Positions 1 to 64,000 of a DNA stretch of 64,000 bases are shown in pieces. Source of the stretch: Promethearchaeota archaeon (lineage in GTDB: Archaea; Asgardarchaeota; Lokiarchaeia; Sigyniarchaeales; SOKP01); assembly GCA_016926735.1 (NCBI GenBank), contig JAFGOA010000014.1, positions 28,112 to 92,111 on the forward strand, in the 5' to 3' direction. Each line of letters starts with the position of its first letter. Position 1 is the first letter of the stretch. The translations under genes were made by a program, and so were the position numbers. A model generated the notes under the pieces. It ran no database searches. It was not told where the DNA came from and was given only the letters and a program-made list of their open reading frames with translations.

Positions 1-582
1 CCTCCTCTGCAAGAATCCGATTGGGAGCTAAATCTTCTTGAGTTACTAAAACTCGTTCTGTTCCATTTATTATAAAATATCCACCAGGATCTAAAGGATC
101 TTCTCCTTTATTTATTAATTCTTGTTCTGAAATATGTTCTAATGGACATCGACAACTTTTCAACATTATTGGAATTTTACCAATATATATTTCAAGAGTC
201 TCTTCAGGTTCTTCTCTTTGAGTTCTTTCATCGATAGTAATTGGAGTCATTTCTAAAGTTATGTCTGCAGCATAACTTAGTTCTCGAATTCTAGCTTCAA
301 TTGGAGTTATCTCCATTGTAGCGCCGTCAGCTTCTCGAACTTTTGGTTTTCCTACATTTATTTTACCGAATTTGATTTTAAAGCCGGGTATTTCCTGTAA
401 AATCATGAAATATGATTTAATATATCAGGTACAACTTCCCCGCTTTCATCAACTATTTGTTGCATTTCATTTTCGATAAAATCATTATATGAATCCAAAT
501 GTTGTCGAACTAAGCCTTTTTCATCAAATAGACTCTTAAGTACTACCCATTTATCCTCATTAGATAATTTTTCAATGCTCAT
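1..582 (-). CDS. rpoB: DNA-directed RNA polymerase subunit B (Rpo2), 5' part, truncated by window edge; two exons 582-424 and 391-<1
   Basis: Manual translation from ATG at 582: MSIEKLSNEDKWVVLKSLFDEKGLVRQHLDSYNDFIE...EVVPD, then after a 32-nt insert IPGFKIKFGKI...EARIRELSYAA...GKIPIMLKS...GEDPLDPGGYFIINGTERV. These are conserved RpoB N-terminal motifs, directly downstream of rpoH. Absent from the supplied ORF track. Confidence 0.95.
392..423 (-). other. Putative 32-nt BHB intron in rpoB mRNA
   Basis: Transcript reads GUA CCUG AU^A UAUUAAAUCAU AUUUC AUGAUUUUA CAGG AA^A UAC. Outer helix GUA/UAC, central 4-bp helix CCUG/CAGG, two 3-nt bulges (AUA, AAA), inner hairpin AAAUCAU/AUGAUUU. Unspliced frame hits TGA; canonical cleavage gives in-frame V-P-D-I-P-G-F. 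Confidence 0.85.
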
Positions 583-625
583 AGTATTATCCTAATTAGA
601 TTAAATTAATTAAAAAGAAAAGTCT

Positions 626-883
626 TTAAACCTTTTCTTTAATGACAAATCTGTAATAATATATTTGAGAGACTGTTGTATCAGAATCTCTTATAATTTT
701 AATAACATCTCCTTCTTTTGCTCCAATTGCAATCGCAACTGGATCTTTCTCAAATATTTGGGGAAGATCTGTTAATTGAATTTTATATTTTGCTAACAGA
801 TCTTCAGTCTCAGATTTAGTTAAAAGAATATGCTTCGGTACTAATTTATGAAGAAGCACATCCACTCTTTTTTTCTTAGTCAA
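626..883 (-). CDS. rpoH: DNA-directed RNA polymerase subunit H (Rpo5)
   Basis: HKLVPKH...LPQIFEKDPVA...GDVIKIIRDS...YYRFV motifs; TTG start with GAGGAT SD-like site (890-895, minus); upstream of rpoB. Confidence 0.97.
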   Translation of the reverse strand: MTKKKRVDVLLHKLVPKHILLTKSETEDLLAKYKIQLTDLPQIFEKDPVAIAIGAKEGDVIKIIRDSDTTVSQIYYYRFVIKEKV

Positions 884-949
884 GGAAATATCCTCATTTT
901 AAAATTAATATTAATAAGAATGTATTTCTAAAAAGTTTTTTTATTTTAT
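861..949. repeat. Left copy of 89-bp direct repeat bounding the island (rpoH upstream region plus first ~8 codons)
   Basis: Ungapped alignment to 41909-41997 (offset 41048), 6 mismatches in 89 bp by manual count. Confidence 0.93.
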
Positions 950-1185
950 TTATTTCGAGGTTTTTTTTTAACTTATTTAATTCTAAAATTCTTGGTGGAA
1001 AAAATCTTTATTTTCTGTAATTGGTATAAAAATTAAGAAGAGATATATTTTATAATATTAAGCTATACTATTAATCAATTGATTTCAGAGAATAAATAGA
1101 TTCCAAATAGTATCGAAATCTTATCAGATATAAAAAAAAAAAAAAATATAAAAAAAAATATACAAATCTAGTTTGTAAAATTACC

Positions 1186-2112
1186 TTAGTTTTGAATATC
1201 TCTGTTCTTAAAATATAAAAATCCTGAAAATAGAATGCATAATCCCATTGTAAGCACTATTATAAAAGAGATTATTGGATGGACATAATTGGTTTCAACT
1301 GGAACTGATCCTGAATATTTCGCTATTCCCATTGTCATAACATGTTGAAGTAGATCAGGTGAAAGATTGAGTACTCCCTTTAACATGGAGTAAAGGAGAT
1401 TTACAAAATGATAATGAATATCAACCCAATATAAATAAAATTGTTCATAAGGGGGATTCCCATCGGATGAGACTAAAAGGAACATTTTCATAAATGGAAA
1501 TATGAGAAAAAATACCATTAAAATCATCAATGGGATGAAAAGAGCATTTCTAGGTTTAGACACTAAGCACGAGATACCTATAGTAACACTTTGAAATATA
1601 AAGAGTACCAGTGTCCAATTCAAAAGATTTATTATATAAAAGAGAAAGATATCTTGGAATGGAAATCTCAAATATATGCTTATACATATAATACTTAGAG
1701 ATGATGATATTATTATTAATCCAAATATAAGACTCGCAAAAAACTTAGATAGAAATATATTCCTTCTTGAAATGGGATAGCTTACTAAGGTGAGCATTGT
1801 ACCTTGGTTAACTTCCGCAGAGATTAAAGGAGCACTATTTAAAGATATAATAATCAGTAATGTAGGCATATAGATAAGATAAAAAACGAGGAAAAATGTT
1901 CCTTCCATAATCGAGGAATTAGTAGTCAATCCATTAGTATCGATACTAAAAGCTAATATTATAGGAATAAATAAGAGTACTAGTATTCCCCCTATTAATC
2001 TTGGAAGTGTGCCTATATCCCCAAATAATGTCTTCTTAAAAATTTCAATTGTAGGATTCGATTTTCCCCTATTGGTTAGCTCGAATTGTTCTGTGTTTGT
2101 ATTTTCTGTCAT
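1186..2112 (-). CDS. ABC-2 type transporter permease
   Basis: About 6 TM segments; ISAEVNQGTMLTLVSYPISRRNIFLSKF signature; 2 bp downstream of the ATPase gene. Confidence 0.9.
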   Translation of the reverse strand: MTENTNTEQFELTNRGKSNPTIEIFKKTLFGDIGTLPRLIGGILVLLFIPIILAFSIDTNGLTTNSSIMEGTFFLVFYLIYMPTLLIIISLNSAPLISAEVNQGTMLTLVSYPISRRNIFLSKFFASLIFGLIIISSSLSIICISIYLRFPFQDIFLFYIINLLNWTLVLFIFQSVTIGISCLVSKPRNALFIPLMILMVFFLIFPFMKMFLLVSSDGNPPYEQFYLYWVDIHYHFVNLLYSMLKGVLNLSPDLLQHVMTMGIAKYSGSVPVETNYVHPIISFIIVLTMGLCILFSGFLYFKNRDIQN

Positions 2113-2114
2113 AA

Positions 2115-3095
2115 TTATATCCCCCTAAAATTATCATTCATCATTTCTAAAAATATATCTTCTAAAGTGAACTCCTCTTGGGAAAATTTCTCTAATAAGA
2201 TGTTATTATTAATGAGGATTTTCGGTACTTTTTGCTTTAGTGTATGAGTATCGCTAGGGATAATATGAATATTTAGACCTCGAGCATCAATCCATACTTT
2301 TTCAATAAACTCCTGATTTTCTAAGAGCTTTAACGCTTCTTTGTTTGAGTTAGTATTTAATATATATACATTATTTGCTTTTGAGTGCGTTTCTTTAATA
2401 TTTTCAATTTTATTTGTAAGCACAATTTTCCCTTTATTGATAATCGTGATATAATCGCACATTTGCTCAATCTCAGATAATACATGGCTTGACACAAAAA
2501 CACAAATATTTTTTGATAGTGCTCGAATTTCTTTAATAATCTCAGCACGACCTACGGGATCTAGATTTGAAGTAGGCTCATCTAAAATAAGCACGTGTGG
2601 TTCTTTTATTAACGCCGAAGCTAAAGCTATTTTCTGCTTCATCCCTCTGGAATAGGTTTTTATCTTTCTATTTTTTGCTTCTGTTAAATTAAACTGCTTT
2701 AACAACTCTTTGGTCTTTTCTATTGCTTTTTCTTTACCAAATCCGCTAACTCTCCCAAAATATTGTAGATATTGCTCTCCTGTCATTCTACCATAAAGTG
2801 CTGGATCTTGAGGGAGAAATCCTATGAACTTTTTTGCATCTTGAGATCCTGCATTATTTCCTTTTATCTTAGCTTGTCCATTTGTAATGGAAATCGCCCC
2901 AACTAGCATATTAATTGTTGATGATTTACCTGCTCCATTAGGTCCTAAAAATCCATGAACACCTTTTTTAACAAATAAATTTATCTCATCAACCGCAGTT
3001 ATTTTTTGTTCTCCTTTACCATATATTTTTGTTAGCTCTTTACTCCAAATTTCCAATGAATTTGGATTAATATTCATACTTTTTACTTTAAGCAT
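2115..3095 (-). CDS. ABC-2 type transporter ATP-binding protein
   Basis: Walker A GPNGAGKS, signature YSRGMKQK, Walker B LILDEP, H-loop SSH. Confidence 0.95.
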   Translation of the reverse strand: MLKVKSMNINPNSLEIWSKELTKIYGKGEQKITAVDEINLFVKKGVHGFLGPNGAGKSSTINMLVGAISITNGQAKIKGNNAGSQDAKKFIGFLPQDPALYGRMTGEQYLQYFGRVSGFGKEKAIEKTKELLKQFNLTEAKNRKIKTYSRGMKQKIALASALIKEPHVLILDEPTSNLDPVGRAEIIKEIRALSKNICVFVSSHVLSEIEQMCDYITIINKGKIVLTNKIENIKETHSKANNVYILNTNSNKEALKLLENQEFIEKVWIDARGLNIHIIPSDTHTLKQKVPKILINNNILLEKFSQEEFTLEDIFLEMMNDNFRGI

Positions 3096-3250
3096 AATCT
3101 TATCATGAATTTTTTTCTTTTCTTTATATTTAGTCTACAATATTATTTAAATATATAAAGAACAAAAAGTAATTTCAAATATACTCTTGTTCTTTTCTAA
3201 CACACATCATAAATGTATATTACATTACCTATATTGAAATAATTATAGCA

Positions 3251-3544
3251 TTAGACAATCAAATCTTTTATAATTTTACTAAAGATTTTCCTCTCCTTTT
3301 GAGAAATTTCCCTACTATTCGTACTAAAATTACAGTAAATATTATAATCCTCTTCCTTTGAATCCTTTAATATCCATAAGTTATCTTTTATAATTTTATT
3401 TTGTTTTGCTTCAAGAATATTTAGTAATTGATTTAACGTGTCAGGTATTTTTCTTTCATATTCCTTTTTAAAATATATCTCAGAGAAAATACCTTTAATT
3501 AATTGTATGTAAATTAATTTTTCATTTGGAATTTTAATATTCAT
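3251..3544 (-). CDS. Hypothetical protein (97 aa)
   Basis: 4-bp overlap (ATGA) with the upstream ORF suggests translational coupling; no motif recognised. Confidence 0.55.
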   Translation of the reverse strand: MNIKIPNEKLIYIQLIKGIFSEIYFKKEYERKIPDTLNQLLNILEAKQNKIIKDNLWILKDSKEEDYNIYCNFSTNSREISQKERKIFSKIIKDLIV

Positions 3545-3855
3545 AAATTCTCATCTATTTTAGTAATATTTTCAGCATTTTTCTTATCTTCCATTATATT
3601 TCTGTAATAAATTAGAAGTTCACCCATGAGACTTAGTTTACCTTCAAGTATTTCAGGACAATGTTTTTCAACGATTCTAAATGTAGTTGTAAGTGTTCTT
3701 AATATAATTTCACTAAGATCAAAAAACTTTTTGATTGTTTGTACACATAATTTTCTAATCTTAACGGGATAACTTTTCTCCTTTATTTGATAAATTCGAC
3801 ATCCCTTATCTATTAAATCCAAAGTTATCGCATCTAATTCAATTTTTGCCTTCAT
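3541..3855 (-). CDS. Hypothetical protein (104 aa)
   Basis: ORF with plausible composition, coupled to 3251-3544. Confidence 0.55.
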   Translation of the reverse strand: MKAKIELDAITLDLIDKGCRIYQIKEKSYPVKIRKLCVQTIKKFFDLSEIILRTLTTTFRIVEKHCPEILEGKLSLMGELLIYYRNIMEDKKNAENITKIDENL

Positions 3856-4078
3856 AATTTAGTCTTTTGTATTTTGGTATAATATTATGATAATTCATAA
3901 TTCGAAATATCTGATCATATAAATAGAAATACTCCTATTTAAATATTATACTTTCTCATAAATCGTATTATTGGTCTTCATAATACGTAAATATATTGAA
4001 AAGAAAAATAGAGTATTTAAATCATTAAAATTATATATTTTTTGAGAACGAATTTTAAAAATCGAGATTATAACAATA

Positions 4079-4339
4079 ATGAAGATTAAAAAACTCCTGA
4101 AATACATTGATATACTATTATTCCTCTCTAACATCGATAAGGTTGAGCTAAGGATCATTTCTGAGAAGTTCGACATCAGTTATCAAACAATCCATAGTTT
4201 AATCGAGAAATGGAAAGATGAGGGATATGTTGAGAGGAAAAGAAAGGAAATCTTAATTCTTGGTGGCGATAAGTATGAATATAAAATAACTGAGAAAGGA
4301 AAAAAGACAATTCAATTATTAAAAAGAAAATTGAACTAA
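4079..4339 (+). CDS. Winged-helix DNA-binding protein (MarR/PadR-like)
   Basis: ISEKFDISYQTIHSLIEKWKDEGYVER...YKITEKGKK wHTH pattern. Confidence 0.8.
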   Translation: MKIKKLLKYIDILLFLSNIDKVELRIISEKFDISYQTIHSLIEKWKDEGYVERKRKEILILGGDKYEYKITEKGKKTIQLLKRKLN

Positions 4340-4483
4340 TCTTTCTTATATCTAATATTTAAAATTAATAAGCAAACCACATTGAAAAAAAAGCTAATAA
4401 TGCTTAATTCTCATATAAAGTTATTCTTGTCATGATTGAAAAAAATTAAATCAGCTTCAAAAAAGTTATGAAATTTAAATAGA

Positions 4484-4681
4484 CTACTTTTTTTCTTCAA
4501 ATTTTGGAACAAACCATAATTCATATGCTTTTTTTATGCATAAACGTGCAACTTCAGTATTTTGCTTGATTCCCAGATTTTTCTTAATTTTATGAAAAAA
4601 ATCATATAATGGTTGATCATCCTTCTCTGAGAGGTTAAGTCTAATCATTATATCTGGACTTTTTTCTTTTTTTTTAGCCAT
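4484..4681 (-). CDS. Small ribbon-helix-helix-like DNA-binding protein
   Basis: IMIRLNLS beta strand followed by helices LYDFFHKIKKNLG and NTEVARLCIKKAYE; 65 aa, basic. Confidence 0.65.
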   Translation of the reverse strand: MAKKKEKSPDIMIRLNLSEKDDQPLYDFFHKIKKNLGIKQNTEVARLCIKKAYELWFVPKFEEKK

Positions 4682-4730
4682 AATTATTGAATTGTTTTTT
4701 ATTATAATAAATTTTTTGTTAATTTAGGAT

Positions 4731-4859
4731 GGTTTATTCATTTCTGTCCATTTTTATCCATTTTTATCCAAAGACTTATAAATGAAAAAATCATAGTAAT
4801 CTTAGCACGATTTTGTATAAATTATAATAATTATTAGAGAAAAGGACAGAAAGGAATAA
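4731..4859. promoter_or_regulatory. Divergent promoter region with 10-bp tandem repeats and a 20-bp inverted repeat
   Basis: TTTCTGTCCA-TTTTTATCCA-TTTTTATCCA (4741-4770) precedes a TATA-like TTATAAAT (4776-4783). 4734-4753 is inverted at 4840-4859 (18/20). Lies between divergent RHH and wHTH genes. Confidence 0.55.
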
Positions 4860-4924
4860 TCAAAGATTCTAAAAATACAGTATTGCAGTATACTCTATTC
4901 TCAATCTTAATTCAAGATTAATAG

Positions 4925-5452
4925 GTGAAAAATATGAATTTGGAATCATTTCTTGTAAAAATTAAAAGAGATTTAGACATACTAAAGATAATTAGCTTAA
5001 TATGTAATTCTAAGCAAATTACTCTTTCAGATTTAAAAAGTCAAGTCAATATTCCATATTCAACAATTTATCGATTTTTAGAATTGATGGTAAAAAATAA
5101 TTATCTTGTAAAGACTAAAAGAAGAGACAATGAAAATCCATCTAATATTTATATAATTGATACAAAATTAGAGATTTATAAAGATATAGTTGCAGAACTA
5201 TTTCATAAGAACTTATCTGGAAAATCCTCTTTTCTGGGGTATTCAATAATCAAAAAAAAGATTTTCCTTAGCCAAATTTTAGAGGAAATAAATAGTTGTC
5301 TAAAAGAATGGGTAGATAGAGTAAATAAAGAAATTGAACTTGGTAATTTAAATCATCTTTCAGTTTTAAATCACTATGCTATTATTCCCTATAATAGACT
5401 ATGGGACTATTTTGAAGAGATTGAATTCCTGAGAAAAGTAGATGGTCTCTAA
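4925..5452 (+). CDS. Winged-helix transcriptional regulator (IclR/ArsR-like N-terminal HTH)
   Basis: ITLSDLKSQVNIPYSTIYRFLELMVKNNYL HTH motif. Confidence 0.75.
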   Translation: MKNMNLESFLVKIKRDLDILKIISLICNSKQITLSDLKSQVNIPYSTIYRFLELMVKNNYLVKTKRRDNENPSNIYIIDTKLEIYKDIVAELFHKNLSGKSSFLGYSIIKKKIFLSQILEEINSCLKEWVDRVNKEIELGNLNHLSVLNHYAIIPYNRLWDYFEEIEFLRKVDGL

Positions 5453-5912
5453 TAAAAAAAGAGGAATTTTGTGTGATAAATTCGTAAAAAAATCTCTTTT
5501 TTACATAAGCATAACTGATCTTTTACACACTAATAGATTTTTTTTTATAACAGTATTCTCACTAATGGAAATTAAAATTAGTATCATTTAAATAAAATAA
5601 TATCAAAGATATATTAAAAACTGACAAAAATATTGAGAATTTCCGTACTCTTATTCTTTATAGTTATTTGAATTATGCTAGCTAATGATTATAGGCGTGA
5701 TAATTGGTACTCTATAAAATTATGTCTAATGGGAATTTATCTTATTTCTCAATGCACCTATCGAAAAAATAACGAAAATAAATTAATTAATTCCCTCTCA
5801 ATTAGTCAGCTTATCTATTTAAAAGTCATAATTATTTTATTTTTTCTTTTAAATACTACGAAATGTTATTTATTAAAAATTTAGACCAAAAATAAAAAAA
5901 TAGGTTATTGAC

Positions 5913-8900
5913 ATGGAAAAATATAGTGATAAATCAATTGTCTATAATAGGGTATCCTATCTATTTGAAAAAGAAGATAAGAAAAATTTAGAAGATCTTT
6001 CAATAGATCTAAGATTTAAAAACTCTCATCTCTCAATATATATGAATGAATTAAAGGATTCTGAAATTGATCTTAGACCATTTACAAATAAACGTCAAAT
6101 TAAGAATAATCCTATAACAATTTCCTTAGATATTAATCCTCATAAAATAAAGGAATTGCACTCAATTAAAGTTGAATTATTCGATCTTTATGATATTATC
6201 TCAGGTTATTCAATAACTATCCCTGCAACAGAATTCGCACCCTTTAAAAAATCAATTGAAATCAATATTCCAAGTATCCAACAATATCTCGACAAAATAA
6301 AATTAATTCCTATTTTTAAAAATCCAAATCCAAAGTATAAATTATATTATGATGGATATTATGGTTCTTCTCAATCTAAAAAACAAAAACAAAAACAAAA
6401 ACAAGATCAAACATCTGATATAAGTAGTGATTCTTCTAATGTTTATACTTGGTCTTCAATTTTCTTATTATTAATTCTGAGTGTTATTTTATTATTTATC
6501 AATACACCATATTATCCAATTCCCATTTTATCCATGATTTTACCAATAATTCTATTTTCAAAGAGAGACAACCATCGTAAGTATTTTATAACTGCTGTAC
6601 TTATTTTACTATTTTTAGTCTGCTTTCCAGTAATTTTTACAATAACCCCTCTAACAAATGTAAATTCCCAGAAACCTCATTTTGCAAAAGTATCATATTC
6701 ATCAGGACAAAATACTGATGATTTGAATTTTGATACATTACAATATTATAATGAACTTGAGGATCTGGGAAAAATAACGATTAATGATATAATCATTTTA
6801 AAATCTGAAACCTCCTTATCTCTTGCTCAGAGTTCCCAACAGATAGTAATTCTAATAGCACAAAATAATACAATTATTAATCCAAAATATTATGAAAAAT
6901 CATTTAATTTTAGATCTAATTACATTCAAGGTCCTAAAAAAAAAACAGATATATTAACTATAATAGATCTTAAGGATTATGATTTATTACCTGGGGAATA
7001 TAGACTTACAACATTTCTTTCTGTAAATAATTTCTACGGAGTTCAAAGGTCTGAACTTCTAACCTATAATATCTCCCTTGGAAGAGACGTATTACATATT
7101 GTTGGATCTGATCGATATAAAGAATTAGGGAAATATGGCTCTGTATATACAATTGATAATCAAGATTCTTTTACTACTTTCTATGAAGGAAGAATCTTAA
7201 ATTCAGCTGGAATTGGTGTTCAATTAGATAATATGGAATTATATTTAGAAAAGAACAATAGATATCAGAAAATTGCAACAATATCAACTAATAATCAAGG
7301 ATATTTTATTTATAATTACACTACAAAAGGATACTTTGAAGTTAATTCTCTTGCGAAAATAGAATTTGGGGGAAATGAGCTATATAATTCGTTAACACAA
7401 GAAGAATATGCTGGTCTTGAACAAAGTATTAGAGGGAAAAGGATCTTCTCTGATTTAAATGGAGATGGATATCCTGAATTTCCATATACATTAGAGGAAT
7501 TAATAAATGCATTAAACAATGCAAATCCCATAGAAATTCTATCCTTTTTCACAGAATTCAACGAGATGAGTGGAGCTTATGTGTATGATTCAATATTAAA
7601 TTATCAAGGAGAAGTATTTGGAAATGTTAATTTAAATATAGAGGGAATTCGAGATAGTGGAGCACGATTTGATGGTCTAGGAGATAAGATCTATACAAAT
7701 TCAGAATTTAAAATGGGTGATGTTAATCATGATGGGAAAATTGATATTCTCGACGCTCTTATTACCGCCCAAAATTATGTGGGGCTAAATCCAGAACCAT
7801 TTTATCCAGAACAAGCAGATGTAAACGGAGATAATAATATAGATATTCTTGATTCATTGCAAATTGCTCAATATTATGTAGGACTAATAACTGAATTTCC
7901 TAATTCAGATCCTTCAGAAATTACCTATGATAATTATGATTATATTAATTTCGGTGATATTCTCAGTAGTGATTTAGCTTATAATGATGAATTTGGACTC
8001 TCATTATGGATAAATCCAAGCAAATTTTCTTCTAATTTAAGCGAACATGGGGTAAAGAATTGTTTCTTCTCCAAAGGTGAAAATCTAGAGATTGGATTTA
8101 ACGAAAGTGGGTATTTAATGGTCTATTTGAATACAAATAATATCGAAACCATTACATATTTTGGTCAGGAAAACTCAATTCAAAAGAATTTATGGAATTA
8201 TATAGCAATTCGCTTTGAAATGGGAGATGTTGATGCTCTTATCCAAGATTCTTGGTATTTAACTGATATATACGATTCTGAGCCTTGGATAAATTATGTA
8301 TCATTAGATTTGAGTGGGGATCTTATTATAGGGGCAGAAATCAATACTTTCAGCTGTTTTGGAGGAATTATAGATGAGCTAAAGATTTATCGAGAAGCAC
8401 CTTTACATTCAGAATTAGAGGAGACCATTTATTCTATATTGAGAATTGATAGTGCGACAGCATATAACTTTCAAGATAACAATTGGCAAGATATAACTAA
8501 TGGTGAAATAATTGATGAATATATTCTATTTGAATGTAATAAAAGCAGAGATTCACTTGCTATTATAGAAAAAGTAGAATTCTATCTTTCAAATACTCCT
8601 TTAGATTATAATAATATCATAATTGATCAATGGAAACTCATAAAAGAATTTCATTATGACGCAAATAACTATAAATATATGTTGGATATAAGAGATATTC
8701 CTGATGGTGACTGGTATTTTATAATAAAAGCAATAGATAATAGAAATAATGAGATTTTTAAAACATGTGAAGTATTAGAAAATGATATTTATTTTACAAT
8801 TAGCAATTTTCAAGATAATATAAATTTCATATATCTAGGATATAATGACAAGATTAATTATAATTCACAAATAGGTTTAACAATAGATCCTTTATTTGAA

Positions 8901-11900
8901 AATTATGTTGAATCACTTGATTTATTTATCAATTTTTCTGGATCTGTAGAAAAAATAAATCTAAATCCAATATCCTTTGATAAAATTATACAAAATAATT
9001 ATCTAATTAGTTTAAATGATATTTCAGATTGGATTGAACAGATGAGCTTACTTCCTAATGAATATGATGTGTCATTTATCGTTAAAGGGTATTTTGATTT
9101 CAACCAATTTGGAGAATATGAATATACATATAACCTCAGCTCAACGATATTAGATATAAAATCCCCTGTAATATCAATTATAGAGAGTGGGTATAGTCTT
9201 GAGTTTGGAAAGACCTATACTGCTACAGACAATAATCAAATTACATTTGGAATCACATCTCTTGAGGATGATTTTAAAAAAGTAGAAATTTATTATCGTT
9301 ATGATAAAACGTCTCAGCAGGATGAGTGGATATTTTATAAAACAATTATTCCTCAGCAAATCCCTTTTGATATATCCTTTAATATAGCTAATCTCAAGGA
9401 TGATAAAATATATCTACGCTTTAAAATTATCGATAACTTGGGAAATTCAAGAGATCTAATCAATGAAAATAATTGGATAGAGAAAGATCAAAACAACCAT
9501 GATTTTATAGTGAATGGATTAGATGAAAATGCAATATATTCACTTGATTCAGGTAATATGATAGATATTGCTCCAGTAATACATCCCTACGATAATGATA
9601 TAACAAAAGTAATTATTACAACAGAATATGAATCATTTAGCTTAAACAATGTGTATATTGATCATAATAGCATCTATTTTTCAGACATTAATGAAGATAT
9701 TAAACTAAATGCTGTTTTCTATACAATTTTTGGAAATAAAATCACTTCAATTCCAATAAAAGTACAACTTTTCCAAAATAATAATCTTATTTCGTCAAAA
9801 ATATTTTCCATAATCGCTACAGGAATGTATTTTTCAGAAATTATATCGATTTCAGATGTGATTATTAATCCTGAAGTCAATATTCCCAATAATAATATAA
9901 ATATGAGATTTACTACTTCAAAGAAGACATATAATAATTCATATGGAATTCCCTATATTGTAGGTTCTACTTCTCCCAATTTGCAGATATATAATGATAA
10001 TAATGAATTAGTTGATATTATAGATTTAAATCCAAATATTGATGGATATAGAAGTGCTTCCTACTCAAATATTAATATTAGAAATAATTATTTTGAAATT
10101 TCATACCCAACAAATCTATTATATGAAGAGGACATATGTTCAATAGATAAGCTAATTATTGGTGGTATTGAATATGACTTCTCGCAATACTTTAATAATG
10201 AAAATATCATTATAAAATTAGAGTCTCAAACTATATTAGATGGATTTTATGATAATGCTAATCCAATAAAGATTATATATAGTTATGTATCATCTAATAA
10301 ATTGAATCAATATGATGGTAGCTATGATTTTAAGACGATACCACAAGGAAACTACACATTCATTGGAGAGTTTTTAGATTTATCAGGAAAGCGCTCATAT
10401 TATAAAATTGATAATTATAAGATTGATTTCCAAGAACCTCAAATCTATAGACAATTTAGAAACGGAATCTCAATAAATCCAAAATCACATCCAAGTTTAT
10501 CATTTATAATTTTGGATGCCTCAGAGATTATTAATTATTCATTTAACCAATCTCTAGAAGGATATTGGATAAAAGAAGGTAGTCTCTATACTTTTTATAT
10601 AGATGAAAATATAAATCTCCCTGATGGGTATTATAATATTGAACTGAGTTTCGAAGATGCTAATAATTTCCTAAGTTCAATTGTATTTAGCATATTTATC
10701 GATACTCAAGCTCCTAAACCTAAGATTATAAAAAATGATTATGAGTACTTCAAGGGGCTCTATCACGTATATCTTGAGATTGAAGATGATTCTATTTGTG
10801 AGCTTTATTTAGATAAAGTAGTTGATTCTCAAGGAATAATATTTGATAAGATTATACAATCAGTAATAAAGAAAAATGATACTGCTTGGGATTTAGTATT
10901 TGATACTTCACAACTCCCTGATGGCGTTTACAATCTAACATTTATCGTAATTGATCAAGCTGGAAATATGCTGAATTTTAATATAAACGACAGAGTTTTT
11001 GATAACACTTCCCCTCAAGTTGAATCTATCTATAGAGAATGTGAAATCGAAAATCTACTTTATTTCTCAGAAGAATTAAGTGATACTAATTACTTAAGTG
11101 AGCAAGAATATATTTTCATAAAGTCAGTGGATAAAATCTTCGGAAAAACTAATATTGTGGAACTATATTATACGGACCCTCTAGAAGAGCATAATTTAAC
11201 AATAGCGGAAGATCTTAATCTTGAAACATTACTATATAAGGTAATAGGATATTCAAATCCAATTATCTATGATGTAGGAGATATATATAACATCCAGAAA
11301 ATAACGATTGGAGGGATAGAAGTTAATGATTTTTCAATTATACAAAAAGAGGGAGAGCTATTTTTAAAAATAGGAGAAGAATATCGCTACTTATTAACAT
11401 CAAGTAATGCAAATAAAATAACAGCTCAATTATACACTATAAATTCCAATAAATTAGAGCTTGTTTATAATAATTTAGACCAAATTTGGCAATTAAAATC
11501 ACCTAATTCTGATTATTTTAATATATCTTCACATATTTTAATATCAGAAGGACAGACCTTTCTTTTCTGGTTTGAATTACAAGATAATTTAACAAACACT
11601 TTTATCACTAAAAAATATAAAGGTATTTTAGATAATGAATTAGAATTAACAGAAGAAAAGAGCCTTTTTGAATGGAATTTCAGAACTAATCCTGATAATC
11701 AGGGAATAATGATCTTAGGTTCACCAGATCCAATGTATAGTATAATTAATATCAATCACACACTAATAGAACATGATGTATTTAAAGTCTATATCTATGG
11801 ATCTGAAAATAATATAGACTTTTCCTTATTAGGAAGAGCATATTTTAACGGAGATAATATTTGGACTCTTTACTGGGATTATACACATAATTCCATTATC

Positions 11901-14900
11901 CATACATTACCAAAAGATTATTATATTCAAGTAGTTGTACTTGATAGAGCGTATAATTCAATATCTCAAATAGAGTCTATAAAAATCTTAGATTATCAAA
12001 AGCTTGAACTTGTCGCAGAAATGACTTTTGGAGATATTTTAGAGTATAATCCGTCTATTCCACATAGTATTGAAGAATTTTCGACTAAAATAAAGGAATT
12101 TTTTGGAACAGCTGATTTATGGACTATTATATCTGAGTATTATGATACTGAATATGAAGAATGGATACCATTAGCAACAGAGACAACCCAAATTAATATT
12201 CAAGGAGAGTATGCGGATTATTCTATAACATGGGATATCTCTGAGGACATAAAATTCCTTGATTCAATGGGATCACTAAACTATGAGTATCTACCCATGC
12301 AAATAACAGACATCAAAGCAACAGAAATTTGGGGCTCTTGGGGTGTATTTAATTCATTTAACCAATGGCAACCATTATTATTGAAAAATAACAGTGATTA
12401 CTTAGATATCAATATTTATAGTTTTGATAAATCCTTGGGATGGATATTAAATACATCGTTAAGCACAGAGATCCAAATTCCTTATGTTGATAATTCTACA
12501 TTCAAGCTATTTGATATTGATAATGATGGTATTTGGGAAATAATTCGATTTACAAAGACAAGTTTAGATATTATCTACTTAAATAATAGTGTCTGGAATA
12601 TAAAAGAAAATGTCCTAGACAATCAAAATAATGTTTATTTAACATTTGATATAATATATGATAAGATATGTCAAAGCTCTACTCTTTTATTAGTTCAACA
12701 GGAAGGATCTTTCTATACTTTATATAAATATAATCTCAACTCATCTTTCTCAATAATAAGTCAATCAACTACTCAAATAATTGGAAATTTTATCCCAACA
12801 TCCATAAATATTGTTGAAAATTTTGTCTTTACAGACAGAAAAGAAATAATTGTAGGGGGATTTTACTCTCATAATTTCAGTTCAAATCTTTATATTTATA
12901 ACAATGAGAACTTAGAGTTCAAAAACTGTATTTTTGAAAATATCTTAGGAGTAATTGATATCATTGAGTATATGATGATAAATGGAATTCCTACTATAAT
13001 TCTAGGGATTAATCAAATATCAATTGGTAATAAAGATTTAGTAATTTCACTACAATATAATTATCAATTAGATGATTGGATCAAATATGAGCTGTCCGAA
13101 ATTGATGAAATCTCATTTAAAATATTTGATCTAATGTCAATAAATAATAATATTATTATTTCTGCTAATTCAGGAATTTTTAAGGCAAAAATCGAGAATA
13201 ATATTGATAATAAGATTGTTTACAATCCAAGTCTGATAGCTACAGAGACTTTTACTAAAAGTGATCTTGCTCCTGAATTTAATCCAATAATTGAGGTTAA
13301 TCATTCTCCAATATCAGAAATAACAAAAGTATTGTATAAAATAAATGATACATGGAATATCCTTGAAAAAGAAAAATATTATTATTCACCTTTTGAAGTA
13401 AAATTGCTCTTATCTGATATTTGGGAGTTTTTAGGAGAAATAAAGATTATATATAAGTATGATTCAAAATCTGATGAACAAAAGCAAAAGCTTGATACTA
13501 CCTTTGAAATATTACATGGATCTTCCAATAAAGAGCAAATATCTGCGTCAAGCACTTTTATAAATGAGTATCCTCAACCCTTACTCTATTTAAATCCTAC
13601 TACAGATTATAGTTCTGATAATGCTGATTGGATAGAATTAAGACACGAGTGGAATGAAAGGGGAATAAATTATAGATATACCCCTATTCAATCAGAGTAC
13701 AATGTAGCTAATTTTGCTCAGGTATATACCCCATTTTCAAAAAATACAATTCTTAGTATTGATGAGAATTTTCAAATAGATCTTAGTTCAAATGATGATA
13801 TTGGAGAAATTATTGCTGTAAAAGGTATATATTATGGAGGTGAAAATCAAGCATATCACTATCCAATATTTGATTATGAACTCTTAGGTAATGATATATT
13901 ATCACTTAAAAAGTGTAATACACGATCATTATATAAAAAAATATCAATAGACTATATTCCTCAAATAGAGTTAGTACAATTACCTCAATTTAATGAATTT
14001 TGGTTTTTACCAAACACTTCTAGAAGTCTTGAAGAGCCTTACTATGTATGTAATGTTATGGATGATGTAAATGTTTATAAAGACTTTATTCATCAAAAAG
14101 GAGATAATGATTATATAATTGGATATAATGAATATGGAATGTATATTAATTTTACAAATGAGATTAATCCTATAGGAATCCCAAAGGGATCAGTATATTA
14201 TGCAAAAAATAATACTAATTATTCAACAAAAATCTCAATGAAAGATTATGCGATTTATCCATATGAAATTATAGACAAGAAGGATGAGTTAATTGGAGGA
14301 AAATTAATTATAACCCTTAAAGCAGGATTAAATGATATTTTATATGCTGAATTATCCCAGATGATACATGATTCATTTGATATAACAATTAGTCTTTATC
14401 TATTGGACTCTAATAAACAAAGAACCTTTATTCATTCAATTAAAAAGACTTTAGGCTCTAATATTGGATTCTTATTGCGAAATATAGAAATATCTCTCAA
14501 TGAAAATACCCTTTCAAATGGAGAATTAGAGTTATTAAAACAGTCTGTAGCTATTGATTCTGAAAATGATCTATTAGTCTCTTTTGAAACTTCATTGGAT
14601 AATCTAAAGGTTAATGCTGAAATAATCAAAGGTCATTATGCACAGGAAATAATTGATATTTCCTTTGAACCAAAAATACTTAGCTCTGCTCAGATTTATA
14701 ATGGAATACCAATCAATCAAACTTATGTAAACGTACCTCAAGACAATATACAATTAGAATTGATAAATAGATCTCTATACCAATTTAATTCTGAAAGTCT
14801 AAATTATGATTATGAAATTACCATTCAATCATTAAAGGCTGAAAATCTTAAAATTGATGAAAATGATTACGAATTTAATGAAGATGAGAAGACTATAAGA

Positions 14901-17900
14901 CTTCAGAATGAGTGGACGGGATATAGTGGATTAATAACCGCAAATATTACATATAAAGCGTTTAATTGGGATAGAAATAAGATATCAACAGAACCAATTA
15001 TATTTAATTTTAATGGAAATTTCATCAATAAAACTACGCAATTTTTAGAACTTGAGGTATCATTTGATAATAAGGGAGTACCTGGATTTGAATCATATGC
15101 TTTTGATTCAGAAGGTAGATTGTCTTTAAATGCTGAGTCAAAAGATCCAAATCTCATAAAAAGTTATTTTTATAATTTTAGATTGAAAAAGTGGGAGAAA
15201 ACTGAATTTATTGTATATACAAAAATTTCAGGTAAAGAAGGTAATAGCTTACCAATATATTCTTATGTCTTTGATAGGACTGCTATAACATTTGAGGATT
15301 ATTTCAATCAAGTTAATGAAAATAATTTTGAATTACAAGTAATATTTATTGTAGAATGTGAAATAGAAGCGTTCTATCTATCGAGAATTTCATATAATAT
15401 TCAATCTATAAATCCAAAAGTATATTATAGCCCTCCTCAGAATGAAGTAGAAAATACACTTGAAGTTCAATTTGATGTAGATTTAACTAATTATTTTAAT
15501 AATCCAGATATTTATATCAATCAAATAAAGATCACTTTAGATTATTTAGCATCGCTAAATTTGGATAATTCAGAAGACTTTATTCAAAATGCATTAGTTC
15601 AAGAAACACATGGAGTATATGTTCTAAATAAATATCTTGAGTATCAAGAGACTAATCTTGAACAAAATCATCTCTTTCTCTCTAAAGATGATCTAAAAGA
15701 TATAATTATCTATAATTCAGAAGCAAACCTTTATTATCTTAGAATAAAAGTTAGCTATAGTTATTCTCTACTTCTTTATATGAATTTAGGAGATATTTTA
15801 GGAGAAATTAGATCTTCTCTTCAATTATTGAAATATGACTTGTCTCTTTCATTTACTCATTTCAAAATGGAAAGAATCTCAGCATTTAATAATAATATAC
15901 CTTTTGAATTACAAGAAATTATTATTCCAGATTATATCCAATCAGGCAGTCAAATATTCACTCAAAATAATTATCTTAATAATTGTATTGGAATTTTTAA
16001 CGGTTTTCTCAAGAAAAGTAAAACAAAACAACGATTAATGCTTAGACAAAATCTTTATTATAGAGTAAAGGATTTTGGTATCGATCACCAAATACTATTA
16101 GATCAAAGATATAATGATTTTCAATTCCAAATCACAAAACCAGTTGGAGCTTTATTGTCACCCTCAGAGATATATATTTCAAATGAAGAATTATTTAGAG
16201 TAATAACATCCTCAGACATATCAAAAGCAGAATTATATGTTATAAATGATCAAGAACAGGATGAATATATTGGAGAATTGACTCCTTCTGAATCGGAAGA
16301 AAATATCTATGAATATAATTGGCAATCAATACAGCAAGATACTAATTCCCAAACAGGAGATAATATCAAAATAAAGATAATTCTTACAGATCTTTTGCAA
16401 AATACAAATAGCTATGGATATAGTCTTCTTGCAAAATATGAACTTGATAAGCCTGAAATATTAATTTGTAATGGGACTGAGAATTATGAATACACATTAA
16501 CAAATCCATTTACAGAAATTCGATTCAAAAATTCAGAAAATAAGCTTTTAGCTTATTGGAATTTTGAGGAAGGGTGGGGAAATATGGTATATGATGCTCT
16601 TGAAGGCACAGACGGAACTTTAATTAATATGGAAAATGTTAATTGGGCTACAGGTATAATCGGTAATTATAGTTTATATTTTGATGGAATTAATGATTAC
16701 ATTAGAACAAATGTAAATCCAAATATCAATTTTAGAACTAGCGATTTCTCGATTAGTCTATGGGTAAATCCTGAAAACGTTCAATCCTCAACATTATTCT
16801 CGAGTATGGGAGATGTAAATATCTCGCTTCAATTAATAAACAATCAACCTTATTTCGAAATTATAGATAATGATGGAGACTTCCTTTCCAGAAGTATAGA
16901 TATTCAATTAGAAATTAATCAGTGGTATCATCTTATTTTTACTTGGAATGGAGAGGAAATAACAGCATACATAGATAGAGCAATAAATCAAACAGCTCAA
17001 TTAGGAGATGGTAATTTAATAGGCGATCTAAGTACCAATGCTCCTATTTATATTGGAGGTAATGAGAATCCAATAAATCAATATCAAGGACTTATGGATG
17101 AAATAATGCTGTTTGATTTTGAGCTAAATACAGATGAAATTGATTACTTATTTTATAGGAATGAATTTCAGGAGGTTATTTCTGAATCTAAATGGTGGGA
17201 AATAGAAAATGATAATATAGAAGGTGGAGTAATTACAGGAGAGAATTGGCAAGAGGGAAAAGTAGGAGAACAATCATTTCAGTTTAATTCCCATTCAAAT
17301 TCTCCTGAAATCAACGATTTTAATATATTTGATGGACAATCAACTCAAACAGGAAACTTAGAGAGCACTAAAGATAATAAAGGTATAGATTTAACATCTA
17401 CAGAAACATCATTTAATTATGATTTCTCAGATAATAGAAGAATTTGGGAATATGATCAAATACTATGGGATGAGGACTTTACAGTATTTGACTCCTCTTA
17501 TATGAATTATATCTCAAATCCTAATTATGGAAGCTTATTTGAAATAACCAACAACTTAAATATGTTTAATAGATTTCCAACAGCTTCAACTAATATAAAC
17601 TGGAATGATTGGACCGATTTTAACTATAATAATTATTATACAACTTCAAATTGGGATCAAAATGGAGCTTTATCTTCTGAATTAAGACAATTTAATTATG
17701 ATTCAGCACAAGGAAATGATTTAATATTTACTCAGAATAAGGGTATGTGGGATAATCAATGTGGTCTAGAAGATGTTGGAGGAGATAAAGCAACCTTTTC
17801 CTCAACAGACTTAGATTTACAGGATGTAGAACGGTTTTCTCAAGATTTTGAGAATGGGGATTTTACAAATATTTCATATCCAGATTTTTACAATAAAAAT

Positions 17901-20900
17901 TTTGCTTATGATACTAATAGAATTTATTTAGAAAATCAATATCCTGAAATTCATTCTCAAGAGGATTGGATAGATTGGAGTCTAGATAGTAATTCACAAT
18001 TTTCAACTTCCTCATGGAATCCAAGCACCCAAAAATTAAATTCTGATTTAAGATTACGACCAAGTCTAAGTAATCCTATTTATGCATCATCAACTAATAT
18101 CAATAAAGCAACAGATGCATTTGTACATTGGGATTTTGCTCATCAACCTGGTACTGGATGGTGGCAAAATGGATTTCTTTTTTATAATCAAATTGCTAAA
18201 GGACTCCATCCTAAAGCAAATTATGATGCTCTAGCTGTATATCCAGATCAACCGAATTTAGAAGAGCCAAAACATGGTTATACAAGGAAATTTGAGTATA
18301 GTTTAGAATTTGAAGGGGATCTTTATGATGACCATGTAAAAACGGGAATGTCGATAAAGGATTTTGCAATAGGTCCTTTTTCTATATGTTCTTGGGTATA
18401 TTCTAATGTACCTTATAACGATCATCGTTGGAATACTATTATTGGTGAAGATTCTGGAGGAGATTTCAATTTGGCTCAAATAGATCGTGAAGGAGATGGA
18501 ACTTTCCGTGTACATATAGATGGTATTATTGAATCTACTGAGATTCCATGTCCACGACTTCCAGGATGGCATTTGATCAGTTTAGTTTTTGATGGGAATA
18601 ATATAAAACTTTATACAAATAATGTACTTCGAGGAACACTTCCAACCTCATTCTCTCCTGAGAATTTATCAAAAGGGAAAATAAGAATAGGTGGAAGAAG
18701 TGTCTTGGGTGAGAGCTGGGACGGGTATATTGATGAGGTAATGATTTTCAGACACGCTCTTTCTGATTATGATATTAATTGGTTATATACATATCCAACG
18801 TGGGAATCCATCATTTATCAAGATAAATCTAAAATAAATGAAAAAGATGGAATTGGTCTGATCTTAGAAAAGACCTTGGATGTTCAAAAACTTATTCCAA
18901 ATGGATCAAGAGTATTTGAATATCAAGGAGAATCAGGTCATACCTATGATACTCAAGCAGACAATTGGTGGGAAGATGTAGATGCTTTATATAATCAATA
19001 TGGAACATGGGCGGGTTCATCAGGACCTGCAACAGTTTGGACAAATGAATATGTGACTGCTCAAATAGAATCTGGAAATATTAATCAATATTGGGAAAGA
19101 ACAGATATTCTATTAGATATAAGTGCTCTATTAACACCCGCAGATGAAGTGGGCTATTTTGCGATTTATGATTATAGTGATTCAACTTATAAACAGATTT
19201 TTCGAATTACAAGTAATGATGGTTATGATATCTATTGGGACAAGTTTAACAGAATTCAAATAAATTCCCATGATAATTCTGTTATTGATCCAATAAATTC
19301 GAATGGAGATATGGAATTTTATTTCCATAATAAAGCTTGGGATTTTTGGAGTTTAGATTCAACTGTAAGAGTCCTAATGAATCAATTTCTCATTTTTAAC
19401 TATGTTCGACAAATTGAAAGTGAGATTAATTTTAATTTTGGAGATGCTTTAGATGGCGAAAACGATTATTTCTTATCTTTTGCTGGAAAATGTGATGCAG
19501 GAACAGCCTCTTTACAAGTTAATGATAATAATGTACTAAATATAGGTTCTGGGAGTTGGACCGAAGAGACAGATATTTACTTAGAGAATCCAACCTCCAT
19601 ATCTATCAATTTGGATTCATATGAAACAAATAATATAGAAATAGATTACATTTTTCTTAAGAAAGCTGTCCCTACTGATGATTATTTTGCAGAATTAAAA
19701 AAAGAAACTGATTTTAAAGGATTCTTAAATAGATATGATGATTATGATATTTATGATAAAAATTTTGAAATGAATGTTGAATTTGAATATAGATTTAATG
19801 TTAATGATGAATTATGGTCAGAAGCAAGTATAGCCGAATTTTATCTATATGATAATTATTATAATATTTTTATAAATGATAATCAATGGCACACCTTAAA
19901 TGATCATATTATATTTAATTCTGATTCCCAACCATATCTTAACATGACTTTTATTATTGCTAACGGATTGTTAGAACTTAGAAATATGAAATATCATGTA
20001 AGATTTCTATGTAAAGAATCATTTCAAGAAAATTGTATCCTACAACAATCATATATTATATCTGAACAAGTTTCAGACTATTTGCCCCCAGACACTTATG
20101 CAACGTATCGTCAGGATTATGGTTATTTTTTTATAGAAATAGATTATGATTTCAAAACACTCGATGATGGAAATAATTATAGACTCTATAATACATCTAA
20201 TATATACAAGTTTGGAATTGGAATTGATATCCTCAGTGATGGTGTCTGGTTAGATACACAATGGAAGCATCTTAGTAATAACAATTATACAGGAATGCTC
20301 TCCTTTGATGTAAGGTCATTTTTGAATAATAATTCTTATCTTACTTTTGAAGCATTTAATATTACAATTGCTTTAGCAGGTCTGAGTTCTTGCGAGATAA
20401 ACAGAATTTCTCTAATAGAAAGAGCAGATGAAGTGCATCAAAAATCAGAAGTTGATTATTATATGACTCTCTCTCTTTTTGAACATAATTATAATAATAT
20501 ATATGATACTTTAGAGCATTTAAATATTACATTTAATGCATATTCTAATGTAACCTTTTCTGATGGCTATTCAGATGCATTTAAGTTTGACTTATTGGTT
20601 TACAATGTCAGACATTCTCAATGGGAATCAATAGTAGATGTGGTAAAATTACTTCCTAAAGACGGATTCTGGGAAGCAATAGATGCTGAAGAATATATTA
20701 ACTCAACAGGACATATCTCGTTTCAAATAAAAGCTCATATATTATATTATTTTGAATATGAGATTTATTTAGATCAATTCCGTATTGAATGTGAATGGAT
20801 AAGAAATGGAGGGTTCAATTACTCAACTCTTTCATGTGAATTTACGGATACTTTTCTGAATATTTTTGATAATGAAGAAGGATTTGATAAATTATACAAT

Positions 20901-23900
20901 ATTTCAATTAATTTTGATTATAATTTCTCAATTCTTAATACTCAATATGATGCATATGCGAAAGTAATCATAGATGGAAATGAAATAATGTTATCCAGCA
21001 CCGAAGAATTAAATAAACAATTTATGTATTCATTTATATTTGATTCAACAAATCATAATTCTTTTGATATTATATTTAATATCTCAAATGGAAGATTATC
21101 TATACCTCTTCTTACAGATGGTGGTGATTTTAATTTTGACATAAATATGAGATTTGAATGCATTCAAGAGACCTCAGGAAATAGAAAATTACAACAGATC
21201 TTTGATATTTCCCTTCCAGATCAATTAAATAATTTTAAAGAATTTATAAGAGAAAATGGTTACCTCAACGTCTCATTAGATTATGATTTGATTATACTTG
21301 AAGATGGGATTCAATTTTACAATTTATATGGTAGAATAAATAATTTAGAAATTATTTTCTGGGTAAAAGCTGATGGTGTTTGGCATAATGATACTGTAAT
21401 TCAAGCAGACTCTAATATAACAAATGATTTAATAAATTACGATATTAGAGCATTTTTAAATGCGAATAATTTACAGAAATTTGAAGATTTAAATATAACA
21501 ATCGTCTCAAGTGGACAGAATAACCTAACTATTCATGATATAAAATTCTTTGATCATAGACACAGATTACCAGCAAATATAGTGACTACTATAGAATTTC
21601 CAGTAGAATTACTATATGTAGATTATGAATTTGAATTGATCTATGAATATGATATATCAAATGGTTTAGATGGTGTCTTTACAAAAGAAGAAATCTCAAT
21701 ATATAATTTTATAACAACCCAATATGAGATATTGACTTCTACTGATGATTTTACACCTCTTTCCTTTAAATTAGACAATAATTACATTGATCCCATATAT
21801 AATGCTATTAGGATAAATATAAGCTACGAATATTATGGAAATGAGCAAGAACAATTTAATTTAGACTTAGATGTTTTACAAGCAGTTCAATATAATCATA
21901 TCACTTTTGATATTCCTACTGTCTTTGAAAATCCTATGGGAGATGTGTCATTTGCAGGATGGGTAAAATTAGATTCACTTTCTGAATTATCTACTCTCTA
22001 TGGAGAATTCAAAGAAAATGGAGATGTCATGAATTATTTTGGAATTACTGGAAATGGTGAATTATTTTTTGATAAAATAGGGCTTTATGATAATAATAAT
22101 GTTACTAGTGTTCCAAATATTATAAATTTAGGAGAATGGACTCATATTGCTATAATCCAACAGGGAGATTATATCTCTTTCTATAAAAATGGTCTTAAAA
22201 TGGGAGATACACAAATCTATATGAAGACATACTCTAATTTTATTCCTGAGATAATAAGTATAGGATCAGGGTATCAATTGAATTCTTATTTCCATAATAG
22301 ATTTCATGGTTGTATTGATGATATTAGATTATATAATTTTCCACTTACATCTACAGAGATAAACTTCTTATATAATATGGGAAATGGTCAATTTGGATCT
22401 CTTTCAAGGAGGGTTGCACAACCTCGGAATTTTATTCCTTCTGAACAATATAGAATAATAGATCTAAAAACAGGGGACGAATCTGAATGGATTGATTTTC
22501 ATTCTCAATCAATTAGGAATTTGCATGATCTAGGCTCCTTACCAAATGAATTTCAAATCGAGTATATGCTTATAGATTATGCTGGAAATACTGCAATTAC
22601 GGATGTATATAATAGAAATTATAAGACAATACATCATTCAAGAAATTCGTCTATAACTTGGATTGATGAGACTCTTGATCTTAATAGTGGGAATCCAGAT
22701 GAAAGGGAGTTGATATTTGAAGGATCATTTGGAGGAGCTAATTTAGACGTTTTAATTAATGGTTTTAGATATGGAACAGCAAGTTATAATCCTATATTGG
22801 ATCAATATTCAATAACTTTTGGTATAGAAAATGATAAATCTACTTTAGTTGCTTATTCAGATCCGATAATGAGTCCAAGCATCTATTCAAATGTAAATCC
22901 CCTTAATAGAATATCTTGGAATGTTAATAGAGAAGATCTATTTGGAGTAATAAAACATATTTTAGTCGATCAAGATGTTAAGATTACAAATCCCTTAACT
23001 ACTAAGGCTACTCAAAAACTATATTTAGCTCATTTATATGATAGAGGGGTTATCTTAGATGATTATATGAGAATACGGGATGTATATTATATCAATAGTA
23101 CTACGAATGTCTCTGAACATCTCTTATATGGAGAATATCTAATTAATGATCTGGGAGTTGTATCTTTTCCAGAATATTCTAAAGTTTATGATCTTTATAA
23201 TAAAATTGATGAAATTAAAGGAAAAGTACTATATTTTGAATATGATACATCTCAATTTTCCAACATGCTTCATCAAGATAATGCAGATGGTTTTTATATT
23301 GAATTATCTATACCAGATCTTTATTATAGACATACAACAATCGAGCAACTAAATATAAAATTCAATGATGCTTTAGGCAAATGTTTTGCTAAGACTTACT
23401 ATGATCTTGATTTAAGGAAATATTTCATTGGACCAGATAAGGATAACTATGAAGAAGTAATATTTGGATTTGGGAAAATGCGTACAATTCCTCTTTATAT
23501 TGACTTGCAAGAAATCTCATTTTCCAATCCTTATGCTAAATTTGATTTGAGTATGCTTGAATCCATTTCAATAGAAATTATTGATAATAAGCAATTTCCA
23601 AGTTCTTTAATGCAATATGAAGAAGGAATTTCCCTTCTAAATCTTCCATATCAAAAAATTGCCATAAAAACTATTAAGCTTTATAATTCAATTTCAGATG
23701 ACTTAATTGAAGATGATCAAGGATTTATCCACTCACAAATAAGATTACAAGCTCCGAATTATTTCAATGTATTTGTAGATGATGACTTTAAAATTAAACG
23801 AGAAGAGATTAATCTTACAGACATAAGTATTTATGCTAACCAAGAAAAGATTGTAGATTTTGTTGATATCGAATATTCAGATAATATTGAGGTGTATTTA

Positions 23901-26900
23901 AGGTATAACAAGTCGCTATCTCCAATTCCCTTAGAAGATATTTATTATATCCCCTTATCTTTATGTAATGCCTCATCTAATGAAATTTTGAGATTTTCAA
24001 CTATACGTTGGATCTCCTCAGTAGATTATTTACCTGCATCTGAATTTGCATCTAAATATTATTATACGAGTTTTAAAGTGCCAGATTGTCTGGGGACGCA
24101 TAATATTAGCTTCATCTCCTCTGGAACATCATTATATAAGATAAATATTGATAATGCTCCAATAATAGCACTCAATGTTACTCAAGAAGGACTTTCTGAG
24201 TCTGAACCTCTATATCTAGAAGAAGATCAATATGAAGTAAAATATAGAGAGGACTTCATGCTTAAGGGGTGCATTTTAGATAATGATGATGTTATTGTAA
24301 AAGATGAGGTATATGATTATTGGTATCAGACGGCATACGATGGAGAAACCACTCATAAGCTAGATATTATATCTCCTTATGGAGATAAAAATTTTATCGA
24401 TACAACACAGGTTGCTGTGTATTATATAAATGAGGATTCTGAAAAAGCTCCACTTTATATTAATATGGATAATATATATTATTTAGATAATACAATAATC
24501 AATTCAGATAAAGTTCCTGAAATTCGATACAGTAATAATCAATTTAATCTAAATATATACTGGAATACCTCTTCCATTAATTTTATAGATTATGATACTA
24601 CTTTACTCGTCTCATATAAAATAATAAAAGGACAACCAATATCTCCCCTTTCTTACAGTAAAATAGATGATTTAGGACACAATATGTATTCAAATTTAAT
24701 CGAAATACCTTTTGTAGAATATGATCTTATAAATAAAGAGTGGATCACCAAAAAGTCTATAACAGACAGATTCTCAATTGATAAGAACTTGCTGTATTAT
24801 GAGACCTATCAAAAAAATACCAATATTGAAGGACCAAGTTATTTAGTAAATGGAGAGAGAATTAATCTAGATATTCTTTCTTTTGAACATGCTTATGTAA
24901 ATAAATCCAATACCCTAATTCCAATAGAATTGTTACCTGAAAATTATACATATTCCATTATAGATGGAACACTTCATTTTGAATATTTAGATTTTAAACA
25001 AGGAGATATTGTTACAATTGGATACTATGCATATCATCCAATTATGTTGGATTATTCCCTAGAAGAGCAAAATCTCGAATATATTCGTCTTATCTCTCAA
25101 TCAAATTACTCTAACTATTATGAATTTACCCAATCTAAATATAAAATTTCTGAAGATGGATTCACTTTATTTTTACAAAGTTTAGGAGATATCGATTTTG
25201 AGACATCTGAATTTGATATTTATGATCTTATTGAAGTAAAATATCATGCATCCTTAACAAGAAGAGTTGATCTATCTAGTAGTATTCTACTATTGGTTCA
25301 AGATGAGACGGGTAATTACCTACCAGTTGATACAATTCCTATTGATAGTTTAGGATTATTTGAATATCAAAAGACATTTTCAATTGATAGTCTTCCATTA
25401 CCTATGAATTATGGAAAGACTCTTGTAAATATGAGAATAGATTATTTACCAATTAATATTTATGACAAAACTAAAGAATCCATCCAACAAATTGATTATG
25501 AATTTGAGGGTAAGAAAAGATATTCAATAAAAGAATCTAATGATTGGAATAAGGAATTTCGAATCTATACTATTCCAAGAAAAGTTAAGCTGGAAATGAT
25601 AGAAGATCCAACTCAACAAATGGTGGTAAGTCAGACATTTAAGGAAAATAGAGAATATCAATTAAATCAAAATCCATTAGAGACAATTGAACAAGGAGAA
25701 GAATATTCATCTCTGCAAATTGATGCTTTAGTAAAGCAAGATTATGATTTTACCTTTAAACTTACAGATTTTAGTGAGAACAATCCTATTGAAAATTCAA
25801 TTGTTTGGGCTCATATCGGATTAATACCAAAAAGCGAGACGCAATTTCTAAATCCTAAAGCTATAACTGACAGTGGATTACCGATTTATTATGAATCTTT
25901 AGGAACTGAGCTATTTAGCTCAAGAGGTCCAGGCGAAGGACCGAATAAGATGTATGGATGCCCTCTTATCTATGATAATGATAATACATTTTTCTCATAT
26001 GGACCATATTATTGGGATTATCGAATCACTAATGAACTGGGAGAGGTATCATTCAATATCTCTTTAGATCAAGATTATCTTGAAGATTTCAAACAGAATT
26101 TTGGGGATTCAGAAGATATTACTTCAATTGAAGATGTTGTCCTTTATATTAGAGTCTTTTCCTCATATTTTAATTGGCAGGATATGAGTATTGATCATCC
26201 AGAACATTATATATGCTCAAAGCAGGGAGATATATTTGATGGTCAATCCATTCTTGAAAATTATGATTTCACTGATTTATCCCTTCAAGATTCTACTTAT
26301 GCTGAAGGGATTATAAGATTACATAAAAAAGATATTGCATTGGGGATTGTTGATAGACTATCATATCAATTAAGAGAAAATATTCCTGAATATGATGATT
26401 TTTCATTTAATATATATTGTACTGAAGCAGAACCCATTCCAAGTTCTTCTTCTCTCTCTCTGTCCTCTCTTCTTCAAGTCTATGAATCAAAAGATTTAGA
26501 AGCTACAATGACGAGTATTCTAAATGAAAATCATTCATATATTTTAAAAGCGAAATTCATTGATCCTCAAGGGAATGCTGTAAGGAATCCTTATATCACA
26601 GAAGAAAAATCCTATGACTTTTTCTTTTCAATAAAAAATGGATTTAATAGTGGAAAGATCACAATTCCAAATGATACAATAGCATACATCATAAATGCTT
26701 TAGGTCTTGGAATGTCCACTATTCAAATTCAAGTATTAGAATCAGCATATTATAAATTTTCTCCAATTATCACAGTACCTTTTGATATCCAATCTGAAAA
26801 TTATCTAAGGTTCGGAGAAAAAAATCTAAAATTAGATTTGATTGAGCCATATATCTCAGCATGGGGAAATGCCTATAGTAATAATGAGGAAATGCCATTT

Positions 26901-29900
26901 GAATCTAATTACCCCTATTTAATTGGAACTCTATGGGTAGAACCTGAAATTGATGGAGGAAATGATCTATCGATTCAGGACTATATTGAAATGAACATAG
27001 ATTGTACTATTTACAATGATGATGGTACAACAAGCACATTTCCTCTACGAGAGGGAGTAATGATACGCCCCGGTAATCATGATGGAATCATGACATTTTC
27101 CATTGGATTAGGACCTGAAGATGCTTTCCTAATGGGACTGGAATGTGATATAAATTTACGTTTCAATATAGATTATACTAAAGATCAAATTTATCAAGAT
27201 CAAAGGGATATAGAGATCTATTTACTTGATCTTAGACTTGAATCCAATCCAACAAGTAATAATCCAACTATTTATTGGTCTATTTACAATGATAAATTTA
27301 GTTCAGAGAATATAGACATTGATATAACAAATGGAATTAGCGAGGCATCAGGATTATTAACATTACGAGATCAAGAAATCTTTTTTATATATTCAAATGA
27401 TACTAAAAGATATGGATTACCTTCTGAAAATGAATTACTTTCCTTAAAATCTCAAGAGAATATAATCCCTATTACTGTGAAAGGCGTAAAAGACGGATCT
27501 GAATATGAATTTAGAAGAGATATTGATTATATTATACCCTATATTCATTCGGAAAATCTTGAAAATGCATCTATCATAGAGTTTATAGAATATCCAGATG
27601 AAGAAACAGAATTTAGTATAACCTATATGTTTGATTTTAATTATGATTCTAATTATTATGGTCTTATTTCACTAGGATACTCAAATACCCTTAATCAAAG
27701 CTCAATAAATTTAAAAATACCCAAATCTCTTCTTCCAGAATCTAGTAAGGCTAAATCACCAATGTTTACAAGATTTACTGATAGGTTTATTGGAACAGGA
27801 ATACAAAGTGAATTTATTTTAGATTATTCGCTTGATGACACCCCTATTTGGAATGATGATAATTTTATTATTTATAATTCCCGAGAAATTGAAAGTCAAA
27901 ATGGAAATTTCAATGTAGATTTATATCAAGGGTATCCAAGATTAATCTTCGAAAATGCTCCACCTTCTGATTTAGAATTTAAAGTTATGTATGGTATTAA
28001 ATCTGGATATAATCTTGGTTATGGATTTCAAAAAATAGATAAATCATACAGTGATTCCATTAGGTTACTATATTATGGTGAGACTCCTTCTTCTCAAATA
28101 ATAGATGAGATGAGAAAGCCTCTCACTTCTTACAATCCTAATAATAATTCCCTTTATATTGCTTTAGATAATTCAGAAAAGACAAGATTAGAATTACTGA
28201 GTTTACCATTGTTATATGCACCTGAGATCAGCCTATATTTTGTGTTTGATGAGATTATATTGGATTTAATAGAAAAGTATAATGAATTGGATAAAAACAA
28301 CTTAAAAATCGAATTTAAATATACAACTAATGATGGATTTTATGAATTTTACTCTGATCCTATTTTTATAGATTTGGATTATAATGAGCTATATTTTGAT
28401 ATAGAAAACAATGCTTATACCTTTAGTTATCAAAAAGATTTGCAACCAATTTATGATATGGTTGGAACAAATAATCTTGATATAGAAATTAAAATTTCCG
28501 AATTGGGCGATAATGTTCATATTCCATATCTTATTTTAGATTCCTTTGAATATCTAACGGATGAAAGAATCATTGAGACTTATAATAATATACCTCTAGA
28601 CAACAAAGGAGATATGGATATAGATTCAATTATTAATACTAATCACTATTATCAAATATTTAGTACAGATTTAATCACAGAATATAATCTATTGAGCAAT
28701 TCTGAAGTTACAGTAGGACTTAAAGACCTTCAAGACACAGAATTAGTATCCCTTCAAAAAACTGAGAATGAAGAATTTAATTTCCTATATTATGGAGATG
28801 AGAGGACAATATCGCTTGATGATTCAAGCTATATTCCAAATTTAGGGATGTTCATTAATACTTATGAATCTAATGAAATTGGGTATCAAGATGGCTTTCT
28901 CGATCTCTATTATGGTTCTGGGACTGAAATAGATGGGGAAAAGTATTACGATAAGGATATTTATATGGAATATGGTACTTATGCGGTTGCTGATTATTAT
29001 TCTAGAGTTGTTGATTATACCTCTATTTCGTGGGAAGATTGTTACGAGTTTACTGATAAATTCCTAACAACAGACAATATAGACGTATCAGGGGAAGTTT
29101 TCTATCATCAATTATTTAGTTTAAATTCTGATATAAACAATTCTGCTGTAATGAATTCTATTTTCCCAGAATATGATAACATTTATTTTGGTATTGAACT
29201 AGCAAGGGATCTTGATATCTCAAGGATAGGAGCTGTTGGGAAGCCCTATTATTACGCTATAGGGGCACAAGGATTTCCAATTGGGGAATATCGAGAATTA
29301 TACTGTAATGTTATAGCAAATGGAGATCAGATATATAATCCTACTCCTTCACAATTTGTCATAGAAAAAGAGAGTGAGTATCGGTTAGCGTATGATGAAA
29401 ATAATACGGCATACCTACTTTTCTTCATTCCTTTATATGAATTAAGCACATTTACAGATATAAATGATTATATTATGGTGGATTTCTGGGCAAATGCAGA
29501 ATTTACTTATGGAAAAGATTATTATATACATGAAAATCCAGAAAACTCATATATCTCGGAATTAGAATTCGATTTTAGTTATAGTAGTGTATATTCATAT
29601 AATGTACATCCAGATTTTAAAAACAATAATCATTTCAATATTAAATATTATGCCTTGGAGTGGGAAAATGCTAATGAACATTATATTATGGATTCTTCAG
29701 ATTCATTTACATTCCAAGAAAAAGAAAAATATAATATCTCCATTTTATATTCAAATGCTAAAAATTCAGATAAATTCAGTGTTCAATATCTTGTTCCAGA
29801 AGGACAATACATGAAAGGTTCAGAGCTTTTTACAACTATATATACTTTAATGCAAAATAGCAACAATGAAGAAAAATTAATACAAATTAATATAGGCGAC

Positions 29901-32900
29901 AATAATAATCTAATTTTACAGGAAGCACCAAATTCATATAATTATACAATTAATATTGATGAGATTGAAAGTTATGTGAACCTTATATATGGAATTCCTT
30001 ATAGAATTATAGAAGATTCCTATGTGTATGTTCTAGCAGAATTTAATTCAACTATGCTAAAATATAGTATGAGTCATACACCATTTAATTATAAATATGT
30101 AGATCCATCAAAAGGAGATTATCATATTGAATTAATTATTGATGGTGAGTCTATTGCATTTTCAAATCAGATCCTTTTCCATGAGTATATAAAAGAAATT
30201 AAAGAAAATTATATTTATTTTAATAATAAAGAAAGAGGACAAATAGGATATATTTCTCCTCAGAGTGAGATTACTTTAAAATACAAATTCAAACTTCAAC
30301 CAGGTATTCTGGAAAGAAAGCATTTTTTGATACTTAGCTATCCCTATTCAAATATATTTAATACGGAAATGGGACTAACCACTTCAAGTGATACTAAATA
30401 TAGAGAGACGTATAGAAAATTATCGGGAGGCTCAATTATATCTCCATTTGATTATAGTATCTCTATAGATGATACCTATAGTCTTTATTTGAGTTATAGA
30501 TTAAATCAAAGGGATTATTATGAGCAAAAATTTACGATTCAGGCTCAAAATTATGTATCATGGGAAAATGGCTATATTTACAAATTTATCCCTGATGACT
30601 TAAGAGAAAATGGATATATTGAAGTTTTAAAGACTGATGATAATATAAATTCTGTTAATGTGTATTATTTTGATAATTTTGGACATATGAAATTCCTCGA
30701 TAAGACACATTATAATCTTGATTTTAGCACAGGTAGAATCTTAATTGAAAATGATGGAAATGAACTTGTAGGACCTAGTTTATTGAAAAAAGAATTTTAT
30801 GTATCTTTCCTTTCTAATCCCAATGATAAGGAACTAGCAAGTTATCAATTCTCCTATGATTCTACAAAAGATATAGTGGAGACCTTAGATGTTAATTATT
30901 GGGATATAATTGGAATAGACGATATTGATATAATCCCAAATTTAGATGCATATTATTATATCAATGAACAAAAATCAACCTTAACCAATACTGTATGTCT
31001 TGCATCCCAAATATCTACTTATTTAAAGGATGGAACTGAATTAGAATTTGATATTTCAGCTGAATTGGAGCAATCTAATAGTGAACTACTTAGTGCGATT
31101 CATGAAGGCAAATATTCAGTTCTACACGTAGATGCACATATTGATAATTTAGAAAGTGTTAAGAAATTAATAATCGAATTGTATGATAATTTTGGTAGTG
31201 TAATTCATACTCATTCTATAGTAAAAGAAGAAATTGAAATGTATGATAATGATCTTAGAATAGAATTACCAGACGGTCCTAATTCCCTTCAGACCATTAG
31301 AATAATACCCATATTTAGAGATGATAATGAATATTCTAGTAATAATGATATTGGAATTTCTCAAATTCAAGCAACAAAATGGGATAATGCGTTAGTCTCT
31401 ATTAATGAAGATGGAATTGAATATATGGATGTTACATTACAATATGATCTAAAGACAGACCTATCTACATCTGGATATGAACTTGCCTATATTTTCAATG
31501 ATAAACTAGAATACCTAGAGCTTCCTGAAAATATATCTATTGCTTATGACACTTTAACTGATGAGAATGGAAATATATTATCATATCATTTAAAAATCCC
31601 AAGTGTCTATATTCATCCCAAAACTAAAGAAACAACTAAGTTTCATCATGATGATATAATTGTAATTCGTTATAATTCTCCAATTAAGCGTGGAATTACT
31701 CTAACTGTTGGGAAAATGTACTTTGAAAATAATATCCATCAAGATTTAGAGAAAGCAGAGATTATGTTTGTGAATGCTGATTCCCAAAATTCCTATTCTC
31801 AATTTACAGAAGATTATTATTATTCAGTTCCTCTTCAGGTAACTCCCTTTGAAACTGAATATTCTGGTAGATTTAAAGCTATAAAGATAGAATTAAATTT
31901 CTCTGATTTATTTAAACAACAAAATGCAAATACATTAGATTTTAGTGATATTGTGGTATCTGTGCCTCATCCAAATTACGAGCTGACTATAAACGAAATT
32001 GTACTTTTGAAAGACTCCCAAATAACCGCCGAAAGTGGAGATGTCGATAGTAGGGTATGGCAATATTGTGAAATTGAGATGTTTGAGGCAAGTGAGACGC
32101 CTGAAAATGACGTTTACCAATTACAATTAGATGAGTTACCTCTGTTCTATCCTAATACTGAGTGGATTGAATATTTAAGTATTTATGATGAGAACGGTAA
32201 TTATTATACAGCAGGATTAACAGGAGATCAATATCAGCTTCATTATGATGGAACTTCAAATGAATTTAGGTGGAATCCTTCATTTAATCAATACCCTTCC
32301 TACTTTGGAATGGAATTTGAAGAAACTCTGATAATTGAGCCTAATACAACTCTTTATTTCCAATATTGTACTAATGATTCTTGGAATACACCTATTAGAA
32401 TAGAACAGGAAAATATTGCTCTCAATTCTATTCGAGTTGTGTATGATTATAACTATTTGTTAAAACCTGAATATTACGAGTGGTATAGAGATTATTTTAA
32501 TCCAACTCATTCATATGAAAATATTGCATATTCATTTCAAGATTCAGTAGAATATGAGGTAGTACAGTATTATCATGAGTCATTTACTATCTATGAGGGT
32601 GTTAATCAATATGAATATCAATTTGATACAGATGATTATAATTTTCAGGATGATTTTATTGATTGTAATTTATATCAAGTAATTGGATTAACCCCTACTT
32701 TTGAATCAGAAGTACTAACTGATAATCCAGATTATCTTATTGAATTTTATCCCTCTAACAATTCAGTCTTAATCTTAAATATCAATAATGAAAATTTAAA
32801 TAAATTTGATTTAATTACAATAGTTTTAAATTACAAATATGGACCTATTTCTTCCTATACAGAAATACATCTATTAGATGTCTTTAATCAGACATATTTA

Positions 32901-35900
32901 GAAAATCCGAGAGATAGTTTTGATAATCATTTAAGCATAGATTTTAGTTTTATAAGTACTTCTGGAAATATTATATTTACCCAAAGTGCCAATGTAATTA
33001 CAAGTGATATAACTTCATTTATTCCTATATCTTACACTACTAATTTAGATATATGTGACGATAATAATCATCTTCTTAACTATAATTCTGAATTATATGA
33101 TCATTTTGAATTGTACACTGATCAAAGCTCTATTATTTATGAAGCAGATGTAGATCTCAATGGTGAACCTGAATACAAGCATATAATAGATATTGATAAA
33201 GATGGTATAATAGATGTTATAAAATATGGAATACAAGATGCTGAAAATGCAGGACAGATACTTTGGCATACTGTAATTCAAAATTATAATGGATTTGAGA
33301 CGAAAATCACCAGAGAAAAAGGAGATGATCTAGAGACTAAATGGTTTGATGTAGATGACAAAGCATTTTCTCATTATGATTTTAATATATGGAAACTAGT
33401 TGGGATGGTTTTATTTATGCCTCTATTACTCCAAGGATTGTTTAGTATGATCTCTCCTTCAAGTGATTATTGGGCTCAGAAAAAAGAGCAAACGATGATT
33501 ACAAAGGAAGAGGCTGTAAATCATAAATTTTATAGTATAACCTTAGATAAAGATTATGATGGTTTAGCCGATCAGCAGATTGTATATGAAAGAAATGAAG
33601 CAATACTATCCTATAAAGTCGAGACGTTTGAGAAAACCTTACTTGTAGCAAAAAACAAAGGCAATGGTCTTATCCATCAACCATTAGAGAATATTTCTAT
33701 TAATAAATATAATGATTTAGTATTTAATGATGAGCTAACCGAAGATTTACTTGATTCTGGTGATTTTACAAATTCTAATCATTATATTTTAGCAAATGAA
33801 GATATTCTTAGAGCTTCTTATAGGAAATTTACAGAAAATAGTTCTACATTTTATCAAGATAGTTATTCACAGGAAAAGATCACAATTACAGATTACAGAG
33901 ACGGTGAGATTTCCGAGCAGAGAATTTATCTTGATGATTTTAGAAGTAATGAAATTGATGAAATTGAACCTTATTTTACTTCCTTTATTCAAAGTCAACA
34001 AATAACTAACATCGAGACTGGAGAGCAGACAACGATAAGCTTTGATCCTCAACTTCCATTCACAGATCCTATAGATATCTCTTGGGAAGGTGAGACATGG
34101 GGGATTGATAATGTTCCTATTAAATTGGATTCTCTTCAGGTATTAGGAGAGAATTCCTACTCTTCAAATAGATTTGAAAAAGATATTTATCTTACGATAC
34201 CAAATCGATTTTCTTTATATAATGATTATGGTAAAATATCTAAGGATAGTGTTGTAAATAATGGCTATGCTCAATTTAAAGCTAGTGGTGTATTAATAAC
34301 TACAACTGATGATAAAGTCTATTATACAGGAGATATTGATTCCTTCATTGATGGAAGTGCTAAGACCGAAGGCAAGTATTTTTATCATGATAGTAATCAA
34401 GATGGATTTTATGAAACAGTCTATATCTTAAGTGCTAATCCAACAGAAGCAGAAGATGGACTTCCTATATATGATGTTATTTCAATTGCGTTTAATTATG
34501 ATGGAGTCCATGATGTAGCTCCATACGGACAGATATATAAAAGTGAAATTACAAAGACAGATCTTAATGATTTAAGCTCAGATAAATTAAAAATGGGAGA
34601 CTGGATTTATAGCTATGGTAATATTAGATCTGAAAAATTGTTATTCCCAGAAGAAAATGAGATTTGGGAGAAATATAAACCGAAGGATCATATTTTTGAA
34701 CTATATAAACTTGTAGATATTTCACAAAATCCAAAATTCTCAGAGCTTTTCTATGAAATTCGACATAAGACATATTCAGATGCATGGGAAATTTATAAAG
34801 ACCAATTGTCAGCAGATATAATAGAACAGGTATTTACAACCACAACAGCTTCTGTTATTGCTGGAATTGTAGAAGCAATAATGACCGCAAGTATTATTTT
34901 AGCCCCTTTTGCACATGGGGCTGGAATCCTCACCTATTTTGGTGTATATACATTAATGACAAAGTATTTTATCGATCTAAAAGTTCATCGGTCAAATTCA
35001 ATTTTGAAATCTCAGACGTTCTATCCCACAGATAAAGACAAGAAGACTCCTACATCTCTAAATGAGAGGATGTGGATGGATCGAATTCTAAAAGATTCTA
35101 TGGCATCTGCTCTGATAGGTCATCCTGGGGGGTATTATAGAACTCTATCAGGGGGTATCTCAGGAGAAAAATATACAGCAGAGATTTTAGTTTCACCGCC
35201 AAATGGCGATAGGATCTTTAACTCTATGTCAGGATTTCTTGATTTGTTATGGGAGAATTTTTGGGATATGGGAGAATCTAATCCAGATGTCTATACTGCT
35301 CTTGATTTTGATGATCTTAATTTAGATTATTTCTTGCTAACAAACGATTTATTTGCTCTTAATGGAAGGACTGATAAAAAAGAATATTCATTTAGCCTTC
35401 AAAATTATAATAATGGAATCTATAATGAATATCGGCAGACTACGCTTGGAGCTCTTCAAAATATGGTATCTATTGAATCTCAGAATGGTTTAAACACGAT
35501 AAGAGCAACTTGTGTTAATGGAAGACCTGAATATGAGTTTATAAATAAAGATTCCATTCAATTTAATTCTATTTTACCGTTATCTGCATTATCTAAGCCA
35601 ATAATTCTAAGTAAGGAACGCTACTTACAAATTAATCCATTAAAAGGACATTTAACAATTGATGTTCAATGTGTAGGTGATCCGAATACATTAGGAATTT
35701 GTGCTTATGATATGAATTCAATAGAAAATCAATTCTATAAATCTAAAATATGCATTAATGAAGAGAGTTTCGATTATCCAATTTCAACCATCTATATTGA
35801 TATTATTCAGGAAGATGTGGAAAATGGAGTTCAATATCTTGCTCAAGGAATTGATATTAATAGCTCTGAATTTCTATTAGATGATGGAAATATCTATTTC

Positions 35901-38900
35901 ACAAGACCAATAGACACGATTCTTACTGAAAAATATAATCCTTTGAAAAATCTGCTAAATAATAGAATACTTGTTGGAAACAGTGATTCAAAACTGTATT
36001 ACAAAGTTCATATCTTATTTGATGTAGTTGTAGAAGATACAACAGAATTAACAAGTAGATTAGCATTAGCTCAAGCAACCCAATATGCTGTTATGGACTA
36101 CTTTAGTCAATACACGTTTGCTGAAGTTTCTGCAAATATGATCAGCGAAATTGCCTATACCGAGACATTAACCTTTTGGTCAACAGTAATTTCTGCTCCT
36201 GCTTCTTACTTTGCCTCAACAGCTGTATCTGCCACATTGCTTCATGTATTTTCACAAGCAGGAAGTCAGCTAGCAAAAAGTGCCCTAACCTCAATAATTA
36301 CTTCCTTTAAAACGAATATTATAAAGACAATGTTTAACGCTCTAACTATCGCTCCAATAAGGGAAGTATTTGAAGAAATCATCTTAGATGGATTTATCGA
36401 GTCCCTTTCAGAAGGATTTGTAGATTTTATTGGCGGTACTGACGATATGGCATTTTGGCTCTCCTCTATTGGCACATCAGCAAGAGAGACAGTAGGACCT
36501 GTAGGAACATTGATTCGGGGAGGAGATAAGAATATTAAGACTCAGCTTTCTCTTATGAAAGCTCACAAAGCAGGGGATATAAACGCCATACTTGAGATTG
36601 AACAAAGAATAGCTCAGGAACATGAGCAAAAAATGCAATCAGAAGCACAAAAAGAGCAACAAAAATCTACATGGAAACGATTATTAAGCTCAAAATTGTT
36701 TAATCTACTGATTCTTGCGATGCCAACCATGTTTATCTCTCCATTAGCATTAGGAACGCTAAATCTAATGATAAATAGTATAGGAGGGGATAGTTCCAAG
36801 CAAAATTCCAATGTGTATGGAAAAATAAAATCTCGATTCCAAGCATTTAAGACTAATAGAATACCAAGAATAAGCTATGATGTAGATCCTTCCCTATCAG
36901 CTGAAAGTGTATTTCTCAGAAATATCGAAAAACAAATGAAAAAACCAACAGAATTGGATAGTGTTGATCTTTATTCTATTTTTAGAGGGCTTCAAGAAGT
37001 AGAGATTAATGATCCTGCTCTTACGATTTTATTTCCTGAGATCAATCCAAATCCAAAAAATATTGAGAAAGAGGTTTTAGTAAATAAATTTAATGAAATT
37101 AGAATTACAAATTGGATTCAAGAAATTACAAGTGATTATAGATTTAGAGAATTTAAAGGAAAATTTGAAGATATAAAACAAAATACTAAAAATCTCGGAT
37201 TTGAGAAAAGATCAGAAAAAATAATTCAGCAAATTAAATCAATTGTCAAAGAAAAATATCCTTCAAATCTAAGATTTATTGATGCTATTGGAATTGAAAG
37301 ATATGATCCTAATTTTATATTAGTTGGAAAAATGGTTCATGAAGCTAAAAGAGATTTGTTTATCAAAGACTATAGAGGTGCTAAATCTTATGTTCCAAAA
37401 ATTTCTGAAAATACAATTAGTAAAATGACCACAATTGAAGTTATAGATTATTTAAATGAACACTATTATGGTTTTGATAAGAATATTAACCTAATTATGA
37501 TGATGCTTGATGGTACGCTTATTCCTGATTATGTTAATCTAGCTGATTGGTTAGAGACGCATGGGTATACAATTAATGATGACATTATTATTTTACCTCA
37601 AAATCTTCCTTCAGATGGAAAAGAATTATTCAGTAAAGGAAATTGGGAGAAAGGAACACCATCTCCTTATTATCCCTCCTTAGAGAAGCTATACACTGAA
37701 GTAGGATATTTATTTGAAAGAGCAGGATTAATCAGAGCATTATATAGAGAAGGAGTATCCTTTAATGAAATAATATACGATTTATCTCTTTATATATATG
37801 GAGATTCTGAAGTTATTCCTCAGACGAGAATTGCTCGATATAAAAATGGTCAGCATTTTATTCCTCAACCAAATATGTACTATCAATTCTTATTTGACTT
37901 TATAGCAAAATTAGAACAATCATTAGATAAAGAGACTGCTGAAATATATATTAATGAACTTAAATCAATTTTTGATAAATATGGATTTTCTATATTTGGG
38001 GGTAGGTATGATAATCCATTTTACAATGATGCAAGATTTATTTCTTATAAAATTGCTTACATTTTATGGCAAAATAGGATAGTTTCCTCAAACTCTATAG
38101 AAGGACTTTCAGGGAATTTTTTCCCAGAAGAATATAAGTTAACTAGATTTTATAGTAGACTTGATAGAAATGTAGTAAAAGCATATACTCCAAGTGACCA
38201 TCCTCGAAATTCTATGGGTTATGCTATAGATAATCTGCGAGGACATATTATTCAGGCTATGAATACTAAGCAGGCTGACTTAGATGGTAATATATTAACA
38301 AACAAAAGAAAAAGTGAAATATTAGCAGAAATAAATAATTTATTGAATAATTATGATGCAAAGACTCAATCTTATTGGAAATGGTATAAAATGCTCACAA
38401 AAGGAGATAAGGATAATAAATACAATAGAGACAAATATGATTTTACCGATTTAATATTAGAGATAATCTTTTCTAATGAATTATTACCTCAAATAGGATT
38501 AATGAAGGATATGATAAATTTACTATTTGGAGGAGTAAGTGCTGTCTCTATAAAGACCATATTTGGAGATGCTGAGAAAATTTCAATTCGTACATTATTA
38601 AAAATGAAATTTATTGTCTCAAAATGGACTATTCATGACTTTGAGATCTTGGAAAGTAAGATTGCATTAGATAAGGACCACTTAATCCAAACTAAAGATA
38701 TAATCTTGAACGTACTTGAGAATTTTATTCGAGAAAGAGGGTATTTAGAAAAAGAGGTTATAAAGTATGGAAGAATATTCACTCAAAAAGATCTTATATT
38801 AGAATATAGTCTGATAAATGAATTATATAATTATCTTGCTGAAATTCAATATCTACAACAAAAAAATACTTTAAAGCAACCACTTATTTCAGACATAAAA

Positions 38901-40034
38901 ATAAAGCATACATTACAAATCATCGGAAAAACATTTGGTATTAATATCAAATTAGGGCGTTCATTAAGAAGAGGTGAATTTTTTTCCACAAATACTATCG
39001 AGAACATACTAATTTCTGTAAATCGGCTCTTTCTTAAAGATCTTGGATCGTTTATGGCAATCCCAGACGATCTCCTCTTTGGAGATAATGGAATCTTGAC
39101 GCAGAGGGAGATTGAATTATTGGATATATACAATCAATTATTCTCTGAGGTATTAAGCTACGCTGATCAGAGAGGACATGATTTATTTAGACCACAGCAA
39201 GATTATATAAGGAATCAATATGATATAGAAAAGTGGGCTGATGAAAGGGTTAAGGGATATCATGTGGTATTCCCTCTCTGTCAATTTCTTGGTTTTGATC
39301 CTCTCTTTTTTGAGGCTCTTAAACCAGATATTTTCCTAAAAAGAGAATTTGCTCGTCAGCATTTTAGAGATGATCCATTGAGAAAGACATCCAGTAGAGT
39401 ATCAGATATTCTCCTTACAAATAATATAAATCATGGGACGTATGAGCAATTTAGCGAGGGATTTATCGTTGCTGTAATGAATGCAATACTTTCTCTTATT
39501 CAGAGAGATTTGAGTCTCGGAGATATTACTGCTGAGGATTTAAGAGCTTCACTATGGGAATATATGGAGGATTATTTTGAGAACAGTGAAAATATACCAG
39601 AAAGAAAGGAAGGAGAAAAAATAGGTGAAGTGGAAGAACTTGTCGATTTAGTATGGGAAATATGGACATTTAATGAAAAAGAAGTATCTTTTGAAGACCA
39701 ATTAAAAGAGCTTAATATAAGAAGAAGAGATTATCTGAAATCAGGAGACTTTATGAAATTCTTATATGAGAAATATGGGATGGATTCAAACTCTCGATTT
39801 GTAAGAAACGCACGGGACTTTCACATCTTACTTAGAAATAAAGAAATAAGTGGTTCTACGAGGAATCTCTATCTTTCTCAAGCAGATTTTGACTATATGC
39901 AACTCATCTTTCCACAGAAAGGAAGTGTTCAAACAACGCTTTCCATGTATGTATATGTCTTTAGCAGACAACAATCAAGAGATCTCCAAATTGACTGGAT
40001 AAATCATTTAGAAAAGGTAATTTGGAAGATTTAA
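5913..40034 (+). CDS. Giant 11,373-aa membrane-anchored protein (dockerin, LamG-like domains, DxDxDG motifs, C-terminal hydrophobic helices and putative effector region); candidate polymorphic toxin or adhesin
   Basis: 34.1-kb uninterrupted ORF in AT-rich DNA. TM segments at aa ~178-245; dockerin at aa ~601-663; LamG motifs (FDGxxDYI, SLWVNP, WYHL, GLMDEI); hydrophobic helices at nt ~33390-36790; more basic, helical-looking final ~1080 aa. The ORF is solid; the function is inference. Confidence 0.85.
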   Translation: MEKYSDKSIVYNRVSYLFEKEDKKNLEDLSIDLRFKNSHLSIYMNELKDSEIDLRPFTNKRQIKNNPITISLDINPHKIKELHSIKVELFDLYDIISGYSITIPATEFAPFKKSIEINIPSIQQYLDKIKLIPIFKNPNPKYKLYYDGYYGSSQSKKQKQKQKQDQTSDISSDSSNVYTWSSIFLLLILSVILLFINTPYYPIPILSMILPIILFSKRDNHRKYFITAVLILLFLVCFPVIFTITPLTNVNSQKPHFAKVSYSSGQNTDDLNFDTLQYYNELEDLGKITINDIIILKSETSLSLAQSSQQIVILIAQNNTIINPKYYEKSFNFRSNYIQGPKKKTDILTIIDLKDYDLLPGEYRLTTFLSVNNFYGVQRSELLTYNISLGRDVLHIVGSDRYKELGKYGSVYTIDNQDSFTTFYEGRILNSAGIGVQLDNMELYLEKNNRYQKIATISTNNQGYFIYNYTTKGYFEVNSLAKIEFGGNELYNSLTQEEYAGLEQSIRGKRIFSDLNGDGYPEFPYTLEELINALNNANPIEILSFFTEFNEMSGAYVYDSILNYQGEVFGNVNLNIEGIRDSGARFDGLGDKIYTNSEFKMGDVNHDGKIDILDALITAQNYVGLNPEPFYPEQADVNGDNNIDILDSLQIAQYYVGLITEFPNSDPSEITYDNYDYINFGDILSSDLAYNDEFGLSLWINPSKFSSNLSEHGVKNCFFSKGENLEIGFNESGYLMVYLNTNNIETITYFGQENSIQKNLWNYIAIRFEMGDVDALIQDSWYLTDIYDSEPWINYVSLDLSGDLIIGAEINTFSCFGGIIDELKIYREAPLHSELEETIYSILRIDSATAYNFQDNNWQDITNGEIIDEYILFECNKSRDSLAIIEKVEFYLSNTPLDYNNIIIDQWKLIKEFHYDANNYKYMLDIRDIPDGDWYFIIKAIDNRNNEIFKTCEVLENDIYFTISNFQDNINFIYLGYNDKINYNSQIGLTIDPLFENYVESLDLFINFSGSVEKINLNPISFDKIIQNNYLISLNDISDWIEQMSLLPNEYDVSFIVKGYFDFNQFGEYEYTYNLSSTILDIKSPVISIIESGYSLEFGKTYTATDNNQITFGITSLEDDFKKVEIYYRYDKTSQQDEWIFYKTIIPQQIPFDISFNIANLKDDKIYLRFKIIDNLGNSRDLINENNWIEKDQNNHDFIVNGLDENAIYSLDSGNMIDIAPVIHPYDNDITKVIITTEYESFSLNNVYIDHNSIYFSDINEDIKLNAVFYTIFGNKITSIPIKVQLFQNNNLISSKIFSIIATGMYFSEIISISDVIINPEVNIPNNNINMRFTTSKKTYNNSYGIPYIVGSTSPNLQIYNDNNELVDIIDLNPNIDGYRSASYSNINIRNNYFEISYPTNLLYEEDICSIDKLIIGGIEYDFSQYFNNENIIIKLESQTILDGFYDNANPIKIIYSYVSSNKLNQYDGSYDFKTIPQGNYTFIGEFLDLSGKRSYYKIDNYKIDFQEPQIYRQFRNGISINPKSHPSLSFIILDASEIINYSFNQSLEGYWIKEGSLYTFYIDENINLPDGYYNIELSFEDANNFLSSIVFSIFIDTQAPKPKIIKNDYEYFKGLYHVYLEIEDDSICELYLDKVVDSQGIIFDKIIQSVIKKNDTAWDLVFDTSQLPDGVYNLTFIVIDQAGNMLNFNINDRVFDNTSPQVESIYRECEIENLLYFSEELSDTNYLSEQEYIFIKSVDKIFGKTNIVELYYTDPLEEHNLTIAEDLNLETLLYKVIGYSNPIIYDVGDIYNIQKITIGGIEVNDFSIIQKEGELFLKIGEEYRYLLTSSNANKITAQLYTINSNKLELVYNNLDQIWQLKSPNSDYFNISSHILISEGQTFLFWFELQDNLTNTFITKKYKGILDNELELTEEKSLFEWNFRTNPDNQGIMILGSPDPMYSIININHTLIEHDVFKVYIYGSENNIDFSLLGRAYFNGDNIWTLYWDYTHNSIIHTLPKDYYIQVVVLDRAYNSISQIESIKILDYQKLELVAEMTFGDILEYNPSIPHSIEEFSTKIKEFFGTADLWTIISEYYDTEYEEWIPLATETTQINIQGEYADYSITWDISEDIKFLDSMGSLNYEYLPMQITDIKATEIWGSWGVFNSFNQWQPLLLKNNSDYLDINIYSFDKSLGWILNTSLSTEIQIPYVDNSTFKLFDIDNDGIWEIIRFTKTSLDIIYLNNSVWNIKENVLDNQNNVYLTFDIIYDKICQSSTLLLVQQEGSFYTLYKYNLNSSFSIISQSTTQIIGNFIPTSINIVENFVFTDRKEIIVGGFYSHNFSSNLYIYNNENLEFKNCIFENILGVIDIIEYMMINGIPTIILGINQISIGNKDLVISLQYNYQLDDWIKYELSEIDEISFKIFDLMSINNNIIISANSGIFKAKIENNIDNKIVYNPSLIATETFTKSDLAPEFNPIIEVNHSPISEITKVLYKINDTWNILEKEKYYYSPFEVKLLLSDIWEFLGEIKIIYKYDSKSDEQKQKLDTTFEILHGSSNKEQISASSTFINEYPQPLLYLNPTTDYSSDNADWIELRHEWNERGINYRYTPIQSEYNVANFAQVYTPFSKNTILSIDENFQIDLSSNDDIGEIIAVKGIYYGGENQAYHYPIFDYELLGNDILSLKKCNTRSLYKKISIDYIPQIELVQLPQFNEFWFLPNTSRSLEEPYYVCNVMDDVNVYKDFIHQKGDNDYIIGYNEYGMYINFTNEINPIGIPKGSVYYAKNNTNYSTKISMKDYAIYPYEIIDKKDELIGGKLIITLKAGLNDILYAELSQMIHDSFDITISLYLLDSNKQRTFIHSIKKTLGSNIGFLLRNIEISLNENTLSNGELELLKQSVAIDSENDLLVSFETSLDNLKVNAEIIKGHYAQEIIDISFEPKILSSAQIYNGIPINQTYVNVPQDNIQLELINRSLYQFNSESLNYDYEITIQSLKAENLKIDENDYEFNEDEKTIRLQNEWTGYSGLITANITYKAFNWDRNKISTEPIIFNFNGNFINKTTQFLELEVSFDNKGVPGFESYAFDSEGRLSLNAESKDPNLIKSYFYNFRLKKWEKTEFIVYTKISGKEGNSLPIYSYVFDRTAITFEDYFNQVNENNFELQVIFIVECEIEAFYLSRISYNIQSINPKVYYSPPQNEVENTLEVQFDVDLTNYFNNPDIYINQIKITLDYLASLNLDNSEDFIQNALVQETHGVYVLNKYLEYQETNLEQNHLFLSKDDLKDIIIYNSEANLYYLRIKVSYSYSLLLYMNLGDILGEIRSSLQLLKYDLSLSFTHFKMERISAFNNNIPFELQEIIIPDYIQSGSQIFTQNNYLNNCIGIFNGFLKKSKTKQRLMLRQNLYYRVKDFGIDHQILLDQRYNDFQFQITKPVGALLSPSEIYISNEELFRVITSSDISKAELYVINDQEQDEYIGELTPSESEENIYEYNWQSIQQDTNSQTGDNIKIKIILTDLLQNTNSYGYSLLAKYELDKPEILICNGTENYEYTLTNPFTEIRFKNSENKLLAYWNFEEGWGNMVYDALEGTDGTLINMENVNWATGIIGNYSLYFDGINDYIRTNVNPNINFRTSDFSISLWVNPENVQSSTLFSSMGDVNISLQLINNQPYFEIIDNDGDFLSRSIDIQLEINQWYHLIFTWNGEEITAYIDRAINQTAQLGDGNLIGDLSTNAPIYIGGNENPINQYQGLMDEIMLFDFELNTDEIDYLFYRNEFQEVISESKWWEIENDNIEGGVITGENWQEGKVGEQSFQFNSHSNSPEINDFNIFDGQSTQTGNLESTKDNKGIDLTSTETSFNYDFSDNRRIWEYDQILWDEDFTVFDSSYMNYISNPNYGSLFEITNNLNMFNRFPTASTNINWNDWTDFNYNNYYTTSNWDQNGALSSELRQFNYDSAQGNDLIFTQNKGMWDNQCGLEDVGGDKATFSSTDLDLQDVERFSQDFENGDFTNISYPDFYNKNFAYDTNRIYLENQYPEIHSQEDWIDWSLDSNSQFSTSSWNPSTQKLNSDLRLRPSLSNPIYASSTNINKATDAFVHWDFAHQPGTGWWQNGFLFYNQIAKGLHPKANYDALAVYPDQPNLEEPKHGYTRKFEYSLEFEGDLYDDHVKTGMSIKDFAIGPFSICSWVYSNVPYNDHRWNTIIGEDSGGDFNLAQIDREGDGTFRVHIDGIIESTEIPCPRLPGWHLISLVFDGNNIKLYTNNVLRGTLPTSFSPENLSKGKIRIGGRSVLGESWDGYIDEVMIFRHALSDYDINWLYTYPTWESIIYQDKSKINEKDGIGLILEKTLDVQKLIPNGSRVFEYQGESGHTYDTQADNWWEDVDALYNQYGTWAGSSGPATVWTNEYVTAQIESGNINQYWERTDILLDISALLTPADEVGYFAIYDYSDSTYKQIFRITSNDGYDIYWDKFNRIQINSHDNSVIDPINSNGDMEFYFHNKAWDFWSLDSTVRVLMNQFLIFNYVRQIESEINFNFGDALDGENDYFLSFAGKCDAGTASLQVNDNNVLNIGSGSWTEETDIYLENPTSISINLDSYETNNIEIDYIFLKKAVPTDDYFAELKKETDFKGFLNRYDDYDIYDKNFEMNVEFEYRFNVNDELWSEASIAEFYLYDNYYNIFINDNQWHTLNDHIIFNSDSQPYLNMTFIIANGLLELRNMKYHVRFLCKESFQENCILQQSYIISEQVSDYLPPDTYATYRQDYGYFFIEIDYDFKTLDDGNNYRLYNTSNIYKFGIGIDILSDGVWLDTQWKHLSNNNYTGMLSFDVRSFLNNNSYLTFEAFNITIALAGLSSCEINRISLIERADEVHQKSEVDYYMTLSLFEHNYNNIYDTLEHLNITFNAYSNVTFSDGYSDAFKFDLLVYNVRHSQWESIVDVVKLLPKDGFWEAIDAEEYINSTGHISFQIKAHILYYFEYEIYLDQFRIECEWIRNGGFNYSTLSCEFTDTFLNIFDNEEGFDKLYNISINFDYNFSILNTQYDAYAKVIIDGNEIMLSSTEELNKQFMYSFIFDSTNHNSFDIIFNISNGRLSIPLLTDGGDFNFDINMRFECIQETSGNRKLQQIFDISLPDQLNNFKEFIRENGYLNVSLDYDLIILEDGIQFYNLYGRINNLEIIFWVKADGVWHNDTVIQADSNITNDLINYDIRAFLNANNLQKFEDLNITIVSSGQNNLTIHDIKFFDHRHRLPANIVTTIEFPVELLYVDYEFELIYEYDISNGLDGVFTKEEISIYNFITTQYEILTSTDDFTPLSFKLDNNYIDPIYNAIRINISYEYYGNEQEQFNLDLDVLQAVQYNHITFDIPTVFENPMGDVSFAGWVKLDSLSELSTLYGEFKENGDVMNYFGITGNGELFFDKIGLYDNNNVTSVPNIINLGEWTHIAIIQQGDYISFYKNGLKMGDTQIYMKTYSNFIPEIISIGSGYQLNSYFHNRFHGCIDDIRLYNFPLTSTEINFLYNMGNGQFGSLSRRVAQPRNFIPSEQYRIIDLKTGDESEWIDFHSQSIRNLHDLGSLPNEFQIEYMLIDYAGNTAITDVYNRNYKTIHHSRNSSITWIDETLDLNSGNPDERELIFEGSFGGANLDVLINGFRYGTASYNPILDQYSITFGIENDKSTLVAYSDPIMSPSIYSNVNPLNRISWNVNREDLFGVIKHILVDQDVKITNPLTTKATQKLYLAHLYDRGVILDDYMRIRDVYYINSTTNVSEHLLYGEYLINDLGVVSFPEYSKVYDLYNKIDEIKGKVLYFEYDTSQFSNMLHQDNADGFYIELSIPDLYYRHTTIEQLNIKFNDALGKCFAKTYYDLDLRKYFIGPDKDNYEEVIFGFGKMRTIPLYIDLQEISFSNPYAKFDLSMLESISIEIIDNKQFPSSLMQYEEGISLLNLPYQKIAIKTIKLYNSISDDLIEDDQGFIHSQIRLQAPNYFNVFVDDDFKIKREEINLTDISIYANQEKIVDFVDIEYSDNIEVYLRYNKSLSPIPLEDIYYIPLSLCNASSNEILRFSTIRWISSVDYLPASEFASKYYYTSFKVPDCLGTHNISFISSGTSLYKINIDNAPIIALNVTQEGLSESEPLYLEEDQYEVKYREDFMLKGCILDNDDVIVKDEVYDYWYQTAYDGETTHKLDIISPYGDKNFIDTTQVAVYYINEDSEKAPLYINMDNIYYLDNTIINSDKVPEIRYSNNQFNLNIYWNTSSINFIDYDTTLLVSYKIIKGQPISPLSYSKIDDLGHNMYSNLIEIPFVEYDLINKEWITKKSITDRFSIDKNLLYYETYQKNTNIEGPSYLVNGERINLDILSFEHAYVNKSNTLIPIELLPENYTYSIIDGTLHFEYLDFKQGDIVTIGYYAYHPIMLDYSLEEQNLEYIRLISQSNYSNYYEFTQSKYKISEDGFTLFLQSLGDIDFETSEFDIYDLIEVKYHASLTRRVDLSSSILLLVQDETGNYLPVDTIPIDSLGLFEYQKTFSIDSLPLPMNYGKTLVNMRIDYLPINIYDKTKESIQQIDYEFEGKKRYSIKESNDWNKEFRIYTIPRKVKLEMIEDPTQQMVVSQTFKENREYQLNQNPLETIEQGEEYSSLQIDALVKQDYDFTFKLTDFSENNPIENSIVWAHIGLIPKSETQFLNPKAITDSGLPIYYESLGTELFSSRGPGEGPNKMYGCPLIYDNDNTFFSYGPYYWDYRITNELGEVSFNISLDQDYLEDFKQNFGDSEDITSIEDVVLYIRVFSSYFNWQDMSIDHPEHYICSKQGDIFDGQSILENYDFTDLSLQDSTYAEGIIRLHKKDIALGIVDRLSYQLRENIPEYDDFSFNIYCTEAEPIPSSSSLSLSSLLQVYESKDLEATMTSILNENHSYILKAKFIDPQGNAVRNPYITEEKSYDFFFSIKNGFNSGKITIPNDTIAYIINALGLGMSTIQIQVLESAYYKFSPIITVPFDIQSENYLRFGEKNLKLDLIEPYISAWGNAYSNNEEMPFESNYPYLIGTLWVEPEIDGGNDLSIQDYIEMNIDCTIYNDDGTTSTFPLREGVMIRPGNHDGIMTFSIGLGPEDAFLMGLECDINLRFNIDYTKDQIYQDQRDIEIYLLDLRLESNPTSNNPTIYWSIYNDKFSSENIDIDITNGISEASGLLTLRDQEIFFIYSNDTKRYGLPSENELLSLKSQENIIPITVKGVKDGSEYEFRRDIDYIIPYIHSENLENASIIEFIEYPDEETEFSITYMFDFNYDSNYYGLISLGYSNTLNQSSINLKIPKSLLPESSKAKSPMFTRFTDRFIGTGIQSEFILDYSLDDTPIWNDDNFIIYNSREIESQNGNFNVDLYQGYPRLIFENAPPSDLEFKVMYGIKSGYNLGYGFQKIDKSYSDSIRLLYYGETPSSQIIDEMRKPLTSYNPNNNSLYIALDNSEKTRLELLSLPLLYAPEISLYFVFDEIILDLIEKYNELDKNNLKIEFKYTTNDGFYEFYSDPIFIDLDYNELYFDIENNAYTFSYQKDLQPIYDMVGTNNLDIEIKISELGDNVHIPYLILDSFEYLTDERIIETYNNIPLDNKGDMDIDSIINTNHYYQIFSTDLITEYNLLSNSEVTVGLKDLQDTELVSLQKTENEEFNFLYYGDERTISLDDSSYIPNLGMFINTYESNEIGYQDGFLDLYYGSGTEIDGEKYYDKDIYMEYGTYAVADYYSRVVDYTSISWEDCYEFTDKFLTTDNIDVSGEVFYHQLFSLNSDINNSAVMNSIFPEYDNIYFGIELARDLDISRIGAVGKPYYYAIGAQGFPIGEYRELYCNVIANGDQIYNPTPSQFVIEKESEYRLAYDENNTAYLLFFIPLYELSTFTDINDYIMVDFWANAEFTYGKDYYIHENPENSYISELEFDFSYSSVYSYNVHPDFKNNNHFNIKYYALEWENANEHYIMDSSDSFTFQEKEKYNISILYSNAKNSDKFSVQYLVPEGQYMKGSELFTTIYTLMQNSNNEEKLIQINIGDNNNLILQEAPNSYNYTINIDEIESYVNLIYGIPYRIIEDSYVYVLAEFNSTMLKYSMSHTPFNYKYVDPSKGDYHIELIIDGESIAFSNQILFHEYIKEIKENYIYFNNKERGQIGYISPQSEITLKYKFKLQPGILERKHFLILSYPYSNIFNTEMGLTTSSDTKYRETYRKLSGGSIISPFDYSISIDDTYSLYLSYRLNQRDYYEQKFTIQAQNYVSWENGYIYKFIPDDLRENGYIEVLKTDDNINSVNVYYFDNFGHMKFLDKTHYNLDFSTGRILIENDGNELVGPSLLKKEFYVSFLSNPNDKELASYQFSYDSTKDIVETLDVNYWDIIGIDDIDIIPNLDAYYYINEQKSTLTNTVCLASQISTYLKDGTELEFDISAELEQSNSELLSAIHEGKYSVLHVDAHIDNLESVKKLIIELYDNFGSVIHTHSIVKEEIEMYDNDLRIELPDGPNSLQTIRIIPIFRDDNEYSSNNDIGISQIQATKWDNALVSINEDGIEYMDVTLQYDLKTDLSTSGYELAYIFNDKLEYLELPENISIAYDTLTDENGNILSYHLKIPSVYIHPKTKETTKFHHDDIIVIRYNSPIKRGITLTVGKMYFENNIHQDLEKAEIMFVNADSQNSYSQFTEDYYYSVPLQVTPFETEYSGRFKAIKIELNFSDLFKQQNANTLDFSDIVVSVPHPNYELTINEIVLLKDSQITAESGDVDSRVWQYCEIEMFEASETPENDVYQLQLDELPLFYPNTEWIEYLSIYDENGNYYTAGLTGDQYQLHYDGTSNEFRWNPSFNQYPSYFGMEFEETLIIEPNTTLYFQYCTNDSWNTPIRIEQENIALNSIRVVYDYNYLLKPEYYEWYRDYFNPTHSYENIAYSFQDSVEYEVVQYYHESFTIYEGVNQYEYQFDTDDYNFQDDFIDCNLYQVIGLTPTFESEVLTDNPDYLIEFYPSNNSVLILNINNENLNKFDLITIVLNYKYGPISSYTEIHLLDVFNQTYLENPRDSFDNHLSIDFSFISTSGNIIFTQSANVITSDITSFIPISYTTNLDICDDNNHLLNYNSELYDHFELYTDQSSIIYEADVDLNGEPEYKHIIDIDKDGIIDVIKYGIQDAENAGQILWHTVIQNYNGFETKITREKGDDLETKWFDVDDKAFSHYDFNIWKLVGMVLFMPLLLQGLFSMISPSSDYWAQKKEQTMITKEEAVNHKFYSITLDKDYDGLADQQIVYERNEAILSYKVETFEKTLLVAKNKGNGLIHQPLENISINKYNDLVFNDELTEDLLDSGDFTNSNHYILANEDILRASYRKFTENSSTFYQDSYSQEKITITDYRDGEISEQRIYLDDFRSNEIDEIEPYFTSFIQSQQITNIETGEQTTISFDPQLPFTDPIDISWEGETWGIDNVPIKLDSLQVLGENSYSSNRFEKDIYLTIPNRFSLYNDYGKISKDSVVNNGYAQFKASGVLITTTDDKVYYTGDIDSFIDGSAKTEGKYFYHDSNQDGFYETVYILSANPTEAEDGLPIYDVISIAFNYDGVHDVAPYGQIYKSEITKTDLNDLSSDKLKMGDWIYSYGNIRSEKLLFPEENEIWEKYKPKDHIFELYKLVDISQNPKFSELFYEIRHKTYSDAWEIYKDQLSADIIEQVFTTTTASVIAGIVEAIMTASIILAPFAHGAGILTYFGVYTLMTKYFIDLKVHRSNSILKSQTFYPTDKDKKTPTSLNERMWMDRILKDSMASALIGHPGGYYRTLSGGISGEKYTAEILVSPPNGDRIFNSMSGFLDLLWENFWDMGESNPDVYTALDFDDLNLDYFLLTNDLFALNGRTDKKEYSFSLQNYNNGIYNEYRQTTLGALQNMVSIESQNGLNTIRATCVNGRPEYEFINKDSIQFNSILPLSALSKPIILSKERYLQINPLKGHLTIDVQCVGDPNTLGICAYDMNSIENQFYKSKICINEESFDYPISTIYIDIIQEDVENGVQYLAQGIDINSSEFLLDDGNIYFTRPIDTILTEKYNPLKNLLNNRILVGNSDSKLYYKVHILFDVVVEDTTELTSRLALAQATQYAVMDYFSQYTFAEVSANMISEIAYTETLTFWSTVISAPASYFASTAVSATLLHVFSQAGSQLAKSALTSIITSFKTNIIKTMFNALTIAPIREVFEEIILDGFIESLSEGFVDFIGGTDDMAFWLSSIGTSARETVGPVGTLIRGGDKNIKTQLSLMKAHKAGDINAILEIEQRIAQEHEQKMQSEAQKEQQKSTWKRLLSSKLFNLLILAMPTMFISPLALGTLNLMINSIGGDSSKQNSNVYGKIKSRFQAFKTNRIPRISYDVDPSLSAESVFLRNIEKQMKKPTELDSVDLYSIFRGLQEVEINDPALTILFPEINPNPKNIEKEVLVNKFNEIRITNWIQEITSDYRFREFKGKFEDIKQNTKNLGFEKRSEKIIQQIKSIVKEKYPSNLRFIDAIGIERYDPNFILVGKMVHEAKRDLFIKDYRGAKSYVPKISENTISKMTTIEVIDYLNEHYYGFDKNINLIMMMLDGTLIPDYVNLADWLETHGYTINDDIIILPQNLPSDGKELFSKGNWEKGTPSPYYPSLEKLYTEVGYLFERAGLIRALYREGVSFNEIIYDLSLYIYGDSEVIPQTRIARYKNGQHFIPQPNMYYQFLFDFIAKLEQSLDKETAEIYINELKSIFDKYGFSIFGGRYDNPFYNDARFISYKIAYILWQNRIVSSNSIEGLSGNFFPEEYKLTRFYSRLDRNVVKAYTPSDHPRNSMGYAIDNLRGHIIQAMNTKQADLDGNILTNKRKSEILAEINNLLNNYDAKTQSYWKWYKMLTKGDKDNKYNRDKYDFTDLILEIIFSNELLPQIGLMKDMINLLFGGVSAVSIKTIFGDAEKISIRTLLKMKFIVSKWTIHDFEILESKIALDKDHLIQTKDIILNVLENFIRERGYLEKEVIKYGRIFTQKDLILEYSLINELYNYLAEIQYLQQKNTLKQPLISDIKIKHTLQIIGKTFGINIKLGRSLRRGEFFSTNTIENILISVNRLFLKDLGSFMAIPDDLLFGDNGILTQREIELLDIYNQLFSEVLSYADQRGHDLFRPQQDYIRNQYDIEKWADERVKGYHVVFPLCQFLGFDPLFFEALKPDIFLKREFARQHFRDDPLRKTSSRVSDILLTNNINHGTYEQFSEGFIVAVMNAILSLIQRDLSLGDITAEDLRASLWEYMEDYFENSENIPERKEGEKIGEVEELVDLVWEIWTFNEKEVSFEDQLKELNIRRRDYLKSGDFMKFLYEKYGMDSNSRFVRNARDFHILLRNKEISGSTRNLYLSQADFDYMQLIFPQKGSVQTTLSMYVYVFSRQQSRDLQIDWINHLEKVIWKI
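7713..7901 (+). other. Dockerin type I-like domain within the giant protein
   Basis: Duplicated Ca-binding repeat GDVNHDGKIDILDALITAQNYVGL ... ADVNGDNNIDILDSLQIAQYYVGL. Confidence 0.9.
16545..17160 (+). other. Intact LamG/concanavalin-like jelly-roll domain within the giant protein
   Basis: LLAYWNFEEGWGN...LYFDGINDYI...FSISLWVNP...WYHLIFTWNG...YIGG...GLMDEIMLFDFEL. Confidence 0.85.
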
Positions 40035-40110
40035 TAAATCTTCTGCCCCATAACATTAAAATATTTGAAAAATTATATAAAATACGAATGCATATGAAGA
40101 GGAATAATAT

Positions 40111-41790
40111 ATGAACACAATTAAAGACGTAGAGGAATCAGGAAAATCAGAAAAAGATACACTCCCAAGTAAGCAGTTAGATGCCTTAAAGTATTTAGAA
40201 AAACTCGCTGGTAAAAATCTTTCCATAGTAAGCAAAATAACCTATGAAAAAGGAATAACGATCGAAAAAGGGCAGATAACGGGACTTAATCTTGAATATT
40301 GTGGACTAACATCTGTTCCAGACGTATTGACTGCTTTTCCAAACCTTCAAATTCTTGTCTTAAAGAATAATAAACTTAGTTCCCTTTCTGAGACAATCAG
40401 TCATCTTGGATCTCTTAAAGAGCTATATTTAACTGGAAATCCCTTAGAGAACCTTCCTGAAGTGATTGGAGACCTAAATGAGCTTGGAAAATTATCATTA
40501 ACCCATACTCATCTAGAAACGCTTCCAGAATCGTTTGGAAACCTCAAGAATCTTCAGTGGCTAAATTTAGAAAATAGTAAAATATCCCATCTTCCAGAAT
40601 CGATTGGGCATCTTAAAAATCTTAAGAGACTAATCCTTAATAACAATTATTTAAAAGAGCTTCCAGAATCAATTGGACACCTTAAATCGCTTGAATCTCT
40701 CAATTTGGTATATAATAAATTAATTAAACTACCTAACTCAATTGGAAATCTCTCATCCCTCAGAGAACTTAGCATTTATAGTGAATGCCTCACAAAAGTT
40801 CCTGAATCAATTGGTAATCTTATCTCACTTAATAAACTTAATCTTCATAGCAATATCCTCTCAGACGTTCCAGAATCTATAGGAAATCTTACTTCCCTTA
40901 AAGAACTTAGTATTTATAGTGATAACCTCCCAGAAGTTCCTGAATCAATTGGTAATCTTAACTCACTTAATAAACTTAATATTCATAGTGATAAAATCTC
41001 AGAGCTTCCAGAATCTATAGGCAATCTTCCATCACTTACAGAACTTAGTATTTATTGTGATAACCTCCCAGAAGTTCCTGAATCAATAGGTAATCTCACT
41101 TCCCTCAAAGATTTCTTTTTGAGATCAAGAATAGAAAATCTTCCTGAATCAATTGGGAATCTCACTTCTCTTGAGTCTTTAAACCTTTCTAACAATCGCC
41201 TCTCACAACTTCCAGATACAATAACGAATCTTAAAAAGCTTAAAATCTTAAGAATTGGGAGAAACTTTACGGAATTTCCAAGGATAATACTAAAGCTCAC
41301 CACACTCCAGGAATTATATCTTGGATTTAATAAGTTGGAAACGATTCCCGAATCAATTGAAAAGCTTAAAAATCTTAAAGAACTATCCTTTCATAATAAT
41401 AAGTTAAAAGATATCCCTGAGTCAATAGGGAATCTAACTTTGCTCCAAACCTTATGGTTAAAAGATAACCTGTTAGAAAAGCTTCCTGATTCTATAGGAA
41501 ACCTCAAGGAACTTCGCTTATTATATCTTCACTCTAATAACCTCGGATCACTTCCAGATACAATTCAGAATCTTACAAAACTCGAAAGGGTTTATTTACA
41601 AGAGAATTACGAGATGGAAGAAATTGATCTCTCTCTATTTAAGAATTGTGAAAGGTTGTATCTACTAAATCTGCCATATCCTTATAACATAGAAAAATTC
41701 TATTGGACGGGCTCAAAAATACCTGAAAAACAATCTATTCCTAGAGGTCTCTGGAAATTTTACTCAAAATTAGTTCTAAGAAAAAAATAA
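40111..41790 (+). CDS. Leucine-rich repeat protein (~20 repeats of 23 aa); candidate immunity protein
   Basis: LPESIGNLxxLxxLxLxxNxL repeats; no signal peptide or TM; 76 bp downstream of and co-oriented with the giant ORF; last gene before the right island repeat. Confidence 0.93.
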   Translation: MNTIKDVEESGKSEKDTLPSKQLDALKYLEKLAGKNLSIVSKITYEKGITIEKGQITGLNLEYCGLTSVPDVLTAFPNLQILVLKNNKLSSLSETISHLGSLKELYLTGNPLENLPEVIGDLNELGKLSLTHTHLETLPESFGNLKNLQWLNLENSKISHLPESIGHLKNLKRLILNNNYLKELPESIGHLKSLESLNLVYNKLIKLPNSIGNLSSLRELSIYSECLTKVPESIGNLISLNKLNLHSNILSDVPESIGNLTSLKELSIYSDNLPEVPESIGNLNSLNKLNIHSDKISELPESIGNLPSLTELSIYCDNLPEVPESIGNLTSLKDFFLRSRIENLPESIGNLTSLESLNLSNNRLSQLPDTITNLKKLKILRIGRNFTEFPRIILKLTTLQELYLGFNKLETIPESIEKLKNLKELSFHNNKLKDIPESIGNLTLLQTLWLKDNLLEKLPDSIGNLKELRLLYLHSNNLGSLPDTIQNLTKLERVYLQENYEMEEIDLSLFKNCERLYLLNLPYPYNIEKFYWTGSKIPEKQSIPRGLWKFYSKLVLRKK

Positions 41791-41908
41791 CGTTAATTAT
41801 AAATATTTATTTAGCACAGAGTCAAAATCATTAGAGTTTGAATGGATTATATATTTAGAAAAAGTAACCTGGAAGACTTAATTAAAAATAGAATTAAAAA
41901 GAAGAGTT

Positions 41909-41997
41909 TCTACTTTTTTTTTCTTAGTCAAGAAAATATCCTCATTTTAAAATTAATTTTAATAAGAATATATTTCTAAAAAGTTTTTTCATTTTAT
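41909..41997. repeat. Right copy of 89-bp direct repeat; includes a truncated rpoH 5' duplicate
   Basis: Minus strand reads from TTG as MTKKKKVETLLFNSIFN*, versus rpoH MTKKKRVDVLLHK; 83/89 nt identical to 861-949. Confidence 0.93.
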
Positions 41998-42030
41998 ACC
42001 ATAAAAAAAAACCTTGATATTCTTTAGAAT

Positions 42031-42660
42031 TCAGACAAAAGAATATTGAAAAATCCAAAATCCACTCCTTTTACATTTTACTTTAATTTTATTTTTAAAT
42101 TTATCTAATAAATATTTATAGACATGGGGAGCTCCCATTTTTTTCCTAATAACAAATTCAAATAATCCTCCTTTTTTCAAATAGAATGGTAATACATCAA
42201 ATATCTCAAAAAATTCTTTTTTTCCCTTTCTAAGAGGAGGATTCATATAAATTATATCAAATTTTATATCTTTATTTTTTAATGATTCAAAATAATCCCC
42301 TGAAAAAATATGCATGTTATTTTTTAATTCAGGAAGATTTAATTTTACATTCTCTTTTGTACACCATATCGCTCGCTTATTGCTATCAATAAAATATATC
42401 TCACTATCATGAGAATAATATCCTAATACAATTCCTATTGGTCCATATCCACAACCCAAATCTAATAATATACTTTTTTTTTCAGGAATTGTCATGTTTT
42501 CTATAAGGATTTTAGTCCCTAAATCTATCTTTCTAAATGAAAAAATACCTGTTGTAGTTTTAAATAAAAATAAGTGTCGTCTTAAACTTTCAGAAATTGT
42601 AAAGACTTTTAATTGAGAATCTGGATATTTTGAATAGTAATGATGCTCTTCTTTTACCAT
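42031..42660 (-). CDS. Class I SAM-dependent methyltransferase, RsmC/MTS family
   Basis: GIFSFRKIDLGT, LDLGCGYGPIG (motif I), NPP (motif IV). Confidence 0.92.
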   Translation of the reverse strand: MVKEEHHYYSKYPDSQLKVFTISESLRRHLFLFKTTTGIFSFRKIDLGTKILIENMTIPEKKSILLDLGCGYGPIGIVLGYYSHDSEIYFIDSNKRAIWCTKENVKLNLPELKNNMHIFSGDYFESLKNKDIKFDIIYMNPPLRKGKKEFFEIFDVLPFYLKKGGLFEFVIRKKMGAPHVYKYLLDKFKNKIKVKCKRSGFWIFQYSFV

Positions 42661-42673
42661 TTTTCATACTTAT

Positions 42674-43687
42674 TCATTGTTGTTTTGTAGAATCATCCCA
42701 GCGAGGGTATGTTCCTCTTTTCATAAATACCTTATCATTTTTAACCATTATTCCTTTAGTTGCTTTATATATCGTCACTGCATCCTTTTCTGAAATACCA
42801 AATCCTATTAATTCCTTTTTTAACGTCATTAAAGCAACTTGCATACCTGGTTTTATTCGTGCATCTATATAACAAATCCCCGCTGAGGCAAGAGATGCCC
42901 CATGACATAAAGCATCAACAGCCGAGTCTCGAACAAATATTTTAGGAAGATGTTTGACCATTTTTTCCATAGGAGATATCATTTTCTTTAAATAAATATC
43001 ATCATTCTCTTTTTGGTAAATTGTAAAAGCATCTTTTAAATTTTGAAGAGAAATCAAACTTGTATCTTCTTCAAAAAAACCTACTCTTGTTCGCCTTAAC
43101 TCAACCATATGAGCTCCTGAACATAAAGCTTCCCCAATATCAAAACAATATTTTCGAATATATGTTCCTGCCTCGCATCCCACTCTAAAAAGTATATGAT
43201 TTTCTTTTATTTCTAACAAGTCAATATAATAGATTTCTCTCATCCGAAGTTTTCTTGTAACTGAAGATTTAACAGGAGGACGTTGATATATTTTTCCTGT
43301 AAATAATTTTAATATCTTTTCAATTCTCTTTCTCGTTTCTATTTTATGTAAATACATGACACAAATATATTCCTTTCCAGCGTTTAGTAATGCAGATAAA
43401 ACTCTTGTCGCTTGACCTAATCCAACGGGTAATACACCTGTTACCTTTGGATCAAGTGTTCCTCCATGACCAACACTGTCAATATTTAAAATTTTTTTAA
43501 TCCATGAGACAACTTCATGACTCGTTGGACCACTTACTTTATCAAGATTGATAGTTCCATATTCTAAAAGTTGATTTATACTTCGCTTCTCCGGTTCCAA
43601 TCCAAAATCTTGATTCGTTGTTCCTTGAGATTTAATTAATAATTGTTCTGGTTCATCTGAAGGAAGAATAAATTTTGATTTTTCCAT
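42674..43687 (-). CDS. cbf5: H/ACA RNP pseudouridine synthase Cbf5 (TruB family) with PUA domain
   Basis: GPTSHEV, GHGGTLDPKVTGVL, YQRPP, GTYIR, ELRRTRVG and a C-terminal PUA domain; uninterrupted. Confidence 0.96.
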   Translation of the reverse strand: MEKSKFILPSDEPEQLLIKSQGTTNQDFGLEPEKRSINQLLEYGTINLDKVSGPTSHEVVSWIKKILNIDSVGHGGTLDPKVTGVLPVGLGQATRVLSALLNAGKEYICVMYLHKIETRKRIEKILKLFTGKIYQRPPVKSSVTRKLRMREIYYIDLLEIKENHILFRVGCEAGTYIRKYCFDIGEALCSGAHMVELRRTRVGFFEEDTSLISLQNLKDAFTIYQKENDDIYLKKMISPMEKMVKHLPKIFVRDSAVDALCHGASLASAGICYIDARIKPGMQVALMTLKKELIGFGISEKDAVTIYKATKGIMVKNDKVFMKRGTYPRWDDSTKQQ

Positions 43688-44001
43688 GATTAATTTAATA
43701 AATATTTTTAATAAATTATTTGAAATGATTATGATTAAAATTGATACATAAAAAATAAATCATGTTTTAAAGAAAAAATTTTTGAAAGAAATGCTTTTTT
43801 CTATTTTTATTATCTCAACTACAAATAATTTTAATAAATCAAAATTATCAGATTGCAATATTGGTAAGGGTAAATTTAATGAAATTTATGAAGAACCTGT
43901 CTTTGAGTATCTTTTTTCAACGTATATGTATATAATCCATTAAGTCAAAAAAAAAACCCGATTCTAATTTAAAATTTTTAAAAAAAGAAAAAAAAAAGAT
44001 T

Positions 44002-46005
44002 TTATGGTAGTGCTTGTCCACCATCATCTATAATCCAACTATACGTATTTATAAGAATTTCTCTTGCAGTAGCAGCAGTACCTGCGCTATATTGAGAGGT
44101 TCCTGCATGAAAAAATACATTATGTTGGAGATTTAATTGTGACCATCCAATTAAAAGATTATCATAATTAGGAGTGGATAAAATAGCACCTTGAAACATG
44201 TATAACATACTATATACTCTTGAGACATTCCAACTTCCAATATCTTGGTTAAAGGTAGTAGCATAATAGAACATATACCTCATATCTCTGACATTTGAAA
44301 CATTCCAATTTCCAATATCTTGGTTAAAGGCAGTAGCTCTATAGAATATATACCTCATATCTTCTACATTTGAAACATTCCAATTTCCAATATCTTGGTT
44401 AAAGGCAGTAGCATAATCGAACATATAACTCATATCTCGGGTATTTGAAACATCCCAATTACCAATGTCTTGATTGAAAGAATTTGCTAACCGGAACATA
44501 CAACTCATATCTCTGACATTTGAAACATTCCATTCTCCAATATCTTGATCGAATGAATTAGCATTCCCAAACATATAACTCATATCTCGGGTATTTGAAA
44601 CATCCCAATTACCAATATCTTGGTTAAAGGTAGTAGCATAATAGAACATATAACTCATATCTCTAACATTTGAAACATTCCAACCACCAATATCTTGATC
44701 GAATGAATTAGCATTCCCAAACATATAACTCATATCTCGGGTATTTGAAACATTCCAACCACCAATATCTTGATCGAATGATTTAACATTCGTGAACATA
44801 TAACTCATATCTCTGACATTTGAAACATTCCAACCACCAATATCTTGGTTGAAGGAAGTAACGCTACGGAACATAGACCCCATATCTGCAACATTAAAAA
44901 CATTCCAATCTCCAATATCTTGGTTAAATGAATTAGCTTCACAGAACATATAACTCATATCTCTGACATTTGAAACATTCCAATCTCCAATATCTTGGTT
45001 AAATGAAGTTGCGTAATAGAACATAGACCCCATATCTGCGACATTAGAAACATTCCAATCTCCAATATCTTGGTTAAATGAAGTAGTACTATAGAACATA
45101 TAACTCATATCTCTGACATTTGAAACATTCCAATCTCCAATATCTTGGTTAAATGTAGTCGCGTAATAGAACATACGGCGCATACTTTCAATCTTAGAGA
45201 CATTCCAATTATTTAAATTCCCTTTATTACCAAGATCAGTACAACTACTGAACATATTATTTAGATTTGTTGTTCCAGTTAAGTCCAGACTATCCGTAGC
45301 AGCAAGAATTAAGTTAGAACATCCGTCAAAATAGTAACCAGAATTACCCACTCTTAAATCACCCCATTGTTGAATTTCAAGTAATTTTAAATGATCACCA
45401 TTATCATTAAAACACCACCCTATCAAGCTACCATAAATCTCAATGGTATATTCTCCTTCTGAAACATATGTATGAGTTACTTCTTCTTGATTCCAACTTG
45501 TAATAGTATCATTATTTCCATCACCCCAATCTACAATAAAATCATATGTTCCATCTGATTCCAATGGTAGTCTAATTTGATTACTATTACTCGAACCACT
45601 ACTCGTTAATATAGTATCCCATATAGATATAAAAGGTGAATCAGATTCTATTGCATCAATGATAAATGAAACTGATGCCTTTCCTATATTTCCTGCTGAA
45701 TCATTTGCCCAAGCAGTTATAGTATTTAAACCTTCATTAAAAATAATAGAATATGGTGAGGTATAAGTTATATTTGCACCATCATTCCATTTATACCAGA
45801 TAGTATCGATTGCGATATTATCTGATGCTGAAATCTCTAATAATTGACTAGCGTCATAATAAGTAGTGCTTATTGGATTTTCAATTTGTACCTTTGGGGA
45901 AGTTGTATCCTCATCATTCAATTGTGTTATATAAAAAAACAATCCGATAATTGAACTAAGTATGATAATAAATATTAGACTTAGAAATTTTATATTTTTT
46001 TTCAT
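44002..46005 (-). CDS. Membrane-anchored surface protein with Ig-like/PKD domains and DUF285 (BspA-like/PARCEL) repeats
   Basis: N-terminal signal/anchor; WANDSAGN Ig-like motif; VDWGDG...HTY PKD motif; 13-14 repeats of WNVSNVRDMSYMFxxAxSFNQDIG. Confidence 0.9.
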   Translation of the reverse strand: MKKNIKFLSLIFIIILSSIIGLFFYITQLNDEDTTSPKVQIENPISTTYYDASQLLEISASDNIAIDTIWYKWNDGANITYTSPYSIIFNEGLNTITAWANDSAGNIGKASVSFIIDAIESDSPFISIWDTILTSSGSSNSNQIRLPLESDGTYDFIVDWGDGNNDTITSWNQEEVTHTYVSEGEYTIEIYGSLIGWCFNDNGDHLKLLEIQQWGDLRVGNSGYYFDGCSNLILAATDSLDLTGTTNLNNMFSSCTDLGNKGNLNNWNVSKIESMRRMFYYATTFNQDIGDWNVSNVRDMSYMFYSTTSFNQDIGDWNVSNVADMGSMFYYATSFNQDIGDWNVSNVRDMSYMFCEANSFNQDIGDWNVFNVADMGSMFRSVTSFNQDIGGWNVSNVRDMSYMFTNVKSFDQDIGGWNVSNTRDMSYMFGNANSFDQDIGGWNVSNVRDMSYMFYYATTFNQDIGNWDVSNTRDMSYMFGNANSFDQDIGEWNVSNVRDMSCMFRLANSFNQDIGNWDVSNTRDMSYMFDYATAFNQDIGNWNVSNVEDMRYIFYRATAFNQDIGNWNVSNVRDMRYMFYYATTFNQDIGSWNVSRVYSMLYMFQGAILSTPNYDNLLIGWSQLNLQHNVFFHAGTSQYSAGTAATAREILINTYSWIIDDGGQALP
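44190..45210 (-). repeat. 75-bp coding tandem repeats (25-aa DUF285 units)
   Basis: Recurring GAACATATAACTCATATCTC and GAAACATTCCAA blocks at 75-bp spacing, in frame. Confidence 0.9.
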
Positions 46006-46304
46006 GATAATTTTTTTTTTTTTAATTTATTCTTAATTTCCAGAATTTGATTCCAATATAAAGGTTTGAGGTGTACTTTTCAAACTATTTTTTTATAGTT
46101 TTGATTCAAATTATTTTATGTAGAATGCTCTTCATTTCTTAATTAATAATATTAGAACATGAAGTGTAGAAATACAATAATTAGAGAATTAACTCATAAA
46201 ATTTTAAGAATATTGTTTATACTGTTTATAAATAAGGTTTAAATTTGAATTGAGTTTAAAATTTAAAAATATTATTAATTTTATATAATATACATATGAA
46301 TTTG

Positions 46305-46378
46305 CGGGCTATGTGGGAATTGAACCCACGACCTTCAGGTTAAAAGCCTGCCGCGCTACCTGCCTGCGCTAATAGCCC
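46305..46378 (-). tRNA. tRNA-Lys(UUU), no intron
   Basis: Acceptor stem GGGCTAT/ATAGCCC; anticodon loop CTTTTAA; T-arm GTGGGTTCAATTCCCAC. Confidence 0.93.
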
Positions 46379-46514
46379 AAATAATAAAGATATAAAAAAC
46401 GAAAAAATTATTTTGTGGTCTTATTTCATGAATCCTTTATAATATAAAAATTTTATGTGTTAAGAGAGAAATCTAAAACAAGAATGCCTATTCAATAAAT
46501 ATAGTTATCTCTGA

Positions 46515-47549
46515 TTATTTATTGATAAAATGGTTAAATCCATCGATATTTAAGATGATTCTCTCATTATTTTTTATCAAATGGATCTTTGGATCTGATA
46601 TTACTTTTCCGATCTTGTATAGATTCCCACCTTTTGTTTGGACAGCTTTTTTAGCTTCATTAAAATCTTCAACTTTTATTGTAAAAATATGAATAAATTC
46701 TTCTCCTCCACTAAAAACTAAATCTTCTAGTGATATCATAAATTCCTTCGAATATTGAATTGCTTCACTATCAATTAGGTTATCATTGAATTCAATTTCA
46801 AACCCGAGTTCTGAGTTTGAATGAATAAGTTCTTTCAGAGATTTTCCTAATCCATCTGAAGAGTCAATGCTTGCAGTTGCTAATCGATTTTTAGAAAGAA
46901 TTATCCCTTCCTGACCTAAGTCTTTTGGTTCTAAAATACTTCTAATCGATCGTTGATATTTTTTAAAATTATTAATTGGTCCTTTTTTTTTCAAAAGAAT
47001 ATCAAATCCTACTCCTGTTAATCCAAATTTTCCATTAATAACAACTAAGTCATTTTTATTCAATCCCCTTCTTTTAATTATTTTATTATCCTCTAGTATT
47101 CCAAATACTGAAGGATTAATGATAATTTCTTTTGTTTCATTAATATCTCCTCCAATATATTCAATATTGAGAGCAATACAATAATCGATAATACCAATAA
47201 TCATATCCTCAAAATCCTTATATTTTAAATCTAAGGGTAAGCCCAATGAAATAAATATTCCTAAGGGATTAACTCCTTTTACAATTAAATCACTTACATT
47301 CATTAAGACCGCCTTTCTCCCCATCTGATAAAAAGACATTTCTTTAGGAATATCTGTTGTAGAAACCAACATGTCTGAATTAAAAATAAGTTGGAATTTA
47401 TTATTTTTTGAACTTAATTTTTCCATGAAAGAAAAGAAAAACGCATCGTCTCGTATCATTTCTTTTTTTGTTCTTGCATATATGAGATTTTCTATCATTT
47501 CAATGATTTTATTTTCGCCTAGTTCTTTCATAGTTTTATTAGTCCACAT
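46515..47549 (-). CDS. thiL: Thiamine-monophosphate kinase
   Basis: LGENKII, DDA, DMLV, GRKAVLMNVSDL, GGD, DSSDGL, GGEEF motifs. Confidence 0.92.
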   Translation of the reverse strand: MWTNKTMKELGENKIIEMIENLIYARTKKEMIRDDAFFFSFMEKLSSKNNKFQLIFNSDMLVSTTDIPKEMSFYQMGRKAVLMNVSDLIVKGVNPLGIFISLGLPLDLKYKDFEDMIIGIIDYCIALNIEYIGGDINETKEIIINPSVFGILEDNKIIKRRGLNKNDLVVINGKFGLTGVGFDILLKKKGPINNFKKYQRSIRSILEPKDLGQEGIILSKNRLATASIDSSDGLGKSLKELIHSNSELGFEIEFNDNLIDSEAIQYSKEFMISLEDLVFSGGEEFIHIFTIKVEDFNEAKKAVQTKGGNLYKIGKVISDPKIHLIKNNERIILNIDGFNHFINK

Positions 47550-47685
47550 TGAAATCCTCTTATTATTGATATTTATTATAAAATATTAAATTGTTATTAT
47601 AAATTCAGTTCACTCTTAAAATTGATAATAAAATATAAAAATTTTACATTACCTATTAAAATAAATTGCATTGATTATTATTACT

Positions 47686-47782
47686 GCCTTTGTAACTCAG
47701 TTCGTAGAGTGATTGATTCGTAATCAAAATATATAATTGACGTGATATCAATTTGCCGGGGGTTCAATTCCCCCCAGAGGCT
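47686..47782 (+). tRNA. tRNA-Thr(CGU) with 24-nt intron at canonical 37/38 (47723-47746)
   Basis: Acceptor GCCTTTG/CAGAGGC; anticodon stem ATTGA/TCAAT with anticodon CGT; intron hairpin TCAA/TTGA in a relaxed BHB; T-arm GGGGGTTCAATTCCCCC. Confidence 0.88.
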
Positions 47783-47785
47783 TTT

Positions 47786-48796
47786 CTAAACCTCTTCTGA
47801 AACAAAAAATTTATTAACTAAACCCAATGCAAGCGTTCTAAAAGCATCATTAACATTATCTCCCGTTTTAGCTGATGTTTCAATATAAGAAATTCCAAGA
47901 TCTTTTGCTAAAGCCTCTCCTTCCTCTCTTGATACTTGTTTTTTATCTTTTAAGTCTATTTTGTTTCCAATTAAAATAAGATTGATATCGGGAGTTATTG
48001 CTTTTATTTCATTATACCATGATTTAATGTTATCATAAGTATCTTTACGGGTTACGTCATATACTAAAAGACCTGCTTCTGCGTTTCCTAAGTAATTCTT
48101 TCTAACACGCTTAAATTGTGTTTGTCCGGCTAAATCCCAAAGAACAAAGCGGACTAAGGTGTCTAAATCATCAAATTCGCATTCTTTTTTCATAATACTA
48201 ACCCCTATTGTTTCTTTGTAATCTTGAGCAAATGTCCCTTCTACAAATCTATGTACCATGCTTGTCTTTCCAACTCCTCCATCTCCTCCTAATATTAACT
48301 TAAAAGCATATTCACTAGCATTAATTTTTATTTTTTGGAGTTTATCAACCTTTCTCTCTATATGAGAACCTGTAAGAGATGAGATTTTTGGAATAACAGG
48401 ACTAACGGTTCTTCCATCAAAAATACGAGCGATTTTTTCAGCAGTTAAATACGCTAAAGGAAAGACGGGATCAATCATTGCCAATGAATCTAACACAGTT
48501 ACAAAAACAGCCTCTGGACCTGCTTCACAAAATATTAATCGATATTCATCAGTATCAAAGGTACCAGTACCAAATGAACCAGAGCTAAATTCTTGTGTTA
48601 TTCTATTTAAAACAGGTTCTACTAAAGCACTTAAACCCCCTACAATATCTTCCTCAACTGATTTGTCACCTGATCCTGAAATTGTATCCATAATTAAACC
48701 CTCTCGATTAACAATTATTGCCGCAACTAGATCATCTTTTATTTCTTGTCTGTACCATTTCAATAAAGCACTTAATTTTTCCCTATCTACTGACAT
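47786..48796 (-). CDS. Roadblock/LAMTOR-like domain fused to Rab-like small GTPase
   Basis: N-terminal AAIIVNREGLIM roadblock pattern; G1 GDGGVGKTS, G2 YKETIG, G3 WDLAGQ, G4 NKID, G5 ETSAK. Confidence 0.9.
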   Translation of the reverse strand: MSVDREKLSALLKWYRQEIKDDLVAAIIVNREGLIMDTISGSGDKSVEEDIVGGLSALVEPVLNRITQEFSSGSFGTGTFDTDEYRLIFCEAGPEAVFVTVLDSLAMIDPVFPLAYLTAEKIARIFDGRTVSPVIPKISSLTGSHIERKVDKLQKIKINASEYAFKLILGGDGGVGKTSMVHRFVEGTFAQDYKETIGVSIMKKECEFDDLDTLVRFVLWDLAGQTQFKRVRKNYLGNAEAGLLVYDVTRKDTYDNIKSWYNEIKAITPDINLILIGNKIDLKDKKQVSREEGEALAKDLGISYIETSAKTGDNVNDAFRTLALGLVNKFFVSEEV

Positions 48797-48964
48797 AAAT
48801 TTTTCACTTAGATTTTTTAAAAATTCATATTGTTTTATCTAAAAATCAATAACTACTTTCTTTTTAAATAATATTTTAGAAATTTAAATTTTTAGAATAC
48901 TTAAATAATCAATAATTAAGATATGATTCTTTGTATTTATTATTTTTAATTTCAAAGAAAAAGA

Positions 48965-49729
48965 TTACATTATCAATAATTCATTTCTTTTAAGAGTATT
49001 TTCTAACATACTTATTTTTTGGATACATTCTGGATTCTCTGCAGTAAAATCATCCGTTTTTAAGATATATAATGTACCTATACCATCCACGTTTTTAATC
49101 ACAAAATATTCTTCCAAACCTTCAATATCTATCATTAGTTGAAAAAATGTTAAATATCCTGTCATTATTGGTGGTTTTCCATGTGTTTGCTTGGATAATT
49201 CATGAGAAATAATTCTAACGTGGTAAGGTTGCCAATGATTTATTGAAGTCGTCATTAAGTTTTCCATTATCTCCAATCTATAGAAATCTTGCCATTCAGA
49301 TTTTGGGAAATTTATTATAATATTGTTATAAACCTCTTCTTTTGCCTCTACATCTGTTCTTTCTGGTTGTTGATACATTCCTGCCCTAATAAAGATGGTG
49401 AATGTTTTATCTTTTCTATTTACATATTTCATTTGAAATCCTGTTGGTGAATATGATTCTAATGTTAAATTTGTACCTTTCGTCCCATTTGGTTTATAAT
49501 AATACGTATCATCCGAAAAAATTAGTGGAAATATAGTTGTTTTAAAGAATTCCTCTTCAAGAATAATTGGAATATACTTTTTTGTAGTTTCATTATATAC
49601 TTCTAATTCTTTAAATGCAGGATGGACTTTTGCTAGGGATTTTAAATAATTTAAAGATTCTAAAAGATATTCAGTAACATTTATCATCCTCCCTTTCCAA
49701 TATGCTCCTAAATAAAAATCTTCTTTCAT
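48965..49729 (-). CDS. Imm52-like immunity protein (orphan)
   Basis: N-terminal FYLGAYWKGR...YLKSLAKVHPAF and later INHWQP...GYLTF...VDGIGTLYIL resemble Imm52 family patterns (from memory, unsearched). Confidence 0.6.
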   Translation of the reverse strand: MKEDFYLGAYWKGRMINVTEYLLESLNYLKSLAKVHPAFKELEVYNETTKKYIPIILEEEFFKTTIFPLIFSDDTYYYKPNGTKGTNLTLESYSPTGFQMKYVNRKDKTFTIFIRAGMYQQPERTDVEAKEEVYNNIIINFPKSEWQDFYRLEIMENLMTTSINHWQPYHVRIISHELSKQTHGKPPIMTGYLTFFQLMIDIEGLEEYFVIKNVDGIGTLYILKTDDFTAENPECIQKISMLENTLKRNELLIM

Positions 49730-49875
49730 TTAAAATTGGCTCTCTAATCTTCAATGGAATATTTCAAAAATAAATAATAAAAAAATAAAAACTTTAGGAA
49801 TAATTAAAAAAGAAAATTAGAATAATATAAGGGAGATAATAAAATTCAAATAGAGAATTCTTTAAAAATCATTTA

Positions 49876-50808
49876 TTATTCTTTTAAAGATTGAGCAATG
49901 ATAATATCTACAAAATATTTGTTTTCTTCAATTTCTACGTTGTTAAATAGACTATATAAGAGAGTCATTATTTCTTTATTGTTGATTGTTTGATAATTTG
50001 AATGTATATCTAAGGGTAAAAAGGATTTTAATTGATTTTTATATTTTTCAGGGGAATTTTGCAATAGTTCTATTATTAGATCATTTACAATGTTGGGACG
50101 GGAATATTCCTCTTTATTTTCTAAAGCTAAACAAAAAACACCTTTTTTTTTTAAAAATTTTTGATATTTTTCAATATTATTTTTGAATTCTGGAAATATT
50201 TTTCTCCCAATCACGAAAATAAAATCCATACTTTGGGGTTTCATTTCTAAATTCATATCAATTTGTTTTACATTTATTTTTGTTCTTTTGAAAAAGAAAT
50301 CAATGTTATAATTTTGGATTTTTAAAGGATTTACATAAAGATTGAGATTAATATTAAAAGGTATAAAAAAACTATAGATGGTAGTTATTTGATTTTCAAA
50401 GGTATATTCATCTGGAAAACTTATAAAACAATTCTTTCCTTCAAATTTTTTAGAATCATATCCTCGTTTTCTAAAAATCTCATGACATAGTGTTACTGAA
50501 ATCTTAAGATATCTATCAAATATTAAACCATAAAAAAAACTAGCAGATTCTATTATATTACTGTAATATAATTCTTTTCCCTTTTGAGTCAAAGTAAGAA
50601 TTATCCTATTTGGACCATTTGAAGAATCATTTGTATCTCCTTGTACCAAACCATTATTTTTCATAAAACGTAGTATTTTATAGAGATATGAAGATTTCTG
50701 AATAATGCCATTCTCTGATAAGATAAGAAATAGATCATATCCATAAGTAGGAGTATTATTTAAAATTTTTAAGACTTCAAATTGAATGAGTTCTGATTTT
50801 TTTTTCAT
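49876..50808 (-). CDS. PadR-family regulator with C-terminal methyltransferase-like domain
   Basis: PTYGYDL...LYKILRFMKNNGLV...GPNR..LTLTQKG PadR motif; C-terminal PQSMDFIF...FLKKKGVF resembles a degenerate class I MTase fold. Confidence 0.75.
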   Translation of the reverse strand: MKKKSELIQFEVLKILNNTPTYGYDLFLILSENGIIQKSSYLYKILRFMKNNGLVQGDTNDSSNGPNRIILTLTQKGKELYYSNIIESASFFYGLIFDRYLKISVTLCHEIFRKRGYDSKKFEGKNCFISFPDEYTFENQITTIYSFFIPFNINLNLYVNPLKIQNYNIDFFFKRTKINVKQIDMNLEMKPQSMDFIFVIGRKIFPEFKNNIEKYQKFLKKKGVFCLALENKEEYSRPNIVNDLIIELLQNSPEKYKNQLKSFLPLDIHSNYQTINNKEIMTLLYSLFNNVEIEENKYFVDIIIAQSLKE

Positions 50809-50891
50809 AGTGTATTTATTATCTATTTAATTGAATAAAACCAATTATTCAAATTAATTGAAAAAAAAAAAGTTAATCAAAAAAAAAAAAA

Positions 50892-52115
50892 TTATTCATA
50901 TCGTAATGTTTTTATTGGTTCTAACCTTGATGCAGCCCAAGCGGGGTATAAACCAAAAATGATTGAAACTCCAATACCAAAGAAAAATGCATCTCTTATT
51001 AGAGACAGGGTGAATATTGGTTGAATAATCCCAATTTCAACACCCATCATTTGAGTACCTAAATCTCCAATATAACCACTAAAAACATTCGCAAAAATCC
51101 ATCCCATACCAATTCCTACAAGAGATCCTACCAATCCAATTATGATGGATTCAGATAAGAAAACCATTATCAAAGATTCATTTTTCATCCCTAAAGCTTT
51201 TAAAATTCCTATTTCTCTTTTACGTTGTATTAGGGAAATAAACATTGTATTCATAATTCCAATTCCACCTACAATTAGTGAAATTGTAGCTATTGTTCCT
51301 AAAAATGACTCAATAGAACTGAATGTTGATTCAATTGCTTCAATATAAATTATTGGAGATATTATTTGAACTTGAGAATTGAACATATCATCTATTTCAG
51401 AAGAGACACTATTGATGATAGATTCATTATTGTCATCTAGCATAAGAATAAAGTAGGTGACAATTTCTATATCAAATATTTCCTTCATTTTTTCAATTTG
51501 TAGATATATTCCTTCATCGCTAGGCCCAATTCCGATAAATAGGCCCCCTAAATTCTTAAGACTTCCAGCTACAGTCCCTTTATATGTTTGATTTCCATAA
51601 ATAGCGGTTATATTTATAGATTCTCCAATATTTACAACATTAGTTATGTAATCTCCTATGACAAATTGAGTACTATTCGCTTCTGATGGAATAATTCCAT
51701 TTTCAACAATAAACCGATTTGGATAAAGAACACCAAAATTACTAAAATCAACACCAAAAATAGGCACTATTTCATCATCTGAATTATTAAAAATGGCATA
51801 GCAATATATTTGAATTATAGGTACTACTAATATTACATGATCTATGTCTTGAAATGCTGTTATATTGTTGTAATAAAGTTGAAAAGAAGGATCATTTTCT
51901 TCAAATAATCTTATATCCTTATGTACAACTAGTGTTTTTGTGCTAAAACCCTCTTCAAATTGTGATTTTACGGTAGTTTCAAATCCATTACTAAGGGAGG
52001 AAAGACTGGTTATTGCAGCAATACCAATTAAAACTCCTAATATTGTCAAAAAACTTCTCAATTTGTGTGTCACCAGAGATTTTCCTGCGTATCTAAAATT
52101 GTTTATCAATTTCAT
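50892..52115 (-). CDS. MacB/FtsX-family ABC transporter permease
   Basis: KLRSFLTILGVLIGIAA, GGIGIMNTM, RKREIGILKALG, GLYPAWAASRLEPIKTLRYE. Confidence 0.93.
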   Translation of the reverse strand: MKLINNFRYAGKSLVTHKLRSFLTILGVLIGIAAITSLSSLSNGFETTVKSQFEEGFSTKTLVVHKDIRLFEENDPSFQLYYNNITAFQDIDHVILVVPIIQIYCYAIFNNSDDEIVPIFGVDFSNFGVLYPNRFIVENGIIPSEANSTQFVIGDYITNVVNIGESINITAIYGNQTYKGTVAGSLKNLGGLFIGIGPSDEGIYLQIEKMKEIFDIEIVTYFILMLDDNNESIINSVSSEIDDMFNSQVQIISPIIYIEAIESTFSSIESFLGTIATISLIVGGIGIMNTMFISLIQRKREIGILKALGMKNESLIMVFLSESIIIGLVGSLVGIGMGWIFANVFSGYIGDLGTQMMGVEIGIIQPIFTLSLIRDAFFFGIGVSIIFGLYPAWAASRLEPIKTLRYE

Positions 52116-52136
52116 TTATTTCACTTCTCTTAATTT

Positions 52137-52841
52137 TTATAAAATTCCTAGTTTTTTTCCTATTTGAGGATTATTTATCAACTTTCCATCAATTAAATAT
52201 TCAATCCGATCTGTTAATTTTGCAATTTCTGAATCGTGGGTTATCATTATAACTGTGATACCTTTTTCTTTATTTAATCTCTTTATATAAGACATTATGA
52301 TATCTCGAGTTTTAGTGTCAACATTTCCAGTGGGCTCATCCATTAATAAATAAGTTGGATCTTGAGCTAATGCGCGAGCAATTGCAACTCGTTGTTTTTG
52401 CCCTCCACTAAGTTCATTAGGTTTGTGATTCATACGATCTCCTAATCCCATGGCCTCTAATATTGATGATATTCTCTTTTTCCGTTCTGATCTTGAAATA
52501 TTTTTTATAATTAATGCTAATTCTATATTTTTATATGCTGATAATCGAGGAATTAAGTTAAAAAATTGAAAAATAAATCCAATTTTCCTTCTCAATTCTG
52601 CCCTCTTATTGTTACTTAGTCTAGAAATATTTATCCCATTTACAATAATTTCACCTTCAGTTGGGATATCTAACAATCCAAATAAGTTTAATAATGTAGA
52701 TTTACCAGAGCCAGAGGGGCCAAGTATCGAGATAAATTCTCCCTCTTCAATATTTAGATTTATCCCCCTTAAAGCATGGACTATTATCTTACCTTGGATG
52801 TAAGATTTCTTTAAATTATCTGTTTTGAGTATATATTTCAT
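52137..52841 (-). CDS. MacB/LolD-family ABC transporter ATP-binding protein
   Basis: GPSGSGKST, LSGGQKQRVAIARAL, LMDEPTGN, ITHD. Confidence 0.95.
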   Translation of the reverse strand: MKYILKTDNLKKSYIQGKIIVHALRGINLNIEEGEFISILGPSGSGKSTLLNLFGLLDIPTEGEIIVNGINISRLSNNKRAELRRKIGFIFQFFNLIPRLSAYKNIELALIIKNISRSERKKRISSILEAMGLGDRMNHKPNELSGGQKQRVAIARALAQDPTYLLMDEPTGNVDTKTRDIIMSYIKRLNKEKGITVIMITHDSEIAKLTDRIEYLIDGKLINNPQIGKKLGIL

Positions 52842-53164
52842 TTTTCTTTACAAACCCTCATATTTTATAAATATTTAATTTCCAAAATCTAGCAGTAAAT
52901 ATAAGTAATTAAGTGAATTTTGACTAGTGTCCAATTTTCCAATAGATATGAGAATTTACATCTCTTTTAAAACGCACTTTCTTTGAAGAAAAGAATTAAT
53001 GAGCGTTGAAGTTATCTTAAAAATGAATAAGTACTTAAAAATAATACGATCCACTCGTGGTATTGTTTTTAGAAATAATTCTTAACTAACAAAAATTTTT
53101 TAGTAAACAATAATTAACATAAAAAAGATTTAAATGCAGATAAAATAATTATTTTTTCCTTTCA

Positions 53165-53686
53165 ATGTTAGAATTTCGCTTAGCTAAGAAAAGAGATTTA
53201 GAAATTATTCTATCTCTCTATAATAGAACTAAAAATGATTTATTGAAAAATAATATTTTACAATGGGGGACTTGGGGGGATGGATATCCAAATAGAGATT
53301 TTATAAAAGATAGAATAAGAAAAAAAGAGCTCTTTGTATTGACATATTATGATAAAATTATTGGTTCTGTAAGTTTAAATCAAGAACAATCAATAGAATG
53401 GAACATTATTTCATGGGAGGGAGACATCGAGAGTTCTCTTTTAATTCATGCGATGATTATAGATCCAACACAACAGGGGAATGGCTACGGTTCCAAATTA
53501 TTAGAATATTGTGAAAATTATGCTAAAAACCAAGGTTTAAAATATATTAGATTAGATGCTTTTACTAAAAATAAGATATCAAATAAATTATACTTAACTC
53601 GGGATTATAAAAACCTTGGAACTGTAATATTCAGATTTAAACCAGAAAATAATCAAGAATATTATTGTTATGAGAAAGAATTATAG
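53165..53686 (+). CDS. GNAT family N-acetyltransferase
   Basis: QW...YP, IDPTQQGNGYGSKLL (motif A), IRLDA, N..LY. Confidence 0.88.
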   Translation: MLEFRLAKKRDLEIILSLYNRTKNDLLKNNILQWGTWGDGYPNRDFIKDRIRKKELFVLTYYDKIIGSVSLNQEQSIEWNIISWEGDIESSLLIHAMIIDPTQQGNGYGSKLLEYCENYAKNQGLKYIRLDAFTKNKISNKLYLTRDYKNLGTVIFRFKPENNQEYYCYEKEL

Positions 53687-53908
53687 TAAATATCAAACGA
53701 TACCATTTTTTTTTATCAAATTTTGCATTAAATAATTGGAATATACTATTTTTTTACTATAGGATATTTAAACTAAAAAGAAATAGACAATCAAAGATTA
53801 TGCAATCTTTTTATATTACTCTCAGAGATAGTAAAAATTTTAAAACATAGATTATTTTTGTTAGTAATTAATATTTTCAAATAAAATTAAAATATTCTAT
53901 ACTTCAAT

Positions 53909-54105
53909 GCGGGGGTTGCCAAGAGCCCTAGATGAAAAAACTAGCATCTATTCAACAGATCTTAATGCTCAATAATCGAGCAGGCTGGAAATCTGGTCTA
54001 CGGCGTTGCGTTGAGGTCGCAATGGCAATGGCATAAAAGAGAAAAAAAAAGAAAAATATTTTTGCCGCCAACAGGCCTTCGTGGGTTCGAATCCCACCTC
54101 CCGCA
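53909..54105 (+). tRNA. tRNA-Leu(GAG) with two non-canonical introns (D-loop ~53924-53991; variable arm 54029-54072)
   Basis: Acceptor GCGGGGG/CTCCCGC; anticodon arm TTGCG-TTGAGGT-CGCAA; T-arm GTGGG-TTCGAAT-CCCAC. Removing 68 and 44 nt at BHB-like motifs gives an 85-nt class II tRNA. Confidence 0.85.
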
Positions 54106-54204
54106 TTTTATTTGAATTGCGATTTAATATTATATTTCTAATTATCACGTTTTTTATATTGTATAAATATATATAATCCTAAAATTAAGAAATTCATAGG
54201 AATT

Positions 54205-54298
54205 CAACATAAAGATTTATTTACAATTCAGAATCTATTTATTCTTTAAAGTAATTAGTTTGTTATTTTGTAGTAAATTCTTTATTTTTGGTGATATA
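54205..54298. repeat. Copy A of a 94-bp direct repeat (3' end of the wHTH gene plus downstream sequence)
   Basis: 80/94 identical to 56699-56792, ungapped, manual count. Confidence 0.8.
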
Positions 54299-54942
54299 CA
54301 TAGAGTATTATTCTCTGAATCAACATACTTGAGTATATTTTGTTCTAACATAATTTTAAGAATAGAATACACTTTTTCTCTCGCAATATCTACATTTTTA
54401 TGGACATCTGCCATTTTGATATCCTCTGTAGATAAGATTAAATCCAGGATTTTTTGATTTTTTTTTTTTTTCAGAAAATAATGAAGTTTTCCAAGATCAT
54501 CATCCATGGTTATAGGAAGAAAAACACTATATTTTCCAATTTTTATTTTTTTTATTAAGTCGAATTTCATAAGAAGTTTTAAATGCCAGAGAAATTGACC
54601 TGTACTTCCTGATTGAAGGTTGAATACTTTTTCTCTTAATAAAGAAAAGGTTGCTCCATTATTTAAATAAATAAGATCATACATTTTTCGTCTATATTGA
54701 TTAAATAAAACGGTTTTTTTAGTATGTTTTGATCCATCAATAAGGATTTTTTTGCTAAATAAAAGTTGGATTATTTCTAATAATCCTTTACGGGGTATTT
54801 GTAATTGACGTTTTGATCTACTATAAATAATCTCTATATTTAACACTTTATTTTCATTGACAATCTCTTCAGCGACTTCCAAAACTTTTTGGACACTGAG
54901 ATGCTTTGATTGAATAATTGAATCTGAAATGTTAGAGATCAT
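54235..54942 (-). CDS. Tandem winged-helix transcriptional regulator-like protein
   Basis: RRKMYDLIYLNNGATFSLLR...QFLWHLKLLMKFDLI plus a second HTH (DVHKNVDIAREKVYSILKIM). Confidence 0.75.
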   Translation of the reverse strand: MISNISDSIIQSKHLSVQKVLEVAEEIVNENKVLNIEIIYSRSKRQLQIPRKGLLEIIQLLFSKKILIDGSKHTKKTVLFNQYRRKMYDLIYLNNGATFSLLREKVFNLQSGSTGQFLWHLKLLMKFDLIKKIKIGKYSVFLPITMDDDLGKLHYFLKKKKNQKILDLILSTEDIKMADVHKNVDIAREKVYSILKIMLEQNILKYVDSENNTLCISPKIKNLLQNNKLITLKNK

Positions 54943-54952
54943 TTTTATTAAA

Positions 54953-56269
54953 TTATATATTTTTATTTTCTTTATTTTTATTATTTAGGATATTAAATTT
55001 GGTATCTAATTCTTCTAATTCATCAACATTTTCATTATAAAATTCGAGAAACTCTTCTGATAATGAAATAGGAGACTTTGCTAAATCTGAATGTATATCT
55101 TCATATTCAGTCTCCTGTCTAAACAAGTTTTTATATTTTTCTTCTATAAATTGAGGTAGACTTAATTTTTTATACGATAATAATAGGGGATGTTTCTTAT
55201 CTTTAACAAATCTGTAGGGAAAATTGGAGAAATATTTCAATATTAATTCATAAGCAGATTGATATTCACTCATATCTACACATCCTTTCTTTAGAATTCG
55301 TTCAAATTTATCTTCAAAATCTTTTGAAAAATGTGAAACCGCAGTTCTTAAAAGTTTAGAGGATTTTGTAGCAACAAGGCCAATTGTGATATATTTTGCT
55401 TTATTAAGAATTACTATACCCTCATCTAAATGAATATCTACTAGACTTCCAATATTAATTACTTCTTCACTAAGAGTTTGAATGGTATTAAGAAATCCTG
55501 TAAATGTAATCTCATTTAAATTTGACTCTGCCCAATCATGATCATATAACGGATATCCTTCATTATTCTTTACTAATAATCTATTAACTCTAAATGGTAA
55601 AATATAAAGAAGTTTAGGTTCTCTATATATGGCATATATAGTTATTCCCAATCCTAAAAACACAGTAATATCAGTTAGACTTAGGAAAATGTAGTGTATT
55701 TGGATCATGAACTGGAATGATATTGTTATAATTGAGCAAAGTAAAACGCCAATAAAAAAAATATTACCTTCCTTTTTAATGAGAATAGGGACATTCAATC
55801 TAGTTTTAAGTCCCCAATAAAACATATATATCGCATACATTGCAGTAATAAATAGAAATAATATTCGATAAACTCCTGTTATTTTCGAAGCCTTAAATCC
55901 ATTTGCTTCTATTGTTGTCACTCCACCAGGTTGAAAAGCTAAATATAATAGTAAAATACCCATTGCAAAAACAAGATAAAGACTATATGTTTTACTTGTA
56001 TCTTTAATAGTATAATTTATTCCAATAACAGCAAAGAAAACTGCTGGAAAAGAAAGAATACCTACAGTAATAGCACAGATTTCATAATTTAAGGTTGCTA
56101 AACTATCAAAAAATTTCAAAGCAGCCATTATAAATAAGGAAATTTTAATATAAAACAATGAAGGAATATTTTTGACTTTAGGTTTGATTACCATGAAAGT
56201 TGCTATTAAAAAAAAACTGATAGATCCTATTAACTTGATCAAAAACTCAATAAATTGTAAAATATACAT
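54953..56269 (-). CDS. 7-TM membrane protein with C-terminal longin-like domain
   Basis: Seven hydrophobic segments in the first ~215 aa, then RLLVKNNEGYPLY...FTGFLNTIQTLSEEV...IGLVATK..LRTAVSHFSKDFEDKF longin-like pattern. Confidence 0.65.
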   Translation of the reverse strand: MYILQFIEFLIKLIGSISFFLIATFMVIKPKVKNIPSLFYIKISLFIMAALKFFDSLATLNYEICAITVGILSFPAVFFAVIGINYTIKDTSKTYSLYLVFAMGILLLYLAFQPGGVTTIEANGFKASKITGVYRILFLFITAMYAIYMFYWGLKTRLNVPILIKKEGNIFFIGVLLCSIITISFQFMIQIHYIFLSLTDITVFLGLGITIYAIYREPKLLYILPFRVNRLLVKNNEGYPLYDHDWAESNLNEITFTGFLNTIQTLSEEVINIGSLVDIHLDEGIVILNKAKYITIGLVATKSSKLLRTAVSHFSKDFEDKFERILKKGCVDMSEYQSAYELILKYFSNFPYRFVKDKKHPLLLSYKKLSLPQFIEEKYKNLFRQETEYEDIHSDLAKSPISLSEEFLEFYNENVDELEELDTKFNILNNKNKENKNI

Positions 56270-56698
56270 TTTAGCTTCAAATAACCTCTATAAATTTCGA
56301 ATTATTTTGATAAGATTAAATTTAAATTGAAAAATAAAATTAATTCTTGGAGAATAACTAATTAATTTTAAATAATTCAACTCCGACCATTTGATTTTTT
56401 GTCTAAATCCACGATGTTATTCCCTATTAATATTATACTTACGGATATATAAATGTTAAGACAAAAAATCAAAGATAAAACAACACTTTTCCAATAAGAT
56501 CTTTAGTCTATATAGATATTCTCTTGAAATTGTTATCTTTAAAAATATTGAATTAGAATTTTTATACAAAAAAATAACAAATTAAGATAAAATCTCTCTT
56601 TAAATAAAGAAACTAAAAGAAATCTGATAATTTTTGTTGTTTAATTTTAGGATTGATTATTTGTAAGGTTAAGAACATATTCTTCAATTAAAATGTTC

Positions 56699-56792
56699 CA
56701 ACATAAAAATTCATTTATATTTCTGAATCTATTTTTTCTTTAGAGTAAGCAGTATATTATTTAATAGTAAATTCTTTATTTTTGGTGAAATA
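56699..56792 (-). pseudogene. Copy B of the 94-bp repeat; orphan 3' remnant of a wHTH paralog
   Basis: Minus strand reads ISPKIKNLLLNNILLTLKKK*, versus ISPKIKNLLQNNKLITLKNK* at the end of 54235-54942. Confidence 0.7.
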
Positions 56793-56834
56793 TCATTTTA
56801 TAGAAGAAAAAATTATATAATAAAAGAATAACAA

Positions 56835-57233
56835 ATGAATAACTATAACTCTGTATATCTTGACTATCTTAGAATGCTTCCTTTTATTATATATGCTATT
56901 TTACTAATTATTTTATCGTCACTTAGCCAACCATATCCTATACAACCTCCGAAAGGAGTTACTTTTTATCTTAATTATATCCTTCATATAATTGAGTTTG
57001 CTGGGTTATCATTTTTTGCATTTTTTGGATTTTTTAAAAGAATAAAGTCTTTATCCATATTATTATTCTGCGTTCTTTTTGCTATATCCGATGAAGTCCA
57101 TCAATTCTTTGTTCCTAATAGATTTTTTGATTTTTTTGATATTTTAGTTGATTGTATTGGAATTATCATCGGGTATGCCTTCTATTTATCTATATTAAAA
57201 ATAAAAAAGGAAATTGAAAGGAAAAAAAAATAA
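56835..57233 (+). CDS. VanZ family membrane protein
   Basis: HIIEFAGL, FAISDEVHQFFVPNR, DILVDCIG. Confidence 0.9.
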   Translation: MNNYNSVYLDYLRMLPFIIYAILLIILSSLSQPYPIQPPKGVTFYLNYILHIIEFAGLSFFAFFGFFKRIKSLSILLFCVLFAISDEVHQFFVPNRFFDFFDILVDCIGIIIGYAFYLSILKIKKEIERKKK

Positions 57234-57263
57234 ATAAAAATTGAAGGAATAAAAAAAAAATAT

Positions 57264-57770
57264 TTATCTTTTTGGACTTTTTTTAAGATATCTCTCACAT
57301 TTTTTCCTGAAATAATAAATGTGAATATATTTATTTCCGCCAGTAATGATTATAAAACCACTGATAAATATTAAATAAGGACTTGACATTATTGAAAAAA
57401 ATATTAAAAACATCTGAAAACCGATAAGTAATCCTAAAAATGAAATAAGGACTGAAAAGCAATATAGAGTAAATATCAACCTGACTAACGTATGATATTT
57501 CTTTAAAATTGAATATTTTAATCTCCATTTATCATACTTACTATTATAGTAGCAAGCATGACAAATCAATTCATATGATTCATGTAATAATTGATTTTTT
57601 TCTCTATCAACGATATGAATTAATGCTTTTCTCTTACATTTAGAACATATATATTTAAAACAGAGATTGCACTGAATAAATGCTTGTTTTTTTGGATGAT
57701 AATAACATTCTTTACTTTCAATTTTTACATCCTTCCTTTTCTTCTTGAGATTCTTACTTTTTGCATTCAT
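57264..57770 (-). CDS. B-box-like zinc-finger membrane protein
   Basis: CYYHP...CNLC...ICSKC...ICHAC followed by two TM segments. Confidence 0.7.
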   Translation of the reverse strand: MNAKSKNLKKKRKDVKIESKECYYHPKKQAFIQCNLCFKYICSKCKRKALIHIVDREKNQLLHESYELICHACYYNSKYDKWRLKYSILKKYHTLVRLIFTLYCFSVLISFLGLLIGFQMFLIFFSIMSSPYLIFISGFIIITGGNKYIHIYYFRKKCERYLKKSPKR

Positions 57771-57907
57771 TAAATACCACCTCTTTTTTTTTTGGATCTC
57801 TGATCAAGTAAAAAAAGATAGGTAATATAAGGGTACTATATATATTTTCCATAATTTATATAGAAAATAAAACAAACTATAGCTTTTTATATTATTTATC
57901 ATGATCA

Positions 57908-58193
57908 CTCAAGAATACACCTTCCTTCAGGGAGGTAATGAATTGAGCTAAATTAAAAATTATCAAATTTCACTAAACTTTCAATCTCTCATTCCTTTTA
58001 AATTAATCTATTTTAGTATTTTAATAAGGAAATTCAGATTATAACGTTGAATTTCTTATTGCATGAACCCTTTGTGAACGAGGAATTATTCCCAAAACAA
58101 TGGAATGGTTTTCTACGATAAACAGGCCAATCCGTAATAGAAGCGATTGTGTACTCGTAGGAAGCCACGACCTTCAAGTCGTGTGTAGTTCAC
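57908..58193 (+). mobile_element. Non-autonomous miniature IS200/IS605-family element (MITE/PATE-like, ~290 bp)
   Basis: Left-end hairpin ACCTTCC-TTCA-GGGAGGT (57919-57936) in AAGAAT...ATGAATTG context; right end GAAGC-CACGAC-CTTCAA-GTCGTG-TGTAGTTCAC ending in TCAC; no ORF. Left boundary approximate. Confidence 0.7.
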
Positions 58194-58226
58194 TGAAAAG
58201 AATCTATGATTTTAAGTAATTAATTT

Positions 58227-61200
58227 TTAAAAAAAATCAGATAATTTCTGTTGTTTGATTTTAGGATTATTTGTAAGACTTGTAACATATTCTTCAATTA
58301 ATTCCATTCGTTGATGGGTATAAGCATCTAATTTAAAGTCTTCACATAATTTAATTGCTCTATCAATATATTTTTCAATACCTCCTCGATTTACGGTTAA
58401 AATAATTTTATTTCCACATTTAGGGCATTTTCCTGAATTTGAAATTGGAGGGCGCCGATATTTAGTATTACATTTAACACATCTAAATGTTTGAACTGAG
58501 AATTTCCTGAGATTTCCTAAAATATCTGGATTAAAGTGTGTTGATAATATTTTACTCGCTACGTTTTTTGCATCAACAGCTTTTATAATTTTAGCAAGAT
58601 GTAATTGTGCTTCTATTTTATCATCCATTGATTCATGCAATTTATAAGCAGTAACTTTAGGGCCTTGGTTGATATCATCTGTAGGTATATTATATCCAAT
58701 ATTCTCATATTGTTCCTCAGTTCCTAATTTATTTTTGACAAGATTCATTATTTTTTCAATTTCATTAGGAGATGCATAACGTTGAGTTGCCTCATAAAAC
58801 TCTAAAGGATATCTAAATAAGGTATCAACATTATGAGCCTCACTATCGATCTCATTAGGATCTAATAATGTGCTGATTACCAAAGTAGCATCCATCCTAC
58901 CACCAATCTTACTTGGAAGATAATTTCTTGAGAAGTTGAGAAGCGGATCTAAGAGAAGCATAACTGCATCCTCATCTCCGTCGCACTGCGCTGTGATAAG
59001 CCCATTTAAAAGCGATATATTGTGATATTCCCAAATTTGATAATTTTTATTCACTATTTCTAAACAATATGAGGGATATTTATAAGAATTTGTTTCAATC
59101 TTTTTTATTTTATCTCCAAAAAAATCTTCACTTATTTTAGGAAATTTTCTGGGTTCGGGAAAATTATTTTTTAATATTATATTTAAATTCTTTTTCTTTT
59201 TTTTATGTTTTAAATCAAGATGTTGTAATAATAAATCATTTTCCATTCCTGGTAAAACTACTTGATATAGAGGATTATTTTTTTTTGGTTCTTTTCCTAG
59301 TTCTTTATATCTTTCTAAAATTTTCTTTCCATATCGTCCTCCCTTACCAATAATAATTCTAGCTTTTATTTTTAATGTTGAGAATAAAAAACAATAATCT
59401 TTTGATAGTTTTCTATTGCCTGTATATATCGATGTTCTTGTTGTTCTGGGAATAATCGAACAATTACCATCAATGAGAGCTGATATGAATGGATATTTAT
59501 ATTGTTTAGGTAGACTATAAATAAATGTAGGAATTCGTTTTGAAAGAGCGGTTAATCCCGTTTTCCAAGCATATGCAAAAAGATAAGCATGAATTCTTCC
59601 TGAATGAACAAGTTGTTCATTATCTGTTTGATGATACGGTTCTGATTCAAAAAGACTGATAATTAATTGTCTCACATGTTCTCTTAAATCGAGATTTGGA
59701 ACACTTATATTTATTTGATAAGCACTAGGTTCATCTCGAATATAACCTTCAGAGATATAATATCCTAGATACCTCATTAAATTTGTATTAAATTTTAAAT
59801 AAGGATTTATTGTATAATCATCTCTTGCCATTCCTAAGCGGCATTCTTTTGGAATTTCGTTCCATTCAAATATTCTTTTTTTATGTAAACTTTCAAGATG
59901 ACTTAGAGGAATAGAATTATACCAATCATATTTTAATGGATCTTTATATGGTTTTGATGGTAGAATCTTTTTTATTAATATTCTTATATCTCCAGGAATT
60001 CTTTGATATTCTTTTGAACTATTTAATCTTTTAATCCTTTTTCCATAACGTATGATTATTTGTTGTATCCAATTTGAAGCATTTCTTAATCTTACATTTT
60101 GTTTAAATTTATTAAACTTAGGATTATTTGGTAAATGAAGAGAAAGTTCTTCTAATATATTTATAAATTCAGGTGGATTATTTATTGGTAAATTTGGATT
60201 GATAAGGTGAGGTAAAATATCCCCTTCTTTCAGAAATTTTGCCCTTATTTTTTCAATAGAGTTTTTTTCTTCATTCCAAATTATCATTTTATGATCTGGG
60301 GTTACTTTTATGAATCTTCCCGTTTGGGTTTTAATTTGAATCCATTGATCACTTTGCCCCTTTATCCAATATTTAATGGGTTGGAAAATTGCTTTTTTTG
60401 TAATTGGATCAATACTAATTACTCTCCAATTTTTATAGAGATTTTCGACCTCAATAGTTCCAAAATCATCAATTATTTTTGTTTTAGCACCTTTGTGAAT
60501 CAATTCTTCAACAATATCACCTATATTATTTAGTATGATTTGTTCTTTATCACTATCCCAAATAATAATTTCTTCATTCCCTGATAAACAATTTCTTCTT
60601 TTTGCAGCATGCCAATATGGATGGGCATAAATAGATCTTGCTGGTGAAAATCCAATAATTCTGCCAATAATTCCTGCACTTGTGTGAGGAGCAAGTCCAA
60701 CAGTTAAATGTCCAATAAGATCATCTCTATTTTCAACATTATAATATCGGTCTAAATGATAAAAATGCTCTAGTTCATCATCTAAGAACTTAGCCACTTT
60801 AACGAGATATTCCGCACAATCTTCTGAAAGTAATATATCCTGAACATTTAATTCGATAATTTGATTTTCATTTTCAAGGATATTTCCTTTATAATCATGC
60901 TTATAACCCAATTCTCTGAGTTTTTCAAGAGAGACGCCTATTTCTTTCGGTTTAAAATGTGTTAATGGAATATCTGTAGCATCATATCTTATTTCAGCTG
61001 TTTTATATACTAATACATCATTTTTTGCCCTTAAAATGCCTTTTTCAATAGGTTCTGGTACTTTAAAAGCATTTGTTAATCCAAAAATCCCTTTTAGATT
61101 TGATGGAATTTGCATTTTCAATTTTTTGGATATGAAATTCATATATACTCTTATATTAAAATTCTTTTTAAGGGAAGGTTTAATCAATTCATTACATTTA

Positions 61201-63386
61201 GGACAGTTCGTGGTTTGTTCAGGATCAACTTTTTCATATGTAGTTTTACATTTTGGACATATTGATCTTAACTCAGTGTGAGAATTACATTTTGGACATA
61301 TATTAAACATGGTTATACTATTACATTTAGGACACTTTCTCCTACATACTTCAATAGAAATTTCCCCTTTTTTTACATTCTCTTCCTTTTGTATATTATT
61401 TTTTTTATTTTTTATACCAAGTTTCATTCCAATATCCCCAAATTTATCAAATCTCTTCGTATTTTCAACTGCATCTCCAACCAGTCTTGTATTTCCTACA
61501 ATCTCACTTAAAGGGAATAATGTATGAATGCCTTTCATGGTTTTTCTTTCTGATTTTTCTGGTCTTCCCATACGAGATCCTACAAAATAAGGTGCTTTAT
61601 TTTTTATTTTAATTGAAGAGAATTTACTAAAATAGGTAAATATATCCTCTTCTTTCTCAATCTCTATATTTTTATATTTAGAAAGATTAAAAACCTCAAT
61701 ATAAATTGTATTCATTTCTGAATCAAAATAGATGTGATTATCTTTAATTGTATGAAGGATGAAAGCTTTCTCAAGAATTTTTTTTATTGTTTTTTCATTT
61801 GGGATAATAATAGATTTTTCATCTTTGTTATATCCTTTTTTAAATTCTTCTCTAAGAATTTTAAGTTCCTCAACATTTAAATTATACCAATAATCAAGAT
61901 ATTTTGGATGTAATGGAATACTATATTCCAATGATAATTTAATTGCTAATTCTGGTGATGGAATATTCTCAAAGGGCTCATCTATATATTTTTTGAAATC
62001 ATCGATTTTTTCTTTTTTTTCTCTAAGGGTTTTTTTTAATTCTAAGCTCCACCATTCCTCAACATAACCAGATGGAATTAATTTATGATTATTTTCTGAA
62101 AATTCACCATAACCAAATAGGATATCACCAATAAAAAGAATTTTTTTTATATTTGGGAAGATCTTTTGAGCTTTCTTAACATTATTAACTTGAATAACAT
62201 CTCCATTTTTTAGTTTTACAATTGGTGGTTCAATTGAGGATACTGGAGACACACTCGTACTTTTCCCTGGTCTTTCAATTCTTAATTGGGTTCCAATAGC
62301 TATAAAATTATCTAATAATACCATTGAAGCCGGATGAATTCCTCCAGCAGCCAAACCTGTATTTCTTGAACGACCATATCTTAATCTATGGCCTCCAATA
62401 CGGGATGGATGACTGAATACGGGTCTTCCAGCAATAATATCTGCAATATATTTTGGATTAGGAACAATTTGATTTTTTCTTTCTTTCTTTTGTTTTACCT
62501 CTTTTTCTAGGTTATCTTTTTGTTTTTCTTTATGTGCAATGTTTTTTATTTCACCAAGCCAATCCCATCCCTCTAATTTCATTATATTTGCTATTTTAAG
62601 AAGTTTTGATGATTTTGATAAGATTCCATCATTTAGCACTAAACAAGCACCTCCCCGAATTTTATTTGTTTCTACTCTTGGAAGGTCTCTAAAAGCTGAT
62701 ACTTCTTCTTCTTCCGTAGAATCACCATTTATTTCAACAGGAAGATGTTCAACGGCAAATCGTATTTCATTATTCGTAGATGGATATTGTAAATGTACTC
62801 TTCTATCATACATTTTAACTTCCTCAACATATCTGCCAATTTCTCCTTCTGTTGCTTCATATTTTGGAATATTTGATTTATTTCTTACAAAATCTGCAAT
62901 TAACAAACATAATCCTGCTGTAGTCCCTCCAGCGGCTCTAATTGGACCTGCAAAATATAAAGAAAGATATCTCCTCCCTTGCTGATCCGTTTTTATTAGT
63001 ATTTTAGATATCCCTTCTAAAGGAGCACTTACAACTCCCATAGTTTTTATAGCTAAGCCTACTCTAATAGCTCTTTCAACTCTATCATCTAAATTTTGAA
63101 TATTTCCAATTTTTTCCTCTAAAATATCTGAAACAACCTGAAAAACAATGAAATCTTCACTTTTACCCTCTGTTTTTAATTTTCGAATTAAATCAGCAAC
63201 GCCTTGTGGTCCAACTAATTTTTCTACTCTACCTGCTAAATCTTTTGCTTGAGGAGATTCTACAAAAATTTCGGGATCAAATCCTTTATTTCTAGCTTCT
63301 TCTGCAATTTTATAACTTTGTTTTATTTTTTCTTGAAGATTGTTGAAATATTCTTCCATTTCTTTACTCATTACAACCATGATCAA
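58227..63386 (-). CDS. polC: DNA polymerase D large subunit DP2, containing an intein
   Basis: YFAGPIRAAGGT, AGRPVFSHP, RLRYGRSRNTG, RMGRPEK, GLAPHTSAG, HAAKRRN|CDGDED catalytic motif split by the intein, C-terminal zinc fingers. Confidence 0.97.
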   Translation of the reverse strand: MIMVVMSKEMEEYFNNLQEKIKQSYKIAEEARNKGFDPEIFVESPQAKDLAGRVEKLVGPQGVADLIRKLKTEGKSEDFIVFQVVSDILEEKIGNIQNLDDRVERAIRVGLAIKTMGVVSAPLEGISKILIKTDQQGRRYLSLYFAGPIRAAGGTTAGLCLLIADFVRNKSNIPKYEATEGEIGRYVEEVKMYDRRVHLQYPSTNNEIRFAVEHLPVEINGDSTEEEEVSAFRDLPRVETNKIRGGACLVLNDGILSKSSKLLKIANIMKLEGWDWLGEIKNIAHKEKQKDNLEKEVKQKKERKNQIVPNPKYIADIIAGRPVFSHPSRIGGHRLRYGRSRNTGLAAGGIHPASMVLLDNFIAIGTQLRIERPGKSTSVSPVSSIEPPIVKLKNGDVIQVNNVKKAQKIFPNIKKILFIGDILFGYGEFSENNHKLIPSGYVEEWWSLELKKTLREKKEKIDDFKKYIDEPFENIPSPELAIKLSLEYSIPLHPKYLDYWYNLNVEELKILREEFKKGYNKDEKSIIIPNEKTIKKILEKAFILHTIKDNHIYFDSEMNTIYIEVFNLSKYKNIEIEKEEDIFTYFSKFSSIKIKNKAPYFVGSRMGRPEKSERKTMKGIHTLFPLSEIVGNTRLVGDAVENTKRFDKFGDIGMKLGIKNKKNNIQKEENVKKGEISIEVCRRKCPKCNSITMFNICPKCNSHTELRSICPKCKTTYEKVDPEQTTNCPKCNELIKPSLKKNFNIRVYMNFISKKLKMQIPSNLKGIFGLTNAFKVPEPIEKGILRAKNDVLVYKTAEIRYDATDIPLTHFKPKEIGVSLEKLRELGYKHDYKGNILENENQIIELNVQDILLSEDCAEYLVKVAKFLDDELEHFYHLDRYYNVENRDDLIGHLTVGLAPHTSAGIIGRIIGFSPARSIYAHPYWHAAKRRNCLSGNEEIIIWDSDKEQIILNNIGDIVEELIHKGAKTKIIDDFGTIEVENLYKNWRVISIDPITKKAIFQPIKYWIKGQSDQWIQIKTQTGRFIKVTPDHKMIIWNEEKNSIEKIRAKFLKEGDILPHLINPNLPINNPPEFINILEELSLHLPNNPKFNKFKQNVRLRNASNWIQQIIIRYGKRIKRLNSSKEYQRIPGDIRILIKKILPSKPYKDPLKYDWYNSIPLSHLESLHKKRIFEWNEIPKECRLGMARDDYTINPYLKFNTNLMRYLGYYISEGYIRDEPSAYQINISVPNLDLREHVRQLIISLFESEPYHQTDNEQLVHSGRIHAYLFAYAWKTGLTALSKRIPTFIYSLPKQYKYPFISALIDGNCSIIPRTTRTSIYTGNRKLSKDYCFLFSTLKIKARIIIGKGGRYGKKILERYKELGKEPKKNNPLYQVVLPGMENDLLLQHLDLKHKKKKKNLNIILKNNFPEPRKFPKISEDFFGDKIKKIETNSYKYPSYCLEIVNKNYQIWEYHNISLLNGLITAQCDGDEDAVMLLLDPLLNFSRNYLPSKIGGRMDATLVISTLLDPNEIDSEAHNVDTLFRYPLEFYEATQRYASPNEIEKIMNLVKNKLGTEEQYENIGYNIPTDDINQGPKVTAYKLHESMDDKIEAQLHLAKIIKAVDAKNVASKILSTHFNPDILGNLRKFSVQTFRCVKCNTKYRRPPISNSGKCPKCGNKIILTVNRGGIEKYIDRAIKLCEDFKLDAYTHQRMELIEEYVTSLTNNPKIKQQKLSDFF
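58986..60590 (-). mobile_element. 535-aa intein with LAGLIDADG-type homing endonuclease domain in DP2
   Basis: Starts CLSGNEEI after HAAKRRN; block B IKVTPDH; block C YLGYYISEG; block E FISALIDGNC; ends YHN..LLNGLITAQ before CDGDED. Confidence 0.93.
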
Positions 63387-63665
63387 ATCTCTTTAAAAAT
63401 CAGTTGAAATTATTCGCTATTACATTATAATAACTATATAATTTAAATCAAAATTAAATTCAATTATTAATCTATTATTTTTATTTAATAACTAAAAGAC
63501 TATGCTAAAATTCTATTATACAACATAGTTACAAAATATTGTTCCAACTATTTACTGAAATCTTATAAAAACCTATAATTTTCTATAAAAATCAAAAAAT
63601 TATTACTCTTTTAAGGTTTAAATAATCAACTCTTTTTAATAACTTAAACTACTTCTTACAACATC

Positions 63666-63817
63666 ATGAGTTCAGAAAAATTACTTAAAATTGGAAATAT
63701 CGCAACTCTTTTAGGAGTTACCCCCCAAACACTTAGAATTGAACAAACAGCGGATATATGGATGTAATCATTGGAAAAGATGGGCATAGGCGTTTCCGAA
63801 GGAGTGAAGTGGAATAG
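63666..63817 (+). pseudogene. MerR-type HTH (IS607 TnpA N-terminus-like) pseudogene
   Basis: MSSEKLLKIGNIATLLGVTPQTLR, frameshift near 63738, then ..SGYMDVIIGKDGHRRFRRSEVE*. Confidence 0.7.
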
Positions 63818-63876
63818 ATAATGGAAATAAAACCATGGTTTTTTATTTAAATAATTATAGGAGTAAAGATAAATAG

Positions 63877-64000
63877 ATGATACAGACGATACGATTTCGA
63901 TTACACCCCTCCAGCTCACAGGAGCATCAATTGCACGAAATCTTTACTATCTATAATAGAGTCAAGCGTAAAGGATATAAATTATTTTTCAATGAGAAGG
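63877..64000 (+). CDS. tnpB: TnpB-like (IS200/IS605/IS607 accessory protein) N-terminus, runs off the window
   Basis: AGGAG upstream; MIQTIRFRLHPSSSQEHQLHEIFTIYNRVKR matches the TnpB N-terminal pattern (K/R)FRLxPxxxQxxxL; follows the MerR-HTH remnant. Confidence 0.6.
   Translation, partial: MIQTIRFRLHPSSSQEHQLHEIFTIYNRVKRKGYKLFFNEK

Follow-up and report, generated by a model that had tools for sequence, protein, structure and literature searches.

The window, by which the whole analysed stretch of 64,000 nt is meant, holds genes for RNA polymerase subunits B and H at its left end and, some 41 kb further on, a methyltransferase gene and cbf5. Between these two gene pairs lies an island dominated by a single giant open reading frame and bounded by two copies of an 89-bp direct repeat. 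The reference points for the comparisons are G003, the closest relative (about 95% identity to the host genome, G000; 89% complete), and G002, the outgroup. The features are as follows, with coordinates given on the window.

2-582, minus strand: N-terminal part of RNA polymerase subunit B, flank (PF04563 Rpb2_1, profile positions 1-28 and 41-157), split over two frames that overlap, 403-582 and 2-406
626-883, minus strand: rpoH, 85 aa, TTG start at 883 (PF01191 RNA_pol_Rpb5_C, E 3e-26; 98% identical to that of G003)
861-949, minus strand: left repeat copy, from the promoter box to codon 7 of the working rpoH
950-41908, no strand: inserted island of 40,959 bp, absent at the site in G003, G002, contig L109 and 114 of 117 family genomes
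952-970, plus strand: 19-nt element ATTTCGAGG-T9-A, adjoining the left copy
1186-2112, minus strand: ABC-2 type permease, 308 aa (PF12679, E 4e-12)
2115-3095, minus strand: ABC transporter ATPase, 326 aa (PF00005, E 5.9e-27; DrrA C-terminal domain)
3251-3855, minus strand: two small ORFs (97 aa, 104 aa) without a match in Pfam or PHROGs
4079-4339, plus strand: predicted winged-helix DNA-binding protein, 86 aa (weak MarR_2, HTH_34 and PadR matches, all below Pfam cut-offs)
4484-4681, minus strand: 65-aa ORF, no Pfam or PHROGs match
4925-5452, plus strand: protein of 175 aa whose N-terminal part is a predicted winged helix (TrmB and HTH_34 match weakly, below cut-offs)
5913-40034, plus strand: giant ORF, 11,373 aa (PF13385 Laminin_G_3, E 2.5e-48 and 1.7e-15; PF00404 dockerin)
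40111-41790, plus strand: leucine-rich-repeat protein, 559 aa (PF23598 LRR_14, E 8.5e-70; PF13855)
41878-41931, minus strand: dead stub, TTG plus 16 codons and stop, the first seven codons rpoH-like
41909-41997, minus strand: right repeat copy, behind the methyltransferase gene
42002-42020, minus strand: T9-containing stretch after the methyltransferase stop, partner of 952-970
42031-42660, minus strand: small-domain methyltransferase, 209 aa, flank (PF05175 MTS, E 6.9e-32)
42674-43687, minus strand: cbf5 pseudouridine synthase, 337 aa, flank (TruB_N, DKCLD and PUA domains)

Non-coding DNA at the island ends measures 236 nt beside the ABC permease and 118 nt beside the leucine-rich-repeat gene. 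The giant protein, read as a membrane-anchored surface protein, comprises an N-terminal membrane segment, LamG-like, dockerin and Ig-like parts, late membrane segments and an all-helical tail. Its last 2344 aa are without a Pfam match, and the named matches of its C-terminal module are hypothetical proteins of Helarchaeota and Promethearchaeota (Asgard) MAGs. The predicted fold of the last 540 aa has a mean pLDDT of 35.8; residues 1-400 of the C-terminal piece gave no usable match in the ESM Atlas, and the C-terminal 1344 aa no confirmed relative in collections of genome contigs and viral contigs. On three contigs of the genome G001 (C5, C9 and C91), ABC paralogues with 61%, 55% and 72% identity lie beside ORFs of 12,725, 5,541 and 2,990 aa, respectively, and these large ORFs match the C-terminal part of the giant. 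The island fits an informal 'giant-gene cassette' grouping, in which an ABC ATPase and an ABC-2 permease stand beside a giant ORF with a common C-terminal module. Only distant paralogues of the island genes occur in G002 and G001, and no island DNA is present in the 89%-complete G003 assembly. Among 645 genome windows of 5 kb, the giant-gene part reaches the 98-99th percentile of tetranucleotide distance and the first 5 kb of the island are typical (27th percentile); the composition of the giant gene may reflect an odd protein more than a foreign origin.

The 41 kb between the repeats are a true insertion. Empty sites are found in G003, in G002, on the metagenome contig L109 and on one contig of the salt-marsh run X3, which leads from rpoH across the repeat and on into the spacer beside the methyltransferase gene; the first three hold a single copy of the repeat. 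Coordinates place the methyltransferase gene and rpoH about 100-300 bp apart in 114 of the 117 family genomes having both genes, and in none of the 117 was the ABC permease or the island found beside rpoH. The original prediction that the island splits rpoH-rpoB from cbf5-methyltransferase is borne out by this adjacency and by the empty sites. Each of the 120 other family genomes lacks a second full copy of its own rpoH promoter region; viral contigs yielded no copy of the repeat, and a 31-nt repeat pattern recovered only the contig of G003 and one G003-like metagenome contig. In G001 a different insert, of 3.3 kb, occupies the same site and is flanked by an exact 14-mer located at the upstream edge of the promoter region; among real-sequence control windows 0.6% reach a length of 14, among shuffles 2.8%, and the significance of this short repeat is marginal. 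A longer repeat at the G001 flanks was considered and rejected (local alignment score 41 vs 28 +/- 4.6 for shuffles, maximum 53). Genome G009 has a contig break between the two genes, with no overlap between the ends, and is uninformative. For the other repeat-flanked inserts of the host genome (on C29 and C147), G001-G003 offer no clean empty site.

Aligned without gaps, the two repeat copies agree at 83 of 89 positions (93.3% over 89 nt by blastn), with mismatches at 863, 867, 885, 910, 922 and 942 and a longest identical stretch of 24 nt. Their local alignment score is 148 vs 24.7 +/- 3.6 (maximum 41) in 200 shuffles, which confirms the originally reported match as far above shuffles. A weak extension of the similarity to the LL codons had also been reported, and this does not rise above chance: 11 of 24 positions are identical, and 5% of island 24-mers equal that. 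The edges of the repeat are sharp on both sides. Across the 3.88-Mb assembly, a query of 110 nt has no full copies but these two, its other matches being two weak, low-complexity ones of 59 and 33 nt. Each copy begins ~10 nt ahead of an A-rich/T-rich promoter box, AAAA[C/T]TTTTTAG, continues through the leader, an SD-like GAGGA and the TTG, and stops after the seventh rpoH codon; 16 of the 22 listed relatives have the same box upstream of their rpoH. On the minus strand, the left copy contains the rpoH start at 883 and 66 nt upstream of it. In the right copy the same TTG, at 41931, opens a 17-codon ORF (MTKKKKVETLLFNSIFN*), and 33 nt separate the repeat from the methyltransferase stop. The 19-nt element beside the left copy resembles, in inverted orientation, the stretch beside the right copy (17 of 19 positions), and the motif TC[AG]AGG-T(8 or more) occurs at these two places only in the 3.88-Mb genome; the stretch at 42002-42020 is likely to be the methyltransferase terminator. 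A simple exchange leaves this inverted look-alike beside both copies unexplained.

Neither Pfam nor PHROGs identifies a recombinase or transposase among the island ORFs, six-frame genome searches find no PF00589 or PF00239 domain on the host contig, and the island ends carry neither SSV-type integrase gene halves nor a PF00589 remnant; terminal inverted or direct repeats other than the 89-mer do not rise above shuffles. The 99%-complete host genome encodes one tyrosine recombinase (PF00589) with Xer-like domains and, on other contigs, three small serine recombinases; both of its Cas1 genes are likewise on other contigs and none is in the island, which has neither the ends nor the enzyme of a DDE-type transposon or a casposon. 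The original prediction had noted the absence of a recombinase or transposase inside, and these searches bear it out. Its term 'att-like' is unsupported, given the lack of a second copy in 120 genomes, of any copy on viral contigs and, among contigs, of a circular or excised form; it describes how the repeat looks, and a function in attachment is putative.

The host assembly is a short-read MAG of 238 contigs, and evidence from sequencing runs comes from Logan contigs mapped over the stretch around the left junction. In a separate build of the likely source run, a 39,792-nt contig matches positions 1157-6000 with zero differences and extends beyond, and the right copy lies within a 1375-nt contig; the left junction is spanned by none of the contigs listed, and coverage of the rpoB-rpoH flank in this build is poor. 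No joint that skips the island or closes a circle, with a side of over 24 nt, is listed among the contigs at the left junction, a result that is uninformative either way. The runs X2, X3 and X4 contain small shares of a G003-like strain together with low-depth, island-like pieces without recovered flanks; this relative of the island, 92-98% alike, occurs in salt-marsh runs with a G003-like rpoH flank. The fragmented assembly, the unbridged junction and the thin flank are compatible with an artefact, in which an island that is separate or located elsewhere was joined into the chromosome through the repeat. Against this, the copies differ at six sites and each set of variants is linked to both of its flanks in the contig; the at most 24 nt that are identical in a row are too few for a path switch by an assembler at the repeat. 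An empty chromosome would, moreover, have no dead-stub copy, and the depths of the island contig (28.4) and the right-copy contig (21.5) are similar. We regard an artefact as the least probable of all explanations considered here.

Which of the two copies is the resident one can be approached through the empty site of G003, from which the right copy differs at 1 of 89 positions and the left copy at 5 of 89, spread from 863 to 942. Divergence in the left copy is ~four times that of the rpoB-rpoH flank beside it (13/860; Fisher p = 0.02), in a comparison that, like the others of repeat with flanks, mixes coding and non-coding stretches. At positions 922 and 910 the left copy has the state of the outgroup G002 (at 922 also that of G001) and the right copy the state of G003; the two copies are therefore not recent twins made in situ. 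Since the right copy is nearly identical to the empty site (88/89) and the left one differs along its whole length, we tentatively favour, at somewhat less than even confidence, a single reciprocal exchange at the rpoH-proximal edge by which a horizontally acquired cargo block would have entered the chromosome of this AT-rich Asgard-type archaeon. The incoming, presumably circular, DNA would have carried an 89-bp look-alike of rpoH from its core promoter through the leader to the seventh codon, and one reciprocal exchange between this look-alike, at its rpoH-proximal edge, and the chromosomal rpoH 5′ unit would have sufficed. The imported left copy would now drive the essential rpoH, supplying promoter box, leader, SD-like site, TTG and codons 1-7 (with K6R), and the resident right copy would have been stranded behind the methyltransferase gene as a promoter and a 17-codon dead ORF pointing into the island tail. 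The point of exchange is placed at the repeat edge because there is no switch of type inside the repeat, a pattern that resembles site-specific identity blocks and makes plain homologous recombination unlikely as judged from these sequences. As the island encodes no recombinase, the enzyme would have acted in trans, as the integrase of another element or the genome's single Xer-like tyrosine recombinase, or has since been lost; the island is probably fixed now.

The original prediction that the element supplied a replacement 5′ region agrees with the contrast between the copies and with the excess of the left copy over its flank, but the left copy's divergence also fits a resident allele. Over ten arbitrarily chosen (first-numbered) G003 contigs the identity to the host is only 89.6-95.8%, so that 5/89 is ordinary species divergence; genome-wide identity, about 94-96%, fits this value as well. 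Nor is the 1/89 of the right copy unusual, because 100-nt bins of the methyltransferase flank show 1 to 7 mismatches to G003 (one bin, 20). These numbers lend themselves to the opposite polarity, unlikely in our estimation, in which the left copy is resident and the right copy came with the island from a G003-like donor through an exchange at the methyltransferase-proximal edge; rpoH would then have kept its own promoter, and the element's copy would be a relic of an earlier home. The right copy does group with G003 by two shared derived states, the low-depth relative of the island occurs where G003-like DNA does, and the 14-mer of the G001 insert lies at just this upstream edge. However, past the right copy the near-identity to G003 continues into the first ~85 nt of the methyltransferase flank (1 mismatch, 1 indel), without a sharp change of type, the excess divergence of the left copy over its flank is left standing, and there would be no functional reason for an element to bring along the 89 bp downstream of where it exchanged. 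An import assisted by homology requires neither a circle nor a site-specific enzyme: a fragment from a donor of the same genus, with island, promoter and rpoH start, would have been anchored in rpoH/rpoB, its far end being joined illegitimately 23 nt into the recipient rpoH. The missing recombinase, the single event among 121 genomes and the highly conserved rpoB-rpoH flank (98.4% identity to G003, 98.5% to L109), a good anchor, speak for it, and the end of the donor tract is unplaceable, the next informative site after 863 being 839. One-sided, homology-anchored import with an illegitimate far end is a mechanism of naturally transformable bacteria; to our knowledge, it has not been demonstrated in archaea. 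The donor's own acquisition of the arrangement would still need explaining, with none of the 117 genomes showing it, and we consider this route quite unlikely.

Target duplication in situ is a further explanation: a staggered break or replication template switch might have duplicated 89 bp of resident spacer around captured DNA, with the differences arising later; sharp boundaries and the lack of terminal inverted repeats and of a recombinase are compatible with such a duplication, and the inverted 19-nt look-alike is the type of scar that template switching can leave. It is nevertheless very unlikely: the 6/89 differences (6.7%) exceed the roughly 5% divergence between host and G003, whose site is yet empty, and with the left copy in the outgroup state and the right one in the derived state shared with G003 at 922 and 910, two homoplasies or an insertion before the split followed by exact loss would be needed. 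Such a loss forms the core of a highly improbable alternative, in which the common ancestor of host and G003 already had the island and the G003 lineage lost it by excision between the repeats. It yields the grouping ((right copy, G003), left copy) without homoplasy, and the low-depth, island-like contigs in runs with G003-like DNA would be in keeping with it. The excision would have to be precise, with a joint within 2 nt of the repeat end, which is itself a site-specific reaction, and the G003 assembly is devoid of island DNA.

If the favoured exchange at the rpoH-proximal edge did take place, everything from the promoter through the leader to the seventh codon of an essential gene for an RNA polymerase subunit is of imported origin, and a single gene of 34 kb came in alongside, a clean natural example of gene flow into a core transcription control region in the archaeal group closest to eukaryotes. 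Should the island be no more than an insertion that has become fixed and decayed, only its unusual address would set it apart from ordinary genomic islands. A bolder generalisation, which we judge decidedly unlikely, is that Asgard giant surface-protein cassettes are integrase-free mobile islands that land on the core promoter and first codons of an essential gene and bring a working copy with them; exact reversal would then be the host's only way to shed the island, with which a core transcription gene's promoter would move from species to species. The pair of empty and occupied sites gives exact junctions that can be used for PCR or read mapping in sediment samples.

Like archaeal elements that bear an integrase, whose att identity block restores the end of the target gene, the island has direct repeats on its flanks, relatives with an empty site, a dead gene-end copy displaced to the far side and narrow-range cargo. 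In PMC6563490, 68 thaumarchaeal elements have defined sites (39 in tRNA genes, 15 intergenic and 14 within protein-coding genes), the targets in such genes are 3′-distal regions, nearly all repeats are <26 bp, and crenarchaeal att sites measure 29-69 bp. Unlike these, the repeat of the island is 89 bp long, lies at a 5′ end and spans the whole core promoter of an essential gene, and no integrase comes with it. The integrated elements of Atabeyarchaeia in PMC11529989, likewise from Asgard hosts, are defined from population data, and the gene content of some is unclassifiable. The one given as an example carries an att motif of 11 bp and a tyrosine integrase of its own and has coexisting circular and integrated forms, whereas in our island no such motif, integrase or, among contigs, circular form was seen. 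A trans-acting enzyme able to recombine at an 89-bp look-alike would have a precedent, by analogy, in the pTN3 integrase, a Thermococcus tyrosine recombinase that, according to PMC5495485, performs att reactions and in addition recombines any two similar sequences, down to stretches 'as short as 104 bp', the result being that of homologous recombination. The host differs in that it appears to have no pTN3-like integrase, its one PF00589 protein being Xer-like.

The literature covered in part yielded no paper linking rpoH to an attachment site in archaea and no repeat-flanked giant-gene islands besides the aloposons of Heimdallarchaeia. The latter, according to PMC8813620, consist of two tandem genes encoding 3,000-6,000 aa with four conserved genes upstream, including a MinD/ParA-like ATPase, and integrate at tRNA genes downstream of the giants. 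Both reside in Asgard hosts, form a block that looks mobile and consists mainly of giant ORFs, and are inserted at a defined site; by description, our island differs in having one gene of 11,373 aa, a target at the rpoH 5′ end and an ABC-2 exporter with winged-helix genes upstream. No tRNA gene lies at the island, the only one in the window being that of tRNA-Lys at 46304-46378, outside it. The island adds to the hint in the same source that Asgard giant genes ride mobile blocks, in this case with neither a tRNA target nor an integrase, and it belongs with the already known integrase-less cargo islands, as a variant of them.

Two stretches of the window, 861-949 (left copy) and 41909-41997 (right copy), match without gaps at 83/89 positions (93.3% by blastn) with a local alignment score of 148, far above that of shuffled sequences (24.7 +/- 3.6), which confirms the long direct repeat of the original prediction. 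The weak extension of similarity that had been proposed beyond it turned out to be at chance level, with 11/24 positions identical, a value equalled by 5% of island 24-mers. These are the only full copies in the 3.88-Mb assembly of this genome, G000 (238 contigs, 99.3% complete); self-comparison of G000 yields just 15 same-contig direct-repeat pairs (45-400 nt long, spaced 2-100 kb), among which the rpoH pair has the widest spacing. Read on the minus strand, each copy opens with ~10 nt ahead of an A-rich/T-rich box (AAAA[C/T]TTTTTAG), then takes in a GAGGA-containing leader and the TTG start, and stops after rpoH codon 7. The box, which from general knowledge of archaeal promoters we take to be a BRE/TATA-type core promoter, is found upstream of rpoH in 16 of the 22 relatives listed, as counted by eye. 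The genes at the two copies and between them are as follows.

626..883, minus: rpoH, 85 aa (PF01191), reading on from the left copy
1186..3095, minus: ABC-2 permease and ABC ATPase, in the island
Island: small ORFs, two without a family and one of 65 aa
Island: winged-helix proteins of 86 aa and 175 aa
5913..40034: giant ORF, 11,373 aa, with LamG-like, dockerin and Ig-like domains
Island: LRR protein, 559 aa
Minus: dead ORF of 17 codons, reading on from the right copy, 33 nt past the methyltransferase stop
Flank, beyond the right copy: small-domain methyltransferase (PF05175), coming after cbf5
Flank, before the methyltransferase: cbf5, with TruB_N, DKCLD and PUA domains

Judged by genome comparison, the 41-kb block is a true insertion between the methyltransferase and rpoH. 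In the nearest relative, the congener G003, ~100 nt and one copy of the 89-mer separate the two genes; this empty-site arrangement is also present in a second congener, G002, and in the metagenome contig L109, and a contig from the salt-marsh metagenome run X3 departs from the window sequence exactly at 950 and continues into the methyltransferase spacer. Both genes are present in 117/121 family genomes and share a contig in 114 of these 117, spaced about 100-300 nt as read from coordinates. The three exceptions are G000 (41 kb between them), the third congener, G001 (3.3 kb), and another family genome, G009, where the genes stand at two contig ends between which no overlap was found. A second family of the same order has the rpoH-methyltransferase adjacency in most genomes. 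Protein identity of G003 to G000 is 98% and 95% for the two flanking genes, and DNA identity is 89.6-95.8% over ten arbitrarily taken, first-numbered G003 contigs; a search of the G003 assembly found no island DNA, and the only counterparts of island genes in G001 and G002 are distant paralogues. Overall, the island is real and was acquired recently relative to the genus.

Assembly error is an unlikely source of this arrangement. The left junction is bridged by none of the contigs listed in a separate build of the likely source run, but that build does contain a contig of 39,792 nt that agrees without a difference with the window over 1157-6000 and further on, as well as one of 1375 nt, of similar depth, that includes the right copy; moreover, the longest identical run between the copies is 24 bases, and the variant set of each copy is tied to both of its own flanks.

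The two copies differ in their relationship to the G003 empty site: the right copy departs from it once, at 885, in the gap separating SD-like site and TTG, and the left copy five times (863, 867, 910, 922, 942), spread over its full length. The left copy has the base of G002 at 922 and 910 (at 922 also that of G001), where the right copy has that of G003, so that the copies are not recent in-place twins and at least one must have descended separately; this speaks against an in-situ duplication of the repeat, which we regard as improbable. No switch of type is seen within the repeat, which places the exchange at one edge. Such an edge exchange is what the identity block of a site-specific element shows; homologous recombination, which requires homology on both sides, is an unlikely source of it.

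Tentatively, and at somewhat less than an even chance, we propose that a single exchange brought the island in together with an imported rpoH promoter. As for polarity, the left copy is moderately favoured as the import and the right copy as resident, because the left copy is ~4x more divergent than the adjoining rpoB-rpoH flank (5/89 vs 13/860, Fisher p = 0.02) and because near-identity to G003 persists over ~85 nt of the methyltransferase flank adjoining the right copy. The same two observations count against the opposite polarity; yet G000 and G003 diverge genome-wide to the same degree as the 5/89 of the left copy, which leaves room for a resident left copy and a right copy that came from a G003-like donor, a scenario we consider less likely. 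Less probable still are a homology-assisted import and an ancestral presence of the island followed by its exact loss. A misfit is a T9-containing stretch of 19 nt that lies 2-4 nt outside both copies in opposite orientations (17/19 match); G000 has its core motif at no other place. The likeness may arise partly from a dyad between the A-run that opens the repeat and the T-run that follows the methyltransferase.

Between promoter box and SD-like site, the right copy (41948-41963) and the G003 empty site also contain a perfect palindrome of 16 nt, TTAAAATTAATTTTAA, the left-copy counterpart of which (900-915) is broken by a single change at 910. It could be an rpoH operator, or chance in AT-rich DNA.

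The original prediction of an insertion without a recombinase or transposase inside is borne out in both respects, and its interpretation as a whole finds partial support. No island ORF matched an integrase, transposase or Cas1, and six-frame genome searches place the sole PF00589 protein of G000 (with Xer-like domains), three small serine recombinases and both Cas1 genes on other contigs. Inverted repeats were not found at the island ends.

The last 2344 aa of the giant protein have no Pfam match. Its C-terminal module recurs in G001 ORFs of 2,990 to 12,725 aa, each beside ABC paralogues, so that exporter, regulators and giant protein together make up a recurring cassette. The module is also present in proteins of Helarchaeota and Promethearchaeota MAGs. 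This occurrence and a flanking Ras-family GTPase (47786-48796, minus; 336 aa, with a small GTPase domain of the Ras/Roc type, which is typical of Asgard archaea) place the organism among Asgard archaea. The giant gene is atypical in composition (98-99th percentile among 645 5-kb genome windows); the first 5 kb of the island are not. Low-depth contigs from X3 and a second salt-marsh run, X2, are 92-98% alike to the exporter and small-ORF region (1180-4710), one variant being without 192 nt at 3259-3452, and the same metagenomes contain the empty site next to a G003-like rpoH flank.

In G001 the same spacer is occupied by a different, 3.3-kb insert (contig C189 (L065), 1121-4459), with two small membrane ORFs and the gene of a secreted, 715-aa protein that has a caspase domain (Peptidase_C14); the one repeat at its flanks, of marginal significance, is an exact 14-mer (1163-1176, 4395-4408), which lies at the promoter region's upstream edge. 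The spacer is occupied in 2/4 genomes of the genus and in 0/112 other family genomes with both genes on one contig, a count outside which G009 falls with its site split over two contig ends. Elsewhere in G000, large secreted or surface proteins lie in blocks flanked by 45-171-nt direct repeats and without a recombinase.

C29 3767-6374
C147 31372-38978
C112 6995-13408
C15 917-3231
C91 27231-30453

Examples are a 660-aa protein flanked by a 76-nt duplicate of the upstream ORF's 3' end, a 2038-aa protein with 65-nt direct-repeat flanks, and two tandem genes with 171 nt of promoter and signal peptide in common. No clean empty site for these blocks was found in the three congeners.

In the flanks, the N-terminus of RNA polymerase subunit B (2-582, minus) occupies two overlapping frames, with Pfam Rpb2_1 profile positions 1-28 in one and 41-157 in the other; the frame changes at 403-406, where the TGA of a 59-aa ORF overlaps the ATG of the next. 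The same DNA is found in G003 and L109, so this is no private error and could reflect a split gene or a programmed frameshift. The large subunit of DNA polymerase D (DP2, 1719 aa, 58227-63386, minus) contains an intein (Intein_splicing and Hint, residues ~976-1449), and the DUF285 repeat protein (667 aa) that separates cbf5 from a tRNA-Lys gene (44002-46378) may be a further variable insert beside a tRNA.

In our literature search, no paper described an attachment site linked to rpoH. Structurally the island behaves as integrated elements do, in which the attachment block rebuilds the end of the target gene; unlike them, it is without an integrase, their defining feature. Its target is the 5' end and promoter of a core polymerase gene, whereas the targets reported in a thaumarchaeal survey are tRNA genes or 3' ends of protein genes, and its 89-bp repeat exceeds the repeat-length ranges reported there (PMC6563490). 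With aloposons (PMC8813620) it has in common only the idea of an Asgard mobile block that bears a giant gene, and it displays none of their three structural features. By analogy, an enzyme acting in trans on the repeat is conceivable, because the pTN3 integrase, according to PMC5495485, recombines look-alike sequences as short as 104 bp.
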